Below are positions 1 through 64,000 of a stretch of 64,000 bases of DNA, piece by piece. Numbering within the stretch: position 1 is the first letter of the stretch; each line of letters opens with the position of its first letter. The translations under genes and the position numbers were made by a program. The notes beneath the pieces were generated by a model that was not told the DNA's origin, made no database searches, and saw nothing but the letters and a program-made list of their open reading frames with translations. Source of the stretch: a virus; the IMG/VR virus record IMGVR_UViG_3300045988_101878, positions 11,226-75,225 of that record; one strand, written 5' to 3'.

Positions 1-556
1 TAAGCATGTACTCGGCAAGTTCGTGACGCTGCTTAAGGATAGTCTCGGCAAACTTGTCTACGGACAGGAAACGATACCATTGCTTGCGCTCGTTGGTAGG
101 TATAAGACTGTCGCAATACTTGTATGTGCCATTAACGGACTTGTCGTACATGTAGGAAAAGCCTACGTCGGTGAAGTGCAGCCATGATTTGCTGTATTGT
201 GGGTTTTGACGTATCTCCATTGGAGAGGAAAGGAGAAAAGTGTCTACGTAATAATGGAAAGCTCGCTGACGTGCTATAAGTATCTGCTTTTCGCCTACCT
301 TGTTCCAAAGTTGGAAGACTTCCCAAGTGCAGTCGGATATATCACGCTTGCCGTGACGGTCGATACGGAAGTAGCGAAGTACCTGCCAACCTTTGTAGGA
401 CTGGTTGATAACGGCATAGCAACGGTTGTACATATCCTCGTACTTACAAGAGCCGTATGTGTTGCGGAGTAGGCGAGCGTTGTCACGCTTGCCTATCTCG
501 CCTAACTTGTGTGAGAGGTTAACAACCTCTTGTTCTATCTTGTTGCGTGGTTTCAT
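1..556 (-). CDS. PcfJ-like protein (partial, runs off the left edge)
   Basis: My own translation of the minus strand from the ATG at 556-554 gives MKPRNKIEQEVVNLSHKLGEIGK... and stays open to base 1. It is absent from the ORF track because no stop lies in the window. The N-terminus resembles PcfJ-like proteins from memory, and the gene lies 1 nt downstream of a PcfK-like gene. Confidence 0.5.
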   Translation of the reverse strand, partial: MKPRNKIEQEVVNLSHKLGEIGKRDNARLLRNTYGSCKYEDMYNRCYAVINQSYKGWQVLRYFRIDRHGKRDISDCTWEVFQLWNKVGEKQILIARQRAFHYYVDTFLLSSPMEIRQNPQYSKSWLHFTDVGFSYMYDKSVNGTYKYCDSLIPTNERKQWYRFLSVDKFAETILKQRHELAEYML

Positions 557-557
557 A

Positions 558-959
558 TTACATTCCTTCAAATAAATCAAGTTGTAGTGAGTTGTCTGAG
601 CCTTTCTTTGCCTTTTTCTTCGCCCTTGGCTTTGGCTCGGGGATTAGTACTGGCTGAGGCTTCGCCTCCTGCTTTGGCTTCTTCTCTGCCTTTGGCTTTG
701 AAGTCGTTACCTCTGCCCTTGGCGTGCATCCCTTTGTGGGGTTAACGTCCTTCTCCTGATAGTAGTGGACTGCCATTTGCAATACTTCATCATCCGATAT
801 TGCTGCGCAACCGTTTACGGCTTGCTTTTGCGCCTGTTGTGTGACGTAGCGGATGCAATCAGTCATAGACTTTTGCTCGTCCTCATAACGCTCGCGGAAG
901 TTTGGGTCTTGGCTTGCCATTTCCCCTAACTTTGCTTCGAGATATTCCTGTGCTGTCAT
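558..959 (-). CDS. PcfK-like protein (family reported to include anti-CRISPR AcrIIA9)
   Basis: 133 aa. The pattern DCIRYVTQQAQKQAVNGCAAISDDEVLQMAVHYYQE matches my memory of the PcfK-like core (DC..Y......NG....DDE....A.HYY.E). The tail is K/P/E-rich. Confidence 0.6.
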   Translation of the reverse strand: MTAQEYLEAKLGEMASQDPNFRERYEDEQKSMTDCIRYVTQQAQKQAVNGCAAISDDEVLQMAVHYYQEKDVNPTKGCTPRAEVTTSKPKAEKKPKQEAKPQPVLIPEPKPRAKKKAKKGSDNSLQLDLFEGM

Positions 960-966
960 AATGCTT

Positions 967-1152
967 CTATTTTTTATTCTTACACATCCCTAAGCACTCC
1001 AAATTATAGCTGTCGAAATCATCAGCCGTTAGGATAACGTCTCCTGTGCGGTACATGTGATTCACGGTTGCCTTTGCTTCGTGCTCGTCATTTGCTTCAA
1101 CTTCAACCCTTTTGCATAAGGTCTCGATTATCAATACTTCGTACTTTGCCAT
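967..1152 (-). CDS. DpnD/PcfM-like small protein
   Basis: I trimmed the track ORF 967..1278 to the internal ATG at 1152. MAKYEVLIIETLCKRVEVEANDEHEAKATVNHMYRTGDVILTADDFDSYNLE fits the PcfM-like pattern (Y.V.I.E.....V.VEA....EA...V........L...DF). Confidence 0.55.
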   Translation of the reverse strand: MAKYEVLIIETLCKRVEVEANDEHEAKATVNHMYRTGDVILTADDFDSYNLECLGMCKNKK

Positions 1153-1165
1153 AGCTGTATATTTT

Positions 1166-1519
1166 TTAGTTGTTAATGACGTAATGAAATGATATTGTAC
1201 ATGTGTTGTTAACCATGAGACAAACAGTCTTAAGACTTGTGCTGCCGTCAATGGTATTGTCGTTGACTGATTCCTCAACGCTCTTAAGCCATTGACTTAC
1301 CTGCTTAAGTATCTCCTTGTCAAGAGCCTTGTCAAGAATCTCAAGGAAAACAACATGACTGTTGAAGTTGTACATTAGCTTGGCTACACCTCCATTAATG
1401 AAGCCTATGACTGTGCCAAACTTGTTCTCACAATATTCATCGTTGTCGAACAGTCCTTCAAAAAGCATGTCGCTACATAAGTCCTTTTCGTTAATAGGAC
1501 ATGGGATTATCTTCTTCAT
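1166..1519 (-). CDS. hypothetical early protein
   Basis: 117-aa ORF, co-oriented and tightly packed in the early operon. No motif recognised. Confidence 0.5.
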   Translation of the reverse strand: MKKIIPCPINEKDLCSDMLFEGLFDNDEYCENKFGTVIGFINGGVAKLMYNFNSHVVFLEILDKALDKEILKQVSQWLKSVEESVNDNTIDGSTSLKTVCLMVNNTCTISFHYVINN

Positions 1520-1545
1520 AATTGTAATGTTTTATTGTTATTAGT

Positions 1546-1589
1546 TCCGTTGTCGGTGTCGCTCCGAAATGGTTTCTATCCCCAACGGA
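1546..1589 (-). other. intergenic stem-loop, family A
   Basis: TCCGTTG (1546-1552) pairs with CAACGGA (1583-1589). On the minus strand it reads ATCCGTTG...CAACGGAACTAA, the same closing stem and 3' flank as the element at 2856-2900. Confidence 0.45.
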
Positions 1590-1595
1590 TTGTTG

Positions 1596-1808
1596 TCACT
1601 TGATGTTGTGCGACCATTTGTAAAGCCTTTCAAAATGGTCTGAACCTGTGTACGTGTCTATGTCTCCGTAATCGTCTATATCGTTGCATAGCTGGCGAAC
1701 ATCTTGTTTGAGTTGCTGACGTTCCTTCTCTATGTCAGTAAGATATTTGATTGTTATAGCCGAAAAGGCTGCACTAAGGAATAACAGGATAAATAATACT
1801 TTGTTCAT
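1596..1808 (-). CDS. small membrane-anchored protein
   Basis: 70 aa. N-terminal hydrophobic segment MNKVLFILLFLSAAFSAITI, then a charged helix. Confidence 0.5.
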   Translation of the reverse strand: MNKVLFILLFLSAAFSAITIKYLTDIEKERQQLKQDVRQLCNDIDDYGDIDTYTGSDHFERLYKWSHNIK

Positions 1809-1899
1809 AATCTTCTATTGTTTAATTGTTTATAATGTATCATCGTGCGTAACAGACTGCTCTACCGTGTATCTTGCGCAACATTGATAGTACTTCACG

Positions 1900-2079
1900 T
1901 TAGATAATTCTGTTCTGTATTGTGCGTATCTGGCTCTCAAGTTCTTTCTTTGTCCAAAACCGCATGGTTGATGGCTTTTTGTCCTGACTGCATTTGCAGC
2001 AAAACCACATCACTCCTCCATATACATCACTCAGTCCTACACAATAGGACGTGCCGTTGATTGTTACTTTCTCTTGCAT
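1900..2079 (-). CDS. hypothetical 59-aa protein (below the ORF-track cutoff)
   Basis: My own translation gives MQEKVTINGTSYCVGLSDVYGGVMWFCCKCSQDKKPSTMRFWTKKELESQIRTIQNRII. Its start overlaps the 3' end of 2064..2249, and it fills an otherwise empty 250-nt gap. Confidence 0.35.
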   Translation of the reverse strand: MQEKVTINGTSYCVGLSDVYGGVMWFCCKCSQDKKPSTMRFWTKKELESQIRTIQNRII

Positions 2080-2249
2080 TCTCCGAATAATTTAAGTTTG
2101 AGACTTGTCGCGTTGTCTATTTCCTCGTTGATAAATCCGCGTGTCAAAGGCGCAATATTCTTGCGCTTCAACTGCTTTTGTCTGCTGTCGATATACTCGC
2201 CTAATATCTGTCTTAGAAATAGCTGTTCTGCGATGGTTAATGTTATCAT
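2064..2249 (-). CDS. hypothetical early protein
   Basis: 61-aa ORF in the early operon. Confidence 0.45.
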   Translation of the reverse strand: MITLTIAEQLFLRQILGEYIDSRQKQLKRKNIAPLTRGFINEEIDNATSLKLKLFGECKRK

Positions 2250-2271
2250 AATGTCTGCTTTAGGGCGTTAG

Positions 2272-2301
2272 CTTGGTGGGGCAACGCCCCACCTTATCTT
2301 C
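2272..2301 (-). other. conserved hairpin, family B (copy 1)
   Basis: Stem GGTGGGGC (2275-2282), loop AAC, stem GCCCCACC (2286-2293), flanked by CTTGG and CCTTATCTTC. On the minus strand it follows the stop of the 30-aa ORF. Confidence 0.5.
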
Positions 2302-2304
2302 GGC

Positions 2305-2397
2305 TTATTCTTCTTCCGTAAACTCCTTCCAATGTCTCCCCACATAGATTCCTGCCACATAGGAGACGACTGCCAATGCTATAGTAAATTCAATCAT
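2305..2397 (-). CDS. 30-aa single-TM micro-protein
   Basis: My own translation gives MIEFTIALAVVSYVAGIYVGRHWKEFTEEE. Its ATG overlaps the TGA of the upstream gene (ATGA), which suggests translational coupling. A conserved hairpin follows its stop. Confidence 0.3.
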   Translation of the reverse strand: MIEFTIALAVVSYVAGIYVGRHWKEFTEEE

Positions 2398-2833
2398 GAT
2401 TAATTGTATTTTCGATTTGTTGTATTCCTGCTCTCTCCTCTATCTCCTTGCGGTCGTACAAGGTAAATGTCATGTATTTGCAGTCTCCTGCGTATCGTGG
2501 CACTGGTGCGAAGTATACGCCAAAGTAAAGAGTTACTTTAAGACAACATGACAAGTCGTAATTGTCAAGTATTCCCTTAGCTTCAGCAAATACCTCTTCG
2601 AGTGTCTTGCTTTTGAGTTTTTGGGTTGTGCTATAGTTTCTGTAGCTGAAGCCCATCCATGCGCCTTGCTTCATACGCTCATTTTTCTGTACTGCTTCAT
2701 TCTGCCTTTTGGCAAACATGATAGCTGAATGCTCGTCAGCATAGTGGTTAACTCTAACACCTGTCTCAGCATTGATAATGCTGTAGATAGTGCAACCGCA
2801 TTCGGTTTCTTTTCTTACGATGTACTTTCCCAT
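2390..2833 (-). CDS. hypothetical early protein
   Basis: 147-aa ORF. No motif recognised. Confidence 0.55.
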   Translation of the reverse strand: MGKYIVRKETECGCTIYSIINAETGVRVNHYADEHSAIMFAKRQNEAVQKNERMKQGAWMGFSYRNYSTTQKLKSKTLEEVFAEAKGILDNYDLSCCLKVTLYFGVYFAPVPRYAGDCKYMTFTLYDRKEIEERAGIQQIENTINHD

Positions 2834-2855
2834 ATCTGCAATAATTAAAGTTAGT

Positions 2856-2900
2856 TCCGTGCCGGGTCTCGAACCCGATGTGCGCCTTATCGCTCACGGA
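2856..2900 (-). other. intergenic stem-loop, family A, with a tRNA T-arm-like inner hairpin
   Basis: The minus-strand RNA reads TCCGTG-A-GCG-ATAAGG-CGC-ACA-TCGGG-TTCGAGA-CCCGG-CACGGA-AC. That is a 6-bp outer stem enclosing a T-arm-like TCGGG/TTCGAGA/CCCGG. The G-U pair exists only in the minus-strand reading. Confidence 0.45.
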
Positions 2901-2908
2901 TGAAGGGA

Positions 2909-3241
2909 TTATTGTTTCGGCTTTTCGTAGTAGCACGATACCTTGTAGCCATTCTTTATAAGAATGTTGAGTAGGGTTTGTGCGCTCTTGTAGAAGAGAT
3001 TCAACTCGATGCTTACGACTTCGTCTGTAAACAACCGTTTTTCACTCTTGATGATGCTGTTACAATGCTTCTTGTCAGCAAAGAAGGCATACACGAGGTA
3101 TCTTTCTTCTCCATCAAGTTCAAATTCGCTAAGAAAGATAGCGAGGGCGTTGCCGATGTAGATATTTACATCGTAAGTTCTTTCTTTCTGCTTGATGGTC
3201 ATCTTGCCCATCTTGTCAGTCCATTTCCATTGTAATGCCAT
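2909..3241 (-). CDS. hypothetical early protein
   Basis: 110-aa ORF. Confidence 0.55.
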   Translation of the reverse strand: MALQWKWTDKMGKMTIKQKERTYDVNIYIGNALAIFLSEFELDGEERYLVYAFFADKKHCNSIIKSEKRLFTDEVVSIELNLFYKSAQTLLNILIKNGYKVSCYYEKPKQ

Positions 3242-3254
3242 AATTGTATATTTT

Positions 3255-3470
3255 TTAAAAAATGTGTATTGCTGTTTCTCTCTTAGTTACTGCGTATAGC
3301 TTACCACTCTTGCCCTTCATTAGCAGACCATTGAGACCGTTAATGCCTTTTGAGTAGCCTATTTTGTCGTACCACTCTGGGATGGCTGTTGTACTGATAG
3401 CGTCCGTTACGTCTATTGCTGCACCTATCTTGACAAGCTCTTTGAGCTGTCTTGTTGTATACTTCTTCAT
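3255..3470 (-). CDS. hypothetical early protein
   Basis: 71-aa ORF. Confidence 0.5.
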   Translation of the reverse strand: MKKYTTRQLKELVKIGAAIDVTDAISTTAIPEWYDKIGYSKGINGLNGLLMKGKSGKLYAVTKRETAIHIF

Positions 3471-3637
3471 AGCTGTTTATCTATATTGTTATTAATGCTA
3501 TAGCGTCCGTTTTTTCGCATTAAAGATAATTTTTGTTGACATTCCTTTTTTGTAGGAGCTGCGCATATTATACCTTTTTCATCGAACGCTCCCCAATTCC
3601 AAGGAGCGGGACGTTTTTTATAGATTACCTTCTTCAT
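3467..3637 (-). CDS. hypothetical 56-aa protein (below the ORF-track cutoff)
   Basis: My own translation gives MKKVIYKKRPAPWNWGAFDEKGIICAAPTKKECQQKLSLMRKNGRYSINNNIDKQL. Its TGA overlaps the ATG of the next gene (ATGA). Confidence 0.35.
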   Translation of the reverse strand: MKKVIYKKRPAPWNWGAFDEKGIICAAPTKKECQQKLSLMRKNGRYSINNNIDKQL

Positions 3638-3675
3638 AGCTGTATAGTGTTAATGGTTATTGATATGTGCGAAGC

Positions 3676-3705
3676 CTTGGAGGGGCAACGCCCCTCCTTA
3701 TCTTC
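3676..3705 (-). other. conserved hairpin, family B (copy 2)
   Basis: Stem GGAGGGGC (3679-3686), loop AAC, stem GCCCCTCC (3690-3697), with the same flanks. There is a compensatory T:A to A:T change relative to copy 1. It follows the stop of the 51-aa ORF. Confidence 0.5.
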
Positions 3706-3707
3706 TG

Positions 3708-3863
3708 TTAGTTCTGCCAATACACAACATAATTGTGTTCCTTGTCACTCAGATTGGACAATCTTGCATAGTCGTGCGCGTCCTTTGCATCATCAAACCA
3801 CGCTACTACTGTTGGTAATGTGCTACCACTCTTGTACTGTTTTGTTACGATAAACTTCTTCAT
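3708..3863 (-). CDS. hypothetical 51-aa protein (below the ORF-track cutoff)
   Basis: My own translation gives MKKFIVTKQYKSGSTLPTVVAWFDDAKDAHDYARLSNLSDKEHNYVVYWQN. A conserved hairpin follows the stop directly. Confidence 0.35.
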   Translation of the reverse strand: MKKFIVTKQYKSGSTLPTVVAWFDDAKDAHDYARLSNLSDKEHNYVVYWQN

Positions 3864-3892
3864 AATAATTGTATGAGTTTAGAATGTTAATA

Positions 3893-4222
3893 TTAGCGTT
3901 CCTTTGTCAGTATATCAATATAATATTTCTTATTAACGTCAACTTCTTCAACTTCGTAATAAGTTTTACACTTCACGTATTGTGATTCTGTCTTGTTGAT
4001 GAACTGCTTTGCCATTGTTTCGCAATAGCTACCACCAAATGAACCTCCTAACGTGTTTTCGTTTCCGTACTCAAGAATAAAGGTGCGCATTTCTTCATCC
4101 TTATAACCTTTTCTTGTTGCCACAGCGAGTATTCCGTAGAACGAGTTGTGAAAGATGTATTGCTTACCTGTAAATATTACATTTACCTCGCATCCGTTTC
4201 TCTTAATTTTGTAGATTTCCAT
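3893..4222 (-). CDS. hypothetical early protein (first gene of the minus-strand early operon)
   Basis: 109-aa ORF. Confidence 0.55.
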   Translation of the reverse strand: MEIYKIKRNGCEVNVIFTGKQYIFHNSFYGILAVATRKGYKDEEMRTFILEYGNENTLGGSFGGSYCETMAKQFINKTESQYVKCKTYYEVEEVDVNKKYYIDILTKER

Positions 4223-4292
4223 AATTGTATGTTTAAATTGTTAATATTAATGTTGATGCAATCTCTTGATTACGCTTGTAAAGGTAATGGTA

Positions 4293-4324
4293 TTTCTTTA
4301 CATTGCAAGTATTTTGTAAAGAAA
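4293..4324. promoter_or_regulatory. 10-bp inverted repeat in the divergent early/XRE control region (operator candidate)
   Basis: TTTCTTTACA (4293-4302) and TGTAAAGAAA (4315-4324), separated by 12 nt. Confidence 0.35.
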
Positions 4325-4424
4325 TATCATTATAATTAACATTGATTAGTAAATAAATAACATTACAATACATTTTGTTTACACTTATTAGCAATCAAAT
4401 GTCTTTACGGTACATTTTATTGTG

Positions 4425-4432
4425 TACCTTTG
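4425..4432 (+). promoter_or_regulatory. Bacteroides-type -7 box upstream of the XRE gene
   Basis: TACCTTTG matches TAnnTTTG and lies 24 nt upstream of the ATG at 4456. Confidence 0.35.
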
Positions 4433-4455
4433 CGAAAGATATAACATTACGTATT

Positions 4456-4770
4456 ATGAGAATAGAAGAAATACTAACAGAAAAAGGCATGAGTAAGGCC
4501 GCGTTAGCCGAGAAAATGAATACTTCGCGGCAGAATATAAATTCACTTTTAAAAAATCCATCAGCAAAGAAAATCGAAGAATTTGCGGCGGCGTTAGATG
4601 TTCCCGTATGGCAATTGTTCGCTTCTCCTGCTGAGGTCACAAACATTCCTCAGGAGACCAACGCAGAGTTTGCAGCCTTCATCCGCTACAAGGGCATCCA
4701 TTACACGGCTGACTCTCTGGAGGAATTCAATACAATCGTGGAAGAGATAAGAAGTATAACTAATAATTAA
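4456..4770 (+). CDS. XRE-family helix-turn-helix transcriptional regulator
   Basis: I trimmed the track ORF to the ATG at 4456. MRIEEILTEKGMSKAALAEKMNTSRQNINSLLKNP is a classic Cro/CI-type HTH. The gene is divergent from the early operon. Confidence 0.75.
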   Translation: MRIEEILTEKGMSKAALAEKMNTSRQNINSLLKNPSAKKIEEFAAALDVPVWQLFASPAEVTNIPQETNAEFAAFIRYKGIHYTADSLEEFNTIVEEIRSITNN

Positions 4771-4778
4771 AAAAAACA

Positions 4779-5306
4779 ATGAATCAAACATCTTTAATTG
4801 TCGGTGGTATATTCATCGGCTTGGCAATTATTATTGTTGTGTACAATGTACTAAAAGGAAGTAAGAAAACAACAATGAACCTAAATCCTATTGACGGAAT
4901 ACGTCCAAATGGCGTATTAGGATTCGAGTTAGGAGACGAGTGTTTATTTTGTCTGTCAAGGCTCAAGCACCTTAATTTATCTGTGGATAGGGATGAACTA
5001 AACAACAGTTCTTCAGCAGGTTTCGTTGCATGGGGTAAGGGCGTTTTTAATAACATAAACGAAGTTCGTTTCCGTTTTGACAATAATAGACTTTCATTTA
5101 TAGTTATAGACATTGACTTTTCATCTGAAGGCATAAAGGATATGTACGGAATTTTAGTTAGTCGAATATGTAGAGTATTAGGACAAGAACCTGCAATATG
5201 TACCACCATGAAAGCAGTATGGAATACATCACGTAGTGATATAGAATTATTTAGACATATGGTGCCAGTATTAGAAGAAGAAGTACTGTTGATAAAAATA
5301 TCCTAA
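4779..5306 (+). CDS. membrane-anchored protein of unknown function
   Basis: 175 aa. N-terminal TM segment LIVGGIFIGLAIIIVVYNVL. Co-transcribed with the XRE gene. Confidence 0.55.
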   Translation: MNQTSLIVGGIFIGLAIIIVVYNVLKGSKKTTMNLNPIDGIRPNGVLGFELGDECLFCLSRLKHLNLSVDRDELNNSSSAGFVAWGKGVFNNINEVRFRFDNNRLSFIVIDIDFSSEGIKDMYGILVSRICRVLGQEPAICTTMKAVWNTSRSDIELFRHMVPVLEEEVLLIKIS

Positions 5307-5352
5307 TAACTACTTTCATGGCGTTATCTCCGCGAGGGGCAGGGCGGCAGCC

Positions 5353-5380
5353 CTTGGGGGCGGCACGCCCCCTTATCTTC
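5353..5380 (-). other. conserved hairpin, family B (copy 3, variant stem)
   Basis: Stem GGGGGCG (5356-5362), loop GCA, stem CGCCCCC (5366-5372), with the same CTTGG / CCTTATCTTC flanks. Confidence 0.4.
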
Positions 5381-5513
5381 CCCTTGTTCCTCTCTCCTTC
5401 TCCTCCAATATACCCAACCTCTCCCCATAGAGAGAAAACACCCTCATTAGTCTCTCGTTAGCTGGACAACAGTAAGGGGAGTAGAATAACCTGAGAATCC
5501 TCCAATTTGATTA

Positions 5514-5550
5514 GGCTGTAAGCGTGATTTGTGCGTTTGCAGCCTTTTTT
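5514..5550 (+). terminator. intrinsic terminator
   Basis: An 11-bp stem (GGCTGTAAGCG / CGTTTGCAGCC, with two G-U pairs), a 9-nt loop, then TTTTTT. Confidence 0.6.
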
Positions 5551-5860
5551 CGTGCAAGCGATTGGCTTGTTTTGGTCTTTTGAGGTTGATTTTGCGTGTT
5601 TTTCCGCTTGATTAGGTGTTTTTACGATATTTATCGAGTTTCCTTTTGTTCTCTTCTCTTCTTTTGAGTAAATATCTGTGCAAATATTGTCTTTCTCATG
5701 CGTACATCTTCATGTCCTGGACTGTTCATATTTTCCTTTAATATTTGCCTTTGTCTCAAAAATTACGGGGGTTAGACCGCTTTGACTGTTCAAAAAGTCG
5801 GTTTTTGGATAGAAAACGCCCGACAAAGGGATTGGTGTGAAAAATGCAAATATTGTCCTT

Positions 5861-5903
5861 GGACGAAATACGGTAAAATTCATTGGATTTAGGTGTACCT
5901 TTG
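5861..5903 (+). promoter_or_regulatory. late-box (GGACGAAATACGGTAAAA) plus -7 box TACCTTTG
   Basis: The box starts at 5861 and the -7 box at 5896 (offset 35 nt), the same geometry as at 37645 and 53511. Confidence 0.5.
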
Positions 5904-5949
5904 GGCGTTCTAAGTCGTTCTTTGGCTTGTTTTCATGGCTTCTCCTTCC

Positions 5950-5978
5950 TTCGGGATGGGTTCGGGATTCGTTCGGGA
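5950..5978 (+). repeat. three TTCGGGA copies phased at 11 bp
   Basis: TTCGGGA occurs at 5950, 5961 and 5972. Confidence 0.6.
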
Positions 5979-5997
5979 CGTGGCATGAAGGCAGAGA

Positions 5998-6127
5998 TTA
6001 TACCACATGGGAGGAGACTTTATACCACATGGAGGTGGACTTTGCACCACAAAGGGCAGGATTTTGTACACAAAGGGCAGGATTTTGTACCACATGACTC
6101 GAAAATCGTACCAAATGAACAGTAAAA
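5998..6127 (+). repeat. six tandem ~22-bp iteron-like repeats
   Basis: Units start at 5998, 6020, 6042, 6064, 6085 and 6106. The core is TT(A/G)(T/C)ACCACA(T/A). Units 3 and 4 share ACAAAGGGCAGGATTTTGTAC. Confidence 0.7.
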
Positions 6128-6254
6128 TGGGCATGTGACCCTTGTGGGGTCAGAACCCAAGGAGATATAAGACTGAAAATCAATCGGTTATGCGTGTGGT
6201 ATGGAAGAAAGTAGCACAAGGGTAATACTTTTTGATGATTGGACGTGACTCCGT

Positions 6255-6400
6255 GGCTGTTGGCAGGTGGAAGGTGGAGGATGATGGGCGTGACGAGGTG
6301 GAGAGCTGCCATGAGGATGCAGGTGGATGATGATAGGAGCGACGAGGAACGATGTGGGAGACGAGGCAGGGACAGCAGGGGACAGGCACAGACGAACCCA
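6255..6400 (+). repeat. purine-rich block with degenerate AGGTGGA / GACGAGG repeats
   Basis: About 145 nt is almost entirely G/A on the plus strand. AGGTGGA occurs four times and GACGAGG three times. Confidence 0.5.
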
Positions 6401-6477
6401 AACCCCCACCCCCCTTAGGTACTGGATGCAAATTATAGTAGATAAAAGCATAGGTGTAAATGTTGCTCTGCCAGGAA

Positions 6478-6587
6478 AAGGTACTACCGGGAAAGGAGGT
6501 CATTGTCATATTCCCCACAAAAAGGTACTCCGACAAAAGGAGGTATTGCTTGCACCCCTACCCCTTAGGTACTCCGTGAAAGGAGGT
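6478..6587 (+). repeat. three AGGTACT(A/C)C...AAAGGAGGT repeats at 44-bp spacing
   Basis: Copies lie at 6478-6500, 6522-6544 and 6566-6587. In addition, CCCCTTAGGTACT occurs at 6411 and 6561. Confidence 0.6.
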
Positions 6588-6633
6588 CGGTTGTGGTTAT
6601 AGGATTTATGTTGAACATTAAAACTTGCAAGAT

Positions 6634-7338
6634 ATGTTTGAGATTGGAAAGAAGTTTAGGTTGCCGTTAGGCGTTAGTGAGGTTTCGGGCGCGAAGAATC
6701 CGATGATTGGGTTGCTGAGTGCTGCGAGCCTTGGTTTGAGTGTTGGCAGTTCGCTGTTCGGCGGTTTTAAGGCTCGTAAGGCTGCAAAGAGGGCTTTGCG
6801 TGAGAATCAATACCGCATGAATGCTGAAAAGGCTTGGTATGACAAGGAGTATAACACGGACTACTTGGACACCAAGGCAGGACAGAACTTGATGCGCAAG
6901 GCTCAGGAGGTGCAGGACAGTTACATTCGCAAAGCTGATGGTGCGGCTGCGGTTGGTGGCGGTACGGCTGCGAGTACGGCTATGGCAAAGGAGGCTGCCA
7001 ATAGGGCTATGGGCAATACTGTGGCTAATATTGGTGCGAATGACACGGCTCGTAAGGCGAGTGTTTCGGATCAGCACATGCGTAACGAGAGCAATCTTTC
7101 TCAGCAGAGGGAGGCTATCTACAATCAGCAGGCTCAGAATGTGAGCAATGCGGCACAGAATATGAGTAATGCGATGGCTGCGGCAGCTTCTGGTTTGGAT
7201 GGTGCTCCTAAGAGTGGTCCGTTGATTGTGGACGTTGGTAGTGCTGAGGCTAAAGCAGCTGCTCAAGGTTCGCTTGTCCCAGAGATTGACGAGAAGTCGG
7301 CATTCGACAAGCGATTGAAGAACGTGACTGGTGTTTAA
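6634..7338 (+). CDS. Ala/Gly/Asn/Gln-rich protein with an N-terminal hydrophobic segment (possible internal virion/ejection protein)
   Basis: I trimmed the track ORF to the ATG at 6634. Contains IGLLSAASLGLSVGSSLFGG followed by a low-complexity A/N/Q-rich region. The function is inferred only from composition and position upstream of the giant gene. Confidence 0.45.
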   Translation: MFEIGKKFRLPLGVSEVSGAKNPMIGLLSAASLGLSVGSSLFGGFKARKAAKRALRENQYRMNAEKAWYDKEYNTDYLDTKAGQNLMRKAQEVQDSYIRKADGAAAVGGGTAASTAMAKEAANRAMGNTVANIGANDTARKASVSDQHMRNESNLSQQREAIYNQQAQNVSNAAQNMSNAMAAAASGLDGAPKSGPLIVDVGSAEAKAAAQGSLVPEIDEKSAFDKRLKNVTGV

Positions 7339-7372
7339 TCATATATATTTCAAATTAAAATTATTGCTCAAC

Positions 7373-8026
7373 ATGAAGAAATTTAAGAACAGAAAGAATT
7401 TTAAGAACATTAAGAACGTGAATAATACGGTCAAGAACAACGCCAATATGGATGGCTTTGAGGAGCTTGTCAAGGCGGCAAAGGAGTTCAATGGAGCTTT
7501 GGACGACGAGGTGGCAAACCGAGAGTACGAGCGCAAGAAGCTTGCTGAGGCGTTCGAAAAGAAGGCATCGAATGATGCAAAGGCGAAGGAAATCAAGGAG
7601 ATTATGGAGACGGCAACGGCGGTCATGTGGACCATTGAAGACATCATCAATGGTAAGATTGACGAGGAGCGCAAGAATAACAAGCCATTTTGTTTGGAAC
7701 GTGAAGACTTTTTGACATATAAGGCCGAAAAGCCAAAGAAGCGCAAGCCTGCGTCTGAGGTTGAGTCGTTGAAGGCCGAGCTGGAGAACTTGAACGCTCA
7801 CTTCAAGGGTGTGTGTGCCGAGCGTGACAATCTTGCCGCTTGCCTGAAGTCGTGCGAGAAAGACCTTAAGCAGAAGCAGGACGAGGCGGTTATCATGAGA
7901 CAGGAGGCAGTTTTCCAGTTCAAGCGCGCCGAGAAGGCTGAGGCTTTCATCAAGCAGATTGACGGGGCTTGTGACCTTATAAAGAAACATATTGCGGCTT
8001 ATGGTTCAAAGAAGAAATCCAAGTAA
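7373..8026 (+). CDS. lysine/glutamate-rich coiled-coil protein
   Basis: I trimmed the track ORF to the ATG at 7373 (MKKFKNRKNF...). The sequence is heptad-like and charged. Confidence 0.5.
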   Translation: MKKFKNRKNFKNIKNVNNTVKNNANMDGFEELVKAAKEFNGALDDEVANREYERKKLAEAFEKKASNDAKAKEIKEIMETATAVMWTIEDIINGKIDEERKNNKPFCLEREDFLTYKAEKPKKRKPASEVESLKAELENLNAHFKGVCAERDNLAACLKSCEKDLKQKQDEAVIMRQEAVFQFKRAEKAEAFIKQIDGACDLIKKHIAAYGSKKKSK

Positions 8027-9377
8027 TCCGGCTGAACCTGCTCCGTTAGTGCAACAAGCTGCGGGGCAGGTGCCTGTGCAGGGGAATGTTGGACAGCCTC
8101 AGCAGGTTGTTCAGCAAGCTCCTCAGCAGCAGAATGTGGTGCAGCCTGGGCAGGTGGCTCAGCCTCAGCAACCTGTTAATGTGTTCAGCGGTGGCTCTGG
8201 ACGACCCACTACGTTTGAGAACATGCCTACGACTGTAGGATGGACTCCTTTCGGCAACCCTGTAAATGAGGGGAGCAAGGCTCAGCAATCGTGGCAGACG
8301 ATGAATTCCAAAAACACGGAAGGAAGAATGCCAGCCGCTTACGCTCTTAACTCTAAGCCTTTGGGTGGTGTTGATTTGGGTGCTGTTGGTGGTGATAAGG
8401 GTGTTACTGCTGTGTTTGAGAGGGACGATAGCCAAAGGGATGGTGGTTTCTTTAAGTGGCTTGGCGGTCTTGCCAAGAAGCGACCGGGCAGACGCGAGGG
8501 AGAAACCGACGAAGAGTATGACGAGCGCATGACAAGGAACAATATGCGCATTGCCACTCTTGCGGACGCTATCCGACACATGGGCAATATCTACAATACG
8601 ATGAAGGGCGGTCCTTCTCAGCAGTTCAACAGCCCTGCGGCTGTGTATGAACAGCAGATGCAGCAACGCAAGGCAGAAAGAAAGTCGAAATTGGCGGCAG
8701 CAGCAGAGAGTGCGTATAAGGATGCACAGTTGCAGCTCAAGATGGATGCAGCCAACACGGACAAGGCTTACAAGGCGATGAACCTTGAGCTGAAAAAGGA
8801 TGCAGGCAGACGTGCGGACGAAAGTGCTAAGGCTATGAATGAATACCGCAAGGGACAGCTTGGCATCCAGGAGGGCAACCTTAAGCTTTCGGAAAAGAGA
8901 CTCGGGGAAACTATGCGACACAACAGAGCTTCGGAAGGTCTTAGCGCAAGCAGACTTGCTTTATCGAGAACCAAGGCAAATGGCGGATATAAAGGAAGCG
9001 GCAAGGGTCTCGGTTCTGTAACCAACCTTTCTACTCCATACGGACACTTAAACCGCAAAAAGGACCTTAATACCATTGAGAAGAGACAGATTTTGGATTT
9101 TTTGTTTAAAAATGGATTTATTACCGATGCAGCTGCAAAAAAATACACAAATGCTGTTGATGAACGAGAGCGTGGCGCAATACTTAACGGTTGGATAGGT
9201 TGGGCAGCTAACGCAAAGGGAACAAGAGCAGGAAAATTCAGAAAGATGCTTATAGACCACTACGGATATTCTCCTACAAATACCGTTGGCGGTGGCAAAG
9301 CTCCAGCTGCTCCTGCAAAGAGCAAGAACAACGCCAAGCCAAAGAAAGGCGGTTGGGCGTCGGGTTTTAAACTTTAA
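8001..9377 (+). CDS. Gln/Pro-rich protein with a basic coiled-coil C-terminal half
   Basis: The track ORF starts at TTG 7992, and the first ATG is at 8001. It overlaps the upstream gene by 26 nt. The N-terminus contains QQAPQQQNVVQPGQVAQPQQ repeats. Confidence 0.5.
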   Translation: MVQRRNPSNPAEPAPLVQQAAGQVPVQGNVGQPQQVVQQAPQQQNVVQPGQVAQPQQPVNVFSGGSGRPTTFENMPTTVGWTPFGNPVNEGSKAQQSWQTMNSKNTEGRMPAAYALNSKPLGGVDLGAVGGDKGVTAVFERDDSQRDGGFFKWLGGLAKKRPGRREGETDEEYDERMTRNNMRIATLADAIRHMGNIYNTMKGGPSQQFNSPAAVYEQQMQQRKAERKSKLAAAAESAYKDAQLQLKMDAANTDKAYKAMNLELKKDAGRRADESAKAMNEYRKGQLGIQEGNLKLSEKRLGETMRHNRASEGLSASRLALSRTKANGGYKGSGKGLGSVTNLSTPYGHLNRKKDLNTIEKRQILDFLFKNGFITDAAAKKYTNAVDERERGAILNGWIGWAANAKGTRAGKFRKMLIDHYGYSPTNTVGGGKAPAAPAKSKNNAKPKKGGWASGFKL

Positions 9378-9389
9378 TTTGAAAAATAT

Positions 9390-12300
9390 ATGGCAATAGA
9401 TAGAAGTAAGTTGCAGAGGATGTACAAGCTTATGGCTGACAACGGCTATACCCAGGACTATAATACATTCGAGAAGAAGTTTACTGGTGACAGCAATTAC
9501 GCCAACAGAAAGGCTGTGTACGACCTGTTCACAAAGAATGGTGCTGACTTGGGAGGCTCGTATGAGGAGTTTATGCGCAAGTTGCAGAAGCCAAGAGCGA
9601 CAAAGCCTCAGCAGCAACCAAAGACCGCATTAGGCAGGGCACAACAGAGCGTGGCGCAACAGAAATGGGGAGGCTATGGTGGTGCTGTGACTCCAATGCA
9701 GAATGACAGCGAGCTTGTGCGCGGATTGAAGAATGCGGACGCGGCACAGAGGTTGCAGGTTCCCGTGAGCTATGCAAAGCCGGGTGCTGTGAAACAGATG
9801 GTGAAGCAGACAAGGGAGAGACAGCATGTCGTTGGGCAGAATGTGGAGCAGGCAGGACGTAGAACCATGCAGCCATTACGTGAAGAAGAGAAGAAAAACA
9901 GAACACCCGTTTTTGATACTGGCAACAAGAATCTGAACCAGTATGTGGTGAACACGCAGGGACAGATGGAGCGTCAGATGATGGACAGCGGACGTGAGAT
10001 TGCAGGTGATCATCTTGGAGACTATATCTCCTACAATATCCGCAATGAGTTTGACGCTGCTGCCAAGAGAGGACTGGAGGCTGAGTCAGCCTTGAGCAAG
10101 GCTTCACCATTCGCCTCTATGGTAGCTGGCAAGGCTTACAACGATGCGCTTGACCCCGATATGCTTATAAAGAATCTCTCCAAGAAAGCGGAGAGCGATA
10201 TGGCAAACATTCTCTCAGACCCGAAAGTGCTTGAGAATATTGGCGTTAAGGCGGCTGCCTATGGTGTTGACCCAGAGGAATATGTAAACAAGATATTCGC
10301 TCCTGGCTTGCAAGCAAAGATAGCCGAGGAGTTTGAGAAGAGCGAGCTGAGCCGTAATATGCCTAAGAGTACGGCAGAATACATCATCCGCGGTGTTAAT
10401 GACTCGATGATTGGTACTATCTTGTCAATGAGCATGATGTCAAAGAAGCAGAGACAGTATGCTCAGCAAGGAATGGCAATGACCGATAACGGCGAGAATC
10501 CTGATGTTAACCCGAATATGGGCGCAAGAGTGGCACGCGGAACATTGAGCTTTGTTGCTGATGCTCCTGTATTTGGTGCTGCTGGAAAGGCAGGTGCTGC
10601 TGTTGCAGGAAAGGTATTCGGCAATGGAGTGGCACAGATGGCGAGAGTGGCAAATTCTTCTTTGGGTGGACGTATTGCTCGTATGGCAGGTTCTGGAATG
10701 GTGAGCCAAGGCGTTACTGGTGTGCTTTACGGTTCGACGAATGCGGCTGTACAGAACTACTCTACTGGCGACGACACTTCTATTGGCAATACCGTGAAGC
10801 TTATGACTATGGGCGGCGTTTCGGAAGGCGCAAGTTGGGCCACTATGGGTGGCATTGGCGGTGCTGTTGGAGGAAGCCTGTATAATGTGAGTGGTTTTAA
10901 GCGCATTCCTGCCAAGGTGTTCCAGATAGCGATGGAAGGCGTTGGTATGCACATGGGTGGTAATGTTGCCAAGATGATAGAGGGTCATGATACCGACTGG
11001 CTGAGCGTAGAGGGGAACCTTGAGGCTTGTGCCAATGTTGTAGCCTTGAAGCTGACACACGCAAGACTGCCTAAGCGTTATGCGAAGGACGGCAAGAAGG
11101 AAAGCTATCTTGGCATGGTGGCGAGAAATCTTTATAATCTTACTGTCTCGGACAGACAGAGAACTGCCCTTGGTGGATATACTTTCACCAATGAGGAGAA
11201 AGAACAGCTGTTCGGGAGCGCGAATGCGCCAAGGAGAAAAGAATATACCTACGGATATGATAAGTATGACGTGCCTTTGACAAGAAGTGAAAATCTTATT
11301 GATTGGGCATTGAGAACCAAGAAGACAACAGCCAGAGGAAAGGGCGAGGAATCTTATAATGGCACGGACGCTGAGTTTGTGAAGACTGCCTATGACGAGA
11401 TAATGGCTGACAATACCATTCCTTGGGACACAAAAGCTAAATTCTCGGCTTTGGTTATGGGAACTGTTCCTTCGGCACGTCCGATGATGGACCATATAGC
11501 GATAGAGCGTGACGAGAGAGGAGCGTATGTGGGTGAATATAGCCTTTATGGAGAGTTGCTCTCAAAGAACCGCTATAAGACAGCCGACGAATACGTTTCA
11601 ATCAAATACAATCTTGGGGCGAAGAAAGAAAACCAACGTTTGAGTAATGCCTATGGTGCAGCTCAGATAAAGGACGAGAAGGCGGCACAAGAAACATTGG
11701 AGACTGTAGCTGAGACGTTTGGCTTTACTGCTGAACAGTTGAAGGCAGCTATGGACAAAGACCCGTTGAAGCGCAGCGAGGAGGAACAGAATGCTTGTGT
11801 GGCTCTGAGAAAGGCTTATGAGGGAGAGCAGTTCCCGGAAGGAACGTTGCATCCCGACCAGTCGCAGACAGAGGGCAAGGACGTGGTTGAGGAGAATAAC
11901 CTTGGCACGGAGAATCCTAACAACGAGGCTGTGGCTGAGGTGCTGAACAACATGAATAATGCCGAAAAGGCGTTTAATGCAGCCTTGGAAAGCAACGATG
12001 TGTTGAAGCAGGAGTATGAGAGACTGGCAAAGGAGGGTCTTTCGGAACCTCAGATATACATGGAGCTGTTTAATTCGGGACTGACGCAGGAACAGCTTGC
12101 ACCTTTTGCCGACTACATCAACGCCAAGGCTAAGGCTGTGGGCATGTATCGCGGAACTGAACAGAAGATTGCTGAGACCGTGCAGAAGCATGTGGAGCAA
12201 TGGAGCTACAAGGGCGAGCTGAATGGCGAGAAGCAAGAGGGCGGTCAGATGGTGTTCGTGAAGGACAACAAGGGCAGACTGCTGATTGTTGGAGCGGGCG

Positions 12301-15300
12301 ATGTTGCCTTTGATAATGATGGCAGAGCGAGAGAAAGCGTTGGCGACATGCTTAGCGTGCTTGATGCTGAGAAGGGAGAAATGGACTTCGTGAGCGTTAA
12401 GGACGTGAAACTGGAGCGCACTGTGGCAAGCGAGGAGTATGCAAAGGAATACCAGGAACTGTTGGAGGTTAAGAACTCTGAGGTGTATGCTCAGAATGAG
12501 CAGCAAAAGCAGATGGAGAATGCGGCAGGTGGTGTGACACCTGAAGGTGGAAAGCCGGAACAGCCGATAACAGAGCAGGGCAACGCAGAGACTACCGTGC
12601 AGACTGGCGAGGCAAACAAGCCTGTGCGTACATTTGCCGATGGCTCACCTGTGCCCATGACAAAGGATTCGAAGGGTCGCGAGACTGCTGCCTACTCGAT
12701 GATGACTCCAGAGCAGGGAGCCGAGTGGATAGAAAAGACATTCGGAGAGGATGCTGAGGCTGTGGCAGACGGTAAGATTGAGCGAGCCAAGAAGGATTTG
12801 AGCAAAGCCGAGAAGATGGATATAGACATGACCGCTGACGATGCGGACGTACTGGAGGCTAAGACCAAGAAGAAGGCTGCTATTGAAGCTGCCCAAAAGG
12901 AGCTTGAGCTTTACACCAACATCAAGATGGCGATGGTGGAGAAGAAGGTGAAGGCTACGATGGAGAAAGAAAATACTGTAGGTGAGGTAGATAGTGCAAG
13001 TCGTGTTAGTGACGCCGTGCGCGAGAAGTTCGAGAAATCAAAGAAGATTCCCGGACGACGTGGTTCTATCACTCTTCCTGATGGAACTAAGATAACTGGT
13101 CAATACTTTTATGGCGAGGTTTCAGGACTTACACCTTCGCACGATCCGTTTAATGACTTTAAGCAGAACGAGGGATTCCCAGTTAATGAAGACGGCTCTT
13201 CCTCAAACTCACGTTCTTACAAAGACAAGGAGTCGCGTCTGTTTACAGAGAAAATTGGCAGAGACTTTGGCGGGCAAGCACTAAAGAATGTGCCAGTTGT
13301 GCAGGATGGTATTCTGTTAAGCGGAAATGGCACGACTATGGGTAAACAACTTGCGGAACGCTATGGTACTGACGGCAAGTATTATGAGAGCCTAAGTGAA
13401 AACGCAGAAGGCTTCGGCTGGACTCCAAAGCAAATTGAAGAGGCAGGCTTTAAGGGTACTGTATATTTTGTACCCGACAAAAAGATGCCACTTACAAGTA
13501 AGACATTTGACCTTTTCAACAAGCAAGAGACAAAGAGCATTGGCAATACAGAGCAGTCGGTAAAGAATGCCAAGGTGTTAGACACGGACGAGATTAGTGC
13601 CATCGTGTCGGAGATAGAAGGAAGTGGCAGTCTTGACGCATTCTTTAACAATCCTACTGCAATAAACTCGTTGCTAAAGCGTTTAATTGATAAGGGCGTT
13701 ATTGGCTTGAACGAGGTAGCCGGATTGCGCGAGGGCGAGAACAAACTTTCGGCTTCGGGCAAGGACTTTGTGAGAAACCTGCTGTTGGGCAGCGTGTTCT
13801 CGGAGGACACTATCAGAATGATGGGTGCAGACGCAGGTTTGAAGTCGAAGGCTCTGAATGGTATACGTGCCGTGCTTGACAATATGAAGCTTGGCGACTA
13901 TGCCCTTAGAGGCGAGATTGACAAGGCTGTGCAGTTGGTATATGAGGCACGTCAGCAAGGTGGCGACGTGGATGCTTATTTGCGCACTCCTGCCATGTTC
14001 GGAGAAAATGCGGCAGATAGATACGACCCAATATCACAGGCTATAGCTCTTGCGCTTGACGGCAAGGCTGAGGACTTCCGCGATTTGATGATGGCATACA
14101 ACCGCAATGCGGCACATTATGCCGATGCTAATCAGTTGGACGTGTTCGGCGACCGACCTACAAAGGAGGAGTTCATTAACGAATTTTTGAAACTTAGAAA
14201 CTGGAAGAACTATGAAACAAGACGTTCAGAAAATGAAGGAAATGGCGATGTTGGCGGCACTCAAGGAAGTGAACCAGAAACGTCAGGAGGAAATGAACAG
14301 ACAGAAGGAGAAGGAGTAACGCCTACTGGTGCAGGCGCGGGTTCGCCTATGGACCCAGACAGATTTGACCGAGCTGTTGAGCAGCTAAAGACTGCCAAGG
14401 GTGAGGAGCGTGAACGTATACTCGACCAAATGGAAGAGTATGTGAATGAGTTTGCCGAGAGCAATGGATATGACAAGCCAGTTGTGCTGAGAACAAAGAA
14501 GGACTTGGCGGATGCGGCGAAAGACCCAGACGACAAATTCGCAATAGAAAATATGCCAGATGATGCCCATAATCCTGGTTATTATGAGGATGGGAAAATC
14601 CATATATATCTTGAAGGCAGTAGAGGTTCTAAAGAGTTGCGCGAGACATTTGAGCACGAGTCGGTTCATGCTGACAATGATGCAGACCCTTCAAGAGTGG
14701 AAATGCTCATTTCTTCCGTAAACGAGACTGGCGAGATAACATTTGAAGAATTAGAAAAAGTTGTTGAGACTTTATCTAACTCAGACCGTTATTCATACCT
14801 TGCAGAAAAGCTGGATTACAACGATGGATTGCGCATGTTGGCAGATGAAGCCTTAGCGCACCTTGTTGCACATGCTTATAAAAATGGTATAGATGCGATG
14901 TCGGATATAACTAAGAATTCTACATTACTCTATATAGCAAAAAAATCATTTAAATTTAGAGAAAATGAAAGACAGCGACAAGAACGAGAATCAATTAGTG
15001 GAAGTACTGAGCAACAGCGGAAGAAAGTCGATGTTCAGCCTACACAAGAGCACAGTGGAACTGTGGGAGAAAATAATGAAGGAAAATCCGGAGTTGTCAC
15101 AGATGCAAGCATTGGGACAGGCATTCGTGATAATGAAGGAGAAGGAGAAACAATAAATGACAGAAGAAGAAAAGAAGGACTTGCAAAGAGTGGAGATAAG
15201 ACACTCGAGCGGAAGAATCTCGATGATGTATCTACCGAAGAAAACGGTGGAGCATTGGAGGGAGATAAGGAAGGCAAACCCGAAAATGACAATGGAGGAA

Positions 15301-18300
15301 GCCCTGATAGAGACATTCAAGCAGGAGAAGAACAGCGAGAAGTAGAAGAAAAAGCAATATTTGAACAGAGAAAGGCTGAATATCTTAAAGCCTTGAAGGA
15401 AGGTAAGACTGGCAAAGAACTTGAAAATGCGAAATTGCATTACAAGTTTTCTTTCTTGGACTACCAAAATATAATGGGCGTAACTGACGCTGAGTCGCTT
15501 GAAAAATTATGGAAGAGGGAGCTTGAATCGGCAAAGGATTCTAATGGTATTGGAAGTGAAGAGGCTCTTGCCATTCTTCCTAAGAAGGAAGAGAAAACGT
15601 TTGATCCGATTGGTAAGGCTGCGGAGAACTACAAGAAAGACCATCCTTTGACAGATGAGGAGATTAGGAGTAGCGATGTGGACGACATTGCAAAGGATAT
15701 GGCTGTAGATTATCTGAATGGCGAGGTGACGGATGATTTGCATCGTGCCGTTTATGAGAGCATCTATGAAAAGGTGAAGGATGCGAAGATGAAAAACGCC
15801 ACTAAGCAAGCGGATAATAAAACAGAAACTACCGAAACTCCTAATGTGGAAGCCTCAGCAAGCCCTATTGAGGGAATGAAGAATGCTGCCGAGAAGTTTG
15901 CTAAAGAGAAAGAGGCTGCTGTAGAAGCTATGGGCGAAGTGAAGAAGCCTCAGCAAAAGGCTGACGATGCAGCTGTGGAAGCGTCGAACAAGAAGGTTAA
16001 CGACCTTTGGAACGACTTGCTGAAAGCAGGCAGAGAGGATTTGTCGGCATCATTCATCGGACTTAACGCAAGACAGCTTGAAGTGCTGCCTAAACTTGTG
16101 AGTGCAATGGCAGAGAACGCTTACCTAAGAATAAAGAGAGGTATGCACAATCTTGAAGACGTGGTAAAAGAAATGCGCAAGGAGTTTGCTCCAGCAGCCC
16201 AGGTGTTCAAGAAGGAAGATGTGGATGCCATCTACGAGCAGATGATGAACATTCGCTATCGTGACGGCGAACAACGCATGAGCTTGAAGGAATGGGCAGA
16301 CTACTACGAGAAGATTTCACCTAAGCACAAGGAGGAACTTGTGGGCGACTCCAAGGAGGCAGAAGAGAGAAAGATACGCGAGAAGAAATTTATAGACAAA
16401 GTGAACCTTCGTCTTGGTTTCGGACAGAAGATTAACGGCATCGTAGAGCTGAGAAAGATGGCAGAGGAATGTGGACTGAAAGACGTGAAGGACACGGACT
16501 TGCAGGAACTTGCCGAGACAGCCATCGTACAGAGAGCGAGAGGTATCGCTTCTTCGGAGTCAACCAATAATACCGAGAAGTTCAAACGTATAAAGAAACT
16601 CTACGAGAATCAGCCGAGCCTTAATCAGCGTGACTCAGAGAGAGTGATGAAGCAGCAGTATTCCACACCTGCTCCTTACGCATTCCTTGCAGACATGTAT
16701 GTGAAGGCAGGAATTGAAGTAAAGAGCGCATTGGAGCCAAGTGCCGGAAACGGAATGCTGACAATAGGCTTGCCTAAGGATGCGGTACATGTGAACGACA
16801 TCGACGCACAGCGACTTGCCAACTTGCAGAGACAAGGCTTCAAGAACGTAACAAGCCAAGACGGAACACAGCCGTTTGCGGACAAGGACGTGGACGTGGT
16901 TGTGACAAACCCACCATTTGGAAGTGCCACACCAAGGGATTATGACGGTTATACTATCTCTTCATTGGAGGGACAGATGGCTATCAATGCCTTGGAGAGC
17001 ATGAAAGACAACGGTCGTGCAGCCATCATCATCGGCGGCAAGACGGAATACGCCAAGAACGGAAGTCTGAATCCAAAGGATAAGGCTTTCCTTGGTTATC
17101 TCTACAGCCACTATAATGTGGAGGACGTGATAAACGTGGATGGAAGCCTGTACGCAAAACAGGGCACAACATACCCGACACGCATTATATTGATTAACGG
17201 ACGACGCTTTGACGAGAATGCCTATCCGCCAGTTAAGGACAAGGCAAGAGCGGAAGCCGTGAAGAGTTATGACGAACTTTATAAAAGAATAAACGATGAT
17301 ATACTACGAAGTGGAAGGATGGATTCTCCCGTCGGAGAAGGAGGAGAAGATGCTAACGCAAAACCTAATAGACCGAGCGTTGCTGACGCTAATGAAGAGG
17401 GAGTACGAGCAGGAGGAAACGGAGGAGGCGAACAAAAGCCTTCAGTTCGTACTGGAGGAGTACATGACAAGACTGCCGAACCAGTTTCCGACAATGTATT
17501 GGGGACAGAAGGAGGAACCAAGCCAGGAGAAAATGGAGGACTTCCTGATGGAGCTATTGGAGCAAACGGAGCAGGGACAGAGCCTACTTCAAGCAAGGAA
17601 CCAACCACTGGAACCAACAAGCAGCGAGGAAATGAACCAGGAGGAAATGGACGACCTAACACTCAGCCAAATGCTGATGAAACTACCGATGCCGGGAACG
17701 GAGGGAGACCACGGGGACAACTGGAGCGGGTGGACAAACCCGTACGTGGACTAAGTGCCGAAAAGGTTGCTTATACGCCAAGAAGTGAAAACCCGTTCAC
17801 TCTTAAAGCTGTTATGCCTGCCGACCAACAAGAGGCAGTTAATAAGAACCTCGAAAAACTGGGTGATGCAGACCAATTCTTGGTTGACGAACTGGGCTAC
17901 AACGATAAAGCAGACCTATACGCACATCTTGCAGCAGAGCAAGTAGACTCAGTAGCTCTCGCTTTGCAACAGGCAAAGAAAGGCAATGCCTTTATCATCG
18001 GTGATATGACAGGTATTGGCAAGGGTAGACAGGCAGCTTCGCTTATCAGATACGCCAAGAACCAAGGACAAGTGCCAGTATACTTCACAAAGACAGCAGG
18101 TTTGCTGAGTGACGTATATCGTGACTTGGTAGACATAGGTAGCAAAGAATTGAGACCGTTTGTATTTGGAAGCGCAAAAGAAGCTGCCATTACAGACGCT
18201 GACGGAAACGTAGTATTTGCACTACCTTCGAAGAATGAAGTGAAGCGCGTGCTTGACTATATAGAAAAGAACGGAGAACTACCAAAGGAGTATGATTACG

Positions 18301-21300
18301 TTCTGACGACATACAGCCAAGTAAGCAACGGCGTATATGAGTTTGACGAGAATGGCAATCGTAAGGAAAGGAAATTAGCCAAAGGCAAAAAGTTTGGTGC
18401 AGCAGCAATCAGCGGACAAGCCCGACGTGACGCTATAGAAAAGCTCATGAAGAACGGCTATCTGATATTGGACGAGAGCCATACAGCAGGAGGTGACAGC
18501 GGTCAAGGCAACTACTTCCAGCACATCATTCAGAAGGCAAAGAACGTGACCTTCTTCTCTGCAACCTTCGCAAAGCGTCCCGACAACATGCCAATCTACG
18601 CGCTAAGAACGGCAATGAACCAGGGAGGAATGAAAGCATCCGACTTGATAGACGCCGTGAAGCGTGGAGGAGCCACACTACAGGAAATCATGAGTCAGGC
18701 GCTGACCCAATGCGGACAGATGATACGTCGCGAGCGAGACATGACAGGCGTGACTATTGACTGGAAAGCCATTGACGACCCCGAAGTTGTTGCCGAACAG
18801 CGCGAGCAGTATGACAGCATCATCGGTCTGTTCAACGACATCATCAACTTCCAAAGAACCTATGTAAGCGCATACGTAGACAGACGTAATGAAGAACTTG
18901 CAGAGGTGCAGTCGTCGATGGGCATAAAGCGTGGCACAGAAGCCTTGGGAATAAAGAACCAACCGTTTGCAAGCAAGGCATTCAATACTGTGCAACAAGT
19001 GCTTCTCTCGCTTAAAGCAAAGTCGGCAGCAGAAAGAGCTATTGACTACTTGAAGCAAGGCATGAAGCCTGTGATAGCATTGAACAATACCAACGAGTCG
19101 CAGACGGGTAACCTTGCGCTTGGCGAAGAAATGGACGCTCCCGACTTGGGCACATCACTAAAGAAAGGACTTGAAGGTACGCTTCGCTATACGAGCAAGA
19201 ACGCTAAGGACGAAAGCGAAAGCGGATATATTAATCTGAAAGACTTGGGTGCAGATGCCGTTGAGGCATACCATGCTCTTGAAGAAAAGATAAGAAAGAC
19301 AAGTACCGGACTATCGCTCTCGCCTATCGACGTTATTAAGAACGAACTGACAAAGGCAGGGTATAAGGTAGGCGAGTTGACTGGTAGACAGACAGAGTTT
19401 GTGTATAACGAGAACGGCACGGTAACGAAGGTGAAGCGTGCGGACACAGACAAGAAGAAACTTGCGAGAGAGTTTAACGACGGACAGATAGACGCGCTAA
19501 TCTTGAACAAGAGTGCGGCAACTGGTATATCACTCCATGCTTCAAGCAAATATGCCGACCAGAGAAAACGAGTTATGATTGTTGCCCAGCAGCAGCTTGA
19601 CGTGAACGATGAGGTGCAGATGCGTGGACGTATAGACAGAACGGGACAGGTGGCAAGAGGCGCATACGAATACGTTGTGTCGCTTATCCCGGCAGAGCAG
19701 CGACTGTTGATGATGTTCAAGGCAAAGCTGAAATCATTGGACGCAAACACCACTTCTTCACAGAAGAGCAAGTTCAATGAAATGGAAGTAGCCGACATTA
19801 CCAATAAGTACGGAGACAAGGTGGTGAAGGAATACATGGCAGAACACCTTGACTTGTATGCACGTATGGCAGACCCATTCGGATGGGAGAAATCTTATGG
19901 AGCAGACTTATCAACAGTAGACCCACAAAAGTTGGTTTCTTCTTCTGACGGCATGAATAGTGAGGCTGGAGGCGACGCTAACAAGTTGCTTGGCCGTATG
20001 GCTTTGCTGAAAGTGAAAGAGCAAGAGAAGATGTTGCAAGAGATAGGCGACCTTTATGCAGCCGAGATACAACGTCTGAACGAAATGGGCGAAAACGACT
20101 TGGAGATAACAGAGTTGCCTTTGAAAGCTAAGACCTTAGACAGGATTATTTGGAAGGAAGGTACAGAACCAGGCGGCGACAATGCCTTTGCCGACAATAC
20201 TTATATAGAGAAGGTGAATATGGCTGTACTGAAAAAGCCGATGAAAGCGGAGGAGGTAAAGAAAGCTCAGGACGGACTCACGGGCGGCAAGTCGTGGGAC
20301 GAATACCGCAAGGAGAAGCTAACCGCTGCAAAAGAATACTTTGACAAGAAGATAGCCGAAGCTACTCAGAAATACGAGGAGCGTGCCGTTAAGGCTGCAA
20401 CAAAGGTAAAGGAGAAGTATATCAAGGAAGCAAAGAAGGGTCAGAAAGAAACTGGCGTGAGCGACGAGCAGATTGAAAAGACTGCTGGCTATCAGTACGA
20501 AAACGCCTATAACGATGAGAAGACTAAGCTTGACGAAGTGGTGAAGAACCTCAAAGCGAAGTATGGCGTATTTGAGCGTGCGCTTGAAACATTCAACACA
20601 GAAGACGCATTTGTACTGCCAACAGACATGAACAATCCCGCTGAGTTGAGCGGATTCGGCAACAGCTATGGCAGACTGATAGACATAAAGATAACTGACA
20701 ACTTCTCGCCAAACGCCTCAACAATATCGTTCGCCACATTGGACGGACGAAGAAAGATAACATTCCCTATAAACGGAAAAGCAGGACTCGGAATCGACAA
20801 GGTTGATGTTATAGAAATTATTGACAGGCAGACAAGGCAGGCATCGTCGTTGGGTGACAAGAATCTACGTGTATTGAGTATGGATGCCTCCAACTGGGAC
20901 AAGCTGACAAGCAACGAGAGCCGTAAGGACGGATATATCATTACCGGAAACTTGCTGCAAGGCTTGATTGACACCAAGGCAGAGTTCTTGGGTGCTCAGT
21001 TAGTGAAATATACAACAGATACAGGTGAAGTCAAAACTGGTATTTTGTTATCTGGTAATGTAAAACTGAAAAACCTTGCCAACGAGAAGCCTATTAATAG
21101 CGTAGCTGAAAAATTTGAATTGCCATCTAACAAGGGTGGCATAACAGAGGTGACATCTTCGGACGGAGACGTGAAGATAGAGCAAAGTTCAGTTTACACA
21201 AGAGAGGAATCTAACTATAACATCCGTGTTCCAAAGAGTAACAAAAAGGGAGGCAAGTATTTCCTTGATAAAGAGCTGCTGCAAATGGTTGTTGGCGGTA

Positions 21301-24300
21301 ACTTTGAGACAAGAGGAAACACGATGTTTGCCCAGATAAAGACTGGAAAGCTAAAGGATGTACTTGACAGACTTTCGGAGCTTGGCGTAAAGGTAAAGGA
21401 AGAAAGCAAGGTGCATTACCGCATGGAGCTTGGCAACACCTTCTCAGACAGCAAGGAACACTTTGACGCTGTGAGAGACAGAGCTGTGGAGGAGAAAGGA
21501 ATCGTTATGCCTAATCTGAATAAGGAGAAGGTGAAGGTGGTAGAGGTTGAGAAATCTCCCTTTGGTGACAATATTGAAACTTCTTTAAAAAATGCCAGAG
21601 AATGGGCAAAAGAAAACCTTGTAACAACGGGAAAGACAGAAATGCCTATTATGCGCGATGGTACATCTTATACAATCAGCAAAAGGGCTGTTGAAAAATA
21701 TCTTTCAGAAAGTGCTGTTCGTAAAAGTGAGAATCTTGACATTCATCTTTCGGTACTTCCCAAACTTACAGATGTTGTCCATGAGAGCATTGAAGCAGAG
21801 ATACACCCGGATTACAAAAAGGGTGAAGACGGAATACGTGGTATTGAGAATGGATATGGTGAAGGTATTTTAGTACATAGACTTTATGGCGCAGTAGAAC
21901 TGGACGGTAAGATGTATCGTGTTAAGACTACTATGCAAGAGTTCAGAGGTGGGGAAGAAAACAAACCTCATAGCTATGAGGTAACAAAAATAGAGCTGCT
22001 TGACTCCCCTGGAAAGCGAGAAAATCCCGACAGACCACCTTTGGTTTCATCAAACAACTCTAAAAATATAACGTCGGAAGGTTCCGAGAAAGCGAACGAA
22101 TCCGACAGTCTCCCTTTGAACAGTGCAACCAACGGTTATATTTCAACTGCAAAGTTACTGCAAGGAGTTGAGAAATCCTACGATTCGGGCAAGAAATTGC
22201 TTGATGAGAGTAAAGATTTAACAGATGGGGAGACTTTCTTTAGAAAAGAAGGCGATGGTGTTGTAACACCTGAGAAGACTTCGAATGCTATGAGCGAGCG
22301 TATCATCAAGACCGTTGAGAAGGTTGCCAAGAGAACTGGAGGCAAGGTGAAGATGGTGAACTCGGTTGAGGAGATTGAGAACCCGAAGGTGCGCAAGGAC
22401 ATAGAGAACGGCAAGCAGGTGACTGGCTGGTATGACGAGAAGACGGGCGAGGTGCATCTGTATATGCCGAACATCCATGACACGTATACCGCGGAGAAAA
22501 CCGTTTGGCACGAGACTGTAGGACACAAGGGCATGAGAGGTTTGCTTGGAGATAAGTTTGACTCCTACATGAGAGACCTTTGGATGGACTTGGACAACCC
22601 TATCAATGCTGAGCTGAGAGCTTATGTGAAGGAAAAAATGAACATGAATCACCTTGGATTCTATGACGCTATTGAGGAGTTTATCGCCAAGAGCGCAGAG
22701 GACGGAAAGGGTGAGCCTGGCTTCTGGAACTACATTAAGAATAAGGTAACAGATGCCCTGCATGAGATAGGCTACAGAGTTTCGCCTAACGTGAAGGACG
22801 TGAAGTATATGCTGTGGCTGGCGAAGAACGTGCAGAAGCATGGAGACAGTCCGCTGTGGAAGCTGAGAGCTGAGGCTGTGAGGTGGAAGATAGAGCATGA
22901 GAAGACGGAGTACACGAAGATTGAGGGCGGCGAGCTGTATGACAACGACGGCAAGAGCCATGACTTCGAGAGCATGAGCCGCGAGGAATGGCTGGAGGCA
23001 ACGGACGGAGAGATACACTACCGCACGACTCCAAGCGCTGCTACCGCTTTGGACAGATACCATCATGCCCTGGACCGTCATAGCTATATGGCTACGGAGG
23101 CTTTCATGGACAATATGCTCTCGTTGAAGAAACTCATGGAGGCTATTGATCCATCTATCAGAAAGATAGAAGATGTGGCAAGCTCGATGAACCCATATCT
23201 GATGCAGAATATCACGGAGGGCAAGATGAGCGACAAATCCAAGCTCTTCGAAATACGCTATATGGACCCGCTTAGCAAGGCTATGTCGAGCGTGTTGGAC
23301 AGCTTCGATGGCAAGAAGGTGGAGGACAGAATAAGGAACTTCAATCTGTATATGATTAGAAAGCATGGATTGGAGAGAAACCGTGTGCTGTTCGTGAGAG
23401 ACAAGATAAGGGAAGAACGAAAAGTGAAGAGTGAAGAATCCAATAGTATTGATGCTTTGGAGACTGCTTGGAAGGGCGAAAAATACGACCTTAGAAAGAA
23501 GCTTGACTCGGGACAGATAGACTTGAAGGAGTACTACCGTCAGATGGACGAGTGGATTGTAACGAACTTGGACAAGGACTTTAAGGCTGAGGAGCATGAC
23601 TATTCGGGTATGCACGGCTTGCAGGGTATTGCAGACAAGAAAGCAGCTTATGATGATGCCGGAGCTATTGACGAGGTAATGAGCCAGGAGGCGAGCATGG
23701 AAAGCATGAAGAAAGGCTCAGTTGCCGACTTCTGGAAGAAGGTGAAGGCAGCTACTGATTATTCTGTAAATTCGGACTATGAGAGTGGACTGATAAGTCA
23801 AATTACACACGACGGAGTGTTGGGCATGTTTGACTGGTATGTACCGTTGAGAAAGTTTGACGAGGCTACCGCTGAGGACGTATACGGATATGTGACAGAA
23901 ATGGGCGACCCAAGCAACTATATCGGCACGACGCTGATGAACGCCAAGGGACGAAAGAGCCTGAGCAATGTGGAGATATTGGCACAGATTGGCTTAATGG
24001 GCAACCGTGCGATAAGAAACGGAGGTCAGAACACTATAAAGCAAGCCTTTGCGCGATTCGTGAGAAACAGCGGAGAGCAGAATCTTGTGAAGGAGACAAA
24101 GGTTTGGGTAGAAAAAATAGGCACAGACAGAAACGGTAACGACATTTGGGAGGAGGCTTATCCGAAGATTCCCGAAGGAGCCGAAGCTGATGAAGTTGCA
24201 GAAATTGTGGATGCCTTTGAAACGGACATGAGGGCCAAGCAAGCTAAGGGCGAGGCAAAGAGTCTGAGCAACAGCACGGACATCGGCTTCAAGTTCCAAA

Positions 24301-26327
24301 GAGCGAAGGACAAGAGCCAACACTTTGTGGACGTGAAGATAGCAGGAAGAACACACAGATTTGTGGTGCTTGGCAATCCGAGAGCGGCACAGGCTTTGAA
24401 TGGAATGCTGGAGAATGGCAAGGCAAGCCAAAAGTGGTTGCAGACTGTGACACGATGGATGGCTATGGCCTCAACATCGTGGAGTCCGGAGTTTGTAATG
24501 AGAAACATCGTGAGAGACGCGGAATTTGCATCTTCGCATGTGAGGGCAAAGGAAGGTGGAATATATGCTAAGAAATGGGCACGCTATTATGGTGAGCTTA
24601 ATCCGCTGAATGTGTTCTACAATGAGGGCGCAGGAAGATTGAAGAGCATGAAGATGAAAGACTTCAAGAATGGTGTAGGCTTCGGACTGTATGCCCGATA
24701 CAGAGAGGGCACGCTTGGCAACTCGAAGATGGAGCGATACTTCAAGGAGTTCATGGAGAACGGTGGCGAAACAGGTTTTGTTCAGTTGTTCTCGATGCAC
24801 GACATGGAGAAGAGCTACAAGAGTATCGTTGAGAAGGAGTCGGCAAAGGGCGCGAAGAAGGTTATGGTTAATGCTATGGAAGTGCTTAAGAATTTAGGCA
24901 AAAACGTGGAGAGTTTGAATGAGGTGGCTGAGAATATGGCACGCTTCGCCACGTATTGCACTTCAAGGGACTTGGGACGTTCGGCAGCAAGAAGCGCGTA
25001 TGACGCAAAGGAGGTTTCGACAAACTTCAACCGTCATGGTTCGGGCGATGAAATAAAGAGCTTCAAGAACGGAGAAATGAGCGGTTGGCAGAAGACAAAA
25101 CGAAACACATACGGCTTTGTGGCTGGCTACCTAAGAAACTACTCGATGTTCTTCAATGCTGGCATTCAGAGCACGAACCTGCTGTTCAAGAATATCAAAC
25201 GTGCGCCTGTGGGTACCGCTGTTGCTATGACCTCTGCCCCGTTTGCCTTAGCGTTGATTATGGCTGCTGTCAACAATGCTATTATACAGAATGAGGATGA
25301 TAAGGACAGAGGCAACGTGAAGGATCCGTATGGCGAGTTGCCTGACTATATCAGACGAAACAATCTGTGTATATATGTGGGCAATAACAAATTTGTGACT
25401 GTGCCGTTGGCCATTGAGCTGAGAGCGTTCTATAGTCTTGGTGACTTGGCAGCAGGACAGACGTTTGCCAAGAACGTGAAGAGTCAGAGAAACATAGCGA
25501 TGGATGCTGTGGGCTGTATGTCGCAGCTATTCCCGGTAACGGACTTCTTGAATAATCCGAATTATGAAAAGAGCTTGGAAAATGGAGTTGGTATGACTAT
25601 TAAAGGTCTTGCTCCTACTGCTATAGTTCCGTTCATTGAGTGGTGGCTTAACAACGACTGGAAGGGTGCGCCAATAAGACGAACGGGCGATAAGACAGAG
25701 CTTAACCCGGCATGGCAGAACGCCTATAATAATGTTCCGGCAAGACTTGTGGACTTGAACAAGTGGGTGAACGCCAAGACTAACAACATAGCTCCTGGCA
25801 ATCCGGAAATGAAGGGTAACGATGCTCTTGACTGGATTACAGACCCGTCGATGCTTAATCATTTCTATAGCTCGTGGAGTGGCGGAATGGGCACATTCGT
25901 TCAGCGTACTGCAGGCTTGGGTGCAAAGGCAACGACTGGCAAGGCTGACGAGATAGAAGTGGGCGACGTGCCATTCTTGCGCTCACTCTTCTATACTCCA
26001 AGAGAACAGTCGAGCATGGCGAGAACCAAAGCCAAATGGTATAACTACAAGGAGGAAATGGAACAGACTATCGCCAATAACGACAAGCTGAAATCGAAGA
26101 ACGTGCCGACGATGAAGAGGATTGAAAATGCTGCTGTATTAGAGAAGTTCGAAGGTTCGCCTGAGCAAAGAAAGGTGAATATCATCAAGAATGCGGAAAA
26201 GCGAATGAGACACTGGAACACTATGAAAAAGAAGTGGGCCGATGATAAGAAGCAGGTGGACTTTGCGAACCATAATATTGAGATGATAATGCAGGAGGCG
26301 GTGGAGGAATTGGATAGGATTGAATGA
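9390..26327 (+). CDS. giant polyvalent protein (5,645 aa) with zincin-like, N6-adenine MTase and SNF2/Sno-like helicase modules; DarB-like
   Basis: A single 16,938-nt ORF. Motifs found:
- Gly/Ala-rich hydrophobic block, aa ~370-533.
- HESVH, aa 1756-1760.
- QQYSTP, EPSAGNG and NPPF (aa 2507-2510), matching MTase motifs X/I/IV.
- GDMTGIGKGRQ (aa ~2871), LILDESH (aa ~3028) and QMRGRIDRTGQ (aa ~3411), matching helicase motifs I/II/VI.
- HETVGH, aa 4374-4379.
- C-terminal TM segments, nt ~25095-25290. Confidence 0.85.
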   Translation: MAIDRSKLQRMYKLMADNGYTQDYNTFEKKFTGDSNYANRKAVYDLFTKNGADLGGSYEEFMRKLQKPRATKPQQQPKTALGRAQQSVAQQKWGGYGGAVTPMQNDSELVRGLKNADAAQRLQVPVSYAKPGAVKQMVKQTRERQHVVGQNVEQAGRRTMQPLREEEKKNRTPVFDTGNKNLNQYVVNTQGQMERQMMDSGREIAGDHLGDYISYNIRNEFDAAAKRGLEAESALSKASPFASMVAGKAYNDALDPDMLIKNLSKKAESDMANILSDPKVLENIGVKAAAYGVDPEEYVNKIFAPGLQAKIAEEFEKSELSRNMPKSTAEYIIRGVNDSMIGTILSMSMMSKKQRQYAQQGMAMTDNGENPDVNPNMGARVARGTLSFVADAPVFGAAGKAGAAVAGKVFGNGVAQMARVANSSLGGRIARMAGSGMVSQGVTGVLYGSTNAAVQNYSTGDDTSIGNTVKLMTMGGVSEGASWATMGGIGGAVGGSLYNVSGFKRIPAKVFQIAMEGVGMHMGGNVAKMIEGHDTDWLSVEGNLEACANVVALKLTHARLPKRYAKDGKKESYLGMVARNLYNLTVSDRQRTALGGYTFTNEEKEQLFGSANAPRRKEYTYGYDKYDVPLTRSENLIDWALRTKKTTARGKGEESYNGTDAEFVKTAYDEIMADNTIPWDTKAKFSALVMGTVPSARPMMDHIAIERDERGAYVGEYSLYGELLSKNRYKTADEYVSIKYNLGAKKENQRLSNAYGAAQIKDEKAAQETLETVAETFGFTAEQLKAAMDKDPLKRSEEEQNACVALRKAYEGEQFPEGTLHPDQSQTEGKDVVEENNLGTENPNNEAVAEVLNNMNNAEKAFNAALESNDVLKQEYERLAKEGLSEPQIYMELFNSGLTQEQLAPFADYINAKAKAVGMYRGTEQKIAETVQKHVEQWSYKGELNGEKQEGGQMVFVKDNKGRLLIVGAGDVAFDNDGRARESVGDMLSVLDAEKGEMDFVSVKDVKLERTVASEEYAKEYQELLEVKNSEVYAQNEQQKQMENAAGGVTPEGGKPEQPITEQGNAETTVQTGEANKPVRTFADGSPVPMTKDSKGRETAAYSMMTPEQGAEWIEKTFGEDAEAVADGKIERAKKDLSKAEKMDIDMTADDADVLEAKTKKKAAIEAAQKELELYTNIKMAMVEKKVKATMEKENTVGEVDSASRVSDAVREKFEKSKKIPGRRGSITLPDGTKITGQYFYGEVSGLTPSHDPFNDFKQNEGFPVNEDGSSSNSRSYKDKESRLFTEKIGRDFGGQALKNVPVVQDGILLSGNGTTMGKQLAERYGTDGKYYESLSENAEGFGWTPKQIEEAGFKGTVYFVPDKKMPLTSKTFDLFNKQETKSIGNTEQSVKNAKVLDTDEISAIVSEIEGSGSLDAFFNNPTAINSLLKRLIDKGVIGLNEVAGLREGENKLSASGKDFVRNLLLGSVFSEDTIRMMGADAGLKSKALNGIRAVLDNMKLGDYALRGEIDKAVQLVYEARQQGGDVDAYLRTPAMFGENAADRYDPISQAIALALDGKAEDFRDLMMAYNRNAAHYADANQLDVFGDRPTKEEFINEFLKLRNWKNYETRRSENEGNGDVGGTQGSEPETSGGNEQTEGEGVTPTGAGAGSPMDPDRFDRAVEQLKTAKGEERERILDQMEEYVNEFAESNGYDKPVVLRTKKDLADAAKDPDDKFAIENMPDDAHNPGYYEDGKIHIYLEGSRGSKELRETFEHESVHADNDADPSRVEMLISSVNETGEITFEELEKVVETLSNSDRYSYLAEKLDYNDGLRMLADEALAHLVAHAYKNGIDAMSDITKNSTLLYIAKKSFKFRENERQRQERESISGSTEQQRKKVDVQPTQEHSGTVGENNEGKSGVVTDASIGTGIRDNEGEGETINDRRRKEGLAKSGDKTLERKNLDDVSTEENGGALEGDKEGKPENDNGGSPDRDIQAGEEQREVEEKAIFEQRKAEYLKALKEGKTGKELENAKLHYKFSFLDYQNIMGVTDAESLEKLWKRELESAKDSNGIGSEEALAILPKKEEKTFDPIGKAAENYKKDHPLTDEEIRSSDVDDIAKDMAVDYLNGEVTDDLHRAVYESIYEKVKDAKMKNATKQADNKTETTETPNVEASASPIEGMKNAAEKFAKEKEAAVEAMGEVKKPQQKADDAAVEASNKKVNDLWNDLLKAGREDLSASFIGLNARQLEVLPKLVSAMAENAYLRIKRGMHNLEDVVKEMRKEFAPAAQVFKKEDVDAIYEQMMNIRYRDGEQRMSLKEWADYYEKISPKHKEELVGDSKEAEERKIREKKFIDKVNLRLGFGQKINGIVELRKMAEECGLKDVKDTDLQELAETAIVQRARGIASSESTNNTEKFKRIKKLYENQPSLNQRDSERVMKQQYSTPAPYAFLADMYVKAGIEVKSALEPSAGNGMLTIGLPKDAVHVNDIDAQRLANLQRQGFKNVTSQDGTQPFADKDVDVVVTNPPFGSATPRDYDGYTISSLEGQMAINALESMKDNGRAAIIIGGKTEYAKNGSLNPKDKAFLGYLYSHYNVEDVINVDGSLYAKQGTTYPTRIILINGRRFDENAYPPVKDKARAEAVKSYDELYKRINDDILRSGRMDSPVGEGGEDANAKPNRPSVADANEEGVRAGGNGGGEQKPSVRTGGVHDKTAEPVSDNVLGTEGGTKPGENGGLPDGAIGANGAGTEPTSSKEPTTGTNKQRGNEPGGNGRPNTQPNADETTDAGNGGRPRGQLERVDKPVRGLSAEKVAYTPRSENPFTLKAVMPADQQEAVNKNLEKLGDADQFLVDELGYNDKADLYAHLAAEQVDSVALALQQAKKGNAFIIGDMTGIGKGRQAASLIRYAKNQGQVPVYFTKTAGLLSDVYRDLVDIGSKELRPFVFGSAKEAAITDADGNVVFALPSKNEVKRVLDYIEKNGELPKEYDYVLTTYSQVSNGVYEFDENGNRKERKLAKGKKFGAAAISGQARRDAIEKLMKNGYLILDESHTAGGDSGQGNYFQHIIQKAKNVTFFSATFAKRPDNMPIYALRTAMNQGGMKASDLIDAVKRGGATLQEIMSQALTQCGQMIRRERDMTGVTIDWKAIDDPEVVAEQREQYDSIIGLFNDIINFQRTYVSAYVDRRNEELAEVQSSMGIKRGTEALGIKNQPFASKAFNTVQQVLLSLKAKSAAERAIDYLKQGMKPVIALNNTNESQTGNLALGEEMDAPDLGTSLKKGLEGTLRYTSKNAKDESESGYINLKDLGADAVEAYHALEEKIRKTSTGLSLSPIDVIKNELTKAGYKVGELTGRQTEFVYNENGTVTKVKRADTDKKKLAREFNDGQIDALILNKSAATGISLHASSKYADQRKRVMIVAQQQLDVNDEVQMRGRIDRTGQVARGAYEYVVSLIPAEQRLLMMFKAKLKSLDANTTSSQKSKFNEMEVADITNKYGDKVVKEYMAEHLDLYARMADPFGWEKSYGADLSTVDPQKLVSSSDGMNSEAGGDANKLLGRMALLKVKEQEKMLQEIGDLYAAEIQRLNEMGENDLEITELPLKAKTLDRIIWKEGTEPGGDNAFADNTYIEKVNMAVLKKPMKAEEVKKAQDGLTGGKSWDEYRKEKLTAAKEYFDKKIAEATQKYEERAVKAATKVKEKYIKEAKKGQKETGVSDEQIEKTAGYQYENAYNDEKTKLDEVVKNLKAKYGVFERALETFNTEDAFVLPTDMNNPAELSGFGNSYGRLIDIKITDNFSPNASTISFATLDGRRKITFPINGKAGLGIDKVDVIEIIDRQTRQASSLGDKNLRVLSMDASNWDKLTSNESRKDGYIITGNLLQGLIDTKAEFLGAQLVKYTTDTGEVKTGILLSGNVKLKNLANEKPINSVAEKFELPSNKGGITEVTSSDGDVKIEQSSVYTREESNYNIRVPKSNKKGGKYFLDKELLQMVVGGNFETRGNTMFAQIKTGKLKDVLDRLSELGVKVKEESKVHYRMELGNTFSDSKEHFDAVRDRAVEEKGIVMPNLNKEKVKVVEVEKSPFGDNIETSLKNAREWAKENLVTTGKTEMPIMRDGTSYTISKRAVEKYLSESAVRKSENLDIHLSVLPKLTDVVHESIEAEIHPDYKKGEDGIRGIENGYGEGILVHRLYGAVELDGKMYRVKTTMQEFRGGEENKPHSYEVTKIELLDSPGKRENPDRPPLVSSNNSKNITSEGSEKANESDSLPLNSATNGYISTAKLLQGVEKSYDSGKKLLDESKDLTDGETFFRKEGDGVVTPEKTSNAMSERIIKTVEKVAKRTGGKVKMVNSVEEIENPKVRKDIENGKQVTGWYDEKTGEVHLYMPNIHDTYTAEKTVWHETVGHKGMRGLLGDKFDSYMRDLWMDLDNPINAELRAYVKEKMNMNHLGFYDAIEEFIAKSAEDGKGEPGFWNYIKNKVTDALHEIGYRVSPNVKDVKYMLWLAKNVQKHGDSPLWKLRAEAVRWKIEHEKTEYTKIEGGELYDNDGKSHDFESMSREEWLEATDGEIHYRTTPSAATALDRYHHALDRHSYMATEAFMDNMLSLKKLMEAIDPSIRKIEDVASSMNPYLMQNITEGKMSDKSKLFEIRYMDPLSKAMSSVLDSFDGKKVEDRIRNFNLYMIRKHGLERNRVLFVRDKIREERKVKSEESNSIDALETAWKGEKYDLRKKLDSGQIDLKEYYRQMDEWIVTNLDKDFKAEEHDYSGMHGLQGIADKKAAYDDAGAIDEVMSQEASMESMKKGSVADFWKKVKAATDYSVNSDYESGLISQITHDGVLGMFDWYVPLRKFDEATAEDVYGYVTEMGDPSNYIGTTLMNAKGRKSLSNVEILAQIGLMGNRAIRNGGQNTIKQAFARFVRNSGEQNLVKETKVWVEKIGTDRNGNDIWEEAYPKIPEGAEADEVAEIVDAFETDMRAKQAKGEAKSLSNSTDIGFKFQRAKDKSQHFVDVKIAGRTHRFVVLGNPRAAQALNGMLENGKASQKWLQTVTRWMAMASTSWSPEFVMRNIVRDAEFASSHVRAKEGGIYAKKWARYYGELNPLNVFYNEGAGRLKSMKMKDFKNGVGFGLYARYREGTLGNSKMERYFKEFMENGGETGFVQLFSMHDMEKSYKSIVEKESAKGAKKVMVNAMEVLKNLGKNVESLNEVAENMARFATYCTSRDLGRSAARSAYDAKEVSTNFNRHGSGDEIKSFKNGEMSGWQKTKRNTYGFVAGYLRNYSMFFNAGIQSTNLLFKNIKRAPVGTAVAMTSAPFALALIMAAVNNAIIQNEDDKDRGNVKDPYGELPDYIRRNNLCIYVGNNKFVTVPLAIELRAFYSLGDLAAGQTFAKNVKSQRNIAMDAVGCMSQLFPVTDFLNNPNYEKSLENGVGMTIKGLAPTAIVPFIEWWLNNDWKGAPIRRTGDKTELNPAWQNAYNNVPARLVDLNKWVNAKTNNIAPGNPEMKGNDALDWITDPSMLNHFYSSWSGGMGTFVQRTAGLGAKATTGKADEIEVGDVPFLRSLFYTPREQSSMARTKAKWYNYKEEMEQTIANNDKLKSKNVPTMKRIENAAVLEKFEGSPEQRKVNIIKNAEKRMRHWNTMKKKWADDKKQVDFANHNIEMIMQEAVEELDRIE
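14965..15156 (+). CDS. nested +1-frame ORF, Arc/MetJ-like ribbon-helix-helix candidate (copy 1)
   Basis: 63 aa. SGRKSMFSLHKSTVELWEKIMKENPELSQMQALGQAF fits the strand-helix-helix pattern. An A/T-rich stretch lies upstream of the ATG. The TAA is immediately followed by the next ATG. The ORF lies inside the giant gene. Confidence 0.4.
   Translation: MKDSDKNENQLVEVLSNSGRKSMFSLHKSTVELWEKIMKENPELSQMQALGQAFVIMKEKEKQ
15157..15345 (+). CDS. nested +1-frame ORF, Arc/MetJ-like ribbon-helix-helix candidate (copy 2)
   Basis: 62 aa. SGRISMMYLPKKTVEHWREIRKANPKMTMEEALIETFKQE aligns by eye with P22 Arc (FNLRWPREVLDLVRKVAEENGRSVNSEIYQRVMESFKKE). Paralogous to copy 1. Confidence 0.4.
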   Translation: MTEEEKKDLQRVEIRHSSGRISMMYLPKKTVEHWREIRKANPKMTMEEALIETFKQEKNSEK

Positions 26328-26336
26328 TATGAAAAA

Positions 26337-26370
26337 GTGGCGAACTTTAACGGTTCGCCACTTTTATTTG
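26337..26370. terminator. bidirectional intrinsic terminator between convergent operons
   Basis: GTGGCGAAC (26337-26345) pairs with GTTCGCCAC (26353-26361). An A-run lies upstream and TTTTATTT downstream. Confidence 0.7.
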
Positions 26371-26392
26371 TAAATCTATTATGTTTATCTCT

Positions 26393-27259
26393 TTACACAA
26401 ACAGAGCATCTATATCTTCATTGCTCATCACTTCTATGTTCTCACTGCCATCGATTGGCTTCAATACTGAGGCAGTATCATCCCACACATAGGCCTTATT
26501 GTCACAAAGATAAACCTTGTTCTTCTTTGGTGTACGACCCTCTGAAGTAAAATTACCAAAAGCCTCAGCGCCACTCCAGTTGCCATAATATTTTCCTGAG
26601 CTTACTGCAACGAAGGTCTTTGTCACGTTCAAAAACACAATTTGATAACTACTACCTGTAAAACTTTGATTGTTTATAGTTGGCTTCATAAGCACGGTAC
26701 TTATAGAGTCAAAATTGGCTACATCACTGAAATCGCCATTATTCACTCTTTCCACAACCCTGTCATACAGAGTTGTGTCCACCTCTGGCTTATATTCACC
26801 AAGCTTCTCCCATTTAGATGCGTCATAGGCAGCACTTGTATTTCCAGTGTAAATATACTCTGCATACAAGTTCTGTTCCTCAGTATCATCACCCTCAATC
26901 AGCATCAGGTATATTTTATTCTTGTTGATGCCACTTGTTGGCAGGGCTGTCACAATCTGGAACAGGGTGGTGTCCAGATTGTTCGGGTCAACAACCCTTG
27001 TCCATCCACTTGCTCCCTTACGGTTGGCCCAGTTGGTCAGTCGGTACTTGCCAACACCCTTCACATACCATTCTTGACCCAATGCCAACGCTGTGTCCGT
27101 CTCCTCTGGGTTAAGCAACTGCCAATCAAACAGTGCATACAGAGCTGTCAAGCTCGCCACCACTCTATGACCACCTAAATGTCTTGAGTCACCCAATGCG
27201 AAACCAGTTGCTGACACGTTACTTGGTGTCAGCGTATTTGCTTGTTTTAATGATGCCAT
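26393..27259 (-). CDS. hypothetical virion/tail-fibre-region protein
   Basis: 288-aa ORF, the last gene of the minus-strand virion operon. Convergent with the giant gene across a bidirectional terminator. Confidence 0.5.
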   Translation of the reverse strand: MASLKQANTLTPSNVSATGFALGDSRHLGGHRVVASLTALYALFDWQLLNPEETDTALALGQEWYVKGVGKYRLTNWANRKGASGWTRVVDPNNLDTTLFQIVTALPTSGINKNKIYLMLIEGDDTEEQNLYAEYIYTGNTSAAYDASKWEKLGEYKPEVDTTLYDRVVERVNNGDFSDVANFDSISTVLMKPTINNQSFTGSSYQIVFLNVTKTFVAVSSGKYYGNWSGAEAFGNFTSEGRTPKKNKVYLCDNKAYVWDDTASVLKPIDGSENIEVMSNEDIDALFV

Positions 27260-27290
27260 ATCTTATTTCTTTTTTTAGTTCAACATAATT

Positions 27291-28457
27291 TTAAGCAATC
27301 TCCAGGAACGAGTTGTTCTTCAGCGCACCTGGTTTGTCGGTTCTGTACACATAATAATCGATAGCCACACCTGCTGCATTTGTCACGCTCACTTCACTCT
27401 TCACGAAGCCACCGTCCAGCAATGGTGTTGCGCCGTTCTGCACAATCTTCGACAACTCACCCATAGCCTTCGGATAAGCTATCACGTAATACTGTGAGTC
27501 AGTAGCTGATATACCAGTTAGTTTTGCTACCTTGGTGTTGTTCAGATCCGTGCCACTCAGCGCCTTCACCACAGCAGCTGTCACTGTCTTCTCAGTAGTC
27601 AATCCCCAGTATCTTCTATGTAGGAATCTCACCTTAGCAGTGGCAGTCTTTGTGTCGTTGCCATTGGCCAGTACCACGCTGCTGCCACTTACCATCAGTC
27701 CTGTCTTTGCTGCCGCCAAGGTTGCGCTAATGGTTGTGTCAGTCTTCAGTCCCGTAGCTGTATACACCACTGATGCCACGCCTGACGCTGGCAGTGTGGT
27801 CCAGTTACCACTTACACTCTCTGGTTTCTTCTTGCCCGATGCAGTCTTCCACGAGAAGGTGCCTGTCCAGTCCACCATAAAACCATTCTCCACATCAAGA
27901 CTGTTGTTTGTTGATGTGCTGCTCTGTGTGCCACTCGCTGTCTTCACGGTGAATGTGCCACTGATAGTTGGTGTCACAAGCTCCTTGTTCTCGTTAGCCA
28001 TCTTGCTTACTGTCTTAACCGCTTCGAGCACATAGTCGTCAGCTCCAGGTCTCCATTCAGACCAAGTACCTTTTACAATGCCAGATTCTGTTGAAGCCAT
28101 TGCATGGTTGTAGAAGCGATAATACTGGTACATCTTACCATCATGATGTGCTGATGATGCGTTTATTTTGCCTTCTGCCGTTGGCACCATGTTTGTCACA
28201 AGCACCTGCGTCACCTGGTGTCCCATGTTGTCACTGAACATATACATCTGGCCCACTGAGTAAGTTTTGGTGTTTAGTGTCTGCACAACCTTGTATCTCG
28301 TTGGCAGATTACCCTTTATAAATTCCTCAATCTTGCCGCTGAAGTCAATGTCAGCAATGTCCACACTCGCTGCCTCGCCGCCATGCTTGGCTATATACGT
28401 CTTCATGTTGTCCGTATACCGCTTTAGACCTTCCTTGTCAAGAAAAATTTTCTTCAT
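27291..28457 (-). CDS. tail-fibre-like protein sharing an N-terminal domain with 32205..32762
   Basis: 388 aa. Its N-terminal ~150 aa are paralogous to the 185-aa ORF (shared FSD.MGHQ.T.VL.TN ... GK.Y.YYRFYN ... KGTWS.W). The C-terminal half is T/S/A/V-rich and beta-strand-like. Confidence 0.55.
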   Translation of the reverse strand: MKKIFLDKEGLKRYTDNMKTYIAKHGGEAASVDIADIDFSGKIEEFIKGNLPTRYKVVQTLNTKTYSVGQMYMFSDNMGHQVTQVLVTNMVPTAEGKINASSAHHDGKMYQYYRFYNHAMASTESGIVKGTWSEWRPGADDYVLEAVKTVSKMANENKELVTPTISGTFTVKTASGTQSSTSTNNSLDVENGFMVDWTGTFSWKTASGKKKPESVSGNWTTLPASGVASVVYTATGLKTDTTISATLAAAKTGLMVSGSSVVLANGNDTKTATAKVRFLHRRYWGLTTEKTVTAAVVKALSGTDLNNTKVAKLTGISATDSQYYVIAYPKAMGELSKIVQNGATPLLDGGFVKSEVSVTNAAGVAIDYYVYRTDKPGALKNNSFLEIA

Positions 28458-28611
28458 AACTTTTGTTTTTGTTTAAAATTACTAAAATAAATTATTAAAT
28501 GTACTTTTATTACTAAACCCTTGTTAAAGTCAAATATGTTGAAACTTTGTAATACAGTTTCTCAATTTGTTTTATGTTACCTTGTTTTTTTCTATGTTGA
28601 TTATCATTGTT

Positions 28612-30603
28612 TTATTTCGGCAAATTGCCATTCCACTTGCTGTTCAGATAATTAATTATCTTCTGCCACTCCTCTTTGTCTATCTTGGCATCATTCATTC
28701 TAAGTGCCAGATTTGGCTCAAAAACTTTGAATCCTATAGCTTCTGTCAAACTTGTGTTGGCTATTCTATAGTCCTTGTTCTCATAATCCACAAAGGGATT
28801 GCCTATCTTTGGATCTCTGTCCCAAGTAACAATAATATCTGTTCCGTCTGACTGATACCATAGGTTATTTGCAATAAGGGTGGGGTTGGCTATAGGGGCA
28901 TTGTTGAATATGAAAATATTAGTTGTCACATAGCCCAATGTTCTTGTTGATACGGAAACAAAATCATCCACAAAAATGTTGTTTCTGATATTTACATTCT
29001 TTATATTTCTGTTAAAACGATAGAACTTGCTGCAATGGAAAAACAGGTTGTTCTCTACAGTTATGTTTGCGCTTGACTCATCGCAGAAGATACCATCAAG
29101 TTTTTCTGAAGAATCAACATCCCCATACACATTGGTGATAATGTTATTTCTTATCACCAAGCCATTGCTATTGCCAAGATTGTAGAATGCGCCACCATCA
29201 AAAAGAGCCTGAACACCAACGCCTATTAGGTCGAGCAGATTGTTCTCTATAACTCCATTTTTGTTTGCGTTAACCTCTGATGTCCACGTATAGCCAGTTG
29301 TTATGCCAGTATAGTATGTGTCACATATAACGTTATGGCTTATCCTGTAATTGCTTCCATAAAACACTGTCACACCACATGCTCCTGCATATATTCTGGC
29401 AGGACTAACTATCACATTGTTGTCGAACAATACATTGTCTGGACATACTGTTGGTATTGTCTTCTTGAAATCCAATGGCACATAACCAATGGCTATTGAC
29501 GAACAGCCCAACTCCCTGAAGTTGTTGTTGCTTATAATGCAGTCATGCGCATTGTTCAGCAGCTTTATGGCATGGTTGGTTGTATGGTCAAACGTACAGT
29601 TCATGATTTTGCTCACACCGTTTATCTCAATAGCTCCATTGAATCTTGCACAGGCCTGTCTGCCACTGTAGCCACAATGCTCACCCTCATAGCAAGTATT
29701 GTCAAACACATGGTTTGAATGACAAATGTTCACGTTGTATATGTTGCATTCTCCGCTTGCGCTTATAAGCACTTCTGTTCGTGGTATTTCTATATCACAG
29801 TTTACGTCGTCATCATCTGTCAACTTATAATGCAGATAACCGTCATTCACATAATATGTTCCTTTCTGCCATGTGTCTTTATTTCCGAACATTTTACACG
29901 CCGGGATATTGAAGTTTTCGAATATCACACGTAATGGTTTGTTCATATTGTGTAACACATTGCCGCCCTCTGTTCCCACTTTCTGCACACACACAAGGTC
30001 GCCAGTATCGGTGTTGATAGATTGTATCCTGCATTTGTAGGACATCCATCTGAAAAGTATTGTTATCCAACCATCCTTATATCCGGCATCGGCTATTTTC
30101 TGTGCATCCGCTTTATATGTTCTTACAGTCGTTGTCATGGTGTCTGCCTCTGTGTCCATAGCACTTGTGCAAGTAGCCTTAAAGAGGCCAATTCTATCTG
30201 TAGACGCAGGATAACGAACCTTGCCATCCACAAAAATCCATTGCGGACACACTTCTCCTACATATATCATTACCTCGTTGGTACAATTACGGTTGTATTT
30301 GCTGCACAGCATACTGCCACGAATAGAACTGCCTGCATTGCCTATTATGCTGATGCTTTTACCAGATGCAACGGTTAGGGTTTTCTCAGGTCGAAACACA
30401 CCATCTATCACAATGTCTGTACTAACACCATCCCCACAGGCATCTATAGCACTCTGAATATCATTGAATGGCTTGCCGAATGTGCCATCACCGTTATTCG
30501 CTGCACTTGCATTTGCATATAGGGTTTTAGTTGCTTCCTTAAATATTTGTTCTAATGGATACAACCGTTCATCGCCATGTATTTTTAGATATTTATTACC
30601 CAT
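28612..30603 (-). CDS. right-handed beta-helix (pectate-lyase-fold) tailspike / polysaccharide depolymerase candidate
   Basis: 663 aa. Repeated N-rich turns typical of parallel beta-helix coils: NNNFRELGCSSIAIGY, NNVIVSPARIYAG, ISHNVICDTYYTGITTGY, IENNLLDLIGVG, IRNNIITNVYG, VENNLFFHC, IRNNIFVDD. Confidence 0.7.
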   Translation of the reverse strand: MGNKYLKIHGDERLYPLEQIFKEATKTLYANASAANNGDGTFGKPFNDIQSAIDACGDGVSTDIVIDGVFRPEKTLTVASGKSISIIGNAGSSIRGSMLCSKYNRNCTNEVMIYVGEVCPQWIFVDGKVRYPASTDRIGLFKATCTSAMDTEADTMTTTVRTYKADAQKIADAGYKDGWITILFRWMSYKCRIQSINTDTGDLVCVQKVGTEGGNVLHNMNKPLRVIFENFNIPACKMFGNKDTWQKGTYYVNDGYLHYKLTDDDDVNCDIEIPRTEVLISASGECNIYNVNICHSNHVFDNTCYEGEHCGYSGRQACARFNGAIEINGVSKIMNCTFDHTTNHAIKLLNNAHDCIISNNNFRELGCSSIAIGYVPLDFKKTIPTVCPDNVLFDNNVIVSPARIYAGACGVTVFYGSNYRISHNVICDTYYTGITTGYTWTSEVNANKNGVIENNLLDLIGVGVQALFDGGAFYNLGNSNGLVIRNNIITNVYGDVDSSEKLDGIFCDESSANITVENNLFFHCSKFYRFNRNIKNVNIRNNIFVDDFVSVSTRTLGYVTTNIFIFNNAPIANPTLIANNLWYQSDGTDIIVTWDRDPKIGNPFVDYENKDYRIANTSLTEAIGFKVFEPNLALRMNDAKIDKEEWQKIINYLNSKWNGNLPK

Positions 30604-31804
30604 TGTATGTCAATTCATTATTTGGTTCGGTCTTTGTTGCATAATAAATACTGTTGGAGCCTGTTATATATAGGAAATTTCCGCTTACAGTGTCACGGAA
30701 ACATGGAACACCATCCTTTAACACTGGCTTGAGTTCAATAACAGCAACTCCATCTTTCTCCAAGCGGAAACTATACATGTCAACTCGCTCATGTACAAAA
30801 CTGCTATTGTTATTTGAAAACAACATTACAGGAGTTGTAGAGGGAGTTCTTGTACCATTTGGAGTAATTGTTGCAGCACTTCCGTCAACAGTAAACTCAC
30901 AACTGTATTGTGAAATGGTAAATTCCACAACTCCGTTAACTACGGCAGTTGTTCTTGCCTGTCTAAATGGTAATGTTGCAGAAAATATCTTTTCTTTGTA
31001 TGTGTTGCCTATACTGCAAGTTTTGCCGTCATGCAATATAAATTGTCTTGCTGCCGTCGATTGGTTGCTTGCAGCAGGTAGTTTTGCCTTCAAGATTAAT
31101 TTCTGACCATTTTCCATTATTGTGTTGGTCAGAAGGTAATTACCACCCTTCGTGCCTATATATTCAAGTTCTGTATCTTGCACCTCATAGAATACCACGC
31201 TCACCACCTTCTTAGCGGTTACAGACGCATTATACTTGCTAACTGCTTTTATTGTTACGCTGCCACTGCCTTTAACGGTTAGCGTACCAATTGAATCTAT
31301 CGTTGCATACTCTCCACCACTTTCCAGGCTCCATGTGACTCCCTTTTGGGTTGTGTTTGTTGGTGTATAATCCACACTGTATGTCGCCTTGTTGCTTGCC
31401 GTATTCACAGTGTCTGATCCAGATATAGCTATTGACTCTACTTCAACACCCTCTTGCACCTCATTAAATACCACGCTCACCACCTTCTTAGCGGTTACAG
31501 CCGCATTATGCTTACTAACTGCTTTTATAGTTACGCTGCCACTGCCTTTAACAGTTAGCGTACCAATTGAGTCTATCGTTGCATACTCTCCGCCACTTTC
31601 CAGGCTCCATGTAACTCCCTTTTGGGTTGTGTTTATTGGTGTATAGGCCACACTGTATGTCGCCTTGTTGCTTGAAGTATTCACAGTGTCTGAACCAGAT
31701 ATAGCTATTGACTCTACTTCAACAGCAACATCCCCACCAGCTAATGTCACTTTACCGAGGTTTTCCGTAAAAACCACTCCAGGAATTATTATTGCTACTC
31801 CCAT
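30596..31804 (-). CDS. virion protein with two tandem Big_2-type Ig-like domains plus a C-terminal domain
   Basis: 402 aa. Two ~92-aa near-identical repeats: VEVESIAISGSDTVNT.SNKATYSV.YTP.NTTQKGVTWSLESGGEYATIDSIGTLTVKGSGSVTIKAVSK. Confidence 0.7.
   Translation of the reverse strand: MGVAIIIPGVVFTENLGKVTLAGGDVAVEVESIAISGSDTVNTSSNKATYSVAYTPINTTQKGVTWSLESGGEYATIDSIGTLTVKGSGSVTIKAVSKHNAAVTAKKVVSVVFNEVQEGVEVESIAISGSDTVNTASNKATYSVDYTPTNTTQKGVTWSLESGGEYATIDSIGTLTVKGSGSVTIKAVSKYNASVTAKKVVSVVFYEVQDTELEYIGTKGGNYLLTNTIMENGQKLILKAKLPAASNQSTAARQFILHDGKTCSIGNTYKEKIFSATLPFRQARTTAVVNGVVEFTISQYSCEFTVDGSAATITPNGTRTPSTTPVMLFSNNNSSFVHERVDMYSFRLEKDGVAVIELKPVLKDGVPCFRDTVSGNFLYITGSNSIYYATKTEPNNELTYNG
31181..31732 (-). 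repeat. intragenic tandem duplication (2 x 276 bp) encoding the two Big_2 domains
   Basis: The copies start at 31181 and 31457. I counted about 16 substitutions by eye across the aligned ~270 nt. Confidence 0.8.
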
Positions 31805-31823
31805 AATCTATATTTCTTTTATT

Positions 31824-32192
31824 TTACATTGTTACAATTTCAGGCACATTAATGGCATGCAGCCCTGTGCTGTCAATATAGCAGCCGATGTTGTAATTCT
31901 CATCCACCAGAAACAGACCGTTTTCTACCACTGAGACACTTTCTAAAAGTGAACCTAATAGCGATTTGAAATGAGTTGACGCTTTGGCGGCATCCAAGCC
32001 CTCCGTGTCATACTTCATCACAATGTTCCCCTCACTATCACACACAGCAAGTCCTTCCTCATTGGTCTCCGCAAGTCCATTTCCTGCTTTTATTACCACT
32101 GTTTTTATTACCTCTGAGTTTATAAGTGTCTTTGTGTTATCCACAAGTCTTGCCACACCATTCTCATCTATAAGTTTTGCCAGTTTTGCCAT
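31824..32192 (-). CDS. hypothetical virion protein
   Basis: 122-aa ORF in the virion operon. Confidence 0.5.
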   Translation of the reverse strand: MAKLAKLIDENGVARLVDNTKTLINSEVIKTVVIKAGNGLAETNEEGLAVCDSEGNIVMKYDTEGLDAAKASTHFKSLLGSLLESVSVVENGLFLVDENYNIGCYIDSTGLHAINVPEIVTM

Positions 32193-32204
32193 TCTTGCTC
32201 CTCC

Positions 32205-32762
32205 TTATTCAAATAAAGTGTCTATCTCGCTGTCGCTGATGATGCCTATCGTATTAGTCATTACATTGTTTGTCCAATCGTCCGAACCTTTCTTCCATTT
32301 CGACCATGTACCCCTCTTTAATCCATCTATAGGATTTGCCATAGAGCGGTTGTAGAAACGGTAGTATCTATACAATTTGCCGTCAGCGTGCGAATCAAAC
32401 GTAAGTGTCCCCTCTGTAGGTCCTTCACCTTCTTCGAGAATGTAATTAGTTATTAATACTTCCGTCAACTGATGTCCCATAGCATCAGAGAAAATATCAA
32501 GAATGCCAATTGGTACTGCACATTTCTTTACATTTGATATAACCCTGTATCTGGAAGGTTTCTCTCCAGCAACAAAAGCATCAATTTGTCCATTCAAGTC
32601 AATGTCAGCAGCCGCCATGTCGGCATTGTGACATATTGACTTTAATATACTTTTAAGAGTATCGTCAAGTTTGCTGTAGCCTATGCATCCATCGCTTAAG
32701 TCGTCAGCCTTAATGAGAGGCACCATTGTACCCAACTTAGTGTCTTCTTTAAATGTAGGCAT
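32205..32762 (-). CDS. protein consisting of the shared fibre N-terminal domain
   Basis: 185 aa. Paralogous to the N-terminus of 27291..28457. Confidence 0.55.
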   Translation of the reverse strand: MPTFKEDTKLGTMVPLIKADDLSDGCIGYSKLDDTLKSILKSICHNADMAAADIDLNGQIDAFVAGEKPSRYRVISNVKKCAVPIGILDIFSDAMGHQLTEVLITNYILEEGEGPTEGTLTFDSHADGKLYRYYRFYNRSMANPIDGLKRGTWSKWKKGSDDWTNNVMTNTIGIISDSEIDTLFE

Positions 32763-33051
32763 ATTTCACCTCCTTTGGTTCTGTTGATGTAAAAATCTTA
32801 ATACCTACGCTTTCGGGTAATACAATAATGCGAAGTTTAAAAATCCTCATATCCTTGTGCCTTTTAATCGGTACTCTTGGAAATTTCCCGTCTTGCGTAC
32901 GTTGTCTAATAACCAACTTGCCGGGTTTATTTAGTGTTACCATCAGATATATATCCCTCTTTAATACCACCTCCGCTGTTTCCCACGCAAGTTCCTCCTT
33001 GTTGTAGATTGCTGTTAGCTTCTCCATATAGTTACTGTTGTTTATTGCCAA
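32749..33051 (-). CDS. hypothetical virion protein
   Basis: 100-aa ORF overlapping both neighbours by a few codons. Confidence 0.5.
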   Translation of the reverse strand: MAINNSNYMEKLTAIYNKEELAWETAEVVLKRDIYLMVTLNKPGKLVIRQRTQDGKFPRVPIKRHKDMRIFKLRIIVLPESVGIKIFTSTEPKEVKYAYI

Positions 33052-33682
33052 CCATCTGCATTGCTACAGCTAACATGCTTTGCGCTCTTGCATCTTGATA
33101 GGCTGTAAGTAAAAGATAAGCTATATAATAAATAAATGCCGCTTGCAATGTACTTGCTATGCTAACATCATTCTCGTCTGACTCAGTATCAATGTCTGAA
33201 CCAACCCCTATGTAGGACAACTCTACATTTTCTCCTTTCGAAAATGGTTGTATCAGTATTCTTACGGGGGTCCCTTGTAAGACTGTCGCAAGAGGTCTCT
33301 CCACGTTTCCCCTGGCCGTCTCGTCAAACATCATGCTTGCATCGTTGTCGGTATCGTCAACAGGAATTGCAGCCTTATGCCATCCGTTCATCCTTACTCT
33401 GCTAATGCTTGTTGGTGATATACCACTTAGTAGCGTGACAAGTCCAACGTCATTAAAGTTTTCTACACCATCATATTGCTGAACGGTTAGTTCTTGTTTT
33501 TCTGATGAAAGACTCTCACACTGCCCAGACACTACGGCGAGCCATCGGCGTGCGTCGTTGATTTTAGCGCGGATGATATTATCCATGTAGGAGTCCTCGC
33601 CGTTGTCGGCAAGCTTGGCATCCTCATGAGTCTCGTGGTCGATGCACCATTTTACTTTGTTGATGATTTCGGAGATAGTCAT
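33032..33682 (-). CDS. hypothetical virion (head-completion/connector region) protein
   Basis: 216-aa ORF. The role is suggested only by position downstream of the capsid gene. Confidence 0.5.
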   Translation of the reverse strand: MTISEIINKVKWCIDHETHEDAKLADNGEDSYMDNIIRAKINDARRWLAVVSGQCESLSSEKQELTVQQYDGVENFNDVGLVTLLSGISPTSISRVRMNGWHKAAIPVDDTDNDASMMFDETARGNVERPLATVLQGTPVRILIQPFSKGENVELSYIGVGSDIDTESDENDVSIASTLQAAFIYYIAYLLLTAYQDARAQSMLAVAMQMVGNKQQ

Positions 33683-33700
33683 AACTAATGCTTTAAGGGA

Positions 33701-34120
33701 TTACTCACCAACTGAGTAATTGGGGAAGGCAATACCTTTCTGAGCGGCGAAAACAAGAGCCTTGGCAGGGTCGGTGAACTTCTTGGAATAGTTGGTATTG
33801 ACGTAAACAAGAAGCTCGTCGGGGGTGGTGACTGAATCGACACTATCCTCCTGCTTCTTGGGCGTTGGCTCGGGAGTCGGGACGGGGTCGATGTCGTCGG
33901 AGGTTTTGATTTCGCGGACCAACACCACTGTACCGGACTTGAAAAGCTCACTGTCCTCAAGAAGGTCTTGATAATACTTACCCTTAAGAGAGATTTCGGG
34001 ACAAGTGCCAGCAATGACGTTGCCACCTGTGAACTCGTAGCGAACCTTGTTGCCACCTGCGCCAACAAGAACATGAGAAACGTTGTTGCGAACCTGTTTT
34101 AATCTATATATCTTAATCAT
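33701..34120 (-). CDS. hypothetical virion protein (possible head decoration)
   Basis: I trimmed the track ORF 33701..34159 to the ATG at 34120, because the upstream ATG lies in the loop of a 16-bp hairpin. Confidence 0.5.
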   Translation of the reverse strand: MIKIYRLKQVRNNVSHVLVGAGGNKVRYEFTGGNVIAGTCPEISLKGKYYQDLLEDSELFKSGTVVLVREIKTSDDIDPVPTPEPTPKKQEDSVDSVTTPDELLVYVNTNYSKKFTDPAKALVFAAQKGIAFPNYSVGE

Positions 34121-34139
34121 TACGTTTTGGAATTTTAAA

Positions 34140-34194
34140 GATAAGCCTCGCTGAGACATTAGCGAGCAAAGCCGTTGCTCAGCGAGGACTTATC
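34140..34194 (-). terminator. strong stem-loop downstream of the capsid gene (attenuating terminator candidate)
   Basis: GATAAGCCTCGCTGAG (34140-34155) pairs with CTCAGCGAGGACTTATC (34178-34194). On the minus strand it is followed by CTTTAAAATT. Confidence 0.45.
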
Positions 34195-34229
34195 GGGACA
34201 ACTAATTTATTACGGAAATAAAATAATCT

Positions 34230-35915
34230 TTAGACAGCTACGTCCTGGCCCTTGTAGAGTTCCCACTTGGTGCCATTGTAGTAGTAGACGGTACCCTTGT
34301 CGTACTGAACATCATCAGAAGTGTAGTCTTCGGTAAGGGCAACCTTCATTCCGTTGGACGGAGTTTCGGGGAACTTAGGAGCAGAGGTGATAGTCTGAAG
34401 AGTAGACATGCCAAGCTTAGAAATCTTATCCTCAGGACCAACAAGCACAGAGTTGTAGCCACGGAGAGCGATACAGTCAGCCTCCTCGTGAATCCAACGC
34501 TTAGCGTCGCGGATAGCACCTGCACCCTTAGACATGTCGTTGGTGCGCTCCTTATTGGCAACACGCACGTAGCGACGACTCGCCTTAAGGTCGATGATAA
34601 CGGCAAAGTCCTCCATGTGCATAAGGTCGAGAGTCTGATCCCAAACAACATCGAAAACGCCGAAAGTATCCTTGATACGCTTGAAGGTAAGGTCGAACTC
34701 GTCGTGATTGATGATGTCGTTCTTGCTATCCTTTTCAATCTTCATCTTCTCCATGCGCTCGATGAAGTTCTTGCCAGCGAAGACGTAAGCGTGGTTGTTC
34801 TCGGCAAAGTCGGTGAACTGAAGCTTAGAGAGAGCAATCCAGTCGGACCACTGCTGAACGTCTCCGATAGCATAGGCATTGGTAAGCTGAGGCAGAATGC
34901 CATCTGCAATGTAAACGTCCTCTACAGCACCGTCCTCGGTGAGCACTTTGAAGCGTCGCTTAACACCAAGCCAGTAAGAACGCTCAGCGCGGAGGTTGTA
35001 CTTCATTATAGCATCAGCCTTGAGGTCTTTGACGGTGATAGGCACCTTGGTCTGCACCTTCTCGAAGTCGGTAGTAAAGAGAATATTGAGCAGCTTCTTC
35101 TGCACACAAACCTCCTTCTCGCGAGGCTGCATGTTCTCAGGAGGAACCATAAGCTGAGACTCGCTTGCAGCTGTTGCGCCAACGAGGAATGTTGAACCAG
35201 AAGGAATGTCGGGGCAGGTCATGCTGTCAAGGTCGTCGGCAGGAGTGCCATTGTTCTTAGCCTTGCCGTTGGTAGCCTGGAGAGTGACCTTCTTGCCGTT
35301 AGACTCGATAACGTAAAGCTGAAGCATACCCTCGCGCACGGTATTAGAACCTTCCTTGTAGCCCTCAACGTCGGGAACGTAGACAGTAGAGCACTTGTAG
35401 AACGGACGGAGAGAACCAGAGAAGTTGGTAGAGTTAAGCTCGATGGTGTCGCCACCAGTGATTTCGGCAGTAGTCTTACCATCGAGAGTCTCGCCACCGA
35501 TGCGCATGTGTTTGTGAGTCCAGTTCTTGATAGGAACCTTAGTGGCAACCTGTCGGGCGATACTGAGAAGCGGAGTCTTGTAGGGGTAGAATTTGACAAT
35601 GTTATTATCCCACTCATCGTCAATCATGTCACCCTCTTTGAGCTGGGTGGATGAAGCCTGAGTTCCCGTCAAATCCTGACCATCCTTTTTGCCACCGGGA
35701 CTATTGAGGTCGCTCTTGCCAGCCTCAACGTGTTCGTGTTCAGCAACCTCAGCAGAGGTTGCGGGAGTGTTGCCCTCATCGCCAATCTGAGGCGCAACAT
35801 TGTCGCCAACAGCCATGAGCGACGAGCCGCCAGTTACAACGGATAGAAGCATGAGGAAGAGCCACATGAGGATACGTCCGCTTTTGATGTAATTGATAAA
35901 ATGATTCTTTTTCAT
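34230..35915 (-). CDS. putative major capsid protein
   Basis: 561 aa. Called from its size and its position directly after an acidic scaffold-like gene and before a strong hairpin. No strong motif. The start is uncertain because of the hydrophobic N-terminus. Confidence 0.5.
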   Translation of the reverse strand: MKKNHFINYIKSGRILMWLFLMLLSVVTGGSSLMAVGDNVAPQIGDEGNTPATSAEVAEHEHVEAGKSDLNSPGGKKDGQDLTGTQASSTQLKEGDMIDDEWDNNIVKFYPYKTPLLSIARQVATKVPIKNWTHKHMRIGGETLDGKTTAEITGGDTIELNSTNFSGSLRPFYKCSTVYVPDVEGYKEGSNTVREGMLQLYVIESNGKKVTLQATNGKAKNNGTPADDLDSMTCPDIPSGSTFLVGATAASESQLMVPPENMQPREKEVCVQKKLLNILFTTDFEKVQTKVPITVKDLKADAIMKYNLRAERSYWLGVKRRFKVLTEDGAVEDVYIADGILPQLTNAYAIGDVQQWSDWIALSKLQFTDFAENNHAYVFAGKNFIERMEKMKIEKDSKNDIINHDEFDLTFKRIKDTFGVFDVVWDQTLDLMHMEDFAVIIDLKASRRYVRVANKERTNDMSKGAGAIRDAKRWIHEEADCIALRGYNSVLVGPEDKISKLGMSTLQTITSAPKFPETPSNGMKVALTEDYTSDDVQYDKGTVYYYNGTKWELYKGQDVAV

Positions 35916-35962
35916 TTAATGATATTTAAAAAGTTAATGATAAACGTTATAGTTGTTCTAAG

Positions 35963-35980
35963 AGGACTAAGAAGTTCTAT
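35963..35980. repeat. 18-mer AGGACTAAGAAGTTCTAT (copy 1)
   Basis: An exact copy lies at 44270-44287. Both copies are in short intergenic spacers just upstream of large structural genes. Confidence 0.5.
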
Positions 35981-35996
35981 TTTTGTGGAAGAACTA

Positions 35997-36758
35997 TTAG
36001 ACTAAGCCATCCCAGAAGCTACTGGTCTTCTTTTTGGTGGTGGAAGCACCACCGTTGGTACTGAGAGAAGGAGGAATGTCGTTCTTCTCGGAACGCTTGA
36101 CCTTGTTCTGAATCTTCTCGTTGCGTCCCTGCATAGCACCTTCCTCGCGAGCGGAAGCCACATCGGCGTCGTAGTTTTGGGCGTTCTTGAAGAGTTGCCA
36201 TGTCTCGGTGGAGACAATGCCGTTCTCAGCGTCGCCGATAACCTTGAAGAACTTTTCCCAAAGGTCGGCTTTGGCATCGTCGTCGAGACCAAGCTGCTCC
36301 ATAGCGTCGGCAGACTTCTGAAGATTGGAGACAAGTTCCTGCTCGTGACTATCCTCGTCGGCCTTCTTCTGCTGGAAGTCGGCAATCTGCTGAGCAACCT
36401 TCTTGCCCATTTCCTCGTCCTGCATAGCAGCACCGATGTCGATGCCCTGAGAAGCCATCCACAGGATAGGGTTAAGGTCGGGATTCTTTTTGAGGTCCAT
36501 AGCCATAGCTGCAAGCCAACGGTTGTTGTCGAACATTTCACTGAGAGCCTTGCCGTCCTCCTCGTAGCGAGCGAGAGCGTCGGCATCGTCGTTCATTGCG
36601 CCGTAGCGAGCCTCCTTATCCTCAAAGTCGATGTCCTTGTGGCGTTTGGCAAAACGCTCGGAGAAAGCCTTGCGGTTGGGGCGGTCGTCCACGGGAGGAG
36701 CTGTAGCCGCTTCCTGCGACTGAGCTTCGGTCTTAATTTCTTTATTTTCTTCTGCCAT
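35997..36758 (-). CDS. putative scaffolding protein
   Basis: 253 aa, acidic, helical and coiled-coil-like, immediately upstream of the capsid candidate. Confidence 0.5.
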   Translation of the reverse strand: MAEENKEIKTEAQSQEAATAPPVDDRPNRKAFSERFAKRHKDIDFEDKEARYGAMNDDADALARYEEDGKALSEMFDNNRWLAAMAMDLKKNPDLNPILWMASQGIDIGAAMQDEEMGKKVAQQIADFQQKKADEDSHEQELVSNLQKSADAMEQLGLDDDAKADLWEKFFKVIGDAENGIVSTETWQLFKNAQNYDADVASAREEGAMQGRNEKIQNKVKRSEKNDIPPSLSTNGGASTTKKKTSSFWDGLV

Positions 36759-36780
36759 ATCTTATATATAATAAGGTGTA

Positions 36781-37560
36781 TTATTCTTTACCAAACAACA
36801 GACTGAAGACCTGGCGTCCTTTCGGAGTAATCAGTGTCTGCATACCTGCCCACTTATCGCCTCCAGCGCACTCCTTTATAATGAACAACTCGCCTGTATA
36901 TCTGGCGTATGGTTTTATTTTGCCTTTAACATCGCGGTAGACATATTGCGCGTCGAGGAGTTTGCTGATAAAATCATTCTGCTTCAAGCCAATCTCTTTT
37001 GCGGTGTCGCGGAAGTTGGTGTTAAGCTTACGGTCAACAAGACGGTCGAAGTACTCCACCTTTGGCTTCTGCTCCTCAATCTTCTCCACCAACTTCTGAC
37101 GTTCCTTTTCTTCCTCAATCCACTTTTCGGCTCGCTTGATAGGGTCGGAGATTTGATAAGAAGGTGTCGCCGCCTGGCTTATCTGCTGTTCCATAGCATT
37201 GAAGGCCTTGATGTATTCGAGTTTGAAGGCAAGTGCTTTTTCTCCAGTGAATCCCATTGCAAGCAAAGTGAAGCCGTCGCGGTTCATAACGAACATGGGT
37301 ACTTTCTTCACGCCACCTCCAACAGGCATTGGCTGTTCTACCTCCACAAGAGCAAACATCTTTGTAAGTTGCTGACTAACAACGAAAGCCGATTTTTCGG
37401 CTGTCGTGTTAAGTAAATTTCGAATGGCATCTAACACATGCTTGTGTTCCTTACCAAACTTCTTTGCCACCATCAAGCTTGTTGTTAACGCCTGTCCGTT
37501 CGTGCCCTTATACACAAGCTCGAGGCTTTCAGGGTTCTCGAAATTCTTTTTCTCTTCCAT
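36781..37560 (-). CDS. Rha-family regulator fused to a KilAC/ANT antirepressor C-terminal domain
   Basis: 259 aa. GQALTTSLMVAKKFGKEHKHVLDAIRNLL matches the Rha pattern. The C-terminus FRDTAKEIGLKQNDFISKLLDAQYVYRD is KilAC-like. Confidence 0.8.
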   Translation of the reverse strand: MEEKKNFENPESLELVYKGTNGQALTTSLMVAKKFGKEHKHVLDAIRNLLNTTAEKSAFVVSQQLTKMFALVEVEQPMPVGGGVKKVPMFVMNRDGFTLLAMGFTGEKALAFKLEYIKAFNAMEQQISQAATPSYQISDPIKRAEKWIEEEKERQKLVEKIEEQKPKVEYFDRLVDRKLNTNFRDTAKEIGLKQNDFISKLLDAQYVYRDVKGKIKPYARYTGELFIIKECAGGDKWAGMQTLITPKGRQVFSLLFGKE

Positions 37561-37616
37561 TTCCTTAATATTTTAGTTTACGCTTGCGAATATCCCAATT
37601 TTTTACGTCCGTTTTT

Positions 37617-37629
37617 CCGTGTTTCGTCC
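37617..37629 (-). promoter_or_regulatory. late-box, minus orientation (towards the Rha/virion operon)
   Basis: CCGTGTTTCGTCC is the reverse complement of GGACGAAACACGG. It forms a perfect 13-bp inverted repeat with 37645-37657. No clean -7 box is found at the expected offset on this side. Confidence 0.4.
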
Positions 37630-37644
37630 CTTGTATATGCGGAC

Positions 37645-37687
37645 GGACGAAACACGGCATTTTGCGACTGCATTTAGCGTATTTTTG
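37645..37687 (+). promoter_or_regulatory. late-box (GGACGAAACACGGCATTT) plus -7 box TATTTTTG upstream of the portal gene
   Basis: The box starts at 37645 and the -7 box lies at 37680-37687 (offset 35). The ATG is at 37718. Confidence 0.55.
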
Positions 37688-37717
37688 CGCTGATAGACAA
37701 AGACATTAGATAAAAAT

Positions 37718-39709
37718 ATGCTGAAAAAGATACCCACCTTATCACGTGTAATGCCGAGTTCGGGCAAGACATTCGACTCAGTAAAGAGACGAATGGAGAG
37801 ACAGAACGGCAGGAAGACGGACTATGAGCTGTTGCAGCGGTGTTGGCAAGCATGGAACAACCTGGAGGCTGTGCGCGTGACGCGAGACAGAGCAAAGAGA
37901 TACTGCTACGGAGACCAATGGGGCGACACGGTGAGAGTGTACAAGAACGGATACTACTACGACATGACGGAAAGAGAATACCTGAAAAGGAAAGGCTCTG
38001 TGCCGTTATCTAACAATGTAATGGTGTCGATATTGAACACACTTGTGGGAATGTATGCAAAGCAGGGCACGGAGCCAGTGTGCTTTGCAAGAACACGGTC
38101 GTCGCAAAGCCTGTCGGACATGATGTCGGCCACGATGCAATGCAACTGGCAGAACACACAGATGGAAGACCTGCTGAAACATGCGCTTGAGGACTATCTG
38201 ATAGGTGGCGTAATGGTGTGCAGAGAGACATACGAAGACAGGACACAGGAGATAGAAGACTCCTGGACAGACTACATAGAGCCAAACTATGTGTTTTGGG
38301 AAGGAGGCTCAGACCCGAGACACCTTGACCTGTCGCTGATAGGTGTGCTGCATGACGAGTCGGTGAACGACCTGTACAAGAAATTCGCAAGAGAAGAGTA
38401 CGGGCTAAGCATAGACGACTTGAACAGAATATTCGACATAGACCCGGACAACAGTCAGACGGAAGGGACTATGCACAATGACACAAACGACTTGTCGAAC
38501 ATATCATTCGACATACCGTCGAAACGCGGACATTACGTGAGAGTGATAGAAGCGTGGACAACGGAAACGAAATACAGATACCAATGCTATGACCCAATAG
38601 CGACAAACGAAAGCGACGCATACTTCCGCATAGAATGTGACGACAAAGTGTTGATATCAGAGTTGAACGCAAAGAATGTGGAGAGAAAGAAGCAGTATGA
38701 CTTGATGGGTGTGCCACCAGAAGACAGAGCCTATATCACGGCAAAGAAAGTGGCAGACAAGTATTGGTACTACACTTTTATGGCTCCAGACGGAACCGTG
38801 CTATGCAGAGGAGAGACACCATACGACTTCAAGTCGCACCCATTCACGGTGAAGTTCTATCCGTATGTGAATGGAGAGATACACCCATTCATGGGTAATG
38901 TTATTGACCAACAGAGGTATATCAACCGTCTGATCATCATGAATGATATGGCGATACGCTCGTCGGCAAAGGGACTGATGCTTGTGCCGACACAGGTATT
39001 GGACGGAATGACACCAGACGAGTTTGCGGAACAGGCAACGGAGTATGACGGAATAATGTTCTATACACCAAAGGCAACGCTGCCAAACTCAAGACCAGAC
39101 GTGATAACATCGAACGCCGTAAATCTTGGAACTAACGAGCTGTTGCAGATAGAGCTGAACTTGATGCGCGAGGTGTCGAATGTGTCGGGAGCGTTGCAGG
39201 GCAAAACTCCAACAGCAGGAACATCGGCATCGAGATATGCGCAGGAGTCGCAGAATGCCTCAACCTCGCTGTACTCGATATTGAAGGACATGGAATCGTT
39301 CACGGAATGCGTGGCGCAGAAGAAGTGCATGATGATAAAACAGTACTACGACAATGGACGACCTATCTTCAATAGAGACAATACATACCCGATGGAGTAT
39401 GACAGGTTGGCGGCAAGAGACATAATGTTCAAGATTTCGATAAAGAACGCTGCTGCAACAGCAAGCTATCAGAACAACATCAACGATAAGCTTGACAGAC
39501 TGTTAGAGATGGGAGCGATAAACATTGTGCAGTATCTGCAGAACTTGAACGAGCCGTTTGCGGACAAACTGTTGCAGGACGTGCAGAGCCAAGTGGAAGA
39601 CCTAAGAGCGCAGCAGGCGGAAATGGGACAGCAAGCACCACAGAACGGAGTTGTGCCGGGGGCGGACCAAGAGGCGGTAGAGAGAGCGCAGGGATATTTG
39701 ATGCAATAA
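37718..39709 (+). CDS. putative portal protein
   Basis: 663 aa. The size fits, and the N-terminal RYCYGDQWGD motif is common in portal proteins. It is the first gene of the plus-strand packaging operon. Confidence 0.6.
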   Translation: MLKKIPTLSRVMPSSGKTFDSVKRRMERQNGRKTDYELLQRCWQAWNNLEAVRVTRDRAKRYCYGDQWGDTVRVYKNGYYYDMTEREYLKRKGSVPLSNNVMVSILNTLVGMYAKQGTEPVCFARTRSSQSLSDMMSATMQCNWQNTQMEDLLKHALEDYLIGGVMVCRETYEDRTQEIEDSWTDYIEPNYVFWEGGSDPRHLDLSLIGVLHDESVNDLYKKFAREEYGLSIDDLNRIFDIDPDNSQTEGTMHNDTNDLSNISFDIPSKRGHYVRVIEAWTTETKYRYQCYDPIATNESDAYFRIECDDKVLISELNAKNVERKKQYDLMGVPPEDRAYITAKKVADKYWYYTFMAPDGTVLCRGETPYDFKSHPFTVKFYPYVNGEIHPFMGNVIDQQRYINRLIIMNDMAIRSSAKGLMLVPTQVLDGMTPDEFAEQATEYDGIMFYTPKATLPNSRPDVITSNAVNLGTNELLQIELNLMREVSNVSGALQGKTPTAGTSASRYAQESQNASTSLYSILKDMESFTECVAQKKCMMIKQYYDNGRPIFNRDNTYPMEYDRLAARDIMFKISIKNAAATASYQNNINDKLDRLLEMGAINIVQYLQNLNEPFADKLLQDVQSQVEDLRAQQAEMGQQAPQNGVVPGADQEAVERAQGYLMQ

Positions 39710-39726
39710 TATAAATATGTAGAGCC

Positions 39727-40242
39727 ATGCAAATAGCCATATATCTTGAAGATGTGAAGGAGGCCGTGAAACGGCAGCTGTCCATCATAGGAAAGCATCA
39801 TAACACGCAGAAAGGAGACACGCTGTTTTCGGTGACAACACTAAGCGGTGTGGAAGAAGCGGTTATGCAGCAGTGTATAATCGACGGAGCGCAGCTTGTG
39901 GTATCGAACCTTGCGCCTGTTTTGTCGGGGTATAGTGTAGGAGACCTGCCCGAAAAAGGGAAGCAAAAGGAAGGAGAAACCGTGCCATACATAAGCTTCG
40001 AGGTAAACACGACACGAAACAACAATGCACTATCGGGAGCGGCGCAGGACAGCGTAAAGTCGCTGCTCATTGCGTATGTGACACAATCGGTGTTGGCAAT
40101 GGTACTGCCAGAGCTTGCAGGAAAATATGCAACGGACGTGCAGACACAACTGTTTGCAGCAATGAGACTGATAATGACAAAGACACCACCAAGCAGTTCG
40201 GAGAAGACGCTTGCGGACTGTGAAGGGTCGGTTACGCTTTAG
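39727..40242 (+). CDS. hypothetical virion-module protein
   Basis: 171-aa ORF. Confidence 0.5.
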   Translation: MQIAIYLEDVKEAVKRQLSIIGKHHNTQKGDTLFSVTTLSGVEEAVMQQCIIDGAQLVVSNLAPVLSGYSVGDLPEKGKQKEGETVPYISFEVNTTRNNNALSGAAQDSVKSLLIAYVTQSVLAMVLPELAGKYATDVQTQLFAAMRLIMTKTPPSSSEKTLADCEGSVTL

Positions 40243-40269
40243 ATATTAACAAAACAAAAACAATGTATC

Positions 40270-41061
40270 ATGACTATCAAATTTCAGATTATAAAGTCCG
40301 TCATTATCGAAGCTGTAAAGGCGGCAACCTATCTTAAAGGCAAGATAGACGAGGCAGCAGCCCAGCCGGGACAAAGAACACCATACTTCGAGATAGCAGG
40401 AGACGACGAGGTGCATGAGCGCACGTTGGACAGAGACCTGACAACAGCACTCGAAAAGGCAAAGATAATCTTTGTGGACTACTTTGTGCCCACGGCTCAG
40501 ACTATAGGTGACAATGCCATATACTACAATGGCAAGACGAACGATATAGTGGAGTTTACGCTAAACGTGTCGCGAAGATACAACGGTTCGCTGACAGACA
40601 CGTTGGCAAGACTCGTGGCAAAGTTTGTGGAGGACTCGATGTGCTATGAATGGTGGTTGAAGATAGGCAACCTAAACCAGGCAGCACCGTATCAGTCGGC
40701 AGTGGCAGCAGACGAGCTTGCGATAAGACGCTGCTTCGTGCTGTCGGGTCCGTTAGTGCCGACAATCAATTTCCCCACAACACTCACGGCAAAGGTGGAC
40801 GGAACAGACGCGGAGGGCGAGATAACAATGCGTGTGGATGAAGACGCAACTGTGTCGTATAGCATTGATGCAGGGGCGGTGGATGATATTGAGGCGCGTT
40901 CGGGAGACCCAAGTGTTGTGGAGATAGTGAGAAACGAAGCACCAAAGACATTTATGCTTGTGCCACGGAACACGGGAGTGGCTGAGATAAGAATGTTCTC
41001 AAGACATACGGACAATGTGTATGTGGACTTCACTGTGATTGTAGCAAAGGAGTACTATTAA
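40270..41061 (+). CDS. hypothetical virion-module protein with an Ig-like C-terminus
   Basis: 263 aa. The C-terminal VSYSIDAGAVDDIEARSGDPSVVEIVRNEAPKTFMLVPRNTGVAEIRMF looks like a Big_2-type domain. Confidence 0.5.
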   Translation: MTIKFQIIKSVIIEAVKAATYLKGKIDEAAAQPGQRTPYFEIAGDDEVHERTLDRDLTTALEKAKIIFVDYFVPTAQTIGDNAIYYNGKTNDIVEFTLNVSRRYNGSLTDTLARLVAKFVEDSMCYEWWLKIGNLNQAAPYQSAVAADELAIRRCFVLSGPLVPTINFPTTLTAKVDGTDAEGEITMRVDEDATVSYSIDAGAVDDIEARSGDPSVVEIVRNEAPKTFMLVPRNTGVAEIRMFSRHTDNVYVDFTVIVAKEYY

Positions 41062-41073
41062 AATAATGTGGGT

Positions 41074-41679
41074 ATGGCAAAGGAATTTTCAGAATTGCAT
41101 CCGTTTATGGCTTCGAGGGAAAGAGGATGGACACCTACGGCAAATCCGCTTGAACCACAACCGCCACGGAGAGCATACGGACATAGCATAAAACACATCT
41201 ATATACAGGCAGACCAACTGTTTTATGATGTGGATGCTGTGACTTCACTGATAGACAAAGCTACACGGAAGACGCAGGGCGAAACCGAGGTGGCTACATC
41301 GGAAGCGGACTCGCACAGACCAATGTTCTACAGATGGTTTGACCAATATATAGCGTCGGTGGAAAGAATACTGTCGGCTTATGTGGCTAAGCCAGAAGGA
41401 GTGGCGAGGATGAACGGACTGAAAGAATGGTCGGAGAAAGAGATAATGTTAGTGATGCCGGACTATTGGGACGCGACGGTGTACGATGCGTTGGTGCAAG
41501 CCATTCATAGGTATGTGGTGGATGGAGCGTTGTATGAATACTTCTCTATCACGCTATCGTCGAAAGACCCAAGAACGATGGATAGGAAGCAGAACACATT
41601 GGATGGAGAGACGGAGATAAGAGGGCTGAGCTGTAGGGTTGTGCCGGGAACGTTGAGGAAACATTTGAATCCATTTTGA
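41074..41679 (+). CDS. hypothetical virion-module protein
   Basis: The track ORF starts at GTG 41068, and the first ATG is at 41074. Confidence 0.5.
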   Translation: MAKEFSELHPFMASRERGWTPTANPLEPQPPRRAYGHSIKHIYIQADQLFYDVDAVTSLIDKATRKTQGETEVATSEADSHRPMFYRWFDQYIASVERILSAYVAKPEGVARMNGLKEWSEKEIMLVMPDYWDATVYDALVQAIHRYVVDGALYEYFSITLSSKDPRTMDRKQNTLDGETEIRGLSCRVVPGTLRKHLNPF

Positions 41680-41745
41680 TGGGCGGTGTTGTAGCACCAA
41701 GGAACAGGAAGTGCGGAGGCATGGACAAGAAAGGAAAGGAAGATT

Positions 41746-42117
41746 ATGGTAAAGACATTGGACGACATACCTCTTATGTCGGAGAATAGGAAAAAGCTGT
41801 TGCCGAAAGGAAAGAAGGCACAGAAGGAATTTATCAGAGATTTGCTTTCGAGGAATCAAGATAAATTCGAAGAACTGTTTGAGGAGCTTGCGGAGCATGA
41901 CCCGAAAGCGTGGCTGCTGCTGTATCATGACATGCAGAAACATGTTGTGCCGAAGCAGTCGCAGGTGAATGTGTCGGTCGGTATAAACAAGGACTTCCAG
42001 GAATTGGTGGCGTTATCGACAACAAAGACAGATGATCCGTTGGCTATAGGGGCAGAGCCTGTGCCGAAAATAGAGGATGCGGACTATGAGGAGTTGAAAG
42101 AATACGAAGGATTATAA
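41746..42117 (+). CDS. possible small terminase subunit
   Basis: 123 aa. Called only from its position directly upstream of the large terminase. Confidence 0.3.
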   Translation: MVKTLDDIPLMSENRKKLLPKGKKAQKEFIRDLLSRNQDKFEELFEELAEHDPKAWLLLYHDMQKHVVPKQSQVNVSVGINKDFQELVALSTTKTDDPLAIGAEPVPKIEDADYEELKEYEGL

Positions 42118-42120
42118 AAT

Positions 42121-44259
42121 ATGACGACGATAACCGACCTTGACATAGATAAATTGCTTGCCGAAAACAAGAAACGACATGATGAGATTTTCGGTGAGTA
42201 TGACCCGTGGACGGGCGTGGGCTGTTATGACTTTAAGAACAGAGTGTGTCTTGAGATTCCAGACTTTATCATTCCGAAGATGTATGTGCCGAAAGAGTGC
42301 ATGAGAACCCTGCTGTATAAGAACTTGGAGCATTTCGGTTCGATAAAAGAAGTTCTGATACAAGTGCTTCACAAGGAGTATGACGAGGAATCGGAAGAAA
42401 CACAGAAGCTAAGACAGCTGCTGACCTTTGAGATATTCAAGGTGAGATTCAGAGAAGACCCAGAGTTTGCCTTATTCGTGACGGATAAGATTGAGGACAA
42501 GAGAACGGGAGACATGATACCGTTCAGACTGAAATATCCGCAGAGAAGACTTATCAATCTGTTTGAGGAGCTGAGACACAAGAAGAAGGCAATACGTGTG
42601 GTAATCCTGAAGGCACGACAATGGGGTGGCTCAACATTGACGCAGCTGTATATTAAGTGGATTCAAGACTTTCGGCGTGACGGTTGGAACGCCATTGTAC
42701 TGTCGCAGGTGAAAGGAACGTCGAAGAAGATTAAGGCGATGTACCGAAAGGCGGTGGAGAGACAGCCGGGATGGACGATTGGACACCCAGGAACACAGTT
42801 GATGCTATCGCCATACGAGAACTCACCCGACGACTTTATTGTGACGGATGGTAACAAGGCGTTGAGACGTTCGACGCTGACCATAGCCTCGTTTGATAAC
42901 TTTGATGCTGTGCGTGGTAACAACTTCCACTGTGCCCATTATTCCGAGGTGGCATATTGGAAGAAGACACCAGAGCATGACCCAGAAGGCGTAATATCTT
43001 CCGTTTCGGGCGGTATACATAATATAGAAGACAACGTAGAGGTGTTTGAGTCAACAGGCCGTGGAGCTTCGGGCTTCTTCTATGACCGTTGCCAGTTGGC
43101 AATGGACCCATCGAACAATGACGCATACGCATTCATCTTCATACCCTGCTTCATCATCGAGGACGACATGGAGCCAGTGGAGGACGAGAAAGAGTTCGCG
43201 ATGTGGCTTTTGAAGAACAAAGACCGCTCAACTTGTCCCAAGGGATATAGAGAGACAGGCAAGTTCTTTTGGCGAATGTGGGAGAAAGGAGCTTGTTTCC
43301 AGGCAATCAACTGGTACAGGAACTTCCGAAACAAATTCAAGACACACGCATTCTGTGCTACTGAGGCACCTATCGACGAGGAAGAGGCATTCAGAAACTC
43401 GGGCAACCTTGTGTTTAACCCCTACTCCATCGACGACTTGAGACAGGGAGAGGTGAAGAAACCAAAATTCCTTGCGGACATTGTTACTACTGGCGAGAAA
43501 TCGACGGAGGCGATAAAGAAAGCGAAGATTGCGATAAGGGAAGACGGAGAAGGCGAGTTGAAGATATGGAGTTTGCCGAACAACAAGATACTGCGCGTAG
43601 CTGACAGATATGTGGTGAGCGTGGATATTGGCGGCAAGTCTTCAACTTCGGACTATACCGTAATGACCGTGCTTGACAGAATGGGCATGATGCCGTCGAT
43701 GAAGGACAAGCCGCGTGTGGTGGCAAGATACAGAGGACATTGCAGACATGACGTACTTGCGTGGAAGGCTGCTGCTCTTGCACATTACTATGATGATGCG
43801 CTGCTTGTAATAGAGTCGAACACGGCAGACCGAGAGAAGAACAACAATACGGAGGGCGACCACTTCGGTTCAATCATCAACGAGATAGCGGACTATTATC
43901 CTAATCTGTATCAGAGACGTTCGTCGCCGGAGGACACGGCTGGCAATGTACTTGCCAAGTATGGATTCCAGACGAACAAGATAACAAAGGGATGGCTGAT
44001 AGACAACCTTGAGGCGTTTGTGGATGATAAGCTTTGGCATGAGCCGGACACGGAAATGTATCATGAGCTACGTATCTATGAGAGAAAAGAAGACGGTTCG
44101 CTTGGAAACATCGAGGGTTCGGGTAATCATGACGACGTGCTGATGTCAACGGCGATTGCGCTGTACGTGTCGACGCATGAAATGGAAATGCCGAAGTGGA
44201 GAACGACGGAGGGACTAAGAGGACATTCGGACGGAGTGAAGACGGAGGCAGCGATATAG
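42121..44259 (+). CDS. terL: terminase large subunit
   Basis: 712 aa. Contains a Walker-A-like ILKARQWGGSTLTQ, a DIGGKSSTSDYTVMTVLD nuclease-domain Asp, and a C-terminal GNHDDVLMSTAIAL. Confidence 0.85.
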   Translation: MTTITDLDIDKLLAENKKRHDEIFGEYDPWTGVGCYDFKNRVCLEIPDFIIPKMYVPKECMRTLLYKNLEHFGSIKEVLIQVLHKEYDEESEETQKLRQLLTFEIFKVRFREDPEFALFVTDKIEDKRTGDMIPFRLKYPQRRLINLFEELRHKKKAIRVVILKARQWGGSTLTQLYIKWIQDFRRDGWNAIVLSQVKGTSKKIKAMYRKAVERQPGWTIGHPGTQLMLSPYENSPDDFIVTDGNKALRRSTLTIASFDNFDAVRGNNFHCAHYSEVAYWKKTPEHDPEGVISSVSGGIHNIEDNVEVFESTGRGASGFFYDRCQLAMDPSNNDAYAFIFIPCFIIEDDMEPVEDEKEFAMWLLKNKDRSTCPKGYRETGKFFWRMWEKGACFQAINWYRNFRNKFKTHAFCATEAPIDEEEAFRNSGNLVFNPYSIDDLRQGEVKKPKFLADIVTTGEKSTEAIKKAKIAIREDGEGELKIWSLPNNKILRVADRYVVSVDIGGKSSTSDYTVMTVLDRMGMMPSMKDKPRVVARYRGHCRHDVLAWKAAALAHYYDDALLVIESNTADREKNNNTEGDHFGSIINEIADYYPNLYQRRSSPEDTAGNVLAKYGFQTNKITKGWLIDNLEAFVDDKLWHEPDTEMYHELRIYERKEDGSLGNIEGSGNHDDVLMSTAIALYVSTHEMEMPKWRTTEGLRGHSDGVKTEAAI

Positions 44260-44269
44260 GAGTACTGGA

Positions 44270-44287
44270 AGGACTAAGAAGTTCTAT
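44270..44287. repeat. 18-mer AGGACTAAGAAGTTCTAT (copy 2)
   Basis: An exact copy of 35963-35980. Confidence 0.5.
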
Positions 44288-44323
44288 AAGATGGTGGAGA
44301 CAGATAATTGAAAATTTATAGAT

Positions 44324-47005
44324 ATGCAGAAATCACTATCATATTCAAAGGGAATAACAACATCACCGTCGGGGATGCTGGCAGACGACACTGAGCTGGT
44401 AGAATCGGTGGGGATGGTGTATAAGGCAGGGGAAATGCACCCGATACAGAAGGCTAAGAAGATAGCGGAGTTGACAGAACCGTTAATCTTTGTGCATAAA
44501 GGACCTAATTATGATATGCTTATCACCTATAATGACGGTAGCGAGCATGAAGGCAAGTCGTGGATACATTGGTACAAGCGAAATGACGCGGGCGAAATCA
44601 CGGGGGATGGCGTTGTGAGCATTGGTCCGAATGTGCTGTCTGTAAATTCGGTGGGCAATACGCTTGTATTGGCAACGGACAAGGGACTGTATTATCTGCT
44701 GCTAAAAGGGGATGAATATGTGTTGCTTGGGTCTGAGTTGCCACGTCCGGTAGTGAAATTCAAAACGGTACATGAGGGGAATACGTTCAGTCTGCTTACG
44801 AAAAAGCCGCAGGCTTGCTATCTGTTGGGGTTTGTAGACGTGGAAAATGTAAATGCAGGATATGACAAGGATGGAAACTTTGTAGAAGAGCCTGTAGCGT
44901 CTACTGTCTTCCCATACAGTACAGACATGGTAGAATTTAAGGTTAAAGACGATAAGGTTGATGACTTCCAGACCGCTGTTTCGGGTCATGTGGCATTGAT
45001 ACAGAACCTTGTAAAGGAGAAGAATCGTTTCCTTTATCCATTCTTTGTGCGTTATGCCTTGCGACTGTTTGATGGAAGTTACGCACGTATATCTGCACCA
45101 ATAGCCGTATATCCTTCTGTGACGCGCAACGGTTATCTTACTTCCGTGGTGTGGTATAAAGGCGGATTTCAATACGACCGTGGCGCGAACAAGAGATTCT
45201 TGTATCTTGCTGATATGTTCAGTTTATATTATAAGGTGGTTATTCCAGGCATTGAGGATTGGAAGGATATTGTAAAAGAAGTAGTTGTCTTTGCAACGGA
45301 TGATGTAATGCCATTCCAGATAGACAAGGACTATCAGTTTGTGGAGCCAGCCAACTCTAACGGTTTTCAATATCTTAACTATGTAGGTTCGCGTTACCCA
45401 AACTTGAGTACGGGCAGAGCAGACATTACTACCACTATCAATTTTAATTATCACAGTCTTTATGCACGTTATATCATATTGCCTAAGGAGTTTAAAACGG
45501 AGCAGGAAATAATAGACGAGTTGCTTTCGCGCACACAATTCTACAAGCTATTTACAGTTGATGTGAATGGTATCAAGCAAGACAAACTTCTTGAGGCTCC
45601 CATAAAGAACCATGTTGTAACAAACCTCACTCAGCAGATGCAGCTGCCAAATGATGATTATTACGGATGGACATCAATGATAGCAGGAGAGGTGTATTCG
45701 TACAACAAGAGAATCAATGCGTTTAAAGTGAAGCGTGTGCCATTCAAGGGTTTTACCGGGTTTACCACCTATTCATCGAAGGTGTTGACTTATGGCAGAT
45801 ACAAATTCTATGTACATGTGGTGTCGGACACGATGGATGCTTGGGTGGAATCGGACAGTACAATTGAGATTGTAGACGTGCTTGACTCATGGTTTTATTA
45901 TCCAGACCCTAATGCTACAGAAGCCATCATTTGGGATCGCGACAACAACAAGGGACAGCTTTTGACGCTAAAACGACATGACATGCTGAACGGAGCATAT
46001 TCCTTCTATAGGCTTCCGCTATATGACAACTTTATTGCAGATGATACGGTAACTTTGCCAAAAGTTGACGCAAATGCCTATGAAGACTTGTCGTCGCAGA
46101 TATTCACATCAGTAGTGAACAACCCATTCGTATTTGAAGCCTCAGGAGACAACACTGTAGGGACGGGGTCAATACAAGGAATAGCGGCGAACACGGAGCC
46201 AATATCGCAGGGACAGTTCGGACAATACCCGTTAATCGTATTCACGACGGAGGGAATATACGGAATGTCGGTGAATGCAGAGGGTCTGTATGCTTCGTCA
46301 TATCCCATATCGAGAGAGGTGTGCAACAATGCGGCATCGATTACGCCAACGGGAAAATTGGTGTTCTTCACATCTGCGAAGGGACTGATGGCTGTGTCGG
46401 GCGGTACGGTAGCGTGCATGTCGGAACGGCTGAGAGGACGCAATCCTTCAAGGTTTGTGACATTAGGCGACGGAAACTTTCTTGGATTCTTAGACAATGC
46501 GCTACTTGCATACGACTACAGAGATTCGCTGCTACATATACTCAACACGAAAGAGAGTTATGAATATGTGTACTCGATTGCGGACAGGACATTCGCGAAG
46601 AAAAAAATGGGAGGCAACGTGATAGCAGTAGCGAATGCCTATCCAGATAACCTTGTGCAGCTTGCGGACGGATCGGTGCTCTCGCTTGCGTCGAAGCCAG
46701 ACATTAATATGGATGAAGAGCGTTATGAAGGAACGTTCACGACAAGACCGCTGAAGCTTGGCTCTTCATTGCAGCTGAAGACGATACATAGAATACTGCA
46801 TCTGTTTGACTCGGAAGATGGGACGATTGCGCTGAGGCTGTACGGCTCGAACGATTGCAGGAACTGGTGTGAGCTGAAATCGCTGCATGGCAAGCCGTGG
46901 AAATACTACACGCTGAGCTATGAGCTTGGCAATATGCTTGCGACGGATGCGTTTGCAGGAACAGTTGTGGACTTTCAGGCACTATTCCCGGACAAGATAA
47001 GATAA
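44324..47005 (+). CDS. large hypothetical protein (893 aa), probably virion-associated
   Basis: The last gene of the plus-strand packaging operon. No motif recognised. Confidence 0.5.
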   Translation: MQKSLSYSKGITTSPSGMLADDTELVESVGMVYKAGEMHPIQKAKKIAELTEPLIFVHKGPNYDMLITYNDGSEHEGKSWIHWYKRNDAGEITGDGVVSIGPNVLSVNSVGNTLVLATDKGLYYLLLKGDEYVLLGSELPRPVVKFKTVHEGNTFSLLTKKPQACYLLGFVDVENVNAGYDKDGNFVEEPVASTVFPYSTDMVEFKVKDDKVDDFQTAVSGHVALIQNLVKEKNRFLYPFFVRYALRLFDGSYARISAPIAVYPSVTRNGYLTSVVWYKGGFQYDRGANKRFLYLADMFSLYYKVVIPGIEDWKDIVKEVVVFATDDVMPFQIDKDYQFVEPANSNGFQYLNYVGSRYPNLSTGRADITTTINFNYHSLYARYIILPKEFKTEQEIIDELLSRTQFYKLFTVDVNGIKQDKLLEAPIKNHVVTNLTQQMQLPNDDYYGWTSMIAGEVYSYNKRINAFKVKRVPFKGFTGFTTYSSKVLTYGRYKFYVHVVSDTMDAWVESDSTIEIVDVLDSWFYYPDPNATEAIIWDRDNNKGQLLTLKRHDMLNGAYSFYRLPLYDNFIADDTVTLPKVDANAYEDLSSQIFTSVVNNPFVFEASGDNTVGTGSIQGIAANTEPISQGQFGQYPLIVFTTEGIYGMSVNAEGLYASSYPISREVCNNAASITPTGKLVFFTSAKGLMAVSGGTVACMSERLRGRNPSRFVTLGDGNFLGFLDNALLAYDYRDSLLHILNTKESYEYVYSIADRTFAKKKMGGNVIAVANAYPDNLVQLADGSVLSLASKPDINMDEERYEGTFTTRPLKLGSSLQLKTIHRILHLFDSEDGTIALRLYGSNDCRNWCELKSLHGKPWKYYTLSYELGNMLATDAFAGTVVDFQALFPDKIR

Positions 47006-47035
47006 AAAAACAGCGACTCATCACGAGCCACTGTT
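47004..47035 (-). terminator. intrinsic terminator of the rhomboid cassette
   Basis: The minus strand reads AACAGTGGCTC-GTGAT-GAGTCGCTGTT followed by TTTTTTT. The stem is 10 bp with 2 mismatches. Confidence 0.55.
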
Positions 47036-47081
47036 CATGGAAACTTCAAAAAGCATGAGTGCTAATTCCTTTAATTAAAAC

Positions 47082-47576
47082 CTATAACTCTTCTTTGCAA
47101 TATGACAAATATCTAAACCAAATATAACCTAAGAAATAACAATACAAGTGAAGCAATCCGTTGATATTGGGTATCAACATCATTATAAGAATCACGGGCA
47201 ATCCTGCCTTGATGAATCCCTTGAAGTCGCCTCGCTCGCCCCACATGATGCCGAACATCGCAAAAAGCAATCCCGACATTCCGACAGTAGGTTTGTCGGT
47301 AAACATTGGCAAAAAGCTCGCTGCAACGGCTACCAGATAACCGGATACAACATTCATCCGCTGTTTGATGCTCCATAAGACAAACAAGTTGGCAAGCATG
47401 TGCCATAGGTTGGCGTGCTGGAAACTGTAGGTGAGGTGGGGAATCAAGTTGTCGTCAGCTCGAAACCCCATACCTCTATGAAGAAGCGAAATGAAAATAC
47501 TAAGCGTTGTCAGCAGCAGCTTTGTTTTTGTGCCCACTACCATACACTTCACGATGTCGGAAATCCGTGCTACCAT
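47082..47576 (-). CDS. rhomboid-family intramembrane serine protease-like protein
   Basis: 164 aa with about 6 TM segments. FQHANLWHMLANLFVLW corresponds to GlpG FTHALMHFSLMHILFNLL. VGMSGLLFAMFG corresponds to the GxSG serine motif. NGLLHLYCYFLG corresponds to the TM6 histidine. The start is at 47576 or 47543. Confidence 0.65.
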   Translation of the reverse strand: MVARISDIVKCMVVGTKTKLLLTTLSIFISLLHRGMGFRADDNLIPHLTYSFQHANLWHMLANLFVLWSIKQRMNVVSGYLVAVAASFLPMFTDKPTVGMSGLLFAMFGIMWGERGDFKGFIKAGLPVILIMMLIPNINGLLHLYCYFLGYIWFRYLSYCKEEL

Positions 47577-47973
47577 AAGCTCTATACTTCACATGTATAT
47601 CTTTAACTGTGCGTGGCGACATGAAAAACTCGGGAGCAGGAAGAGAAACAAGTATTGGACATAGAAACCAAAGAGACTTGTTGACGTATTCCCTGCGCTG
47701 GGTGAGTTCCTTGAGGCGTTCGAAAAGCGAGTAATACATTCGTCGTTTGGAATCGCCTAAAGCGTCAACAACGGAATTGTCGCCTACTGCCATGCGTCGC
47801 AATTTCTCATAAGCCTCTTTCGCCGTGACGTAATACCGAGGAGCGGGGTGCTTGGCTGTCTTGACGTATGCATCCTGCTGACTCCAAGGTCTGTAGTGGG
47901 CACATACATCACAGTAGGCTGCCAGAAGAGCATCGCGCTGCATACGGGTAATATCGTAGTTCTGTTTTGTCAT
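47500..47973 (-). CDS. hypothetical protein upstream of the rhomboid gene
   Basis: I trimmed the track ORF to the ATG at 47973 (MTKQNYDITRMQRD...). A TATTTTTG -7 box lies 33 nt upstream. Confidence 0.45.
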   Translation of the reverse strand: MTKQNYDITRMQRDALLAAYCDVCAHYRPWSQQDAYVKTAKHPAPRYYVTAKEAYEKLRRMAVGDNSVVDALGDSKRRMYYSLFERLKELTQRREYVNKSLWFLCPILVSLPAPEFFMSPRTVKDIHVKYRAYGSTDFRHREVYGSGHKNKAAADNA

Positions 47974-48005
47974 GCGAATGATACGGTTTATGAGGTTTAC
48001 GGGTA

Positions 48006-48043
48006 CAAAAATACGCAAACTTGTGCGAATAAACAAGTTTGCG
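48006..48043 (-). promoter_or_regulatory. hairpin (48014-48043) abutting the -7 box TATTTTTG (48013-48006): a terminator/promoter junction
   Basis: The minus strand reads CGCAAACTTG-TTTATTCGCA-CAAGTTTGCG-TATTTTTG. The ATG of the next gene is 33 nt downstream. Confidence 0.45.
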
Positions 48044-48113
48044 TACAAGGAATTAATAATAATTTAGCTATCTTTTCTTTTTTTATTGTATCGCCTTCAT
48101 AATACCATTATTA

Positions 48114-48323
48114 TCAATGGTGCCTATAGCAAATGTGACATGGGGTTTTGTGCATACTTTTTGCTTGTTCGAGACTGACTTTTTTTATTTCACGACTACA
48201 GTTGCGCAAGCCTTTGCATGATGCGGATTTATGATAGCGTCGGGATTGTGGACCCGTACAAATGTAGACTCCATCGCTTGTAGTGCAAGCGAGGAACATT
48301 AAGGAAAGAAGAATTGCTTTCAT
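48114..48323 (-). CDS. small Cys-rich lipoprotein
   Basis: 69 aa. The signal peptide has a lipobox (LMFLAC). The mature part has the pattern YHKSASCKGL...CHIC. Confidence 0.5.
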   Translation of the reverse strand: MKAILLSLMFLACTTSDGVYICTGPQSRRYHKSASCKGLRNCSREIKKVSLEQAKSMHKTPCHICYRHH

Positions 48324-48410
48324 CTTTATTGTAATTAGTTATTAATGCGCGTGCAAAATTACTAAATATCTGTAAAACAGCCAAAATATATCATAAAAAC
48401 GTAAACCAGT

Positions 48411-48800
48411 TTATAAATAATAACGAGCTATAGGATAAGAAGCTTGGGCGAGAGAGCCAATGAGATAGCATGGTGTTTCTGTGCCAAGTGGAATGTTGTA
48501 GTAATTGGATATGTGGGTGGTGGCGTGAAGAAGCTCGTGGGTGAGGGTGTTGAGGAACTGAGAGGGAGACGACGATGGACAGAGAACGATGAGGGTGCGG
48601 TGAAGTGAAATGTTGGTATAGGTGAAAGCGGTGTCGGGGGTTGATTGAGAGACAAGAAGGCAGGCATCTTCAAGAGGACGCGAGTGACAGGCGAGAGCTT
48701 GAAGATGTCTGCGGATGGTATCGACCCTTGAAGGAGGGACATTGTAGAATATCTGCACCGTCCAGTCGTAGGAATGGAGGTGGATTTGTTGTGAGCGCAT
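48411..48800 (-). CDS. small zincin-like protein (HExxH), possibly ImmA/IrrE (M78)-like
   Basis: 129 aa. LNTLTHELLHATTH resembles the FTLAHELGHxxxH motif of M78 peptidases. Confidence 0.4.
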   Translation of the reverse strand: MRSQQIHLHSYDWTVQIFYNVPPSRVDTIRRHLQALACHSRPLEDACLLVSQSTPDTAFTYTNISLHRTLIVLCPSSSPSQFLNTLTHELLHATTHISNYYNIPLGTETPCYLIGSLAQASYPIARYYL

Positions 48801-48803
48801 AGG

Positions 48804-49220
48804 CTATGAGGGGTCTAATATGTCTTCCCATGGGATTGGAGTGCCGGAAAGGGCGCAATCGGCATAGAAACGATTGAAGATAAAACCGTCGGGCTGGTCT
48901 TCATCATCGACATAATCCTTGACAAAGAGAGCAAGAGCACGCTCGTCGGTGATGGAAGAGCCGTAGAAATCGGCAAGAGCCATGTTGAGAACATAAACAT
49001 GGTCGTAGGCAATGGCGTTGTCGAGAGTTATGCCGTACTTGTGGATAACCTGCTCAACCTTCTCCTTGGTCCAAGGAGTGATAGGCTTGTTGTCGCGACG
49101 CATACGAGAGACAGCGAAGTCGTGCATACGGCGTGAGAAATGATAGCCGTAGTGACGGAGATAGGCAAGCATTTCGGGAGGGCGGTAGTCGTATTGTGAC
49201 AGAGATTGACGAGATTTCAT
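48804..49220 (-). CDS. hypothetical protein
   Basis: 138-aa ORF. Confidence 0.5.
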   Translation of the reverse strand: MKSRQSLSQYDYRPPEMLAYLRHYGYHFSRRMHDFAVSRMRRDNKPITPWTKEKVEQVIHKYGITLDNAIAYDHVYVLNMALADFYGSSITDERALALFVKDYVDDEDQPDGFIFNRFYADCALSGTPIPWEDILDPS

Positions 49221-49336
49221 GTGGTGAAATATTTTTTGAGGAGAGTAGTAGGTCTATAAATACGAGTAGTTCTATGTTTTTGTGTACATATATTATTACT
49301 GTACTCCATATTGCTATACTCTCCTCGGGTTATACA

Positions 49337-49606
49337 TTAGTAATCGTTGTCGTAGTCGCGACGGTCATGTTGGCGGCGGTTGTCGGCGAAGTCCTCACGT
49401 TCGCGATAATCGGGACGGGGGTGATATTGGTCGCGGTTACGATAGTCGGAGCTGCGATAGTCGGGCATAGGACTGCGCTCATTGAACCGCTCACGCTTGA
49501 TAGAGTCGAGACAGGACATGACCTTGCCTCCATAGCGAAGCATCTTCTCGGCGTTCTCTGTGAGTTCGGAGAACTTATCATCGGTGATTTCAACAATATA
49601 ATTCAT
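49337..49606 (-). CDS. hypothetical protein with an Arg/Asp/Tyr-rich tail
   Basis: 89 aa. The C-terminus reads PDYRSSDYRNRDQYHPRPDYREREDFADNRRQHDRRDYDNDY. Confidence 0.45.
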   Translation of the reverse strand: MNYIVEITDDKFSELTENAEKMLRYGGKVMSCLDSIKRERFNERSPMPDYRSSDYRNRDQYHPRPDYREREDFADNRRQHDRRDYDNDY

Positions 49607-49643
49607 AGTCGTAATGTTTTAAGTTTCTAAGAGAAAGAATTTC

Positions 49644-50153
49644 TTATGCTTTGGGTTTGAGAGCCTGGGCAAGCATACCCTGGATATTGGAGAGAGTGCC
49701 TTCAATACCAGACATCTTGGTCTCGAGTTGGGTGATTTTCTGCTCCTGCGCCTTCTCCTTGGCAATCTGAGGATTGAGTTGGGAAAGCATGGTCTCGCAT
49801 GAGGTGACGACAGAACGATGATAATCAACACTGTCAAGAATCTGACGAGACTGACGAAGCATAGCCTCAACCTCGGCAGACATGGCCTCGCGTGACTCAG
49901 AGACAACAAGCGAGCCAGAGTTGGCTATCTGACCGTTGGAAGGCAGCTGTTTGAAATCCATTTCACCATCGGGAAGTTTCACACGCACATCAACAACAGA
50001 CTCCATAGGTTGAGGAGAGAACTGTCCGGGCTGATAAGTGGGAAACTTAGGCTGAGGATTGGAAACAGAGACAACCTGCCCTATCTGCAAAGTAGGCTCG
50101 TTGCTCTTGTCAAGCACATAAAAAATACTATTGGTACGCAAACCGCTGAACAT
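49644..50153 (-). CDS. hypothetical late protein with a coiled-coil C-terminus
   Basis: 169-aa ORF. Confidence 0.5.
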   Translation of the reverse strand: MFSGLRTNSIFYVLDKSNEPTLQIGQVVSVSNPQPKFPTYQPGQFSPQPMESVVDVRVKLPDGEMDFKQLPSNGQIANSGSLVVSESREAMSAEVEAMLRQSRQILDSVDYHRSVVTSCETMLSQLNPQIAKEKAQEQKITQLETKMSGIEGTLSNIQGMLAQALKPKA

Positions 50154-50178
50154 AAGAAATCCTTTCTTTTAGAATAGG

Positions 50179-50529
50179 TTAGACAATACCCGTCATGAGC
50201 TGAAGGGTGTTAGTGTCGCGCTCGAACCAGAACTGGTAGACGCCAGTACCGGGAAGGTCGGCGACGGTAAGAGGAGCACCGTTGTACTTAGTGACGGCTT
50301 GGGTGGCTCCATTAGTCTCGAAGAGAATAGGGAGCGTGCCGGTGGTTGCTGCAGGGATAGCCTGAGCCAGCTTAACAAAGACCGTTCCGCGATAGTTGGC
50401 CGATGCAAAAGCATGGTTGCGGAAGGAGAACGTGACAGCTGTAGCAGAGACCGCTACGGCAGTGGAAGCTACGGCAGCGGAACCACGACGGTTGACCCAT
50501 GAGAAGGGATAATTCCAAATAGTTGTCAT
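50179..50529 (-). CDS. hypothetical late protein (116 aa, beta-rich)
   Basis: I trimmed the track ORF to the ATG at 50529 (MTTIWNYPFSW...), which is preceded by AAAGGAGGG 8 nt upstream. Confidence 0.5.
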   Translation of the reverse strand: MTTIWNYPFSWVNRRGSAAVASTAVAVSATAVTFSFRNHAFASANYRGTVFVKLAQAIPAATTGTLPILFETNGATQAVTKYNGAPLTVADLPGTGVYQFWFERDTNTLQLMTGIV

Positions 50530-50548
50530 ATAGAACCCTCCTTTCTCA

Positions 50549-51493
50549 TTAACCCCAAAAGCCGTTGGCATTGGCGTTGGCGTAAAGACCGTACTGAGCG
50601 GCAACACAGTTAGGAACAGTAACAAACGGCTGATAAGGGACTGTCACGGTGTTAGGCTGAGCACACTTGATTGCACTGACCTCCTTCTGCAAGCCTGCAA
50701 GAACAGCGTTGACGGGAGCAAGAGCCTGACCGACAATCTGTGATGTCATTGCAGACGACTTGTAGGTAGAGTTCTCTTCGCGGAGAGAATCAATCTTGTT
50801 CTGCATTTCGCGCATGACGGCCTGCTGCTGACCATTGACGATGGTCTGCGTGCTGTCCTTGATGGCGTTGTGCAAGTCGCAAGTCTGACGTTGGGTCTCG
50901 TAAGCCACGTTAGCGAAGCCACGCTCCTGTCCGGTTGCCACGTTGTTGATGGCAGACTGAAGAGTGTTGGTCTGCTGGCAGGTAGCAAGACGATTCTCGC
51001 AGCAACAGTTAGCAAGCTGCTGAGCAATCTGCATATTGCCCTGCTGTAGAGCGTTGATAGTCTGCATACCCGACATACCCACCTGGTTGCCTACAGACTG
51101 GACCTGTGAGGTGAGAGCCGAAATAGCCGACTGAATCTGTCCTTCGGTACAGTTGAGCTGAGTAGCGAGATTAGACAGAGCGTTGCGGTTGCCACCGATA
51201 GCGTCCATGAGCAGAGAGCGTCCGTAGTCGTTGTTGATTTCGTTGGCAATGTTTCCACGACCGTTGCCTCCGAAGCCGAATCCGTTACCACCCCAGCCGC
51301 AGAAGCAGAGGATAAACAAGAGCCAAATGAACCAAGAGCCTTCGCCGTTACCGAAGCCTCCACCACGATTCATTGCCAACAGAAGGTTAGGGTCGAGACC
51401 TCGCTGTTGAAGAAGAGGAGCTAACATGCTCATCATGCTGCCACCACCACACTGTCCGTCATTGCCGAAGACGTAAGTTTTTGTTTCAGACAT
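50549..51493 (-). CDS. Gly-rich/TM N-terminus, Gln/Asn-rich Cys-containing protein
   Basis: I trimmed the track ORF to the ATG at 51493 (MSETKTYVFGNDGQCGGG...). It contains WFIWLLFILCFCGWGGNGFGFGGNGRG followed by a Q/N-rich helical region with NCCCENRLATCQQ. Confidence 0.5.
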   Translation of the reverse strand: MSETKTYVFGNDGQCGGGSMMSMLAPLLQQRGLDPNLLLAMNRGGGFGNGEGSWFIWLLFILCFCGWGGNGFGFGGNGRGNIANEINNDYGRSLLMDAIGGNRNALSNLATQLNCTEGQIQSAISALTSQVQSVGNQVGMSGMQTINALQQGNMQIAQQLANCCCENRLATCQQTNTLQSAINNVATGQERGFANVAYETQRQTCDLHNAIKDSTQTIVNGQQQAVMREMQNKIDSLREENSTYKSSAMTSQIVGQALAPVNAVLAGLQKEVSAIKCAQPNTVTVPYQPFVTVPNCVAAQYGLYANANANGFWG

Positions 51494-51603
51494 AATAGTA
51501 AGATTTAAATTTCGCCCCAATGTCGGGACTTGATGCAAATTTACTTGTTATATAGAGAGTAGCCTAACAATGCTCAAATGAGGAAGAAGATACTCATACA
51601 TAC

Positions 51604-51636
51604 GAAAAACCGCCCTGTTATCACAACAGAACGGTT
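51604..51636 (-). terminator. intrinsic terminator candidate after the HTH_17 gene
   Basis: The minus strand reads AACCGTTCTGTT-GTGAT-AACAGGGCGGTT followed by TTTCG. The stem has 10 of 12 bp paired and the U-tract is short. Confidence 0.4.
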
Positions 51637-51686
51637 CTATTACAAATGAAAAACAACAAAAAAAAGACTAATCCAACTCAAAAACA

Positions 51687-51983
51687 TTATTTAATCTTAC
51701 AACCATCAAGTTCGGATAGACTCCATGAGAGTTCCTTGAATCCGGCAGTCTTACGTCCGCGCGGGATGCGTCCATCGGCAACATAACGGTCGAACTTGGC
51801 GCGTGACATATTGAGATAACGACAAGCCTCGTATTTGGAAACACGGCGTTCCTTGTCGGCAATCATAGTGCAGAGGTCGAGAAACATGCGCTCCTGCTCG
51901 TCGGTTGTGGCACACTCGCCACTGTCAATACGGTCAACAAGCTCGACGAGAATCTTGCGGATAGACTTTAAGAGAACTCCCAT
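51687..51983 (-). CDS. HTH_17/excisionase-family DNA-binding protein
   Basis: 98 aa. KYEACRYLNMSRAKFDRYVADGRIPRGRK fits the MerR-like excisionase HTH pattern. Confidence 0.6.
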   Translation of the reverse strand: MGVLLKSIRKILVELVDRIDSGECATTDEQERMFLDLCTMIADKERRVSKYEACRYLNMSRAKFDRYVADGRIPRGRKTAGFKELSWSLSELDGCKIK

Positions 51984-51987
51984 AGGG

Positions 51988-52434
51988 TTATATTTTACGG
52001 TGGTAAAGCCATATCATGCTTATTAGAAATATGGCAGGTAACATAACTAACAAAAGACCTACATACTTTATAATACGACACCATAACGGAACAGTCCGCT
52101 CTTGCGGAACTGGAATATCGACGCTTTTCTCACGGACAGCATAGATAGTGTCGCGCTTGATAGAAACACGGTCGCGCCAACGGGTAATCTCTTTGGTGCG
52201 GTATACGGTATCGCCTTTGATGATGGACTCGAAGTAGATGGAATCGTGCATGTAGATGCTGTCAAGGCGAAGGTTGTTGACATGTACTGTGTCGTGAAGG
52301 GTGCGTTCGAGGACTACGGGCTTAGAGGTGGAGCAAGCGGAGCAGCACATCATTAAGCCAAGACAGATTGCAAAAACCCAAGTCCACAAAATATTAACAT
52401 TACAATCGAGTTTGTCAAGTTCTCTTAAATCCAT
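51988..52434 (-). CDS. u-spanin-like protein (N-terminal lipoprotein signal plus C-terminal TM)
   Basis: 148 aa. It has a lipobox (LGLMMCCSAC) and a C-terminal TM segment (YVGLLLVMLPAIFLISMIWLY). It lies immediately downstream of the endolysin. Confidence 0.5.
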   Translation of the reverse strand: MDLRELDKLDCNVNILWTWVFAICLGLMMCCSACSTSKPVVLERTLHDTVHVNNLRLDSIYMHDSIYFESIIKGDTVYRTKEITRWRDRVSIKRDTIYAVREKSVDIPVPQERTVPLWCRIIKYVGLLLVMLPAIFLISMIWLYHRKI

Positions 52435-52438
52435 ATTG

Positions 52439-52996
52439 TTACTGTTTTAATAAAACCTTTTTTGCTCTTTCGAGATACGCCTTGCGTTGGGCGAGACCGT
52501 TGGTGCCACCGTTGATAGTCTTGGTGATTTTCACGATGTCGTCCTTGTCGGCAAGCTTATTGAGATTGTGGGTAAGCCAAAACCACATGGAAGACTTGAC
52601 TGCGCCAAGAGGTTTCTCGAGAAGTTCGGGGTTGGTCAACACATCGCCTTTGCAGTATTTGGAACTGTTGTAGGCTGAATAGTTGGCACGCCCGGTGATT
52701 TGAATAAGACCACGACCGCGATATTTATAGCCATCACCATCCTTTTGGGGGGTGTTGCCAAGGGCCTTCGCAAGCTTACCAGTATCGTATTTGTCGAAGT
52801 AATGAGTAGGGCCTTGCTCTACCGTATACCTAAACTCAGCAGACTCATGAAGAATCTGTGCGAGATAATGACACATACGAAGCGGTGTGTCGATATGGAA
52901 GGTGTCGGCATAGCCGTTGATGTAGTTGATGTATTTGTCGATACGGCCTGAGGCGACAGGACAAATCTGCAATAATTGCTGCTTGGTTATTTTCAT
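52439..52996 (-). CDS. endolysin, glycoside hydrolase family 19-like
   Basis: 185 aa. Contains YLAQILHESAEFRY and YRGRGLIQITGRANY, typical of GH19-type phage lysins. Confidence 0.8.
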   Translation of the reverse strand: MKITKQQLLQICPVASGRIDKYINYINGYADTFHIDTPLRMCHYLAQILHESAEFRYTVEQGPTHYFDKYDTGKLAKALGNTPQKDGDGYKYRGRGLIQITGRANYSAYNSSKYCKGDVLTNPELLEKPLGAVKSSMWFWLTHNLNKLADKDDIVKITKTINGGTNGLAQRKAYLERAKKVLLKQ

Positions 52997-53451
52997 TTTG
53001 CTTCCTCCTCGATTTGTTCGGGATTCTTGAAAAACTTAAAATTCTCAACAAACTTAATGGTGAGAATGTAATATAACACAGATACAAGCTTGTACCATGA
53101 GGAGCCAGGTGTGCAGAGGCTTCGCCAGTTGCGCAAAATGTTGGTACCGAAAACACCGATTGCTATAAAGCAAACGTATTTGACACAAGCAAGGGCTTGC
53201 TCTTCGGAGTGCATGAAGTGACCGATGATAAACATGGACGCTGCCGTGGCAAAGAAGATGAAGCAATAGACCAAGCACATGCCTGCCTTGCGCCACGACC
53301 AATCCTCACCATTTTTTATATCAGCGAGCAAGCCGAAGAAAAAATTAACTACAAACAGGATAAGCATTGCGAACATGAAATCCTGAATTGGACTGAGAAG
53401 GGCCAAGAACGCCCCGGCAATCGCGTATAAAACACTCCTTATATCTATCAT
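52993..53451 (-). CDS. holin (multi-TM)
   Basis: 152 aa with 3-4 TM segments. Its 3' end overlaps the endolysin start by 4 nt. Confidence 0.6.
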   Translation of the reverse strand: MIDIRSVLYAIAGAFLALLSPIQDFMFAMLILFVVNFFFGLLADIKNGEDWSWRKAGMCLVYCFIFFATAASMFIIGHFMHSEEQALACVKYVCFIAIGVFGTNILRNWRSLCTPGSSWYKLVSVLYYILTIKFVENFKFFKNPEQIEEEAK

Positions 53452-53468
53452 AACAATTCATTTTTGCG

Positions 53469-53511
53469 CAAATTTAATGTATAAGGAGATAGGTTTTACG
53501 GTGTTTCGTCC
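53469..53511 (-). promoter_or_regulatory. late-box (GGACGAAACACCGTAAAA) plus -7 box TAAATTTG upstream of the holin gene
   Basis: On the minus strand the box starts at 53511 and the -7 box at 53476 (offset 35). The holin ATG is at 53451. Confidence 0.55.
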
Positions 53512-53515
53512 GTCG

Positions 53516-53556
53516 CAAAAAAAATAAAAATAGGTAGCGACATTGAAGCCGCTACC
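53516..53556 (-). terminator. intrinsic terminator of the integrase gene
   Basis: The minus strand reads GGTAGCG-GCTTCAATGT-CGCTACC followed by TATTTTTATTTTTTTT. Confidence 0.65.
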
Positions 53557-53564
53557 CTGCCCTA

Positions 53565-54707
53565 TCAGATTTTATCCTCAATAGCATCGAAAGCAGAACG
53601 AACGTCACGGCTGAGTGTGCGTGCGTAACGCTGTGTCTGACGAAGATTAGCATGACCAAGTACCTTCGAGACTACATTTATAGGCATACCCTTTGAGAGG
53701 AACATGGTGGCTGCTGTGGCACGTCCCATGTGGCTGTGAAGATTCTCGACACCAACCATTGAGCCTATGACCTTGAGAAAGTCATTGTACTTTTGGTTGG
53801 TGATTTTGGGAAGACGGTTGTTGTACTTCTTTAGTATCTCCACTGCTTGGGGGAGGAGTTGGAGAACAAAGTCAACATCTGTCTTGACTCGGCGGTCGTG
53901 GTAGAAGTATTTACCGTCAATCAGGTCGCATTCGTTGAAATCAAATGCCATGAGGTCGGAATAGGCGAGTCCTGTGTAACACTGGAAGAGGAAGAGGTCA
54001 CGCGCCTTGACGAGGTGAGGAGTGGCGACGGTGAGGGATCGGATAGACTCGAACTGCTCGATGGTGAGGCAGTCAACGTACTGCTTGTCGCCTCGAGGTA
54101 TTTTAAAACTAAGACGACGATACGGATTGTCCTGCACAAGGTTGTCAATGACAGCGTCGTTGATGAAAAGCTTCAGATACTTGTGGTAGTTGTAGATGGT
54201 AGCCTGTCCAATCTCGCGAGTATGCAAGTATTCGTCCATCGCACGAACGTTGGCGACGGTAAGGTCGGCGAAGGAGACTATTTTGCCCCAGGAACGAAGG
54301 AAGCGAGTAAAGACACGGTAGCGGGTCTTTGTGCTTTCAGACACACGACGCGCAGCTGTGCGCTGCTCGCAATAGGTAGGGAAGTCTATCACCTTGCCAG
54401 TCGATTCACCTTGGAACATACGTGTGAGCAAATTGAAGTCAAAGCTATCTTCTTCATCGTAGGCTTTGTTTACGATTTTGTTAGCCTTGACTCTGATAGC
54501 TGTCAGACGTTGATTCAGCTCTTTTCGGTCGGGATGGCGAATAATCTTACACTCACGGCTATCCCATTCGTCGGCAGACACCTTAATGCCAGTGGCAAAG
54601 TATTTCTGCTTGCGGTTCATACTAAAGCGAATTTCAACAGAGCCTTGCTTTCCGCTCTGTGCGGCGTGCTTTCTGTCATAAACAATGTTAAATCTCAAAA
54701 TTGCCAT
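53565..54707 (-). CDS. int: tyrosine site-specific integrase
   Basis: I trimmed the track ORF to MAILRFNIVYDRK. The C-terminus HSHMGRATAATMFL...VLGHANLRQTQRYA carries the R...H.....Y catalytic pattern. Confidence 0.85.
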   Translation of the reverse strand: MAILRFNIVYDRKHAAQSGKQGSVEIRFSMNRKQKYFATGIKVSADEWDSRECKIIRHPDRKELNQRLTAIRVKANKIVNKAYDEEDSFDFNLLTRMFQGESTGKVIDFPTYCEQRTAARRVSESTKTRYRVFTRFLRSWGKIVSFADLTVANVRAMDEYLHTREIGQATIYNYHKYLKLFINDAVIDNLVQDNPYRRLSFKIPRGDKQYVDCLTIEQFESIRSLTVATPHLVKARDLFLFQCYTGLAYSDLMAFDFNECDLIDGKYFYHDRRVKTDVDFVLQLLPQAVEILKKYNNRLPKITNQKYNDFLKVIGSMVGVENLHSHMGRATAATMFLSKGMPINVVSKVLGHANLRQTQRYARTLSRDVRSAFDAIEDKI

Positions 54708-54760
54708 AATGCGCATAAATTTTAAAATGTTCACGATGTTTCGGGGAAACAAACACGCAT

Positions 54761-54804
54761 TTGGTAATACACTTTTTGACGGTTGGTAATACATTGGTAA
54801 TACA
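54761..54804 (+). repeat. three direct TTGGTAATACA repeats upstream of int (arm-type site candidates)
   Basis: Copies lie at 54761-54771, 54783-54793 and 54794-54804. Related TTGGTAACACG lies at 55094-55104, TGGTAATA at 55652-55659, and an inverted TATTACCA at 55374-55381. Confidence 0.55.
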
Positions 54805-55169
54805 TTTCAATCAAAACAAGCGTCCAAATGCGCGAGAAAGCCGATAAATACTGGTGTACCCGAGCGTTGCGAAGTAAACTGGTTTGTGAACGAGTTCACG
54901 TTATAACTTATTTACTGACAGCAACTTACACAAAGCAAAATATCGCTAACAGCTTGGTAAAGAAGCTATTAGCGATACAATCAAATTTGAAGCAATTCGT
55001 TAAAAAGTGATCCGCATGGGGTCACCTATAGAATATGGTAACTATCTGATTGTCAGCTTTCTTTACTTATTAGATGCAAAGGTAGGTAATTTTTTGGTAA
55101 CACGTAAACCATTTTATAAAATAGTTTACGGTTTAACATTTTTTAGACGGTTAACGAAAGTGAAAAGAA

Positions 55170-55201
55170 TTTGGTCAGTTGACCAAGAAAACGTATCTTT
55201 G
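55170..55201 (+). promoter_or_regulatory. Bacteroides-type promoter (TTTG - 20 nt - TATCTTTG)
   Basis: TTTG lies at 55170-55173 and TATCTTTG at 55194-55201. Both the consensus and the spacing fit. Confidence 0.4.
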
Positions 55202-55272
55202 CATCGCTTATTAGTAGTCGCGCACTGATAACGATACAAACAGAAGGAAAAGTATACTCTCTATATACTATG

Positions 55273-55328
55273 AGTCCCTATCCAAAGTTCGAAGCGCGAC
55301 ACGAACGGCGGATAGGGACTTCTTTTTT
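55273..55328 (+). terminator. 11-bp perfect stem plus U-tract (terminator of a ~110-nt transcript candidate)
   Basis: AGTCCCTATCC (55273-55283) pairs with GGATAGGGACT (55310-55320), followed by TCTTTTTT. The loop contains an inner stem GTTCG/CGAAC. Confidence 0.45.
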
Positions 55329-55700
55329 CCCTATCCAGACATAGAGGTTAAATCCGTGCGGTCCTCTTCGGACTATTACCATCCGATATATAAAACCGCT
55401 CTGTCTGGTAGTTTATATTTATGTTTGGAAATCCTGCGCTGTCTTAACGTTGACAACAGGTGCCCATCTTCCGAAAGGAACTCCAAACATCTATGAAACA
55501 AACCTTATGGGCATTAAGGAACTATGCAGGCCTTTGCAAATCGTGTTTCCGCTTATATATAAGTAGGTAATAAAAAAAAAGGAACACATTGCAGCTGTCG
55601 TCTCATATAGAGATGGGCATAAAACGTGATATGCACTCATGGTTATAGGAATGGTAATATAATATTTTTATTTGTGAATTAGTTTTGAATGTTTTTTAGA

Positions 55701-55737
55701 AAGGCAGCCATCCGTGAGGACAGCTGCCTTTTTTGTT
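55701..55737. terminator. intrinsic terminator (strong on plus, weaker on minus)
   Basis: AAGGCAGC (55701-55708) pairs with GCTGCCTT (55723-55730), followed by TTTTTTGTTT. It lies just downstream of the minus-strand repressor gene stop. Confidence 0.55.
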
Positions 55738-55773
55738 TCTACTCTTCCTGCTTTATCCAAGGATATAGTGGTA

Positions 55774-56136
55774 CTACCCTACAAGTTGCTGACGGTCGGG
55801 AGACTGCTTGTTCTGGTTCTTCTCCAAGATAATGGAGCGCAGTTCCTTGATGATGCCTTCCTTGACGAGCAGCTCTGTCTCGTACTTCTTCTTAAGCTCG
55901 GAGACGTCGGGATGGTCGGTGACGAACATGGGTTCTTTGCCGCGGATAAGCCATTCGGCTGAGATTTCGGGGAAGAGACACAGTATCTTCTCGATAAAAT
56001 CCAATTTGGGAGGCTGAGTGCCATTGCAATAGTTTATGACTGTTGCAGGCCTTAGAGCGAATTTGTCAGCAAGACCACGAGCCGAGATGTTGTAATGTTG
56101 GCGTATGGCTTCGAGGCGTTCAATAATGGTTGTCAT
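55774..56136 (-). CDS. XRE/CI-like repressor candidate
   Basis: 120 aa. N-terminal HTH (ISARGLADKFALRPATVINYCNG). Divergent from a small Cro-like ORF and adjacent to the integrase/attP region. Confidence 0.7.
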   Translation of the reverse strand: MTTIIERLEAIRQHYNISARGLADKFALRPATVINYCNGTQPPKLDFIEKILCLFPEISAEWLIRGKEPMFVTDHPDVSELKKKYETELLVKEGIIKELRSIILEKNQNKQSPDRQQLVG

Positions 56137-56182
56137 AGCTATGAAATGTTTATGAATGTTTTCGTATGTAAAATTAGTTAAA

Positions 56183-56207
56183 TAAACGTATGTTTTTGAT
56201 ACGTTTA
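56183..56207. promoter_or_regulatory. operator candidate (9-bp inverted repeat)
   Basis: TAAACGTAT - 7 nt - ATACGTTTA, in the CI/Cro-like divergent region. Confidence 0.4.
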
Positions 56208-56248
56208 CTTGGTCACATGACTATGTTTTCGTACATTTGCATCTGTAA

Positions 56249-56265
56249 AACGGTTCACAACCGTT
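56249..56265. promoter_or_regulatory. operator candidate (7-bp inverted repeat)
   Basis: AACGGTT-CAC-AACCGTT. A TACATTTG -7 box lies at 56232-56239 on the plus strand. Confidence 0.35.
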
Positions 56266-56301
56266 ACATAAACGGATTTATTATGCAAATATACAAATAA
56301 T

Positions 56302-56508
56302 ATGGCAAAGTTAGTAAATAAAACGAAAATAATTGTGCCAAAGGAACAAATTTCTGTGCTGATGGCACGTTTCGGCTACAAAAGAACAGCCGTATACAAT
56401 GCGCTCGCCTACCGCTCACAGTCGAGTGTGGCACAGAACATACGCAAAATGGCCTTGGACTCTTTAGGGGGGAAGAAGGTCAGATTACCGATGTTCGAAG
56501 AAGAATAG
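56302..56508 (+). CDS. small Cro-like protein candidate
   Basis: 68 aa. Called from its position divergent from the repressor. The HTH-like pattern RTAVYNALAYRS is weak. Confidence 0.4.
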   Translation: MAKLVNKTKIIVPKEQISVLMARFGYKRTAVYNALAYRSQSSVAQNIRKMALDSLGGKKVRLPMFEEE

Positions 56509-56579
56509 AGAAAGCTGACTATCAGATATTAAAGCAATTTGTATTATGCGGAAGCGTCCGCATTAACCATAGGGTTACG

Positions 56580-56613
56580 CTGCTGGTGCGTGAGCATAGG
56601 CAGTTTTTTACAG
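56580..56613 (+). terminator. intrinsic terminator with a GTGA tetraloop (copy 1 of a duplicated element)
   Basis: CTGCTGGTGC-GTGA-GCATAGGCAG followed by TTTTTT. A 29-nt stretch is identical to 57421-57449. Confidence 0.55.
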
Positions 56614-56633
56614 AAAACTTAAAAATCAACGCT

Positions 56634-56816
56634 ATGCTGCAACTTTTCACGACACAGACCTATCAAGATAGGGTTGACGAAATGTACAGGCTACTCATGA
56701 GTGACGGGGAGTGTTCGCTGAGACTGTTTGAGTGGCGTATGAGGCGGATTCACTGCCTTAACTTAAAGATTAAACAACGCTCCGCTGACATGGGTCGGAA
56801 GGAGGAAATATACTAA
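56634..56816 (+). CDS. hypothetical small protein
   Basis: I trimmed the track ORF to the ATG at 56634, because the upstream part overlaps a terminator hairpin. Confidence 0.35.
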   Translation: MLQLFTTQTYQDRVDEMYRLLMSDGECSLRLFEWRMRRIHCLNLKIKQRSADMGRKEEIY

Positions 56817-56820
56817 GGAT

Positions 56821-57312
56821 ATGTTCTGGAAGAAGAAACAAGACAAAGACAAGAAGGAGACTTGGGGCAAGCCCGCAAGGACGGGGAAATGGAGAAGCAC
56901 AAAGTCGCTTAAGGACAAGCTTGACAGAGTAATGAGCCTGTATATAAGGCTTCGCGATGTTGACAAGATTGGATATTTCAGATGTCCGACGTGCGGAAGA
57001 ATACTCCCCTTCTCCAAGGGCGACTGCTCCCACTTGTGGGGACGCGCTCACATGAGCACGAGATATGACCCGGACAACATGGTGATGGAATGTGCATACG
57101 ACAACCGCATGAACAGCTCACATCTGTTAGAACTGAGCAAATACTTTGAGAAGAGGCTTGGCCCTCAGAGGTACGAACTGCTGAGGGTGAAGCACAATCA
57201 GAGCAAGAAATGGTCGAACTGGGAGCTGGAGCAACTCATTGAGTACTACAGCAAGGAGACAGAACGACTGAAAAAGGAGAAGAATTACGAAGTGTGGCGC
57301 GACAAGGTGTAA
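56821..57312 (+). CDS. ninG: NinG/Rap-like recombination protein
   Basis: 163 aa. YIRLRDVDKIGYFRCPTCGRILPFSKGDCSHLWGR...ECAYDN aligns by eye with lambda NinG (FIRERDRDLPCISCGT...DAGHY...QCVVCN). Confidence 0.6.
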   Translation: MFWKKKQDKDKKETWGKPARTGKWRSTKSLKDKLDRVMSLYIRLRDVDKIGYFRCPTCGRILPFSKGDCSHLWGRAHMSTRYDPDNMVMECAYDNRMNSSHLLELSKYFEKRLGPQRYELLRVKHNQSKKWSNWELEQLIEYYSKETERLKKEKNYEVWRDKV

Positions 57313-57414
57313 GGGTCGCGAGGCACGAATGGAATGAATGGAATTTTGTATCATTAGTTTTTAGTTATTTTGTAAATAATGGGTAGCAGCGGCTACAGTT
57401 TATATATAATTTTT

Positions 57415-57449
57415 CCTGCTGGTGCGTGAGCATAGGCAGTTTTTTACAG
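57415..57449 (+). terminator. intrinsic terminator with a GTGA tetraloop (copy 2)
   Basis: The same sequence with one extra G in the 5' arm. It lies between the NinG-like gene and the tRNA-like element. Confidence 0.55.
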
Positions 57450-57454
57450 GAATC

Positions 57455-57531
57455 GGGAGTGTGGCTGCTGCTTGGGTAGTGCAGATGTAAGACAGGATAC
57501 CGATGTAAGGGTTCGATTCCCTTTACTCCCA
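57455..57531 (+). other. tRNA-like element (acceptor stem and T-arm intact, anticodon arm does not fold)
   Basis: GGGAGTG (57455-57461) pairs with TACTCCC (57524-57530), giving 6 Watson-Crick pairs and 1 G-U pair. The T-arm is AAGGG-TTCGATT-CCCTT and the D-like hairpin is CTGC...GG...GCAG. The total is 77 nt with no encoded CCA. No 5-bp anticodon stem could be drawn at any register. Confidence 0.4.
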
Positions 57532-57546
57532 CTATTATTAAACCAA

Positions 57547-57759
57547 ATGACAATGGAGAAGGAATATGTATTGGAAAAGATACGAGAGTTGATGTCCGAC
57601 GATTCGAAGAGACCGATGGGCGTGGACTTCGTGAAACTGAAAAATGCCGTGCAGGAAGACTTGAGGAAGTTGCTGAACAAGCTGTTGGAAGATGGCGAGA
57701 TTAACTACTTCAAGACGCTGAACGGAGTGACAATCTATTTGAAGGATTCAAAACAATAA
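57547..57759 (+). CDS. hypothetical small protein (winged-helix-like)
   Basis: I trimmed the track ORF to the ATG at 57547, because the upstream part of the track ORF covers the tRNA-like element. Confidence 0.45.
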   Translation: MTMEKEYVLEKIRELMSDDSKRPMGVDFVKLKNAVQEDLRKLLNKLLEDGEINYFKTLNGVTIYLKDSKQ

Positions 57760-57763
57760 AAAT

Positions 57764-59812
57764 ATGGAATACATAAAAATCAACTCGCTGAGCTTGAGGA
57801 ACTTCAAGGGAGTGAGGAACGCTGAATACGAGTTTGGAGACCTTGTGAACGTGGTGAAAGGACGCAACGGTGTGGGCAAGACAACGATTGCTGACGCTAT
57901 CTGTTGGGTGCTGTTCGGCACAAACCAGGCAGGAGACACCAAGTTTGGTGTGAAGACTAAGGACGAGAATGGCAATGAGATTCCCGATGTTGAGCATTCA
58001 GTGGAGATTGTGCTGAGCATAAACAACGTGGTAATTTCTCCAGACGGTGGACAGGGAAGCGTCAAAAGCGTGAAGCTGACCCGAATACTCAAAGAGAGCA
58101 GAAGCAGGGATGGCAGCGTGACGAATACCTATACATACAAGGTGGACGACGAGGTGGAGACAGCTGGCGACTTTAAGAAAGTGGTAAGCGAGATTTGCCC
58201 GGAAAAGGTGTTCAGACTTTGTTCCTCACCAAACGTTTTCGTTCAGATGGAATGGAGCGAGCAGAGAAAGATGCTTATTGAAATGTTTGGCGAGCCAAGT
58301 GTGGAGGAGATAATGGGCGGTGAGAAGCGGTTTGACCCGATAAAGAAGCTGCTTGAGAAGAATGACTTCGACAAGGTGTTTCAACACCTTTACTACATGC
58401 GTAGGGAGGTGCAGAAGAAACTGGATGATGTGCCCGTGAGACTTAGTGAACTCGACAAGGTGCTGCCGGAAGCGGAGAATTGGGAAGAGATTGAGAAGCA
58501 GATGGAAGAAAAGGACGGTATCATCAAAGACAACCTCCAAAAGATTTCGCTCATAGAAAATGGCGGTGGCATTCGTGTGGTGAATGAGTCCCTTAGCCAC
58601 AAAATGAACTTCCTGCAGAAGCGGTTGAAAAACATGTGTGAAGGGGCACGCAAACAGTCAATCGAGATTTTGGATGAATACACAAATGCGAAAAGCAAGT
58701 TGGAGGTGGAAATCATCGAGACAAAATCAAAAGAGAGAAGACTTGAATCAAAGAGAACTTCGTTTATGGATAGCATAGCCCTCCTTAAGGAGGATTTGAA
58801 GTCTTTGGAATCCCAAAAGAAGGACGGATCAGCAAGATGGAAGGCTGTATCGGCAAGAACGTGGGAATGGGACGACAAATTATCGTATTGCCCCACTTGC
58901 GGACAGGCTTTGCCAATGGACAAGGTGGAGAAAATGAAAGAAGAATCACTCGAAAGATTCAATGCCGCCAAGGCTGCTGACTACAAGAAGCTCAAAGAAG
59001 AGTATGGCAGAATAAAGGACGGAGAAAATCAAACAAAGGAACTTATCGAGGAATATAAAGAAGAACTTGCTAAGATTAAAGCTCTGTTGGAGGACGTCAA
59101 GAAGGATTTGTATGAAAAAAGCGAGGCTCTGAAGAAGCATAACGCCGATGCGGAAAAGAAGATTACTTCGGCTGAGGATTTGTTGGCACAGAAGCCCGAG
59201 TATGCCGAAGTATGCGAGCAGATTAAGGCATTGGAGGTTGAAATGAACGCTCCTGCTGTGGATGACGAGGGTACTGCAATGATAGAAGAGTTTCGGAAGA
59301 TTCTGGTTGAAGCCTCTAAAGAGAGGGAGAACCTGCTGAAGCAGCTTGCCGTGAAGGAACAATACGACAAGGTGGCGAAGCAGATTGAGGGCATAAAGAA
59401 GGGACGCAAGGCTTTGCAGGAACAGCTCGACGACTACGACGAGAAGCTGAAAGCAGCCAACGACTATCAACATAAGGCCTGCAAAGTGTTGGAGGAGAAT
59501 GTGAACAAACACTTCGGGTTGGTGAAATGGTCGATGTTCCGGCGTCAGCTTGACGGAACGGAAAAACCTTGGTGTGAGTGCTCGGTGGACGGTGTGCCCT
59601 ACTCTGACTTGAACTCGGCTGCAAAGATTAATGCAGGACTCGACATCATTGACGCGCTTAAGAGATACTATGAGGTTGACGTGCCTTGCGTTATCGACAA
59701 TGCGGAGACTGTGCTTGAGCCGCTTTATGCTGGTGGACAGCAGATAAGGTTGACCGTGACGGAGGACGAAAACATTATCATCGAGCATCATGACGATAAA
59801 GACGAAGCATAA
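57764..59812 (+). CDS. SMC/SbcC/Rad50-like ATPase with a CxxC zinc hook
   Basis: 682 aa. N-terminal P-loop LRNFKGV...VKGRNGVGKTT, a long coiled coil with a central YCPTCGQ, and a C-terminal Walker-B-like CVIDNAE. Confidence 0.75.
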   Translation: MEYIKINSLSLRNFKGVRNAEYEFGDLVNVVKGRNGVGKTTIADAICWVLFGTNQAGDTKFGVKTKDENGNEIPDVEHSVEIVLSINNVVISPDGGQGSVKSVKLTRILKESRSRDGSVTNTYTYKVDDEVETAGDFKKVVSEICPEKVFRLCSSPNVFVQMEWSEQRKMLIEMFGEPSVEEIMGGEKRFDPIKKLLEKNDFDKVFQHLYYMRREVQKKLDDVPVRLSELDKVLPEAENWEEIEKQMEEKDGIIKDNLQKISLIENGGGIRVVNESLSHKMNFLQKRLKNMCEGARKQSIEILDEYTNAKSKLEVEIIETKSKERRLESKRTSFMDSIALLKEDLKSLESQKKDGSARWKAVSARTWEWDDKLSYCPTCGQALPMDKVEKMKEESLERFNAAKAADYKKLKEEYGRIKDGENQTKELIEEYKEELAKIKALLEDVKKDLYEKSEALKKHNADAEKKITSAEDLLAQKPEYAEVCEQIKALEVEMNAPAVDDEGTAMIEEFRKILVEASKERENLLKQLAVKEQYDKVAKQIEGIKKGRKALQEQLDDYDEKLKAANDYQHKACKVLEENVNKHFGLVKWSMFRRQLDGTEKPWCECSVDGVPYSDLNSAAKINAGLDIIDALKRYYEVDVPCVIDNAETVLEPLYAGGQQIRLTVTEDENIIIEHHDDKDEA

Positions 59813-59999
59813 TATAGGCGATATGGTTTGGTTCCTGGACGGGTATCGGGCGCAATGCTGCAAGGTGACTGGAGTGGACGTGCAGGTGCTCGGGAACTCA
59901 AAACCATACGTGCAATATAGATTTTGCATGTTTGCCCCGGTAAAGGAGGAACATGTGTTTAAGACAAAAGAAGAACTGATAAAATACATATCAAAATGA
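59790..59999 (+). CDS. hypothetical small protein
   Basis: 69-aa ORF overlapping both neighbours. Confidence 0.4.
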   Translation: MTIKTKHNIGDMVWFLDGYRAQCCKVTGVDVQVLGNSKPYVQYRFCMFAPVKEEHVFKTKEELIKYISK

Positions 60000-60973
60000 C
60001 ACAGACAATGACAGCGGTGGCGAAGCAGCCACAAATGACAGCTCAACAGCAAGCAATAGTAACCTTCAACAATAAGGTTAACGGCAGCTATGTACAGAAC
60101 CAACTGAAAAGCGTGCTTGGAGCAAACTCTGGTACATTTGCCACTTCATTGGTTGAAATCTTTACCAATGACAAGAAATTGCAGGGTTGCGACGTGAACA
60201 AAGTAGTGCAGGAGGCAATCAAGGCAGCAACATTGAAGTTGCCACTCAACAAGCAGTTGGGATATGCTTATCTGATGGTTTTCAATAATTGGGACAAGGA
60301 GGCTCGCAGGTCGGTGCCAACACCAACCCTAACCATCGGCTACCGTGGCTACATTCAGATGGCAATGCGCACCGGGCAATACCGCAACATCAATGCCGAT
60401 GTGGTATATGAGGGTGAGCTTCGCGGAAAGGACAAGTTGTCGGGAAGCATTGACCTCTCGGGAGAAAAGACAAGTGACAGAATAGAAGGATTCTTCGCTC
60501 ATTTCGAGACAGTAAACGGATTCTCGAAGACCTTATATATGTCGCTTGCGGAAATGGCTGCGTATGCGTTAAAGTATTCTCCATCGTTCAAGCGCAAGGC
60601 AACGAAGGAAGACCCTATACCTACAGTGGACAATCTTTGCGACCTTGCGAACGGACAGGCACAGAATGGACCGACGGGAAAAGTAGGTTGGGAAGGCGAT
60701 TTCCTTAGCATGGGCATCAAGACTGTGCTGCGAAGACTGCTTTCAAAGTATGGCTATCTGTCAATAGAAATGATGGGAGCCTTGTCTGAGGATGAAAAAG
60801 CGCCAAACGTGCAACAAGTTCGGGACGAAGAGTTCTCTGAGGCAAGGGAAATCATTCCGATTGATGAACAAACGGGAGAGGTGCTGAATGAGGGTGGACC
60901 TCAGAACGTAATTCCAGGAGAAGTGCCTGACGGAAGCGAGGACGACGAAAATAAAAATCCGTTTGAGTCATGA
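59996..60973 (+). CDS. recT: RecT-family single-strand annealing protein
   Basis: 325 aa. LGYAYLMVFNN...LTIGYRGYIQMAMRTGQYRNINADVVYEGE and GIKTVLRRLLSKYG align by eye with E. coli RecT (LGHAYLLPFGN...LIIGYRGMIDLARRSGQ...VVREGD; AKKTAIRRLFKYL). Confidence 0.85.
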   Translation: MTQTMTAVAKQPQMTAQQQAIVTFNNKVNGSYVQNQLKSVLGANSGTFATSLVEIFTNDKKLQGCDVNKVVQEAIKAATLKLPLNKQLGYAYLMVFNNWDKEARRSVPTPTLTIGYRGYIQMAMRTGQYRNINADVVYEGELRGKDKLSGSIDLSGEKTSDRIEGFFAHFETVNGFSKTLYMSLAEMAAYALKYSPSFKRKATKEDPIPTVDNLCDLANGQAQNGPTGKVGWEGDFLSMGIKTVLRRLLSKYGYLSIEMMGALSEDEKAPNVQQVRDEEFSEAREIIPIDEQTGEVLNEGGPQNVIPGEVPDGSEDDENKNPFES

Positions 60974-61614
60974 GTAATGTAAGAAATGAGAGATTATACA
61001 ATATTTGGACTTGCATGAAAATGCGATGTTTGAATAAAAATAATCCTCGTTATCATAGATATGGTGGACGCGGTATTCGTGTAGCTGATTGTTGGCTGCA
61101 CGAATACCAATCCTTCAAAAAATGGGCATTAAGTAATGGCTATGAAGAAGGAATGTCAATAGAGCGCATTGACAATGATGGTAATTATTGTCCCGAAAAC
61201 TGCAAGTGGATACCTCAAAGTCAACAGAGCAAAAATCGCACCATGAATATTGCTGTCTCGTATAGAGGTGAGACAATGTGTTTAAGTGATATGTGTAGAA
61301 AATATGATGTCTATAATCATTATGGAGCCATAAAAGATAGAATATTGAAAAAACACATATCTTTTGAAGAGGCAATAAATACACCTGTGAAAAGTATACG
61401 CGATAACGATATTACGGGGAAACGCTATGGACGCTTGATAGCACTTAATTTCTCACGCTTTTACAAAAGGCACTCTTACTGGTTATGCAAATGCGATTGT
61501 GGTATGATAAAAGAAATAAGAAAAGATCATTTAGGAAGAGTTCTCTCTTGCGGATGCTTAAAAAAAGAACAAGACAAAATTAATCTAAGATATGAAATTA
61601 ATCGTGATCAATAG
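60970..61614 (+). CDS. phage protein with an RLYNIWxxMxxRC module (DNA-binding/homing-endonuclease-associated type, function unknown)
   Basis: 214 aa. RLYNIWTCMKMRCLNKNNPRYHRYGGRGIRVADCW is a module widespread in phage proteins. A second Cys-rich module, WLCKCDCG...SCGC, is also present. Confidence 0.5.
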   Translation: MSNVRNERLYNIWTCMKMRCLNKNNPRYHRYGGRGIRVADCWLHEYQSFKKWALSNGYEEGMSIERIDNDGNYCPENCKWIPQSQQSKNRTMNIAVSYRGETMCLSDMCRKYDVYNHYGAIKDRILKKHISFEEAINTPVKSIRDNDITGKRYGRLIALNFSRFYKRHSYWLCKCDCGMIKEIRKDHLGRVLSCGCLKKEQDKINLRYEINRDQ

Positions 61615-62314
61615 TGGGAGTAGAGGCAATGGATATTTGCTGGAAGATGATGATGGCGACCAACTTTTAATTGAGGCAGGTTGTCGTTTGAGAGACTATC
61701 AAGAAGTGGGACACCTTAAAATAAGTCGTGCTCGTGGCATGTTAATCAGCCACGAGCACGGATAAGGAGACCATGCGAAATATGTGCGTGATTTTACTCG
61801 CGTAGGGATTGAGGTGCTATCGACGGCTTCGTTGAAGGAGAAAAATAAATTTGGAGTGACGGCTGTGGAGCATGGGAAAACTTATCATTTAGGTAATTTC
61901 TCAGTAACGCCATTGGCTGTTGAGCATGATGTGGATTGCTTCGCTTATCTTATTCATGGTAAATGCGGAGTCATTGAGTTTGCGACGGACTGTTGGAACT
62001 TACACCAAGTGGTGAAGGGAGTGTCGCATTATCTCATTGAGGCTAACTATCAGGACGAGGTGCTTGATGAATCCGTGCGAACTGGCAAGACAATACAGTC
62101 GATGGCAGACAGAGTAAGGCTGAGTCATATGAGCTTAAAGCATTGTGTGGAGTACTTGAAGATGTGCGATGCAGGGAAAACAGCGAGGACTATAACGCTG
62201 ATTCATGCGAGCGAGAGACATCTGGACAAGAAACACGCTGAGCTGACGGTGGCGGGACAGACTGGTGTGCCGACATGGGTGGCGAAGAAGGGATTGGAAA
62301 TTGTATTAATGTAA
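61592..62314 (+). pseudogene. MBL-fold (metallo-beta-lactamase superfamily) nuclease, interrupted by an in-frame TAA at 61763-61765
   Basis: My own translation from the ATG at 61592 gives MKLIVINSGSRGNGYLLEDDDGDQLLIEAG...MLISHEHG*GDHAKYVRDF, continuing in the same frame into track ORF 61784..62314. The canonical motif would be HEHGDH. Confidence 0.65.
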
Positions 62315-62327
62315 AACAACAAAGAAT

Positions 62328-62543
62328 ATGAAAGTAGAAGTATATCAAAAAGCTATCATTAAGAGTAGGTGTATAGATGCTTGTAAAAGCACTACTTCTC
62401 TATTTATTACAGGGGCATCAAACGAAGTGGCATATAAGGGCATTGATTTACTTTTAGAACTCGACGGGGAGTTTAAAAATAAACTCCTTGATTTATTAGT
62501 GGAGACAGAGAAGCGTTTGCAAAAAGAATTTGATGAACTTTAA
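62328..62543 (+). CDS. hypothetical small protein
   Basis: 71-aa ORF. Confidence 0.4.
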   Translation: MKVEVYQKAIIKSRCIDACKSTTSLFITGASNEVAYKGIDLLLELDGEFKNKLLDLLVETEKRLQKEFDEL

Positions 62544-62554
62544 AAATAGGAATT

Positions 62555-62842
62555 ATGGAACCAATGGTAACAATATCCGTTAAGGACTATAACGAACTTG
62601 TGCGGAATAGTGGTGATAAACGTATACTTGAGTTGCTGACAATAATTGTTAACTACGCAAACAAAGAATGGGAAACGGCTTATGTGACACAAACGCGTTT
62701 CAACGCAATAGGTATGCTACGAGATTTTATCAAGCAACTTCAGAGCGGAGAACAAAGTTTCGAGGAAATAATGGAGTGGACTAAAAGAAATTTCAGCAAT
62801 GAGAGTACCGAGGAAGATAAAGAAGGCAGCGAAGTACGTTGA
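62555..62842 (+). CDS. hypothetical small protein
   Basis: 95-aa ORF. Confidence 0.45.
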   Translation: MEPMVTISVKDYNELVRNSGDKRILELLTIIVNYANKEWETAYVTQTRFNAIGMLRDFIKQLQSGEQSFEEIMEWTKRNFSNESTEEDKEGSEVR

Positions 62843-63017
62843 GCGTCATGTGCAACATACGCCAAGAGGATTGTTGGTAATCCCTTATAGCGAATTTGTT
62901 GTAAAAGGACGCTACACAAAGTGGAAGCAGAAATGCTTAAACGAAGTCAAAAGAGAACTTTGGAGGAAGTTGCTTGAAGAATGGACAAGTTATGATGGCA
63001 TCATTTTTACGCATTAA
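62799..63017 (+). CDS. hypothetical basic small protein
   Basis: 72-aa ORF with a 44-nt overlap with the upstream ORF. The start is uncertain. Confidence 0.3.
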   Translation: MRVPRKIKKAAKYVERHVQHTPRGLLVIPYSEFVVKGRYTKWKQKCLNEVKRELWRKLLEEWTSYDGIIFTH

Positions 63018-63050
63018 GAATGAAATAAATTGGAAAGGGGGTAAGGGGGT

Positions 63051-63470
63051 ATGGCGACTTTCGAGAAACTGAACGACCCAAGGCAGTACATGGCTGCCAT
63101 GAGAGAGATAGACAAGGCTCGCGACTGTGGGTATGCGATAGACATAGTGAAGCACAGAGAGGTGGCTACTGACAAGCAGATGGCTTATCTTCGCTTCATC
63201 ATCAGTTACTTCGGGTACAAGCAGGGCGAGAGTTTCTATAGTGTGTTGAGAACGATACAGCAGGACGTATGCCCACATGTCTTTCTCGCGGAGGATAGCA
63301 AGAAGCCGAAAAAGTTGTGTTATCTGACTACAGCGGAAATGTCGAGCGTGATTAGAAATTTCCTGGACTACGCGTCGATGAGCGAAGTGGTGATACCGAG
63401 CAAGGACGACCAAAGGGGAATGAGGTTAGCAAAGGCAGAGCTGGAGAGCGGAGGAGCAGGATGGGTGTAG
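63051..63470 (+). CDS. hypothetical protein
   Basis: 139-aa ORF. Confidence 0.45.
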   Translation: MATFEKLNDPRQYMAAMREIDKARDCGYAIDIVKHREVATDKQMAYLRFIISYFGYKQGESFYSVLRTIQQDVCPHVFLAEDSKKPKKLCYLTTAEMSSVIRNFLDYASMSEVVIPSKDDQRGMRLAKAELESGGAGWV

Positions 63471-63545
63471 GGAATGTTGAATTTGGAGTGTTGAATGTTA
63501 AATTGTCGCCTTTGGCGATGAGGAATTAATAAATTAGGAATTAAG

Positions 63546-63824
63546 ATGATACATATTGAAGGTCCAATAATAAAGATTCTGCCCGAGAAGAGCGGCATAA
63601 GTCAGTCGGGCAAAGAGTGGAGAGAATGTGAGGTGGCGATAGGGTATGTGACGAGTTTGCAATATCCGAAGACTATAGTAGTGGCGTTTAGAGGTGCACA
63701 AGTAGACGTTGTGAACCAACTTGACAATGGTGACGCTGTGGGATGCGACATAAGCATTGACGCAAGAGAATGGAACGGTCGGTGGTTTAATACGGTGACT
63801 GGGTACAATCTAAAGAAGCTGTAA
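63546..63824 (+). CDS. DUF3127-like (OB-fold, ssDNA-binding-like) protein
   Basis: 92 aa. GPIIKILPEKSGISQSGKEWRECEVAI...YPKTIVVAFRG...DISIDAREWNGRWFNTV matches my memory of the Bacteroidota DUF3127 pattern. Confidence 0.6.
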   Translation: MIHIEGPIIKILPEKSGISQSGKEWRECEVAIGYVTSLQYPKTIVVAFRGAQVDVVNQLDNGDAVGCDISIDAREWNGRWFNTVTGYNLKKL

Positions 63825-63837
63825 ATAATATAAGATT

Positions 63838-64000
63838 ATGGAAGAAGACGAAAGGACGAGGCAATGTATTGCCTATTTGACAAGCTTGGGATATAAGGTT
63901 GTCAAGCCGGGAAAGGGCAAGACTTTAGCGGAAAGGAGGAAGGCTTTTGCGGAGGCTTTGACTCCATTCCTTGAAAAGGGCTACTCAAAGGAAATGCTTA
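63838..64000 (+). CDS. hypothetical protein (partial, runs off the right edge)
   Basis: My own translation from the ATG at 63838 gives MEEDERTRQCIAYLTSLGYKVVKPGKGKTLAERRKAFAEALTPFLEKGYSKEML..., open to the window end. Confidence 0.4.
   Translation, partial: MEEDERTRQCIAYLTSLGYKVVKPGKGKTLAERRKAFAEALTPFLEKGYSKEML

Follow-up and report, generated by a model that had tools for sequence, protein, structure and literature searches.

A 5,645-residue phage-type polyvalent protein with exchangeable enzymatic cassettes between two conserved ends, encoded by a predicted temperate phage of Prevotellaceae

Described systems closest to the locus

The phage-type polyvalent proteins described by Iyer et al. 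in 2017 carry many unrelated domains in each giant polypeptide, lie in a portal/terminase prophage context and show strong mosaicism among orthologues (PMC5512222). LPD3 and LPD38 are Pfam domains defined only on polyvalent proteins, and LPD38 and ddrB-ParB are confined to the phage-type, capsid-associated members. In phage P1, DarB (2,255 aa) and DdrB (995 aa) are head proteins (PMC9024508); they are separate polypeptides, and their packaging needs DarA, Hdf, DdrA and Ulx. The DarB-like proteins of the Bcep22 group, including BcepMigl gp16 (4,658 aa) and JC1 gp69 (4,515 aa), with relatives in Ralstonia, Stx-phage and Vibrio-phage, each come from one giant gene that borders the morphogenesis module in phages of ~60 kb, and virions of JC1 purified on CsCl yielded 51 unique peptides of gp69 (PMC9144972). 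The closest annotated relative in a cultured phage is gp3 of Bacteroides phage BS-TP4 (PQ571277), a 5,391-aa "hypothetical protein" that is not discussed in the paper describing that phage. In addition, phage N4 ejects its 3,500-aa virion RNA polymerase, gp50, whose N-terminal domain spans the membrane and whose domains are loosely linked to one another (PMC13434306).

The window analyzed here is a stretch of 64,000 nucleotides (positions 11,226 to 75,225 of IMG/VR record IMGVR_UViG_3300045988_101878), and it encodes a 5,645-aa protein that resembles the phage-type proteins of the 2017 survey in its assortment of domains (LPD3, LPD38, ddrB-ParB, a dyad of adenine methyltransferase and SWI2/SNF2-clade ATPase, and putative zincin-like modules), in its context and in its mosaicism. 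Unlike them, it has a conserved N-terminal region, or N-chassis, of ~1,000 aa for which Pfam, PHROG and NCBIfam hold no model, and its conserved C-terminal unit, the C-chassis, extends over ~1,000-1,350 aa as against the 189 positions of the LPD38 model. Its Strawberry-notch (Sbno) helicase is of the rarer type, for which the survey gives few instances, and an arrangement of two constant ends with a train of cassettes, including cargo-free members, was not found in sections 6 and 14 of that survey or by keyword search of it. As in P1, both a DdrB-like and a DarB-like unit (TP...NPPF methyltransferase followed by an SF2 ATPase) are present, and in P1 darB adjoins the portal gene; the differences are that the units are here fused into one chain with extra modules, that the helicase of P1 DarB belongs to another subfamily than the Sbno type, and that P1 is a myovirus. 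Within the C-terminal ~500 aa, where the hydrophobic helices and LPD38 lie, the protein is homologous to BcepMigl gp16 (BLASTP E 4e-17); homology to the Bcep22 group is C-terminal only, the N-chassis is different, as is most of the cargo, and the hosts belong to another phylum. BS-TP4 gp3 is collinear at ~35% identity over aa ~2351-5500, which covers the methyltransferase, the Sbno helicase and the C-chassis, and likewise adjoins the portal gene of a 64-kb temperate Bacteroidales phage, but its N-terminal ~2,350 aa are unrelated at the BLAST level. Together, these comparisons show a member of a class known since 2017, a large and instructive example of it and no new kind of system.

The original prediction had called the protein an extreme example by its size, which overstated the case: within its family, 12 of 126 representatives have at least 5,645 aa, the maximum being 6,440 aa. 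It does surpass BS-TP4 gp3 (5,391 aa) and the 5,007-aa protein described in 2021 as the longest known phage protein (PMC8402733), but a plasmid polyvalent protein of 12,242 aa is on record (PMC5512222).

The reading frame and its phage context

The giant gene and the neighboring features used below are as follows.

6625..9377, plus strand: three co-oriented ORFs upstream of the giant gene (237, 231 and 461 aa), no family match
9390..26327, plus strand: polyvalent protein gene, a single ORF with ATG start, 5,645 aa, 627 kDa
26333..26368, no strand assigned: hairpin GTGGCGAAC-7 nt-GTTCGCCAC with an A-run and a T-run on either side, read directly from the sequence
34230..35915, minus strand: probable major capsid protein, homologous to the DUF5309-type gp11 of BS-TP4
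37718..39709, plus strand: P22-like portal protein
42121..44259, plus strand: large terminase, homologous to BS-TP4 gp7

The ORF contains one in-frame stop, which is terminal, and a frame of 5,645 codons free of stops would arise by chance with P ~1e-149. In the first 16.2 kb (nt 9390-25589) the reading frame has no stop in any of 18 consecutive 900-nt intervals, in contrast to 10-37 in the other frames, and the purine fraction at codon position 1 stays between 0.69 and 0.79 in all eighteen; the last ~740 nt are covered by the single terminal stop of the ORF call. A chance ORF was rejected on the basis of this probability and the continuous coding signal. A relative of 5,726 aa (P0113) has the same architecture at 71-95% identity, and because it comes from an independent assembly a mis-join is ruled out. 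The stop scan, the continuous periodicity and this relative thus bear out the predicted uninterrupted 16.9-kb ORF. Downstream, the hairpin likely serves as a bidirectional intrinsic terminator for the giant gene and the convergent gene, judging from its sequence.

The window also encodes an integrase, Ant and RecT and shows synteny with BS-TP4; the portal, terminase, capsid and integrase genes mark the element as a temperate phage, and its hosts are Prevotellaceae (Leyella/Segatella). A conjugative-element origin was rejected, as T4SS genes are absent and phage structural genes are present instead. A tape-measure protein was likewise rejected, given the lack of similarity and the P22-like portal context. 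By their position, the three upstream ORFs are candidates that may be partners of the giant protein. In a related phage contig (L003) three co-oriented ORFs of 239, 135 and 481 aa likewise precede the big gene, the likeness being one of size and position only, and the upstream 461-aa ORF showed no detectable similarity to the ~500-aa virion protein that precedes the BcepMigl giant.

Conserved ends and exchangeable cassettes

The modules of the protein are listed below, all on the plus strand.

9390..9614, plus: swappable N-terminal domain of ~75 aa (aa 1-75), from comparison of relatives
9615..12584, plus: N-chassis (aa 76-1065), kept in all family members, including minimal 2,435-aa forms
10500..10991, plus: Gly/Ala-rich, charge-poor hydrophobic block (aa 371-534) within the N-chassis, from composition
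12606..14309, plus: DdrB-like unit part 1, ddrB-type ParB domain with helical extension (aa 1073-1640)
14337..15089, plus: DdrB-like unit part 2, HExxH metallopeptidase-like module (aa 1650-1900), GC3 0.37
15090..15560, plus: acidic Gly/Glu/Lys-rich linker (aa 1901-2057), GC3 0.32
15561..16649, plus: conserved helical region ahead of the methyltransferase (aa 2058-2420), in the position of LPD36
16650..17309, plus: N6-adenine DNA methyltransferase, gamma-class, EcoKI/TaqI-like (aa 2421-2640), from Pfam and motifs
17310..17774, plus: low-complexity Gly/Pro/Asn/Thr linker (aa 2641-2795)
17775..21353, plus: Strawberry-notch-type SF2 (SWI2/SNF2-clade) ATPase unit (aa 2796-3988), from Pfam and motifs
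21354..22244, plus: LPD3 module (aa 3989-4285; Pfam LPD3 at aa 4066-4189), GC3 0.39
22257..26324, plus: C-chassis (aa 4290-5645), kept in all family members, pI 8.2
22257..22949, plus: HExxxH module at the start of the C-chassis (aa 4290-4520), from alignment and AF2
25086..25292, plus: hydrophobic helical hairpin region (aa 5233-5301), from hydrophobicity and AF2
25323..25979, plus: LPD38 (aa 5312-5530), phage-type polyvalent marker, from Pfam

The layout emerges from comparison with relatives. In a BLAST mosaic map, two 2,435-aa relatives (P0018 and P0019) consist of aa 76-1065 joined to aa 4280-5645 and occupy the same genomic slot as the giant gene, and in many giants of 5-6.4 thousand aa the two ends are constant and the cargo is different. 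Among the cargo of relatives are InPase, ART, PBECR3, LPD13 and LPD23, and GC3 varies from module to module in the protein itself. In the protein studied here, ~3,200 aa of cassettes lie between the chassis, namely the DdrB-like unit, the DarB-like unit and the LPD3 module, joined by disordered linkers that are in-frame at the module junctions. It is because of this chassis-plus-cargo layout that relatives span 2.4-6.4 thousand residues. The occurrence of disparate activities in one ORF (methyltransferase, SF2 ATPase, ParB-like and peptidase-like modules), LPD3 and LPD38 scores above their cut-offs and the portal, terminase and capsid genes nearby all support the predicted polyvalent nature of the protein.

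Most of its length was expected to lack an assignable motif, and indeed Pfam covers ~19%. An NCBIfam search with all ten pieces of the protein returned nothing, the ORF had no megablast match among 50,697 phage records, and phmmer with both protein halves against PDB sequences gave noise only. At the N-terminus, aa 1-75 are replaced in many relatives by another domain (MPDNRYYYFKD...) and are also found as short stand-alone proteins. The N-chassis that follows had no match in Pfam, PHROG, NCBIfam or PDB, a PHROGs search with aa 1-800 found nothing, and a homologue search with a diverse N-chassis profile retrieved close relatives only and did not deepen the alignment. Its AF2 model is poor (pLDDT 51) except at aa ~700-1040, and Foldseek against PDB gave only a sub-significant match of ~60 residues, SH3/KorB-C-like; the model thus suggests that an SH3-like barrel may lie at aa ~950-1013. 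The Gly/Ala-rich hydrophobic block, predicted at nt 10500-10990, was confirmed by composition (G+A 36% and charged residues 8% at aa 401-500) and by uncharged runs at residues 432-460 and 480-503. Its pLDDT of 23-40 in the AF2 model indicates that the block is likely unstructured alone or needs a membrane or partner.

The first cassette carries the SGNGTTMG motif (aa 1311), in which a ParB-like region had been suspected, within a Pfam ddrB-ParB core at aa 1296-1350. The assignment holds by homology, both to the canonical ddrB-ParB allele of a relative (P0010; E 1.6e-14) and to the N-terminal 390 aa of P1 DdrB (E 3e-6), although the Pfam score is sub-threshold (20.8 bits against a cut-off of 27.6, E 4.5e-4), unlike alleles of relatives that exceed the cut-off (54.5 bits in P0010, for example), and although the catalytic Arg is absent, the ParB active-site Arg being replaced by Thr (GNGTTMG here, GNGRTMAG in canonical alleles and P1 DdrB). 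In the adjoining HExxH module H1756, E1757 and H1760 (HESVH) and the downstream MLADE1820xxAH are invariant across relatives, and hhalign links it to an HE(Y)xH peptidase-like module of relatives (85% probability, E 6e-6) that has a weak Pfam call, DUF6782. The counterpart at the start of the C-chassis has HExxxH spacing, which is non-canonical in comparison with HExxH and yet invariant in 11 of 11 diverse sequences, as are H4374, E4375, H4379, G4387, E4430 and A4436-E4437; in the AF2 model, a long helix comes after a small alpha/beta unit. The two modules show a remote profile-profile link (85% probability), related only up to HE. Of the two zincin-like modules that had been proposed, the first is a candidate with HExxH and a downstream Glu and the second departs in its HExxxH, and profile searches of each module against Pfam and PDB returned nothing meaningful.

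In the DarB-like unit, the region preceding the methyltransferase has no LPD36 signature GxG[GAS] in aa 2058-2425 and no Pfam match there either. The methyltransferase itself retains its motifs (TP at 2425, EPSAGNG at 2450, NPPF at 2507) and scores 24.6 bits with Pfam MTS, above the 23-bit cut-off, in agreement with the predicted N6-adenine specificity. The SF2 ATPase lies C-terminal to it, fused in one chain; AAA_34 is matched at aa 2846-3142 (E 8e-16, 58.2 bits, cut-off 27) and Helicase_C_4 at aa 3325-3574 (E 1.9e-27, 97.1 bits, cut-off 30.5), with a helical/beta tail after the latter, and Walker A GIGKGR (2875), DESH (3028) and the motif VI sequence QMRGRIDRTGQ (3410; QxxGRxxRxxQ) are intact. 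Both enzymatic modules thus have HMM support above Pfam cut-offs, and the SNF2/Strawberry-notch-like helicase was identified correctly. Domain order and motifs further agree with the proposed DarB-like dyad, but similarity to P1 DarB is at the motif level only (BLASTP E 0.003-0.004). LPD3 is likewise above its 27-bit cut-off (E 1e-9, 37.5-38.9 bits).

The C-chassis contains a mostly helical fold of ~1,000 aa (AF2 pLDDT 73) that matches C-terminal fragments of 77 phage polyvalent proteins in BFVD, whose cargo is lysozyme, RelA/SpoT or methyltransferase; the lysozyme (LT_GEWL) of some of these relatives was not found in the protein studied here. Foldseek with this model against PDB gave no match (best E 0.07, TM at most 0.1). 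Near the C-terminus, where TM segments had been placed, the single strong TM-like segment is a 30-residue helix at aa 5272-5301, and the two helices before it are weaker; in BcepMigl gp16, the one distant homologue looked at, the segment that aligns here is hydrophobic as well. LPD38 follows with E 4e-28 and 96.5-99.1 bits (cut-off 27). In addition, phrog_14770 is collinear with aa 2360-5645, and the C-terminus is matched by a "DarB-like antirestriction" PHROG.

Packaging, injection and competing explanations

By analogy with known systems, the protein is probably a polyvalent protein that enters the cell along with the phage DNA and weakens the defences of the host. We consider it likely that it is of the phage type, built from two chassis and exchangeable cassettes, and that it is packaged, injected and protects the entering DNA in a DarB-like manner; virion delivery is inferred because the homologues JC1 gp69 and P1 DarB and DdrB are virion proteins. 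The protein would be made late, and few copies would enter the capsid via the chassis. From there it would leave by the portal/tail channel, before the DNA or together with it, as a loosely linked chain that is partly unfolded, and the hydrophobic segments of both chassis would contact the envelope or ejectosome. The methyltransferase-translocase dyad might move along the entering DNA and methylate it in cis, and methylation would protect from type I/III-like restriction as with P1 DarB. For the Arg-less ParB-like unit, DNA or nucleotide binding, or help in packaging as in P1 DdrB, would be more probable than cleavage, and the HExxH module may cleave the chain within the linkers. For the terminal "delivery" parts and the central payload the best mechanistic analogue appears to be N4 gp50, which is likewise a giant, few-copy, capsid-packaged protein of loosely connected domains; unlike it, gp50 has an RNA polymerase as payload rather than anti-restriction enzymes, and no sequence or fold similarity was detected. 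Given the poor model and the lack of a structural match, a role of the N-chassis in packaging or ejection is conjecture.

A rival explanation would see the main role of the protein in structure, as an ejection or internal-core protein, the chassis forming an essential trans-envelope DNA conduit functionally like T7 gp14-16, P22 gp7/16/20 or the N-terminal domain of N4 gp50, and the enzymatic cassettes being dispensable. The minimal relatives made of the two chassis alone, the hydrophobic segments at both ends, the C-chassis fold that recurs in phage polyvalent proteins irrespective of cargo, the position of the gene among morphogenesis genes and the N4 precedent (PMC13434306) are all consistent with this. 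As the cargo-free relatives sit in the same slot, the conserved function cannot depend on the cargo. We nevertheless judge it unlikely, as neither sequence nor structure links the protein to a solved ejection protein and DarB of the myovirus P1 is dispensable for DNA delivery; it is also compatible with delivery and DarB-like protection and differs only in the primary role.

That the protein is never packaged and acts in the lysogen or infected cell, as a methyltransferase-helicase defence or exclusion system (type I/III-, BREX- or DISARM-like) or as a replication/recombination factor, is quite improbable. The integrase does mark a temperate element, and the 2017 survey reports methyltransferase and SF2 helicase pairs in defence systems too and polyvalent proteins that hosts can domesticate (Iyer et al., PMC5512222). 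Against this, the gene belongs to the late/structural region and runs in the same direction as the three ORFs upstream, the protein carries LPD38 and ddrB-ParB as phage-type, capsid-associated markers, homologues sharing the C-terminal module are virion proteins (PMC9144972), and a nuclease or specificity subunit is absent. Hardly credible is an assembly or annotation artefact in which several genes were fused by sequencing errors or a chimeric assembly: GC3 varies markedly between modules of the giant ORF and most database relatives are fragments, but the frame is stop-free with continuous periodicity, its junctions are in-frame disordered linkers rather than intergenic-like sequence, and intact giants exist in P0113, in dozens of other relatives of 5-6.4 thousand aa and in the homologue of cultured phage BS-TP4.

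In this protein a P1-like Dar system (DdrB plus DarB) is collapsed into one chain. The finding confirms the class described in 2017 and overturns nothing; polyvalent proteins are regarded as a major part of phage counter-defence that has hardly been put to experiment, and the hosts, Prevotellaceae, are dominant gut bacteria. The relatives offer an unusually clean natural experiment, since cargo-free forms of 2.4 thousand residues and forms of 5-6.4 thousand residues share the same ends and the same slot, and the contrast between them splits "delivery" from "payload" functions. A more speculative and rather doubtful extension is that the conserved ends are a generic delivery vehicle (a capsid-targeting/ejection scaffold with membrane-engaging segments and HExxxH autoprocessing) onto which cassettes are loaded by recombination at disordered linkers, in several phyla. 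If this were true, the ~1,000-aa C-terminal fold would be a universal "injection handle" of phage polyvalent proteins and might carry engineered cargo into gut Bacteroidales; should the chassis indeed bring about encapsidation and ejection, protein delivery into gut anaerobes would come within reach.

The giant gene and its phage context

The giant polyvalent protein (5,645 aa, to which all aa numbers refer) had been predicted to come from a single uninterrupted ORF, and this is borne out by a single terminal stop, a continuous coding signal and a chance of ~1e-149 for 5,645 stop-free codons, given the base composition of the window. In a scan of eighteen consecutive 900-nt windows over nt 9390-25589, the first 16.2 kb of the ORF, no in-frame stop was found in 18 of 18 (against 10-37 in either alternative frame) and the purine fraction at codon position 1 was 0.69-0.79 throughout, so that the coding signal is continuous over this region; the last ~740 nt, beyond the scan, are stop-free up to the terminal stop. 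The product has a computed mass of 627 kDa and a pI of 5.6. A perfect 9-bp G+C-rich hairpin (GTGGCGAAC / GTTCGCCAC) is found 3' of the stop (~26333-26368), preceded by an A-run and followed by a T-run; it stands between the giant gene and a convergent gene at 26393-27259 and is probably a bidirectional intrinsic terminator common to both. The gene stands in a phage late-region context.

Giant gene and phage genes in the window
9390..26327, +, giant-protein ORF, ATG start, single terminal stop, 5,645 codons
34230-35915, -, DUF5309-type capsid protein
37718-39709, P22-like portal
42121-44259, large terminase (TerL)
53565-54794, -, tyrosine integrase with Arm-DNA-bind_5 and SAM_5 domains
57764-61614, +, recombination module of consecutive genes for an SbcC-like ATPase (682 aa), RecT (325 aa) and an HNH endonuclease (214 aa)

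A beta-helix protein and an Ant anti-repressor are also encoded in the window, in which no tRNA genes and no T4SS genes were found. The two integrase domains are typical of Bacteroidota elements, and the integrase marks the element as a temperate phage. The cultured Bacteroides phage BS-TP4 (PQ571277) shares portal, TerL, capsid protein and a 253-aa neighbour with the window; its gp3 (5,391 aa, 'hypothetical protein') adjoins the portal gene, has ~35% identity to the giant protein only over aa 2351-5500, and goes unmentioned in the publication describing that phage. The relatives are labeled Prevotella or Prevotellaceae, and the N-terminal conserved part (N-chassis, aa 76-1065) was also located in Leyella (Prevotella) stercorea (71% identity) and Candidatus Segatella violae genomes. 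A 48% identical N-chassis piece is carried by a contig binned as 'Lachnospiraceae bacterium' (CAVJZZ010000009.1); this may reflect either wrong binning of phage DNA or a broader host range.

BS-TP4 gp7 (20340-22436) is probably a TerL that was mis-annotated on deposition as 'tail spike protein': over ~700 aa it has 35% identity to the 712-aa terminase-like protein of the window, and its own note names a terminase as structural match. An 893-aa protein encoded after TerL (44324-47005, +) matches phrog_32516 (unknown function; E 5e-77) and, faintly, an 'internal virion protein' family; it is a possible second ejection or internal protein. The left arm (window 1-6000) has a G+C of 0.38-0.43 against 0.44-0.50 elsewhere, an AT skew of opposite sign and numerous small ORFs in both orientations, and looks like an early/accessory region or flank.

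Enzymes and other modules

Pfam domains of the giant protein
aa 1296-1350, ddrB-ParB, sub-threshold, E 4.5e-4
aa 2451-2555, MTS, above curated cut-off, E 2e-5
aa 2846-3142, AAA_34, above curated cut-off, E 8e-16
aa 3325-3574, Helicase_C_4, above curated cut-off, E 2e-27
aa 4066-4189, LPD3, above curated cut-off, E 1e-9
aa 5312-5530, LPD38, above curated cut-off, E 4e-28

HMM support for the predicted N6-adenine MTase and SNF2/Strawberry-notch-like (Sbno) helicase was looked for in Pfam and is present above curated cut-offs; both assignments hold, the former with intact TP (2425), EPSAGNG (2450) and NPPF (2507) signatures and the latter with intact GIGKGR (2875), DESH (3028) and QMRGRIDRTGQ (3410). 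Together with LPD3, LPD38 and the phage context, they confirm the polyvalent-protein reading, and the giant protein is a phage-type member of the class described in 2017 (Iyer et al., PMC5512222). As the original prediction held, most of the length is without an assignable motif, Pfam coverage being only ~19%; an NCBIfam search added nothing, and in PHROGs phrog_14770 (3,427 positions, unknown function) is collinear with aa 2360-5645. The proposed Gly/Ala-rich block was recovered and is charge-poor (aa 401-500, 36% G+A, 8% charged residues). C-terminal TM segments had been expected in the plural, but there is a sole strong one (aa 5272-5301, a 28-residue helix in the AF2 model), preceded by two weaker hydrophobic helices.

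The ParB-like module aligns full-length with canonical ddrB-ParB alleles of relatives (P0010, Pfam E 1.6e-14) and with the N-terminal 390 aa of P1 DdrB (BLASTP E 3e-6 over 426 columns). P1 DdrB combines ParB with a C-terminal metallopeptidase, and aa 1073-1900 therefore constitute a DdrB-like unit. The giant protein and its relatives P0002, P0006 and P0127 have GNGTTMG, whereas other alleles and DdrB have GNGRTMG; the arginine, given by Iyer et al. as the conserved active-site residue (PMC5512222), has therefore been lost here. The ParB claim thus stands as homology, with a sub-threshold Pfam match and without the active-site Arg. Likewise, aa 2058-3988 make up a DarB-like unit; with P1 DarB itself, only motif-level similarity was found (E 0.003-0.004).

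The claim of two zincin-like modules proved half right. Module 1 (aa 1650-1900), with an invariant HExxH and a downstream invariant MLADExxAH, is plausibly a canonical one, and matches in profile-profile comparison (85% probability, E 6e-6) an HE(Y)xH module of relatives that has a weak Pfam call to DUF6782, a putative metallopeptidase. Module 2 (aa 4290-4520) has an HExxxH invariant in 11 sequences with identity down to 18%, and invariant downstream Glu residues, but aligns with module 1 only along the beta-strands up to 'HE' (85%); it is a divergent relative with non-zincin spacing. Neither module matched Pfam or PDB profiles.

Chassis and cargo among relatives

A homologue search with the N-terminal 2,350 aa gave 23 metagenomic relatives, and their BLAST map showed recurrent breakpoints at ~aa 1070, 1640, 1900-1990, 2058, 3988 and 4285. 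Two relatives of 2,435 aa (P0018, P0019) consist solely of aa 76-1065 fused to aa 4280-5645, and occupy the same genomic slot on a phage contig of 64.8 kb whose portal block is also the same; the gene is preceded there by three co-oriented ORFs that resemble in size those upstream of the giant gene. Other relatives have the same two ends and different cargo (InPase, ART-PolyVal, PBECR3, LPD13, LPD23, another helicase, a DUF6782-like peptidase), and P0113 (5,726 aa) has the architecture of the giant protein at 71-95% identity. The ends are conserved and the middle is exchangeable. The modular GC3 fits cassettes with separate histories.

GC3 of segments of the giant gene
Chassis segments, 0.53-0.67
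HExxH module, 0.37
Linker after the HExxH module, 0.32
LPD3 module, 0.39

When 1.84 billion cluster representatives were searched exhaustively with HMMER, only 126 proteins proved to carry the N-chassis, and most giants among them keep both ends; lengths are at least 4,000 aa in 44, at least 5,000 aa in 27 and at least 5,645 aa in 12, with a maximum of 6,440 aa. The supposed extreme size is thus true against the published 'longest known phage protein', Pavtok gp27 (5,007 aa; PMC8402733), but ordinary within the protein's own metagenomic family.

The C-chassis (aa 4290-5645) was modeled with AF2 over aa 4290-5489 from a 41-sequence alignment (pLDDT 73, pTM 0.67) and is mostly helical, with HExxxH in a small alpha/beta unit. 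The model had no significant match in the PDB (best E 0.07) and 77 matches in BFVD at E <=1e-3 (top match E 2e-38, TM 0.59/0.73, 921 columns), nearly all of them the final fragments of large polyvalent proteins from phages, with such unrelated cargo as LT_GEWL lysozyme, RelA/SpoT and methylases (e.g., Ralstonia phage Alix, Escherichia phage PTXU04). The conserved C-terminal unit thus measures ~1,000 aa, far more than Pfam LPD38. The N-chassis model was poor (pLDDT 51; Gly/Ala block 23-40; only aa ~700-1040 at 70-83) and gave no significant structural match. At its end, aa ~950-1013 (window 12237-12428) form a small beta-barrel resembling SH3, Tudor and KorB-C, not significantly (Foldseek probability up to 0.99, target TM 0.7, E ~0.8).

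The segment before the N-chassis, aa 1-75 (window 9390-9614), is a swappable domain also found in short stand-alone proteins and other fusions (P0163, P0172, P0177, others), many relatives beginning with an unrelated 'MPDNRYYYFKDAKGNRH...' domain; in this it recalls a capsid-targeting segment or an adaptor. Relatives P0003-P0019 carry 1-4 copies per protein of a motif, (K/E)P-x-(E/Y/W/D)-A-S/L-L-(S/G)-L-(S/T)-(K/E)-P (e.g., DKPHEASLSLTEP, PHWASISLSKP), at the module junctions of the BLAST map; the motif is absent from the giant ORF and may serve in processing, as a linker or as a hotspot of recombination at the DNA level. A related phage contig with the minimal 2,435-aa version also encodes homologues of PcfJ, PcfK and DpnD-PcfM (832-2736), which are more familiar from conjugative plasmids.

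Proposed delivery and role of the giant protein

Over the C-terminal ~500 aa, alignments were obtained with giant proteins from Stx-converting, Vibrio, Ralstonia and Burkholderia Bcep22-group phages, including BcepMigl gp16 (4,658 aa, Bcep22 group; E 4e-17), and the PHROGs 'DarB-like antirestriction' family matches the C-terminus. CsCl-purified virions of the Bcep22-like podovirus JC1 yielded 51 unique peptides of the DarB-like gp69 (4,515 aa; PMC9144972). In P1, both DdrB and DarB (~40 copies, with a capsid-targeting sequence at the N-terminus) belong to the head (PMC9024508). By homology and analogy, we infer that the giant protein would likewise be packaged and delivered with the phage DNA. 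The chassis would serve encapsidation and ejection, its hydrophobic segments contacting the envelope, while the MTase-Sbno dyad would translocate on the entering DNA and methylate it in cis, a DarB-like anti-restriction as in Iyer et al. (PMC5512222). The Arg-less ParB unit may bind DNA or nucleotides or aid packaging as a DdrB-like element, and the HExxH module may process the polypeptide at linkers.

A DarB-like anti-restriction dyad and a DdrB-like unit on an encapsidation/ejection chassis is the reading that we consider rather likely. Its main rival, which is not exclusive of it, holds that the chassis primarily belongs to the ejectosome, as an essential component, and carries the enzymes as passengers. 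Large ejected proteins provide analogies for delivery: N4 vRNAP (3,500 aa, 4±1 copies) is ejected and has loosely connected domains, the N-terminal one probably membrane-spanning (PMC13434306), and Casjens and colleagues noted that very large putative ejection proteins must cross the conduit at least partly unfolded (PMC8402733).

For the polyvalent proteins of phages, what is new here is an explicit chassis/cargo anatomy with natural cargo-free variants, an undescribed N-terminal module of ~1,000 aa, a C-terminal fold of ~1,000 aa that phage polyvalent proteins share and the PDB lacks, an invariant HExxxH variant, and the fusion of DdrB and DarB in one protein.

Follow-up and report, generated by a model that had tools for sequence, protein, structure and literature searches.

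Small putative genes overprinted in the +1 frame of linkers in a giant polyvalent-protein gene of a Prevotella/Segatella phage

The locus and its two readings

Can DNA that specifies only a hydrophilic linker in one frame of a giant phage gene encode folded proteins in another? The question is raised by a window of 64,000 nucleotides (the whole stretch of DNA analyzed, from IMG/VR record IMGVR_UViG_3300045988_101878), which comes from a temperate Prevotella/Segatella phage and includes a P22-like portal, an integrase and Rha/ANT. It contains a giant gene, in whose product Pfam recovers an MTS methyltransferase, AAA_34, ResIII and Helicase_C_4 (a Strawberry-notch-like helicase), LPD3 and LPD38; many unrelated conflict-related domains are thus combined with LPD domains in one phage polypeptide, as is characteristic of the polyvalent proteins. 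The relevant features, all on the + strand, are:

9390 to 26327, +: giant polyvalent-protein gene from the ORF listing, frame 0, 5645 aa, host of the nested ORFs
14212 to 14319, +: N-piece, a 35-aa nested ORF in frame +1 (MKQDVQKMKEMAMLAALKEVNQKRQEEMNRQKEKE) with a conserved ATG
14320 to 14934, +: structured domain read only in frame 0, with an HExxH motif (FEHESVHAD), lying in this phage between the N-piece and the modules
14935 to 14964, +: A/T-rich leader of ORF1, with a +1 stop (TAG, 14935-14937) and an A7 run (14939-14945)
14965 to 15156, +: ORF1, module copy 1 (type 1), 63 aa, ATG, frame +1; an atypical copy and a recombinant mosaic
15157 to 15345, +: ORF2, module copy 2 (type 2), 62 aa, ATG, frame +1; a canonical family member
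17296 to 17754, +: second nested gene in frame +1, 152 aa, acidic (pI 4.2), in another hydrophilic linker

A preliminary description of this DNA placed ORF1 and ORF2 in the +1 frame of the giant ORF, with the TAA of the first directly abutting the ATG of the second and an A/T-rich leader ahead of the pair, and this layout is indeed present: the 40 nt 5' of ORF1 are 82% A+T as against a giant-gene mean of 53%, and the corresponding 40 nt of the nested ORFs range from 62 to 82%. The two ORFs are paralogues. By tblastn they share 26 identities over 62 residues (41.9%) in frame +1 and 21 over 64 (32.8%) when the same DNA is read in frame 0, exactly the counts obtained earlier by manual alignment, and their BLOSUM62 local scores are 118 and 68, respectively.

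The tandem arrangement with ORF1 occurs only in this phage and a near-identical relative, UViG_131962, and was recovered from no other contig. The 3' ~100 nt of ORF1 are identical to the module of one relative (L137, P0003), while its 5' 66 nt differ from the same module at 33 positions, and ORF1 departs from the rest of the family at K7, D8, L9, I14, R15, I21 and Y25, columns that are otherwise nearly invariant; it is a recombinant mosaic. The 5' third of ORF1 is unique in sequence.

Frame 0 of the giant gene is open at all fully covered homologous loci except in three lineages, one reduced to a decayed remnant, one with a split form and one represented by some ENA contigs that are fragmented. 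The HExxH domain, which has no match in Pfam, evolves under ordinary frame-0 selection (dSN 0.35-0.55, dNN 0.05-0.23).

Openness of the +1 frame in a single genome

Openness of the +1 frame is by itself weak evidence for a gene, because a hydrophilic linker seldom yields +1 stops: T stands at codon position 2 in 13% of the frame-0 linker codons versus 23% gene-wide, and the giant gene holds eight stop-free +1 stretches of at least 62 codons. When the frame-0 peptide was held fixed and its synonymous codons were randomized, the probability of an open +1 frame was 0.05 for ORF1 and 0.42 for ORF2. A comparison of ORF1 with ORF2 alone likewise carries no codon-phase signal (25/22/25 differences over the three codon positions). 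Within this genome the significance thus hardly exceeds chance, and it comes instead from the homologues. The converse calculation, in which the +1 protein is fixed and frame 0 has to remain open, gives 0.007 for ORF1, 0.002 for ORF2 and, in the case of the 152-aa ORF, <5e-5; each of the two frames is being actively maintained. In its synonymous codon usage the +1 frame looks like a gene (0.17 for ORF1 and 0.21 for ORF2, with an in-frame median of 0.18), and frame 0 resembles out-of-frame sequence (-0.21 and 0.00).

Purifying selection on the +1 frame of the module

The module is intact in frame +1 in all 34 distinct stretches recovered from related contigs (four sequence types, 66 instances), with no internal stop or frameshift. 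It begins either at its own ATG, which every short form retains, or by fusion to the N-piece, and it ends at a conserved stop, P0015 lacking the normal one. We measured selection with a re-implemented OLGenie-type estimator in the ss13 frame. In the module dNN is 0.198, dNS 0.523 and dSN 0.255, so that changes silent in +1 are frequent and those silent in frame 0 rarer, the reverse of the flanking domains; the resulting dNN/dNS of 0.38 [0.26-0.52] (Z=-5.55, P=2.8e-8) comes from phylogenetically related sequences, with a bootstrap over codons only. The frame-0 ratio dNN/dSN is 0.77 [0.50-1.20] and not significant. Within the two main module types dNN/dNS is 0.25 and 0.30, the former being that of ORF2's type.

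A control domain displays the opposite pattern (dSN 0.40, dNS 0.12, dNN 0.08, frame-0 ratio 0.20), and its alternative-frame ratios are 0.65 [0.48-0.84] in +1 and 1.19 in +2; as the control +1 ratio is itself biased below 1, the value of 0.38 overstates how extreme the module is. The authors of OLGenie report 0% false positives for ratios <0.4 with P<=1e-6 (PMC7531306). The module's frame +1 is under purifying selection beyond the bias of the method, whereas its frame-0 residues are essentially free and that frame is simply kept open, as the preliminary description had surmised from the two in-window copies. The module's dSN of 0.26 compares with typical values of 0.3-0.7 elsewhere across 9363-26267. 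In a few highly conserved windows of the giant gene dSN dips to 0.23-0.29.

The module is dispensable, since it is missing in most relatives (it is found on 26 IMG/VR contigs as against 118 that carry the neighboring giant-gene segment) and a clean deletion has removed it from some (…QQKDSEK*). There are signs of damage in a few copies: P0015 is without the NPE loop as well as the normal stop, P0008 has a P->S change and three loci have Y->D.

A wider set of nested genes

The +1 signal extends beyond the module. A sliding scan of the whole giant gene, free of +1 ascertainment because it was built on frame-0 protein alignments, finds a reversal of the usual pattern only at 14205-14384 and 17265-17744, where dSN is 0.12-0.19; the other long open alternative-frame stretches of the gene behave normally. 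The first of these regions covers the N-piece, which in other phages makes up the N-terminal helix of the nested protein in its long version (88-91 aa). Its ATG is conserved at 127 of 132 loci, and is constant in those 127 even though frame 0 would allow TAC in place of TAT at that site. Its 62 distinct sequences are free of internal stops and frameshifts, and with dNS 0.50, dSN 0.17 and dNN 0.16 they give a dNN/dNS of 0.32 [0.20-0.49] against a frame-0 dNN/dSN of 0.94. The second region covers the 152-aa ORF, which has an initial M in 100 of 100 instances, no internal stop or frameshift in 74 distinct sequences, identities of ~70% in +1 versus 47-50% in frame 0, and a dNN/dNS of 0.38 (Z=-7.8, P=5e-15) with a frame-0 dNN/dSN of 1.46.

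Both nested families have relatives outside a host frame. A free-standing homologue of the 152-aa ORF (P0131) is present in a Segatella copri genome. A distant homologue of the module, P0022, which hhalign matches with a probability of 96.8% (E=3e-10), stands free as a gene of 65 aa. It occupies the same site, shares the +1 phase and has its own start in a 17-nt overlap with the stop of the upstream gene; frame-0 stops flank it on both sides in independent assemblies from different samples. At one locus (L135) a homologue of the HExxH domain stops exactly at the start of the free-standing small gene. In the long-form loci the HExxH domain is missing and the N-piece continues straight into the module.

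The nested set includes at least three stretches (the module, 14212-14319 and 17296-17754), and the module forms the C-terminal end, present in some phages only, of a larger nested gene. This larger system, the restricted tandem state and the mosaic nature of ORF1 had escaped the preliminary description. Taken across homologues, the locus displays what marks a same-strand overprinted gene, namely a conserved intact ORF, purifying selection in +1, synonymous suppression in the host frame, and a conserved start in a plausible initiation context.

Proposed explanation

Based on these sequence comparisons we consider it probable, with good though not complete confidence, that a protein-coding module, overprinted in the +1 frame on a linker of the giant gene and initiated internally, is present here twice, as ORF1 and as ORF2, while frame 0 is kept open. 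The same DNA would then do two jobs: in frame 0 it would serve purely as a spacer, whose residues may drift freely as long as the frame remains open, and in frame +1 it would encode a folded protein of ~62 aa under purifying selection. In this phage the insertion of a frame-0 domain appears to have split the nested gene, leaving the module with its own ATG and in two copies.

In Bacteroidota an A/T-rich context may suffice for initiation. As the ATGs are conserved in A/T-rich, Shine-Dalgarno-independent contexts of this type, we infer that the small proteins arise by internal translation initiation on the mRNA of the giant gene, and translation of ORF2 probably follows by reinitiation after termination at TAAATG. 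Of the two readings, that of the small genes may be the older one, through which the giant gene later came to be read; the earlier suggestion that captured genes were reused as a linker agrees with both the codon usage and the free-standing homologue.

Predicted structure and alternative explanations

The preliminary description took the nested proteins for ribbon-helix-helix (RHH) DNA-binding repressors of the Arc/Mnt or MetJ kind that might control the antirepressor gene at 36781-37560. The analysis confirms Rha+ANT as the identity of this gene, but nothing links the nested ORFs to it. In favor of an RHH identity are a strand followed by two helices, the small size, an alignment to Arc by eye whose register hhalign reproduces over 21 columns, and the basic character of ORF2 and the long form (pI ~9). 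However, Pfam, NCBIfam and PHROGs yield no hit, to an RHH family or to any other; hhalign assigns a probability of 3.4% to Arc and 0.1% to CopG; among PDB sequences the best profile match has an E of 0.6, and no RHH protein is among the matches; and Foldseek on the models returns neither an RHH structure at any useful score nor a match to a known fold. The AlphaFold2 monomer models, of ORF2 (pLDDT 85.3) and of a 91-aa long form (pLDDT 86.8), predict a two-stranded beta-hairpin plus two helices in both, with a 35-residue N-terminal helix besides in the latter, where RHH proteins have a single N-terminal ribbon strand that pairs with the strand of the partner in a dimer. Moreover, P0022 is acidic (pI 5.0) and most related phages have no module. 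An RHH identity is accordingly unlikely. The family, fold and context searches yielded nothing that points to a role, and our best guess is a small oligomerizing binding protein whose action, at an early stage of infection, is joint with or parallel to that of the giant protein.

Slightly less likely still is that the small genes are fossils, swallowed when large neighbors fused, with a +1 signal that predates the fusion in DNA that now serves only as linker. The codon usage and free-standing homologues do fit an origin as independent genes, and the frequent deletion of the module, the few damaged-looking copies and the atypical ORF1 are in keeping with such fossils. Against this, the low within-type ratios come from close copies that diverged inside the giant gene, NS sites carrying the most events; the 34 distinct nested copies have stayed free of stops and frameshifts, and their ATGs are retained.

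That the open +1 frame is a by-product of composition, kept free of stops by the scarcity of T at position 2 and yielding no product, with a protein-like look and a paralogy that purine-rich DNA produced by chance, is very improbable and largely refuted. It would account for the single-genome observations, i.e. the T content, the eight open stretches, the randomization probabilities and the absence of a phase signal between the paralogues. It does not account for a frame-0 synonymous rate cut by half where +1 wobble sites change at a neutral level, for ATGs and stops conserved across 34 distinct sequences, for gene-like +1 codon usage, for a free-standing homologue or for confident AlphaFold models, and the other open alternative-frame stretches are without any such signals.

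Hardly credible is the frameshift isoform also raised earlier, in which ribosome or RNA polymerase slippage at the A7 run joins the first ~1,848 aa of the giant protein to the module, so that the +1 sequence would act as an alternative C-terminus and not as a separate protein: the run does lie 1 nt 3' of the final +1 stop, with the ATG following 20 nt later, but A7 is confined to this phage, the run being A5 or interrupted in homologues with the same upstream region (L005, L006, L011, L013, L007, L008) and absent from the long forms, where it is irrelevant, whereas all short forms keep an ATG that a fusion product would not need and the free-standing homologue starts by itself.

Comparison with known systems

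Embedded same-strand genes are known in phages, with lambda Rz1 lying inside Rz (+1) and phiX174 B and E inside A and D, respectively. As in these cases, the present locus has a complete small ORF inside a larger same-strand gene in a shifted frame, with both readings selected. It differs in that the host is a 5,645-aa polyvalent protein, in that the overlapped part is a sequence-unconstrained linker and not a functional domain, and in that at least two separate linkers hold nested genes; furthermore, codon usage suggests that here the small genes are older, and no role in lysis or replication is indicated. Overlapping genes in general have been reviewed elsewhere (PMC8227390).

The RHH repressors (P22 Arc/Mnt, CopG, MetJ) resemble the nested proteins in their length of ~60 aa, in a strand region that precedes two helices with a short loop between them, and in their occurrence in phages, but neither sequence nor fold reveals a relationship, and the predicted N-terminal beta-hairpin and, in long forms, the 35-residue N-terminal helix set the nested proteins apart. 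With the overlaps of the OLGenie benchmark (PMC7531306) the module shares the ss13 geometry, a dNN/dNS well below 1 and suppressed synonymous change in the reference frame; in most of those cases the reference gene is strongly constrained, unlike frame 0 here, which is near-neutral at the amino-acid level (dNN/dSN 0.77-1.46).

Finally, the giant protein itself resembles the described polyvalent proteins in uniting a methyltransferase, a SNF2/Strawberry-notch-type helicase, LPD3 and LPD38 in one polypeptide (Iyer et al. 2017, PMC5512222). That account makes no mention of overlapping or frameshifted reading frames, and genes nested in the linkers lie outside the polyvalent class as it has been described.

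The host gene and its phage

The 5,645-aa polyvalent protein is encoded in what we call frame 0, relative to which the +1 and +2 frames are counted. Its gene and the landmarks of the surrounding genome are as follows:

9390..26327 (+): giant ORF of 5,645 codons, polyvalent protein with MTS, Sno-type helicase, LPD3 and LPD38
36781-37560 (-): antirepressor gene, Rha + KilAC/ANT
37718-39709 (+): P22-like portal
53565-54794 (-): tyrosine integrase, Bacteroidota-type (Arm-DNA-bind_5)

The antirepressor identity given to 36781-37560 in the preliminary description was confirmed as Rha + KilAC/ANT and, together with the portal and the integrase, marks a temperate phage. Homologues come from sources named Prevotella or Segatella copri; a locus with a type-C module (see below) nested in its giant ORF (L132 4980-5201) from a MAG labelled Lachnospiraceae is probably on a mis-binned phage contig, because all remaining named sources are Prevotella or Segatella. 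The closest IMG/VR relative, IMGVR_UViG_3300045988_131962 (loci L001, L004, L151 and L223), is not identical to the window: amino acid identity of giant-gene segments ranges from 96% to 100%, differing by segment, a variation that indicates mosaicism among very close phages.

Open reading frames nested in the linkers

Several ORFs lie in the +1 frame of the giant gene:

14212..14319 (+), +1: N-piece, 35 aa, window counterpart of the N-terminal helix of a longer form found in other phages
14320-14934 (+): frame-0 domain with an HExxH motif, separating the N-piece from the modules in the window
14965..15156 (+), +1: ORF1, 63 aa, first module copy
15157..15345 (+), +1: ORF2, 62 aa, second module copy
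17296-17754 (+), +1: second nested gene, 152 aa, acidic (pI 4.2), in a different hydrophilic linker

ORF1 and ORF2 abut at a TAA/ATG junction and share 26/62 residues in +1 versus 21/64 in frame 0 (BLOSUM scores 118 and 68); on recomputation the coordinates, junction and both identity counts of the preliminary description all proved right. Tandem Repeats Finder leaves the duplication undetected, since identity between the copies is no more than about 60%. Open +1 stretches are common in this gene, with eight of at least 62 stop-free codons. As the T that begins a +1 stop is the second-position T of a frame-0 codon, which specifies a hydrophobic residue, a hydrophilic linker rarely gives +1 stops, and T occupies that position in 13% of the linker codons versus 23% gene-wide. 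If codons are randomised under a constant frame-0 peptide, the probability of an open +1 frame is 0.05 for ORF1 and 0.42 for ORF2. Given this common openness and the lack of codon-phase bias between the two in-window paralogues, a single genome is insufficient evidence for nested genes.

Conservation and selection in the nested frame

At least 118 IMG/VR contigs (at least 118-138 across the scans overall) carry the adjoining segment of the giant gene, and 26 of these have the module. Together with loci from metagenomes, genomes and ENA, those from IMG/VR make up a module set of 66 instances and 34 distinct stretches of four sequence types. All 34 stretches are intact and in +1, and the giant frame around them is open with the sole exception of one decayed remnant. 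The GenBank phage collection gave no DNA or protein match to the region, the module or the 152-aa ORF.

Selection was estimated with our own OLGenie-type implementation for the ss13 overlap geometry (method after PMC7531306); in dNN, dNS and dSN the first letter is the class of change in frame 0 and the second that in +1. For the module, dNN was 0.198, dNS 0.523 and dSN 0.255, giving a dNN/dNS of 0.38 (0.26-0.52; Z=-5.55, P=2.8e-8), a statistic drawn, like the others here, from related, non-independent sequences and to be read against the bias of this home-made estimator in alternative frames (control ratio 0.65 in +1, 1.19 in +2). The frame-0 ratio dNN/dSN was 0.77 (0.50-1.20). The pattern is reversed in a flanking domain of the giant gene used as control (dSN 0.40, dNS 0.12, dNN 0.08, frame-0 ratio 0.20); by our estimator the module has frame-specific conservation and synonymous-rate suppression. 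When the comparison is confined to copies of one type, which diverged within the giant gene itself, dNN/dNS was 0.25 (type 2) and 0.30 (type B).

The N-piece was found in 127/132 loci with its ATG kept every time, and has a dNN/dNS of 0.32 (0.20-0.49) and a frame-0 ratio of 0.94. In about one third of module-bearing phages an N-terminal piece of this kind (MKQDIQAKKEMAMLAALRELNRKREEE…) is fused to the module in a long nested ORF of 88-91 aa. The 152-aa ORF keeps its initial M in 100/100 homologous loci; its amino acid identity is ~70% in +1 vs 47-50% in frame 0, and its dNN/dNS is 0.38 (P=5e-15; same estimator, +1 control 0.65).

A scan of the whole gene (9363-26267) was built on frame-0 protein alignments and is thus free of +1 ascertainment. 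Frame-0 synonymous divergence was mostly ~0.3-0.7 and fell to 0.12-0.19, with dNS up to 0.36-0.50, only at 14205-14384 and 17265-17744. The sliding scan says nothing about the module over 15045-15344, since there the frame-0 protein alignment sets it against linkers from other phages that share no homology with it, and a dedicated module alignment was substituted. Other long open stretches in alternative frames behaved like ordinary frame-0 coding sequence; they were discarded as nested genes and double as negative controls: 9400-9630, 11056-11277, 13096-13281, 17755-17943, 21625-21870 and 24679-24894 in +1, and 10562-10882, 18497-18757, 23876-24136, 24248-24568 and 25052-25291 in +2.

With the +1 proteins fixed and synonymous coding random, frame 0 would be open with a probability of 0.007 for ORF1, 0.002 for ORF2 and <5e-5 for the 152-aa ORF. 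It is nonetheless open in every fully covered locus but the decayed remnant (L113), the split P0022 lineage described below and fragmented contigs of the L110 type, which argues for selection on its openness rather than its sequence.

Which reading is older

Synonymous codon usage of the nested regions is gene-like in +1 (pooled score 0.100, within the in-frame 95% range of 0.052-0.25) and out-of-frame-like in frame 0 (-0.079). When 1.84 billion representative proteins were searched exhaustively with a profile, family members alone were returned, among them P0022 (65 aa; hhalign probability 96.8%, E=3e-10), whose gene (L133 1064-1261, L135 3729-3926) occupies the same junction in a more distant lineage. 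The start of this small gene, in +1 phase, precedes the stop of an upstream polyvalent gene by 17 nt; the C-terminus of the upstream product is homologous to the window sequence just upstream of ORF1, and a separate LPD38-containing gene comes after the small gene. Frame 0 has exactly two stops here, 14 nt after the start of the small gene and 12 nt past its end, so that P0022 is free-standing; relative to the small gene they are placed identically in L133 and L135, two independent assemblies from different samples. The 152-aa protein likewise has a free-standing homologue, P0131 (126 aa; L138 6001-6381, Segatella copri GCA_032490455.1), flanked by an HU-like gene on one side and a HicA-like gene on the other in a chromosomal region with conjugation genes, which looks like an integrative conjugative element in view of the nearby genes for a TraG/T4SS coupling protein and a DDE transposase. 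Codon usage and these two homologues favour small genes that pre-existed and were later read through. The split at L133 may have arisen in either direction, since no further stop interrupts frame 0 from one of its two stops to the other. A stand-alone module in L113 (ERZ28436041 NODE_40, a 105 kb bacterial contig) is weak proof of an independent gene: its intact type-C ORF (P0009) survives inside a decayed polyvalent-gene remnant (L113 2241-4854) between bacterial genes, in which a frameshift comes after a 570-aa Kinase-PolyVal ORF, together with a stop and an internal duplication.

The module ends (ATGACAGAAGAAGAAAAGAAGGACTTG… and …AGCGAGAAGTAG) are nearly invariant in DNA across types whereas the cores are ~50% different, which suggests exchange of the module as a cassette. 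Only this phage and its closest relative have two copies. The 3' ~100 nt of ORF1 are identical to the module of L137 (L137 3001-3276), and 33 positions (~50%) differ in the 5' 66 nt; no other contig yielded the ORF1 form. Judged by these identities, ORF1 is a recombinant mosaic; it deviates from the family at seven near-invariant residues and may be an extra copy that is decaying or has neo-functionalised. The module is dispensable, and its copies are occasionally damaged.

Expression

Each nested ATG is conserved and preceded by 40 nt of 62-82% A+T, vs a gene mean of 53%, and an in-frame stop lies 0-9 codons ahead of it. The Bacteroidota -7 motif (TAnnTTTG) of a promoter of their own is absent within 200 nt upstream of every nested ATG. 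The simplest mechanism would be internal initiation on the giant-gene mRNA, with translation of ORF2 presumably coupled to that of ORF1 at TAAATG. The last +1 stop before ORF1 (TAG, 14935-14937) is followed by an A7 run (14939-14945), and slippage there, as had been suggested, fails because the run is not conserved among homologues. Candidate tryptic peptides are SMFSLHK, STVELWEK and ENPELSQMQALGQAFVIMK for ORF1 and ISMMYLPK, TVEHWR and MTMEEALIETFK for ORF2. Gene tables of public catalogues for L110, L136 and L137 list nested +1 ORFs (39, 61, 64, 91 and 153 aa) and some antisense ORFs and lack the giant ORF, the public gene collection probably omitting products over 5,000 aa; nested proteins are thus already in databases, unrecognised, as 'hypothetical protein [Prevotella sp.]'.

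Protein fold

AlphaFold2 predicts for ORF2 (pLDDT 85.3) the elements H3-7, E9-15, E21-27, H28-40 and H46-61, and for the 91-aa long form (pLDDT 86.8) a helix (H2-36) followed by the hairpin and two helices of ORF2. Foldseek searches of the PDB and BFVD with the two models gave nothing at E<=0.001, a RuvA fragment being the best, non-significant match, and the module family had no matches in Pfam, NCBIfam, PHROGs and PADLOC scans or a PDB-sequence profile search. The Arc/MetJ-like (RHH) identity first proposed for the ORF pair found no support: hhalign recovers the by-eye register with Arc over 21 columns at a probability of 3.4%, and gives 0.1% for CopG, so that with the negative searches membership of the RHH superfamily is unsupported. 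The models are of monomers, and the proteins may have an RHH-like mode of action. The 152-aa protein is without family or fold annotation.

Implications and comparison with known overlapping genes

A possible, though not the likelier, history is that the giant genes of Prevotella/Segatella phages grew by read-through fusion across small genes that persist as nested cistrons. Large neighbouring genes would have been joined by reading, in another frame, through the small genes between them; these would survive as functional cistrons (the N-piece with the module, and the 152-aa acidic protein), their DNA doubling as disordered linkers of the giant protein. If so, one mRNA would be the source of both a 5,645-aa protein, injected or early, and several small partners, and linker-embedded genes may be general and overlooked in giant phage and ICE genes. 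The nested genes lie in low-complexity linkers that seem featureless, in a gene class that ranks among the largest known in phages, which suggests that "linkers" of giant multi-domain genes can code in another frame and that giant genes may be assembled by overprinting across intervening genes. Our results further suggest that gut phages of Segatella/Prevotella copri encode unannotated small proteins with novel folds, conserved in >100 genomes.

Same-strand embedded genes are classical in phages, as in Rz/Rz1 and phiX174, and overlapping genes are textbook for tiny phage genomes, while annotation pipelines systematically drop them in large genomes. We found no report in the literature of nested genes in polyvalent proteins. 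The founding paper on these proteins leaves overlapping frames unmentioned (PMC5512222), and embedded phage genes have been reviewed in general (PMC8227390). What is new here is the presence of multiple conserved cistrons in the linkers of a giant gene, with the host frame as the unconstrained reading, and their statistical signature is as clean as that of benchmark overlapping genes.
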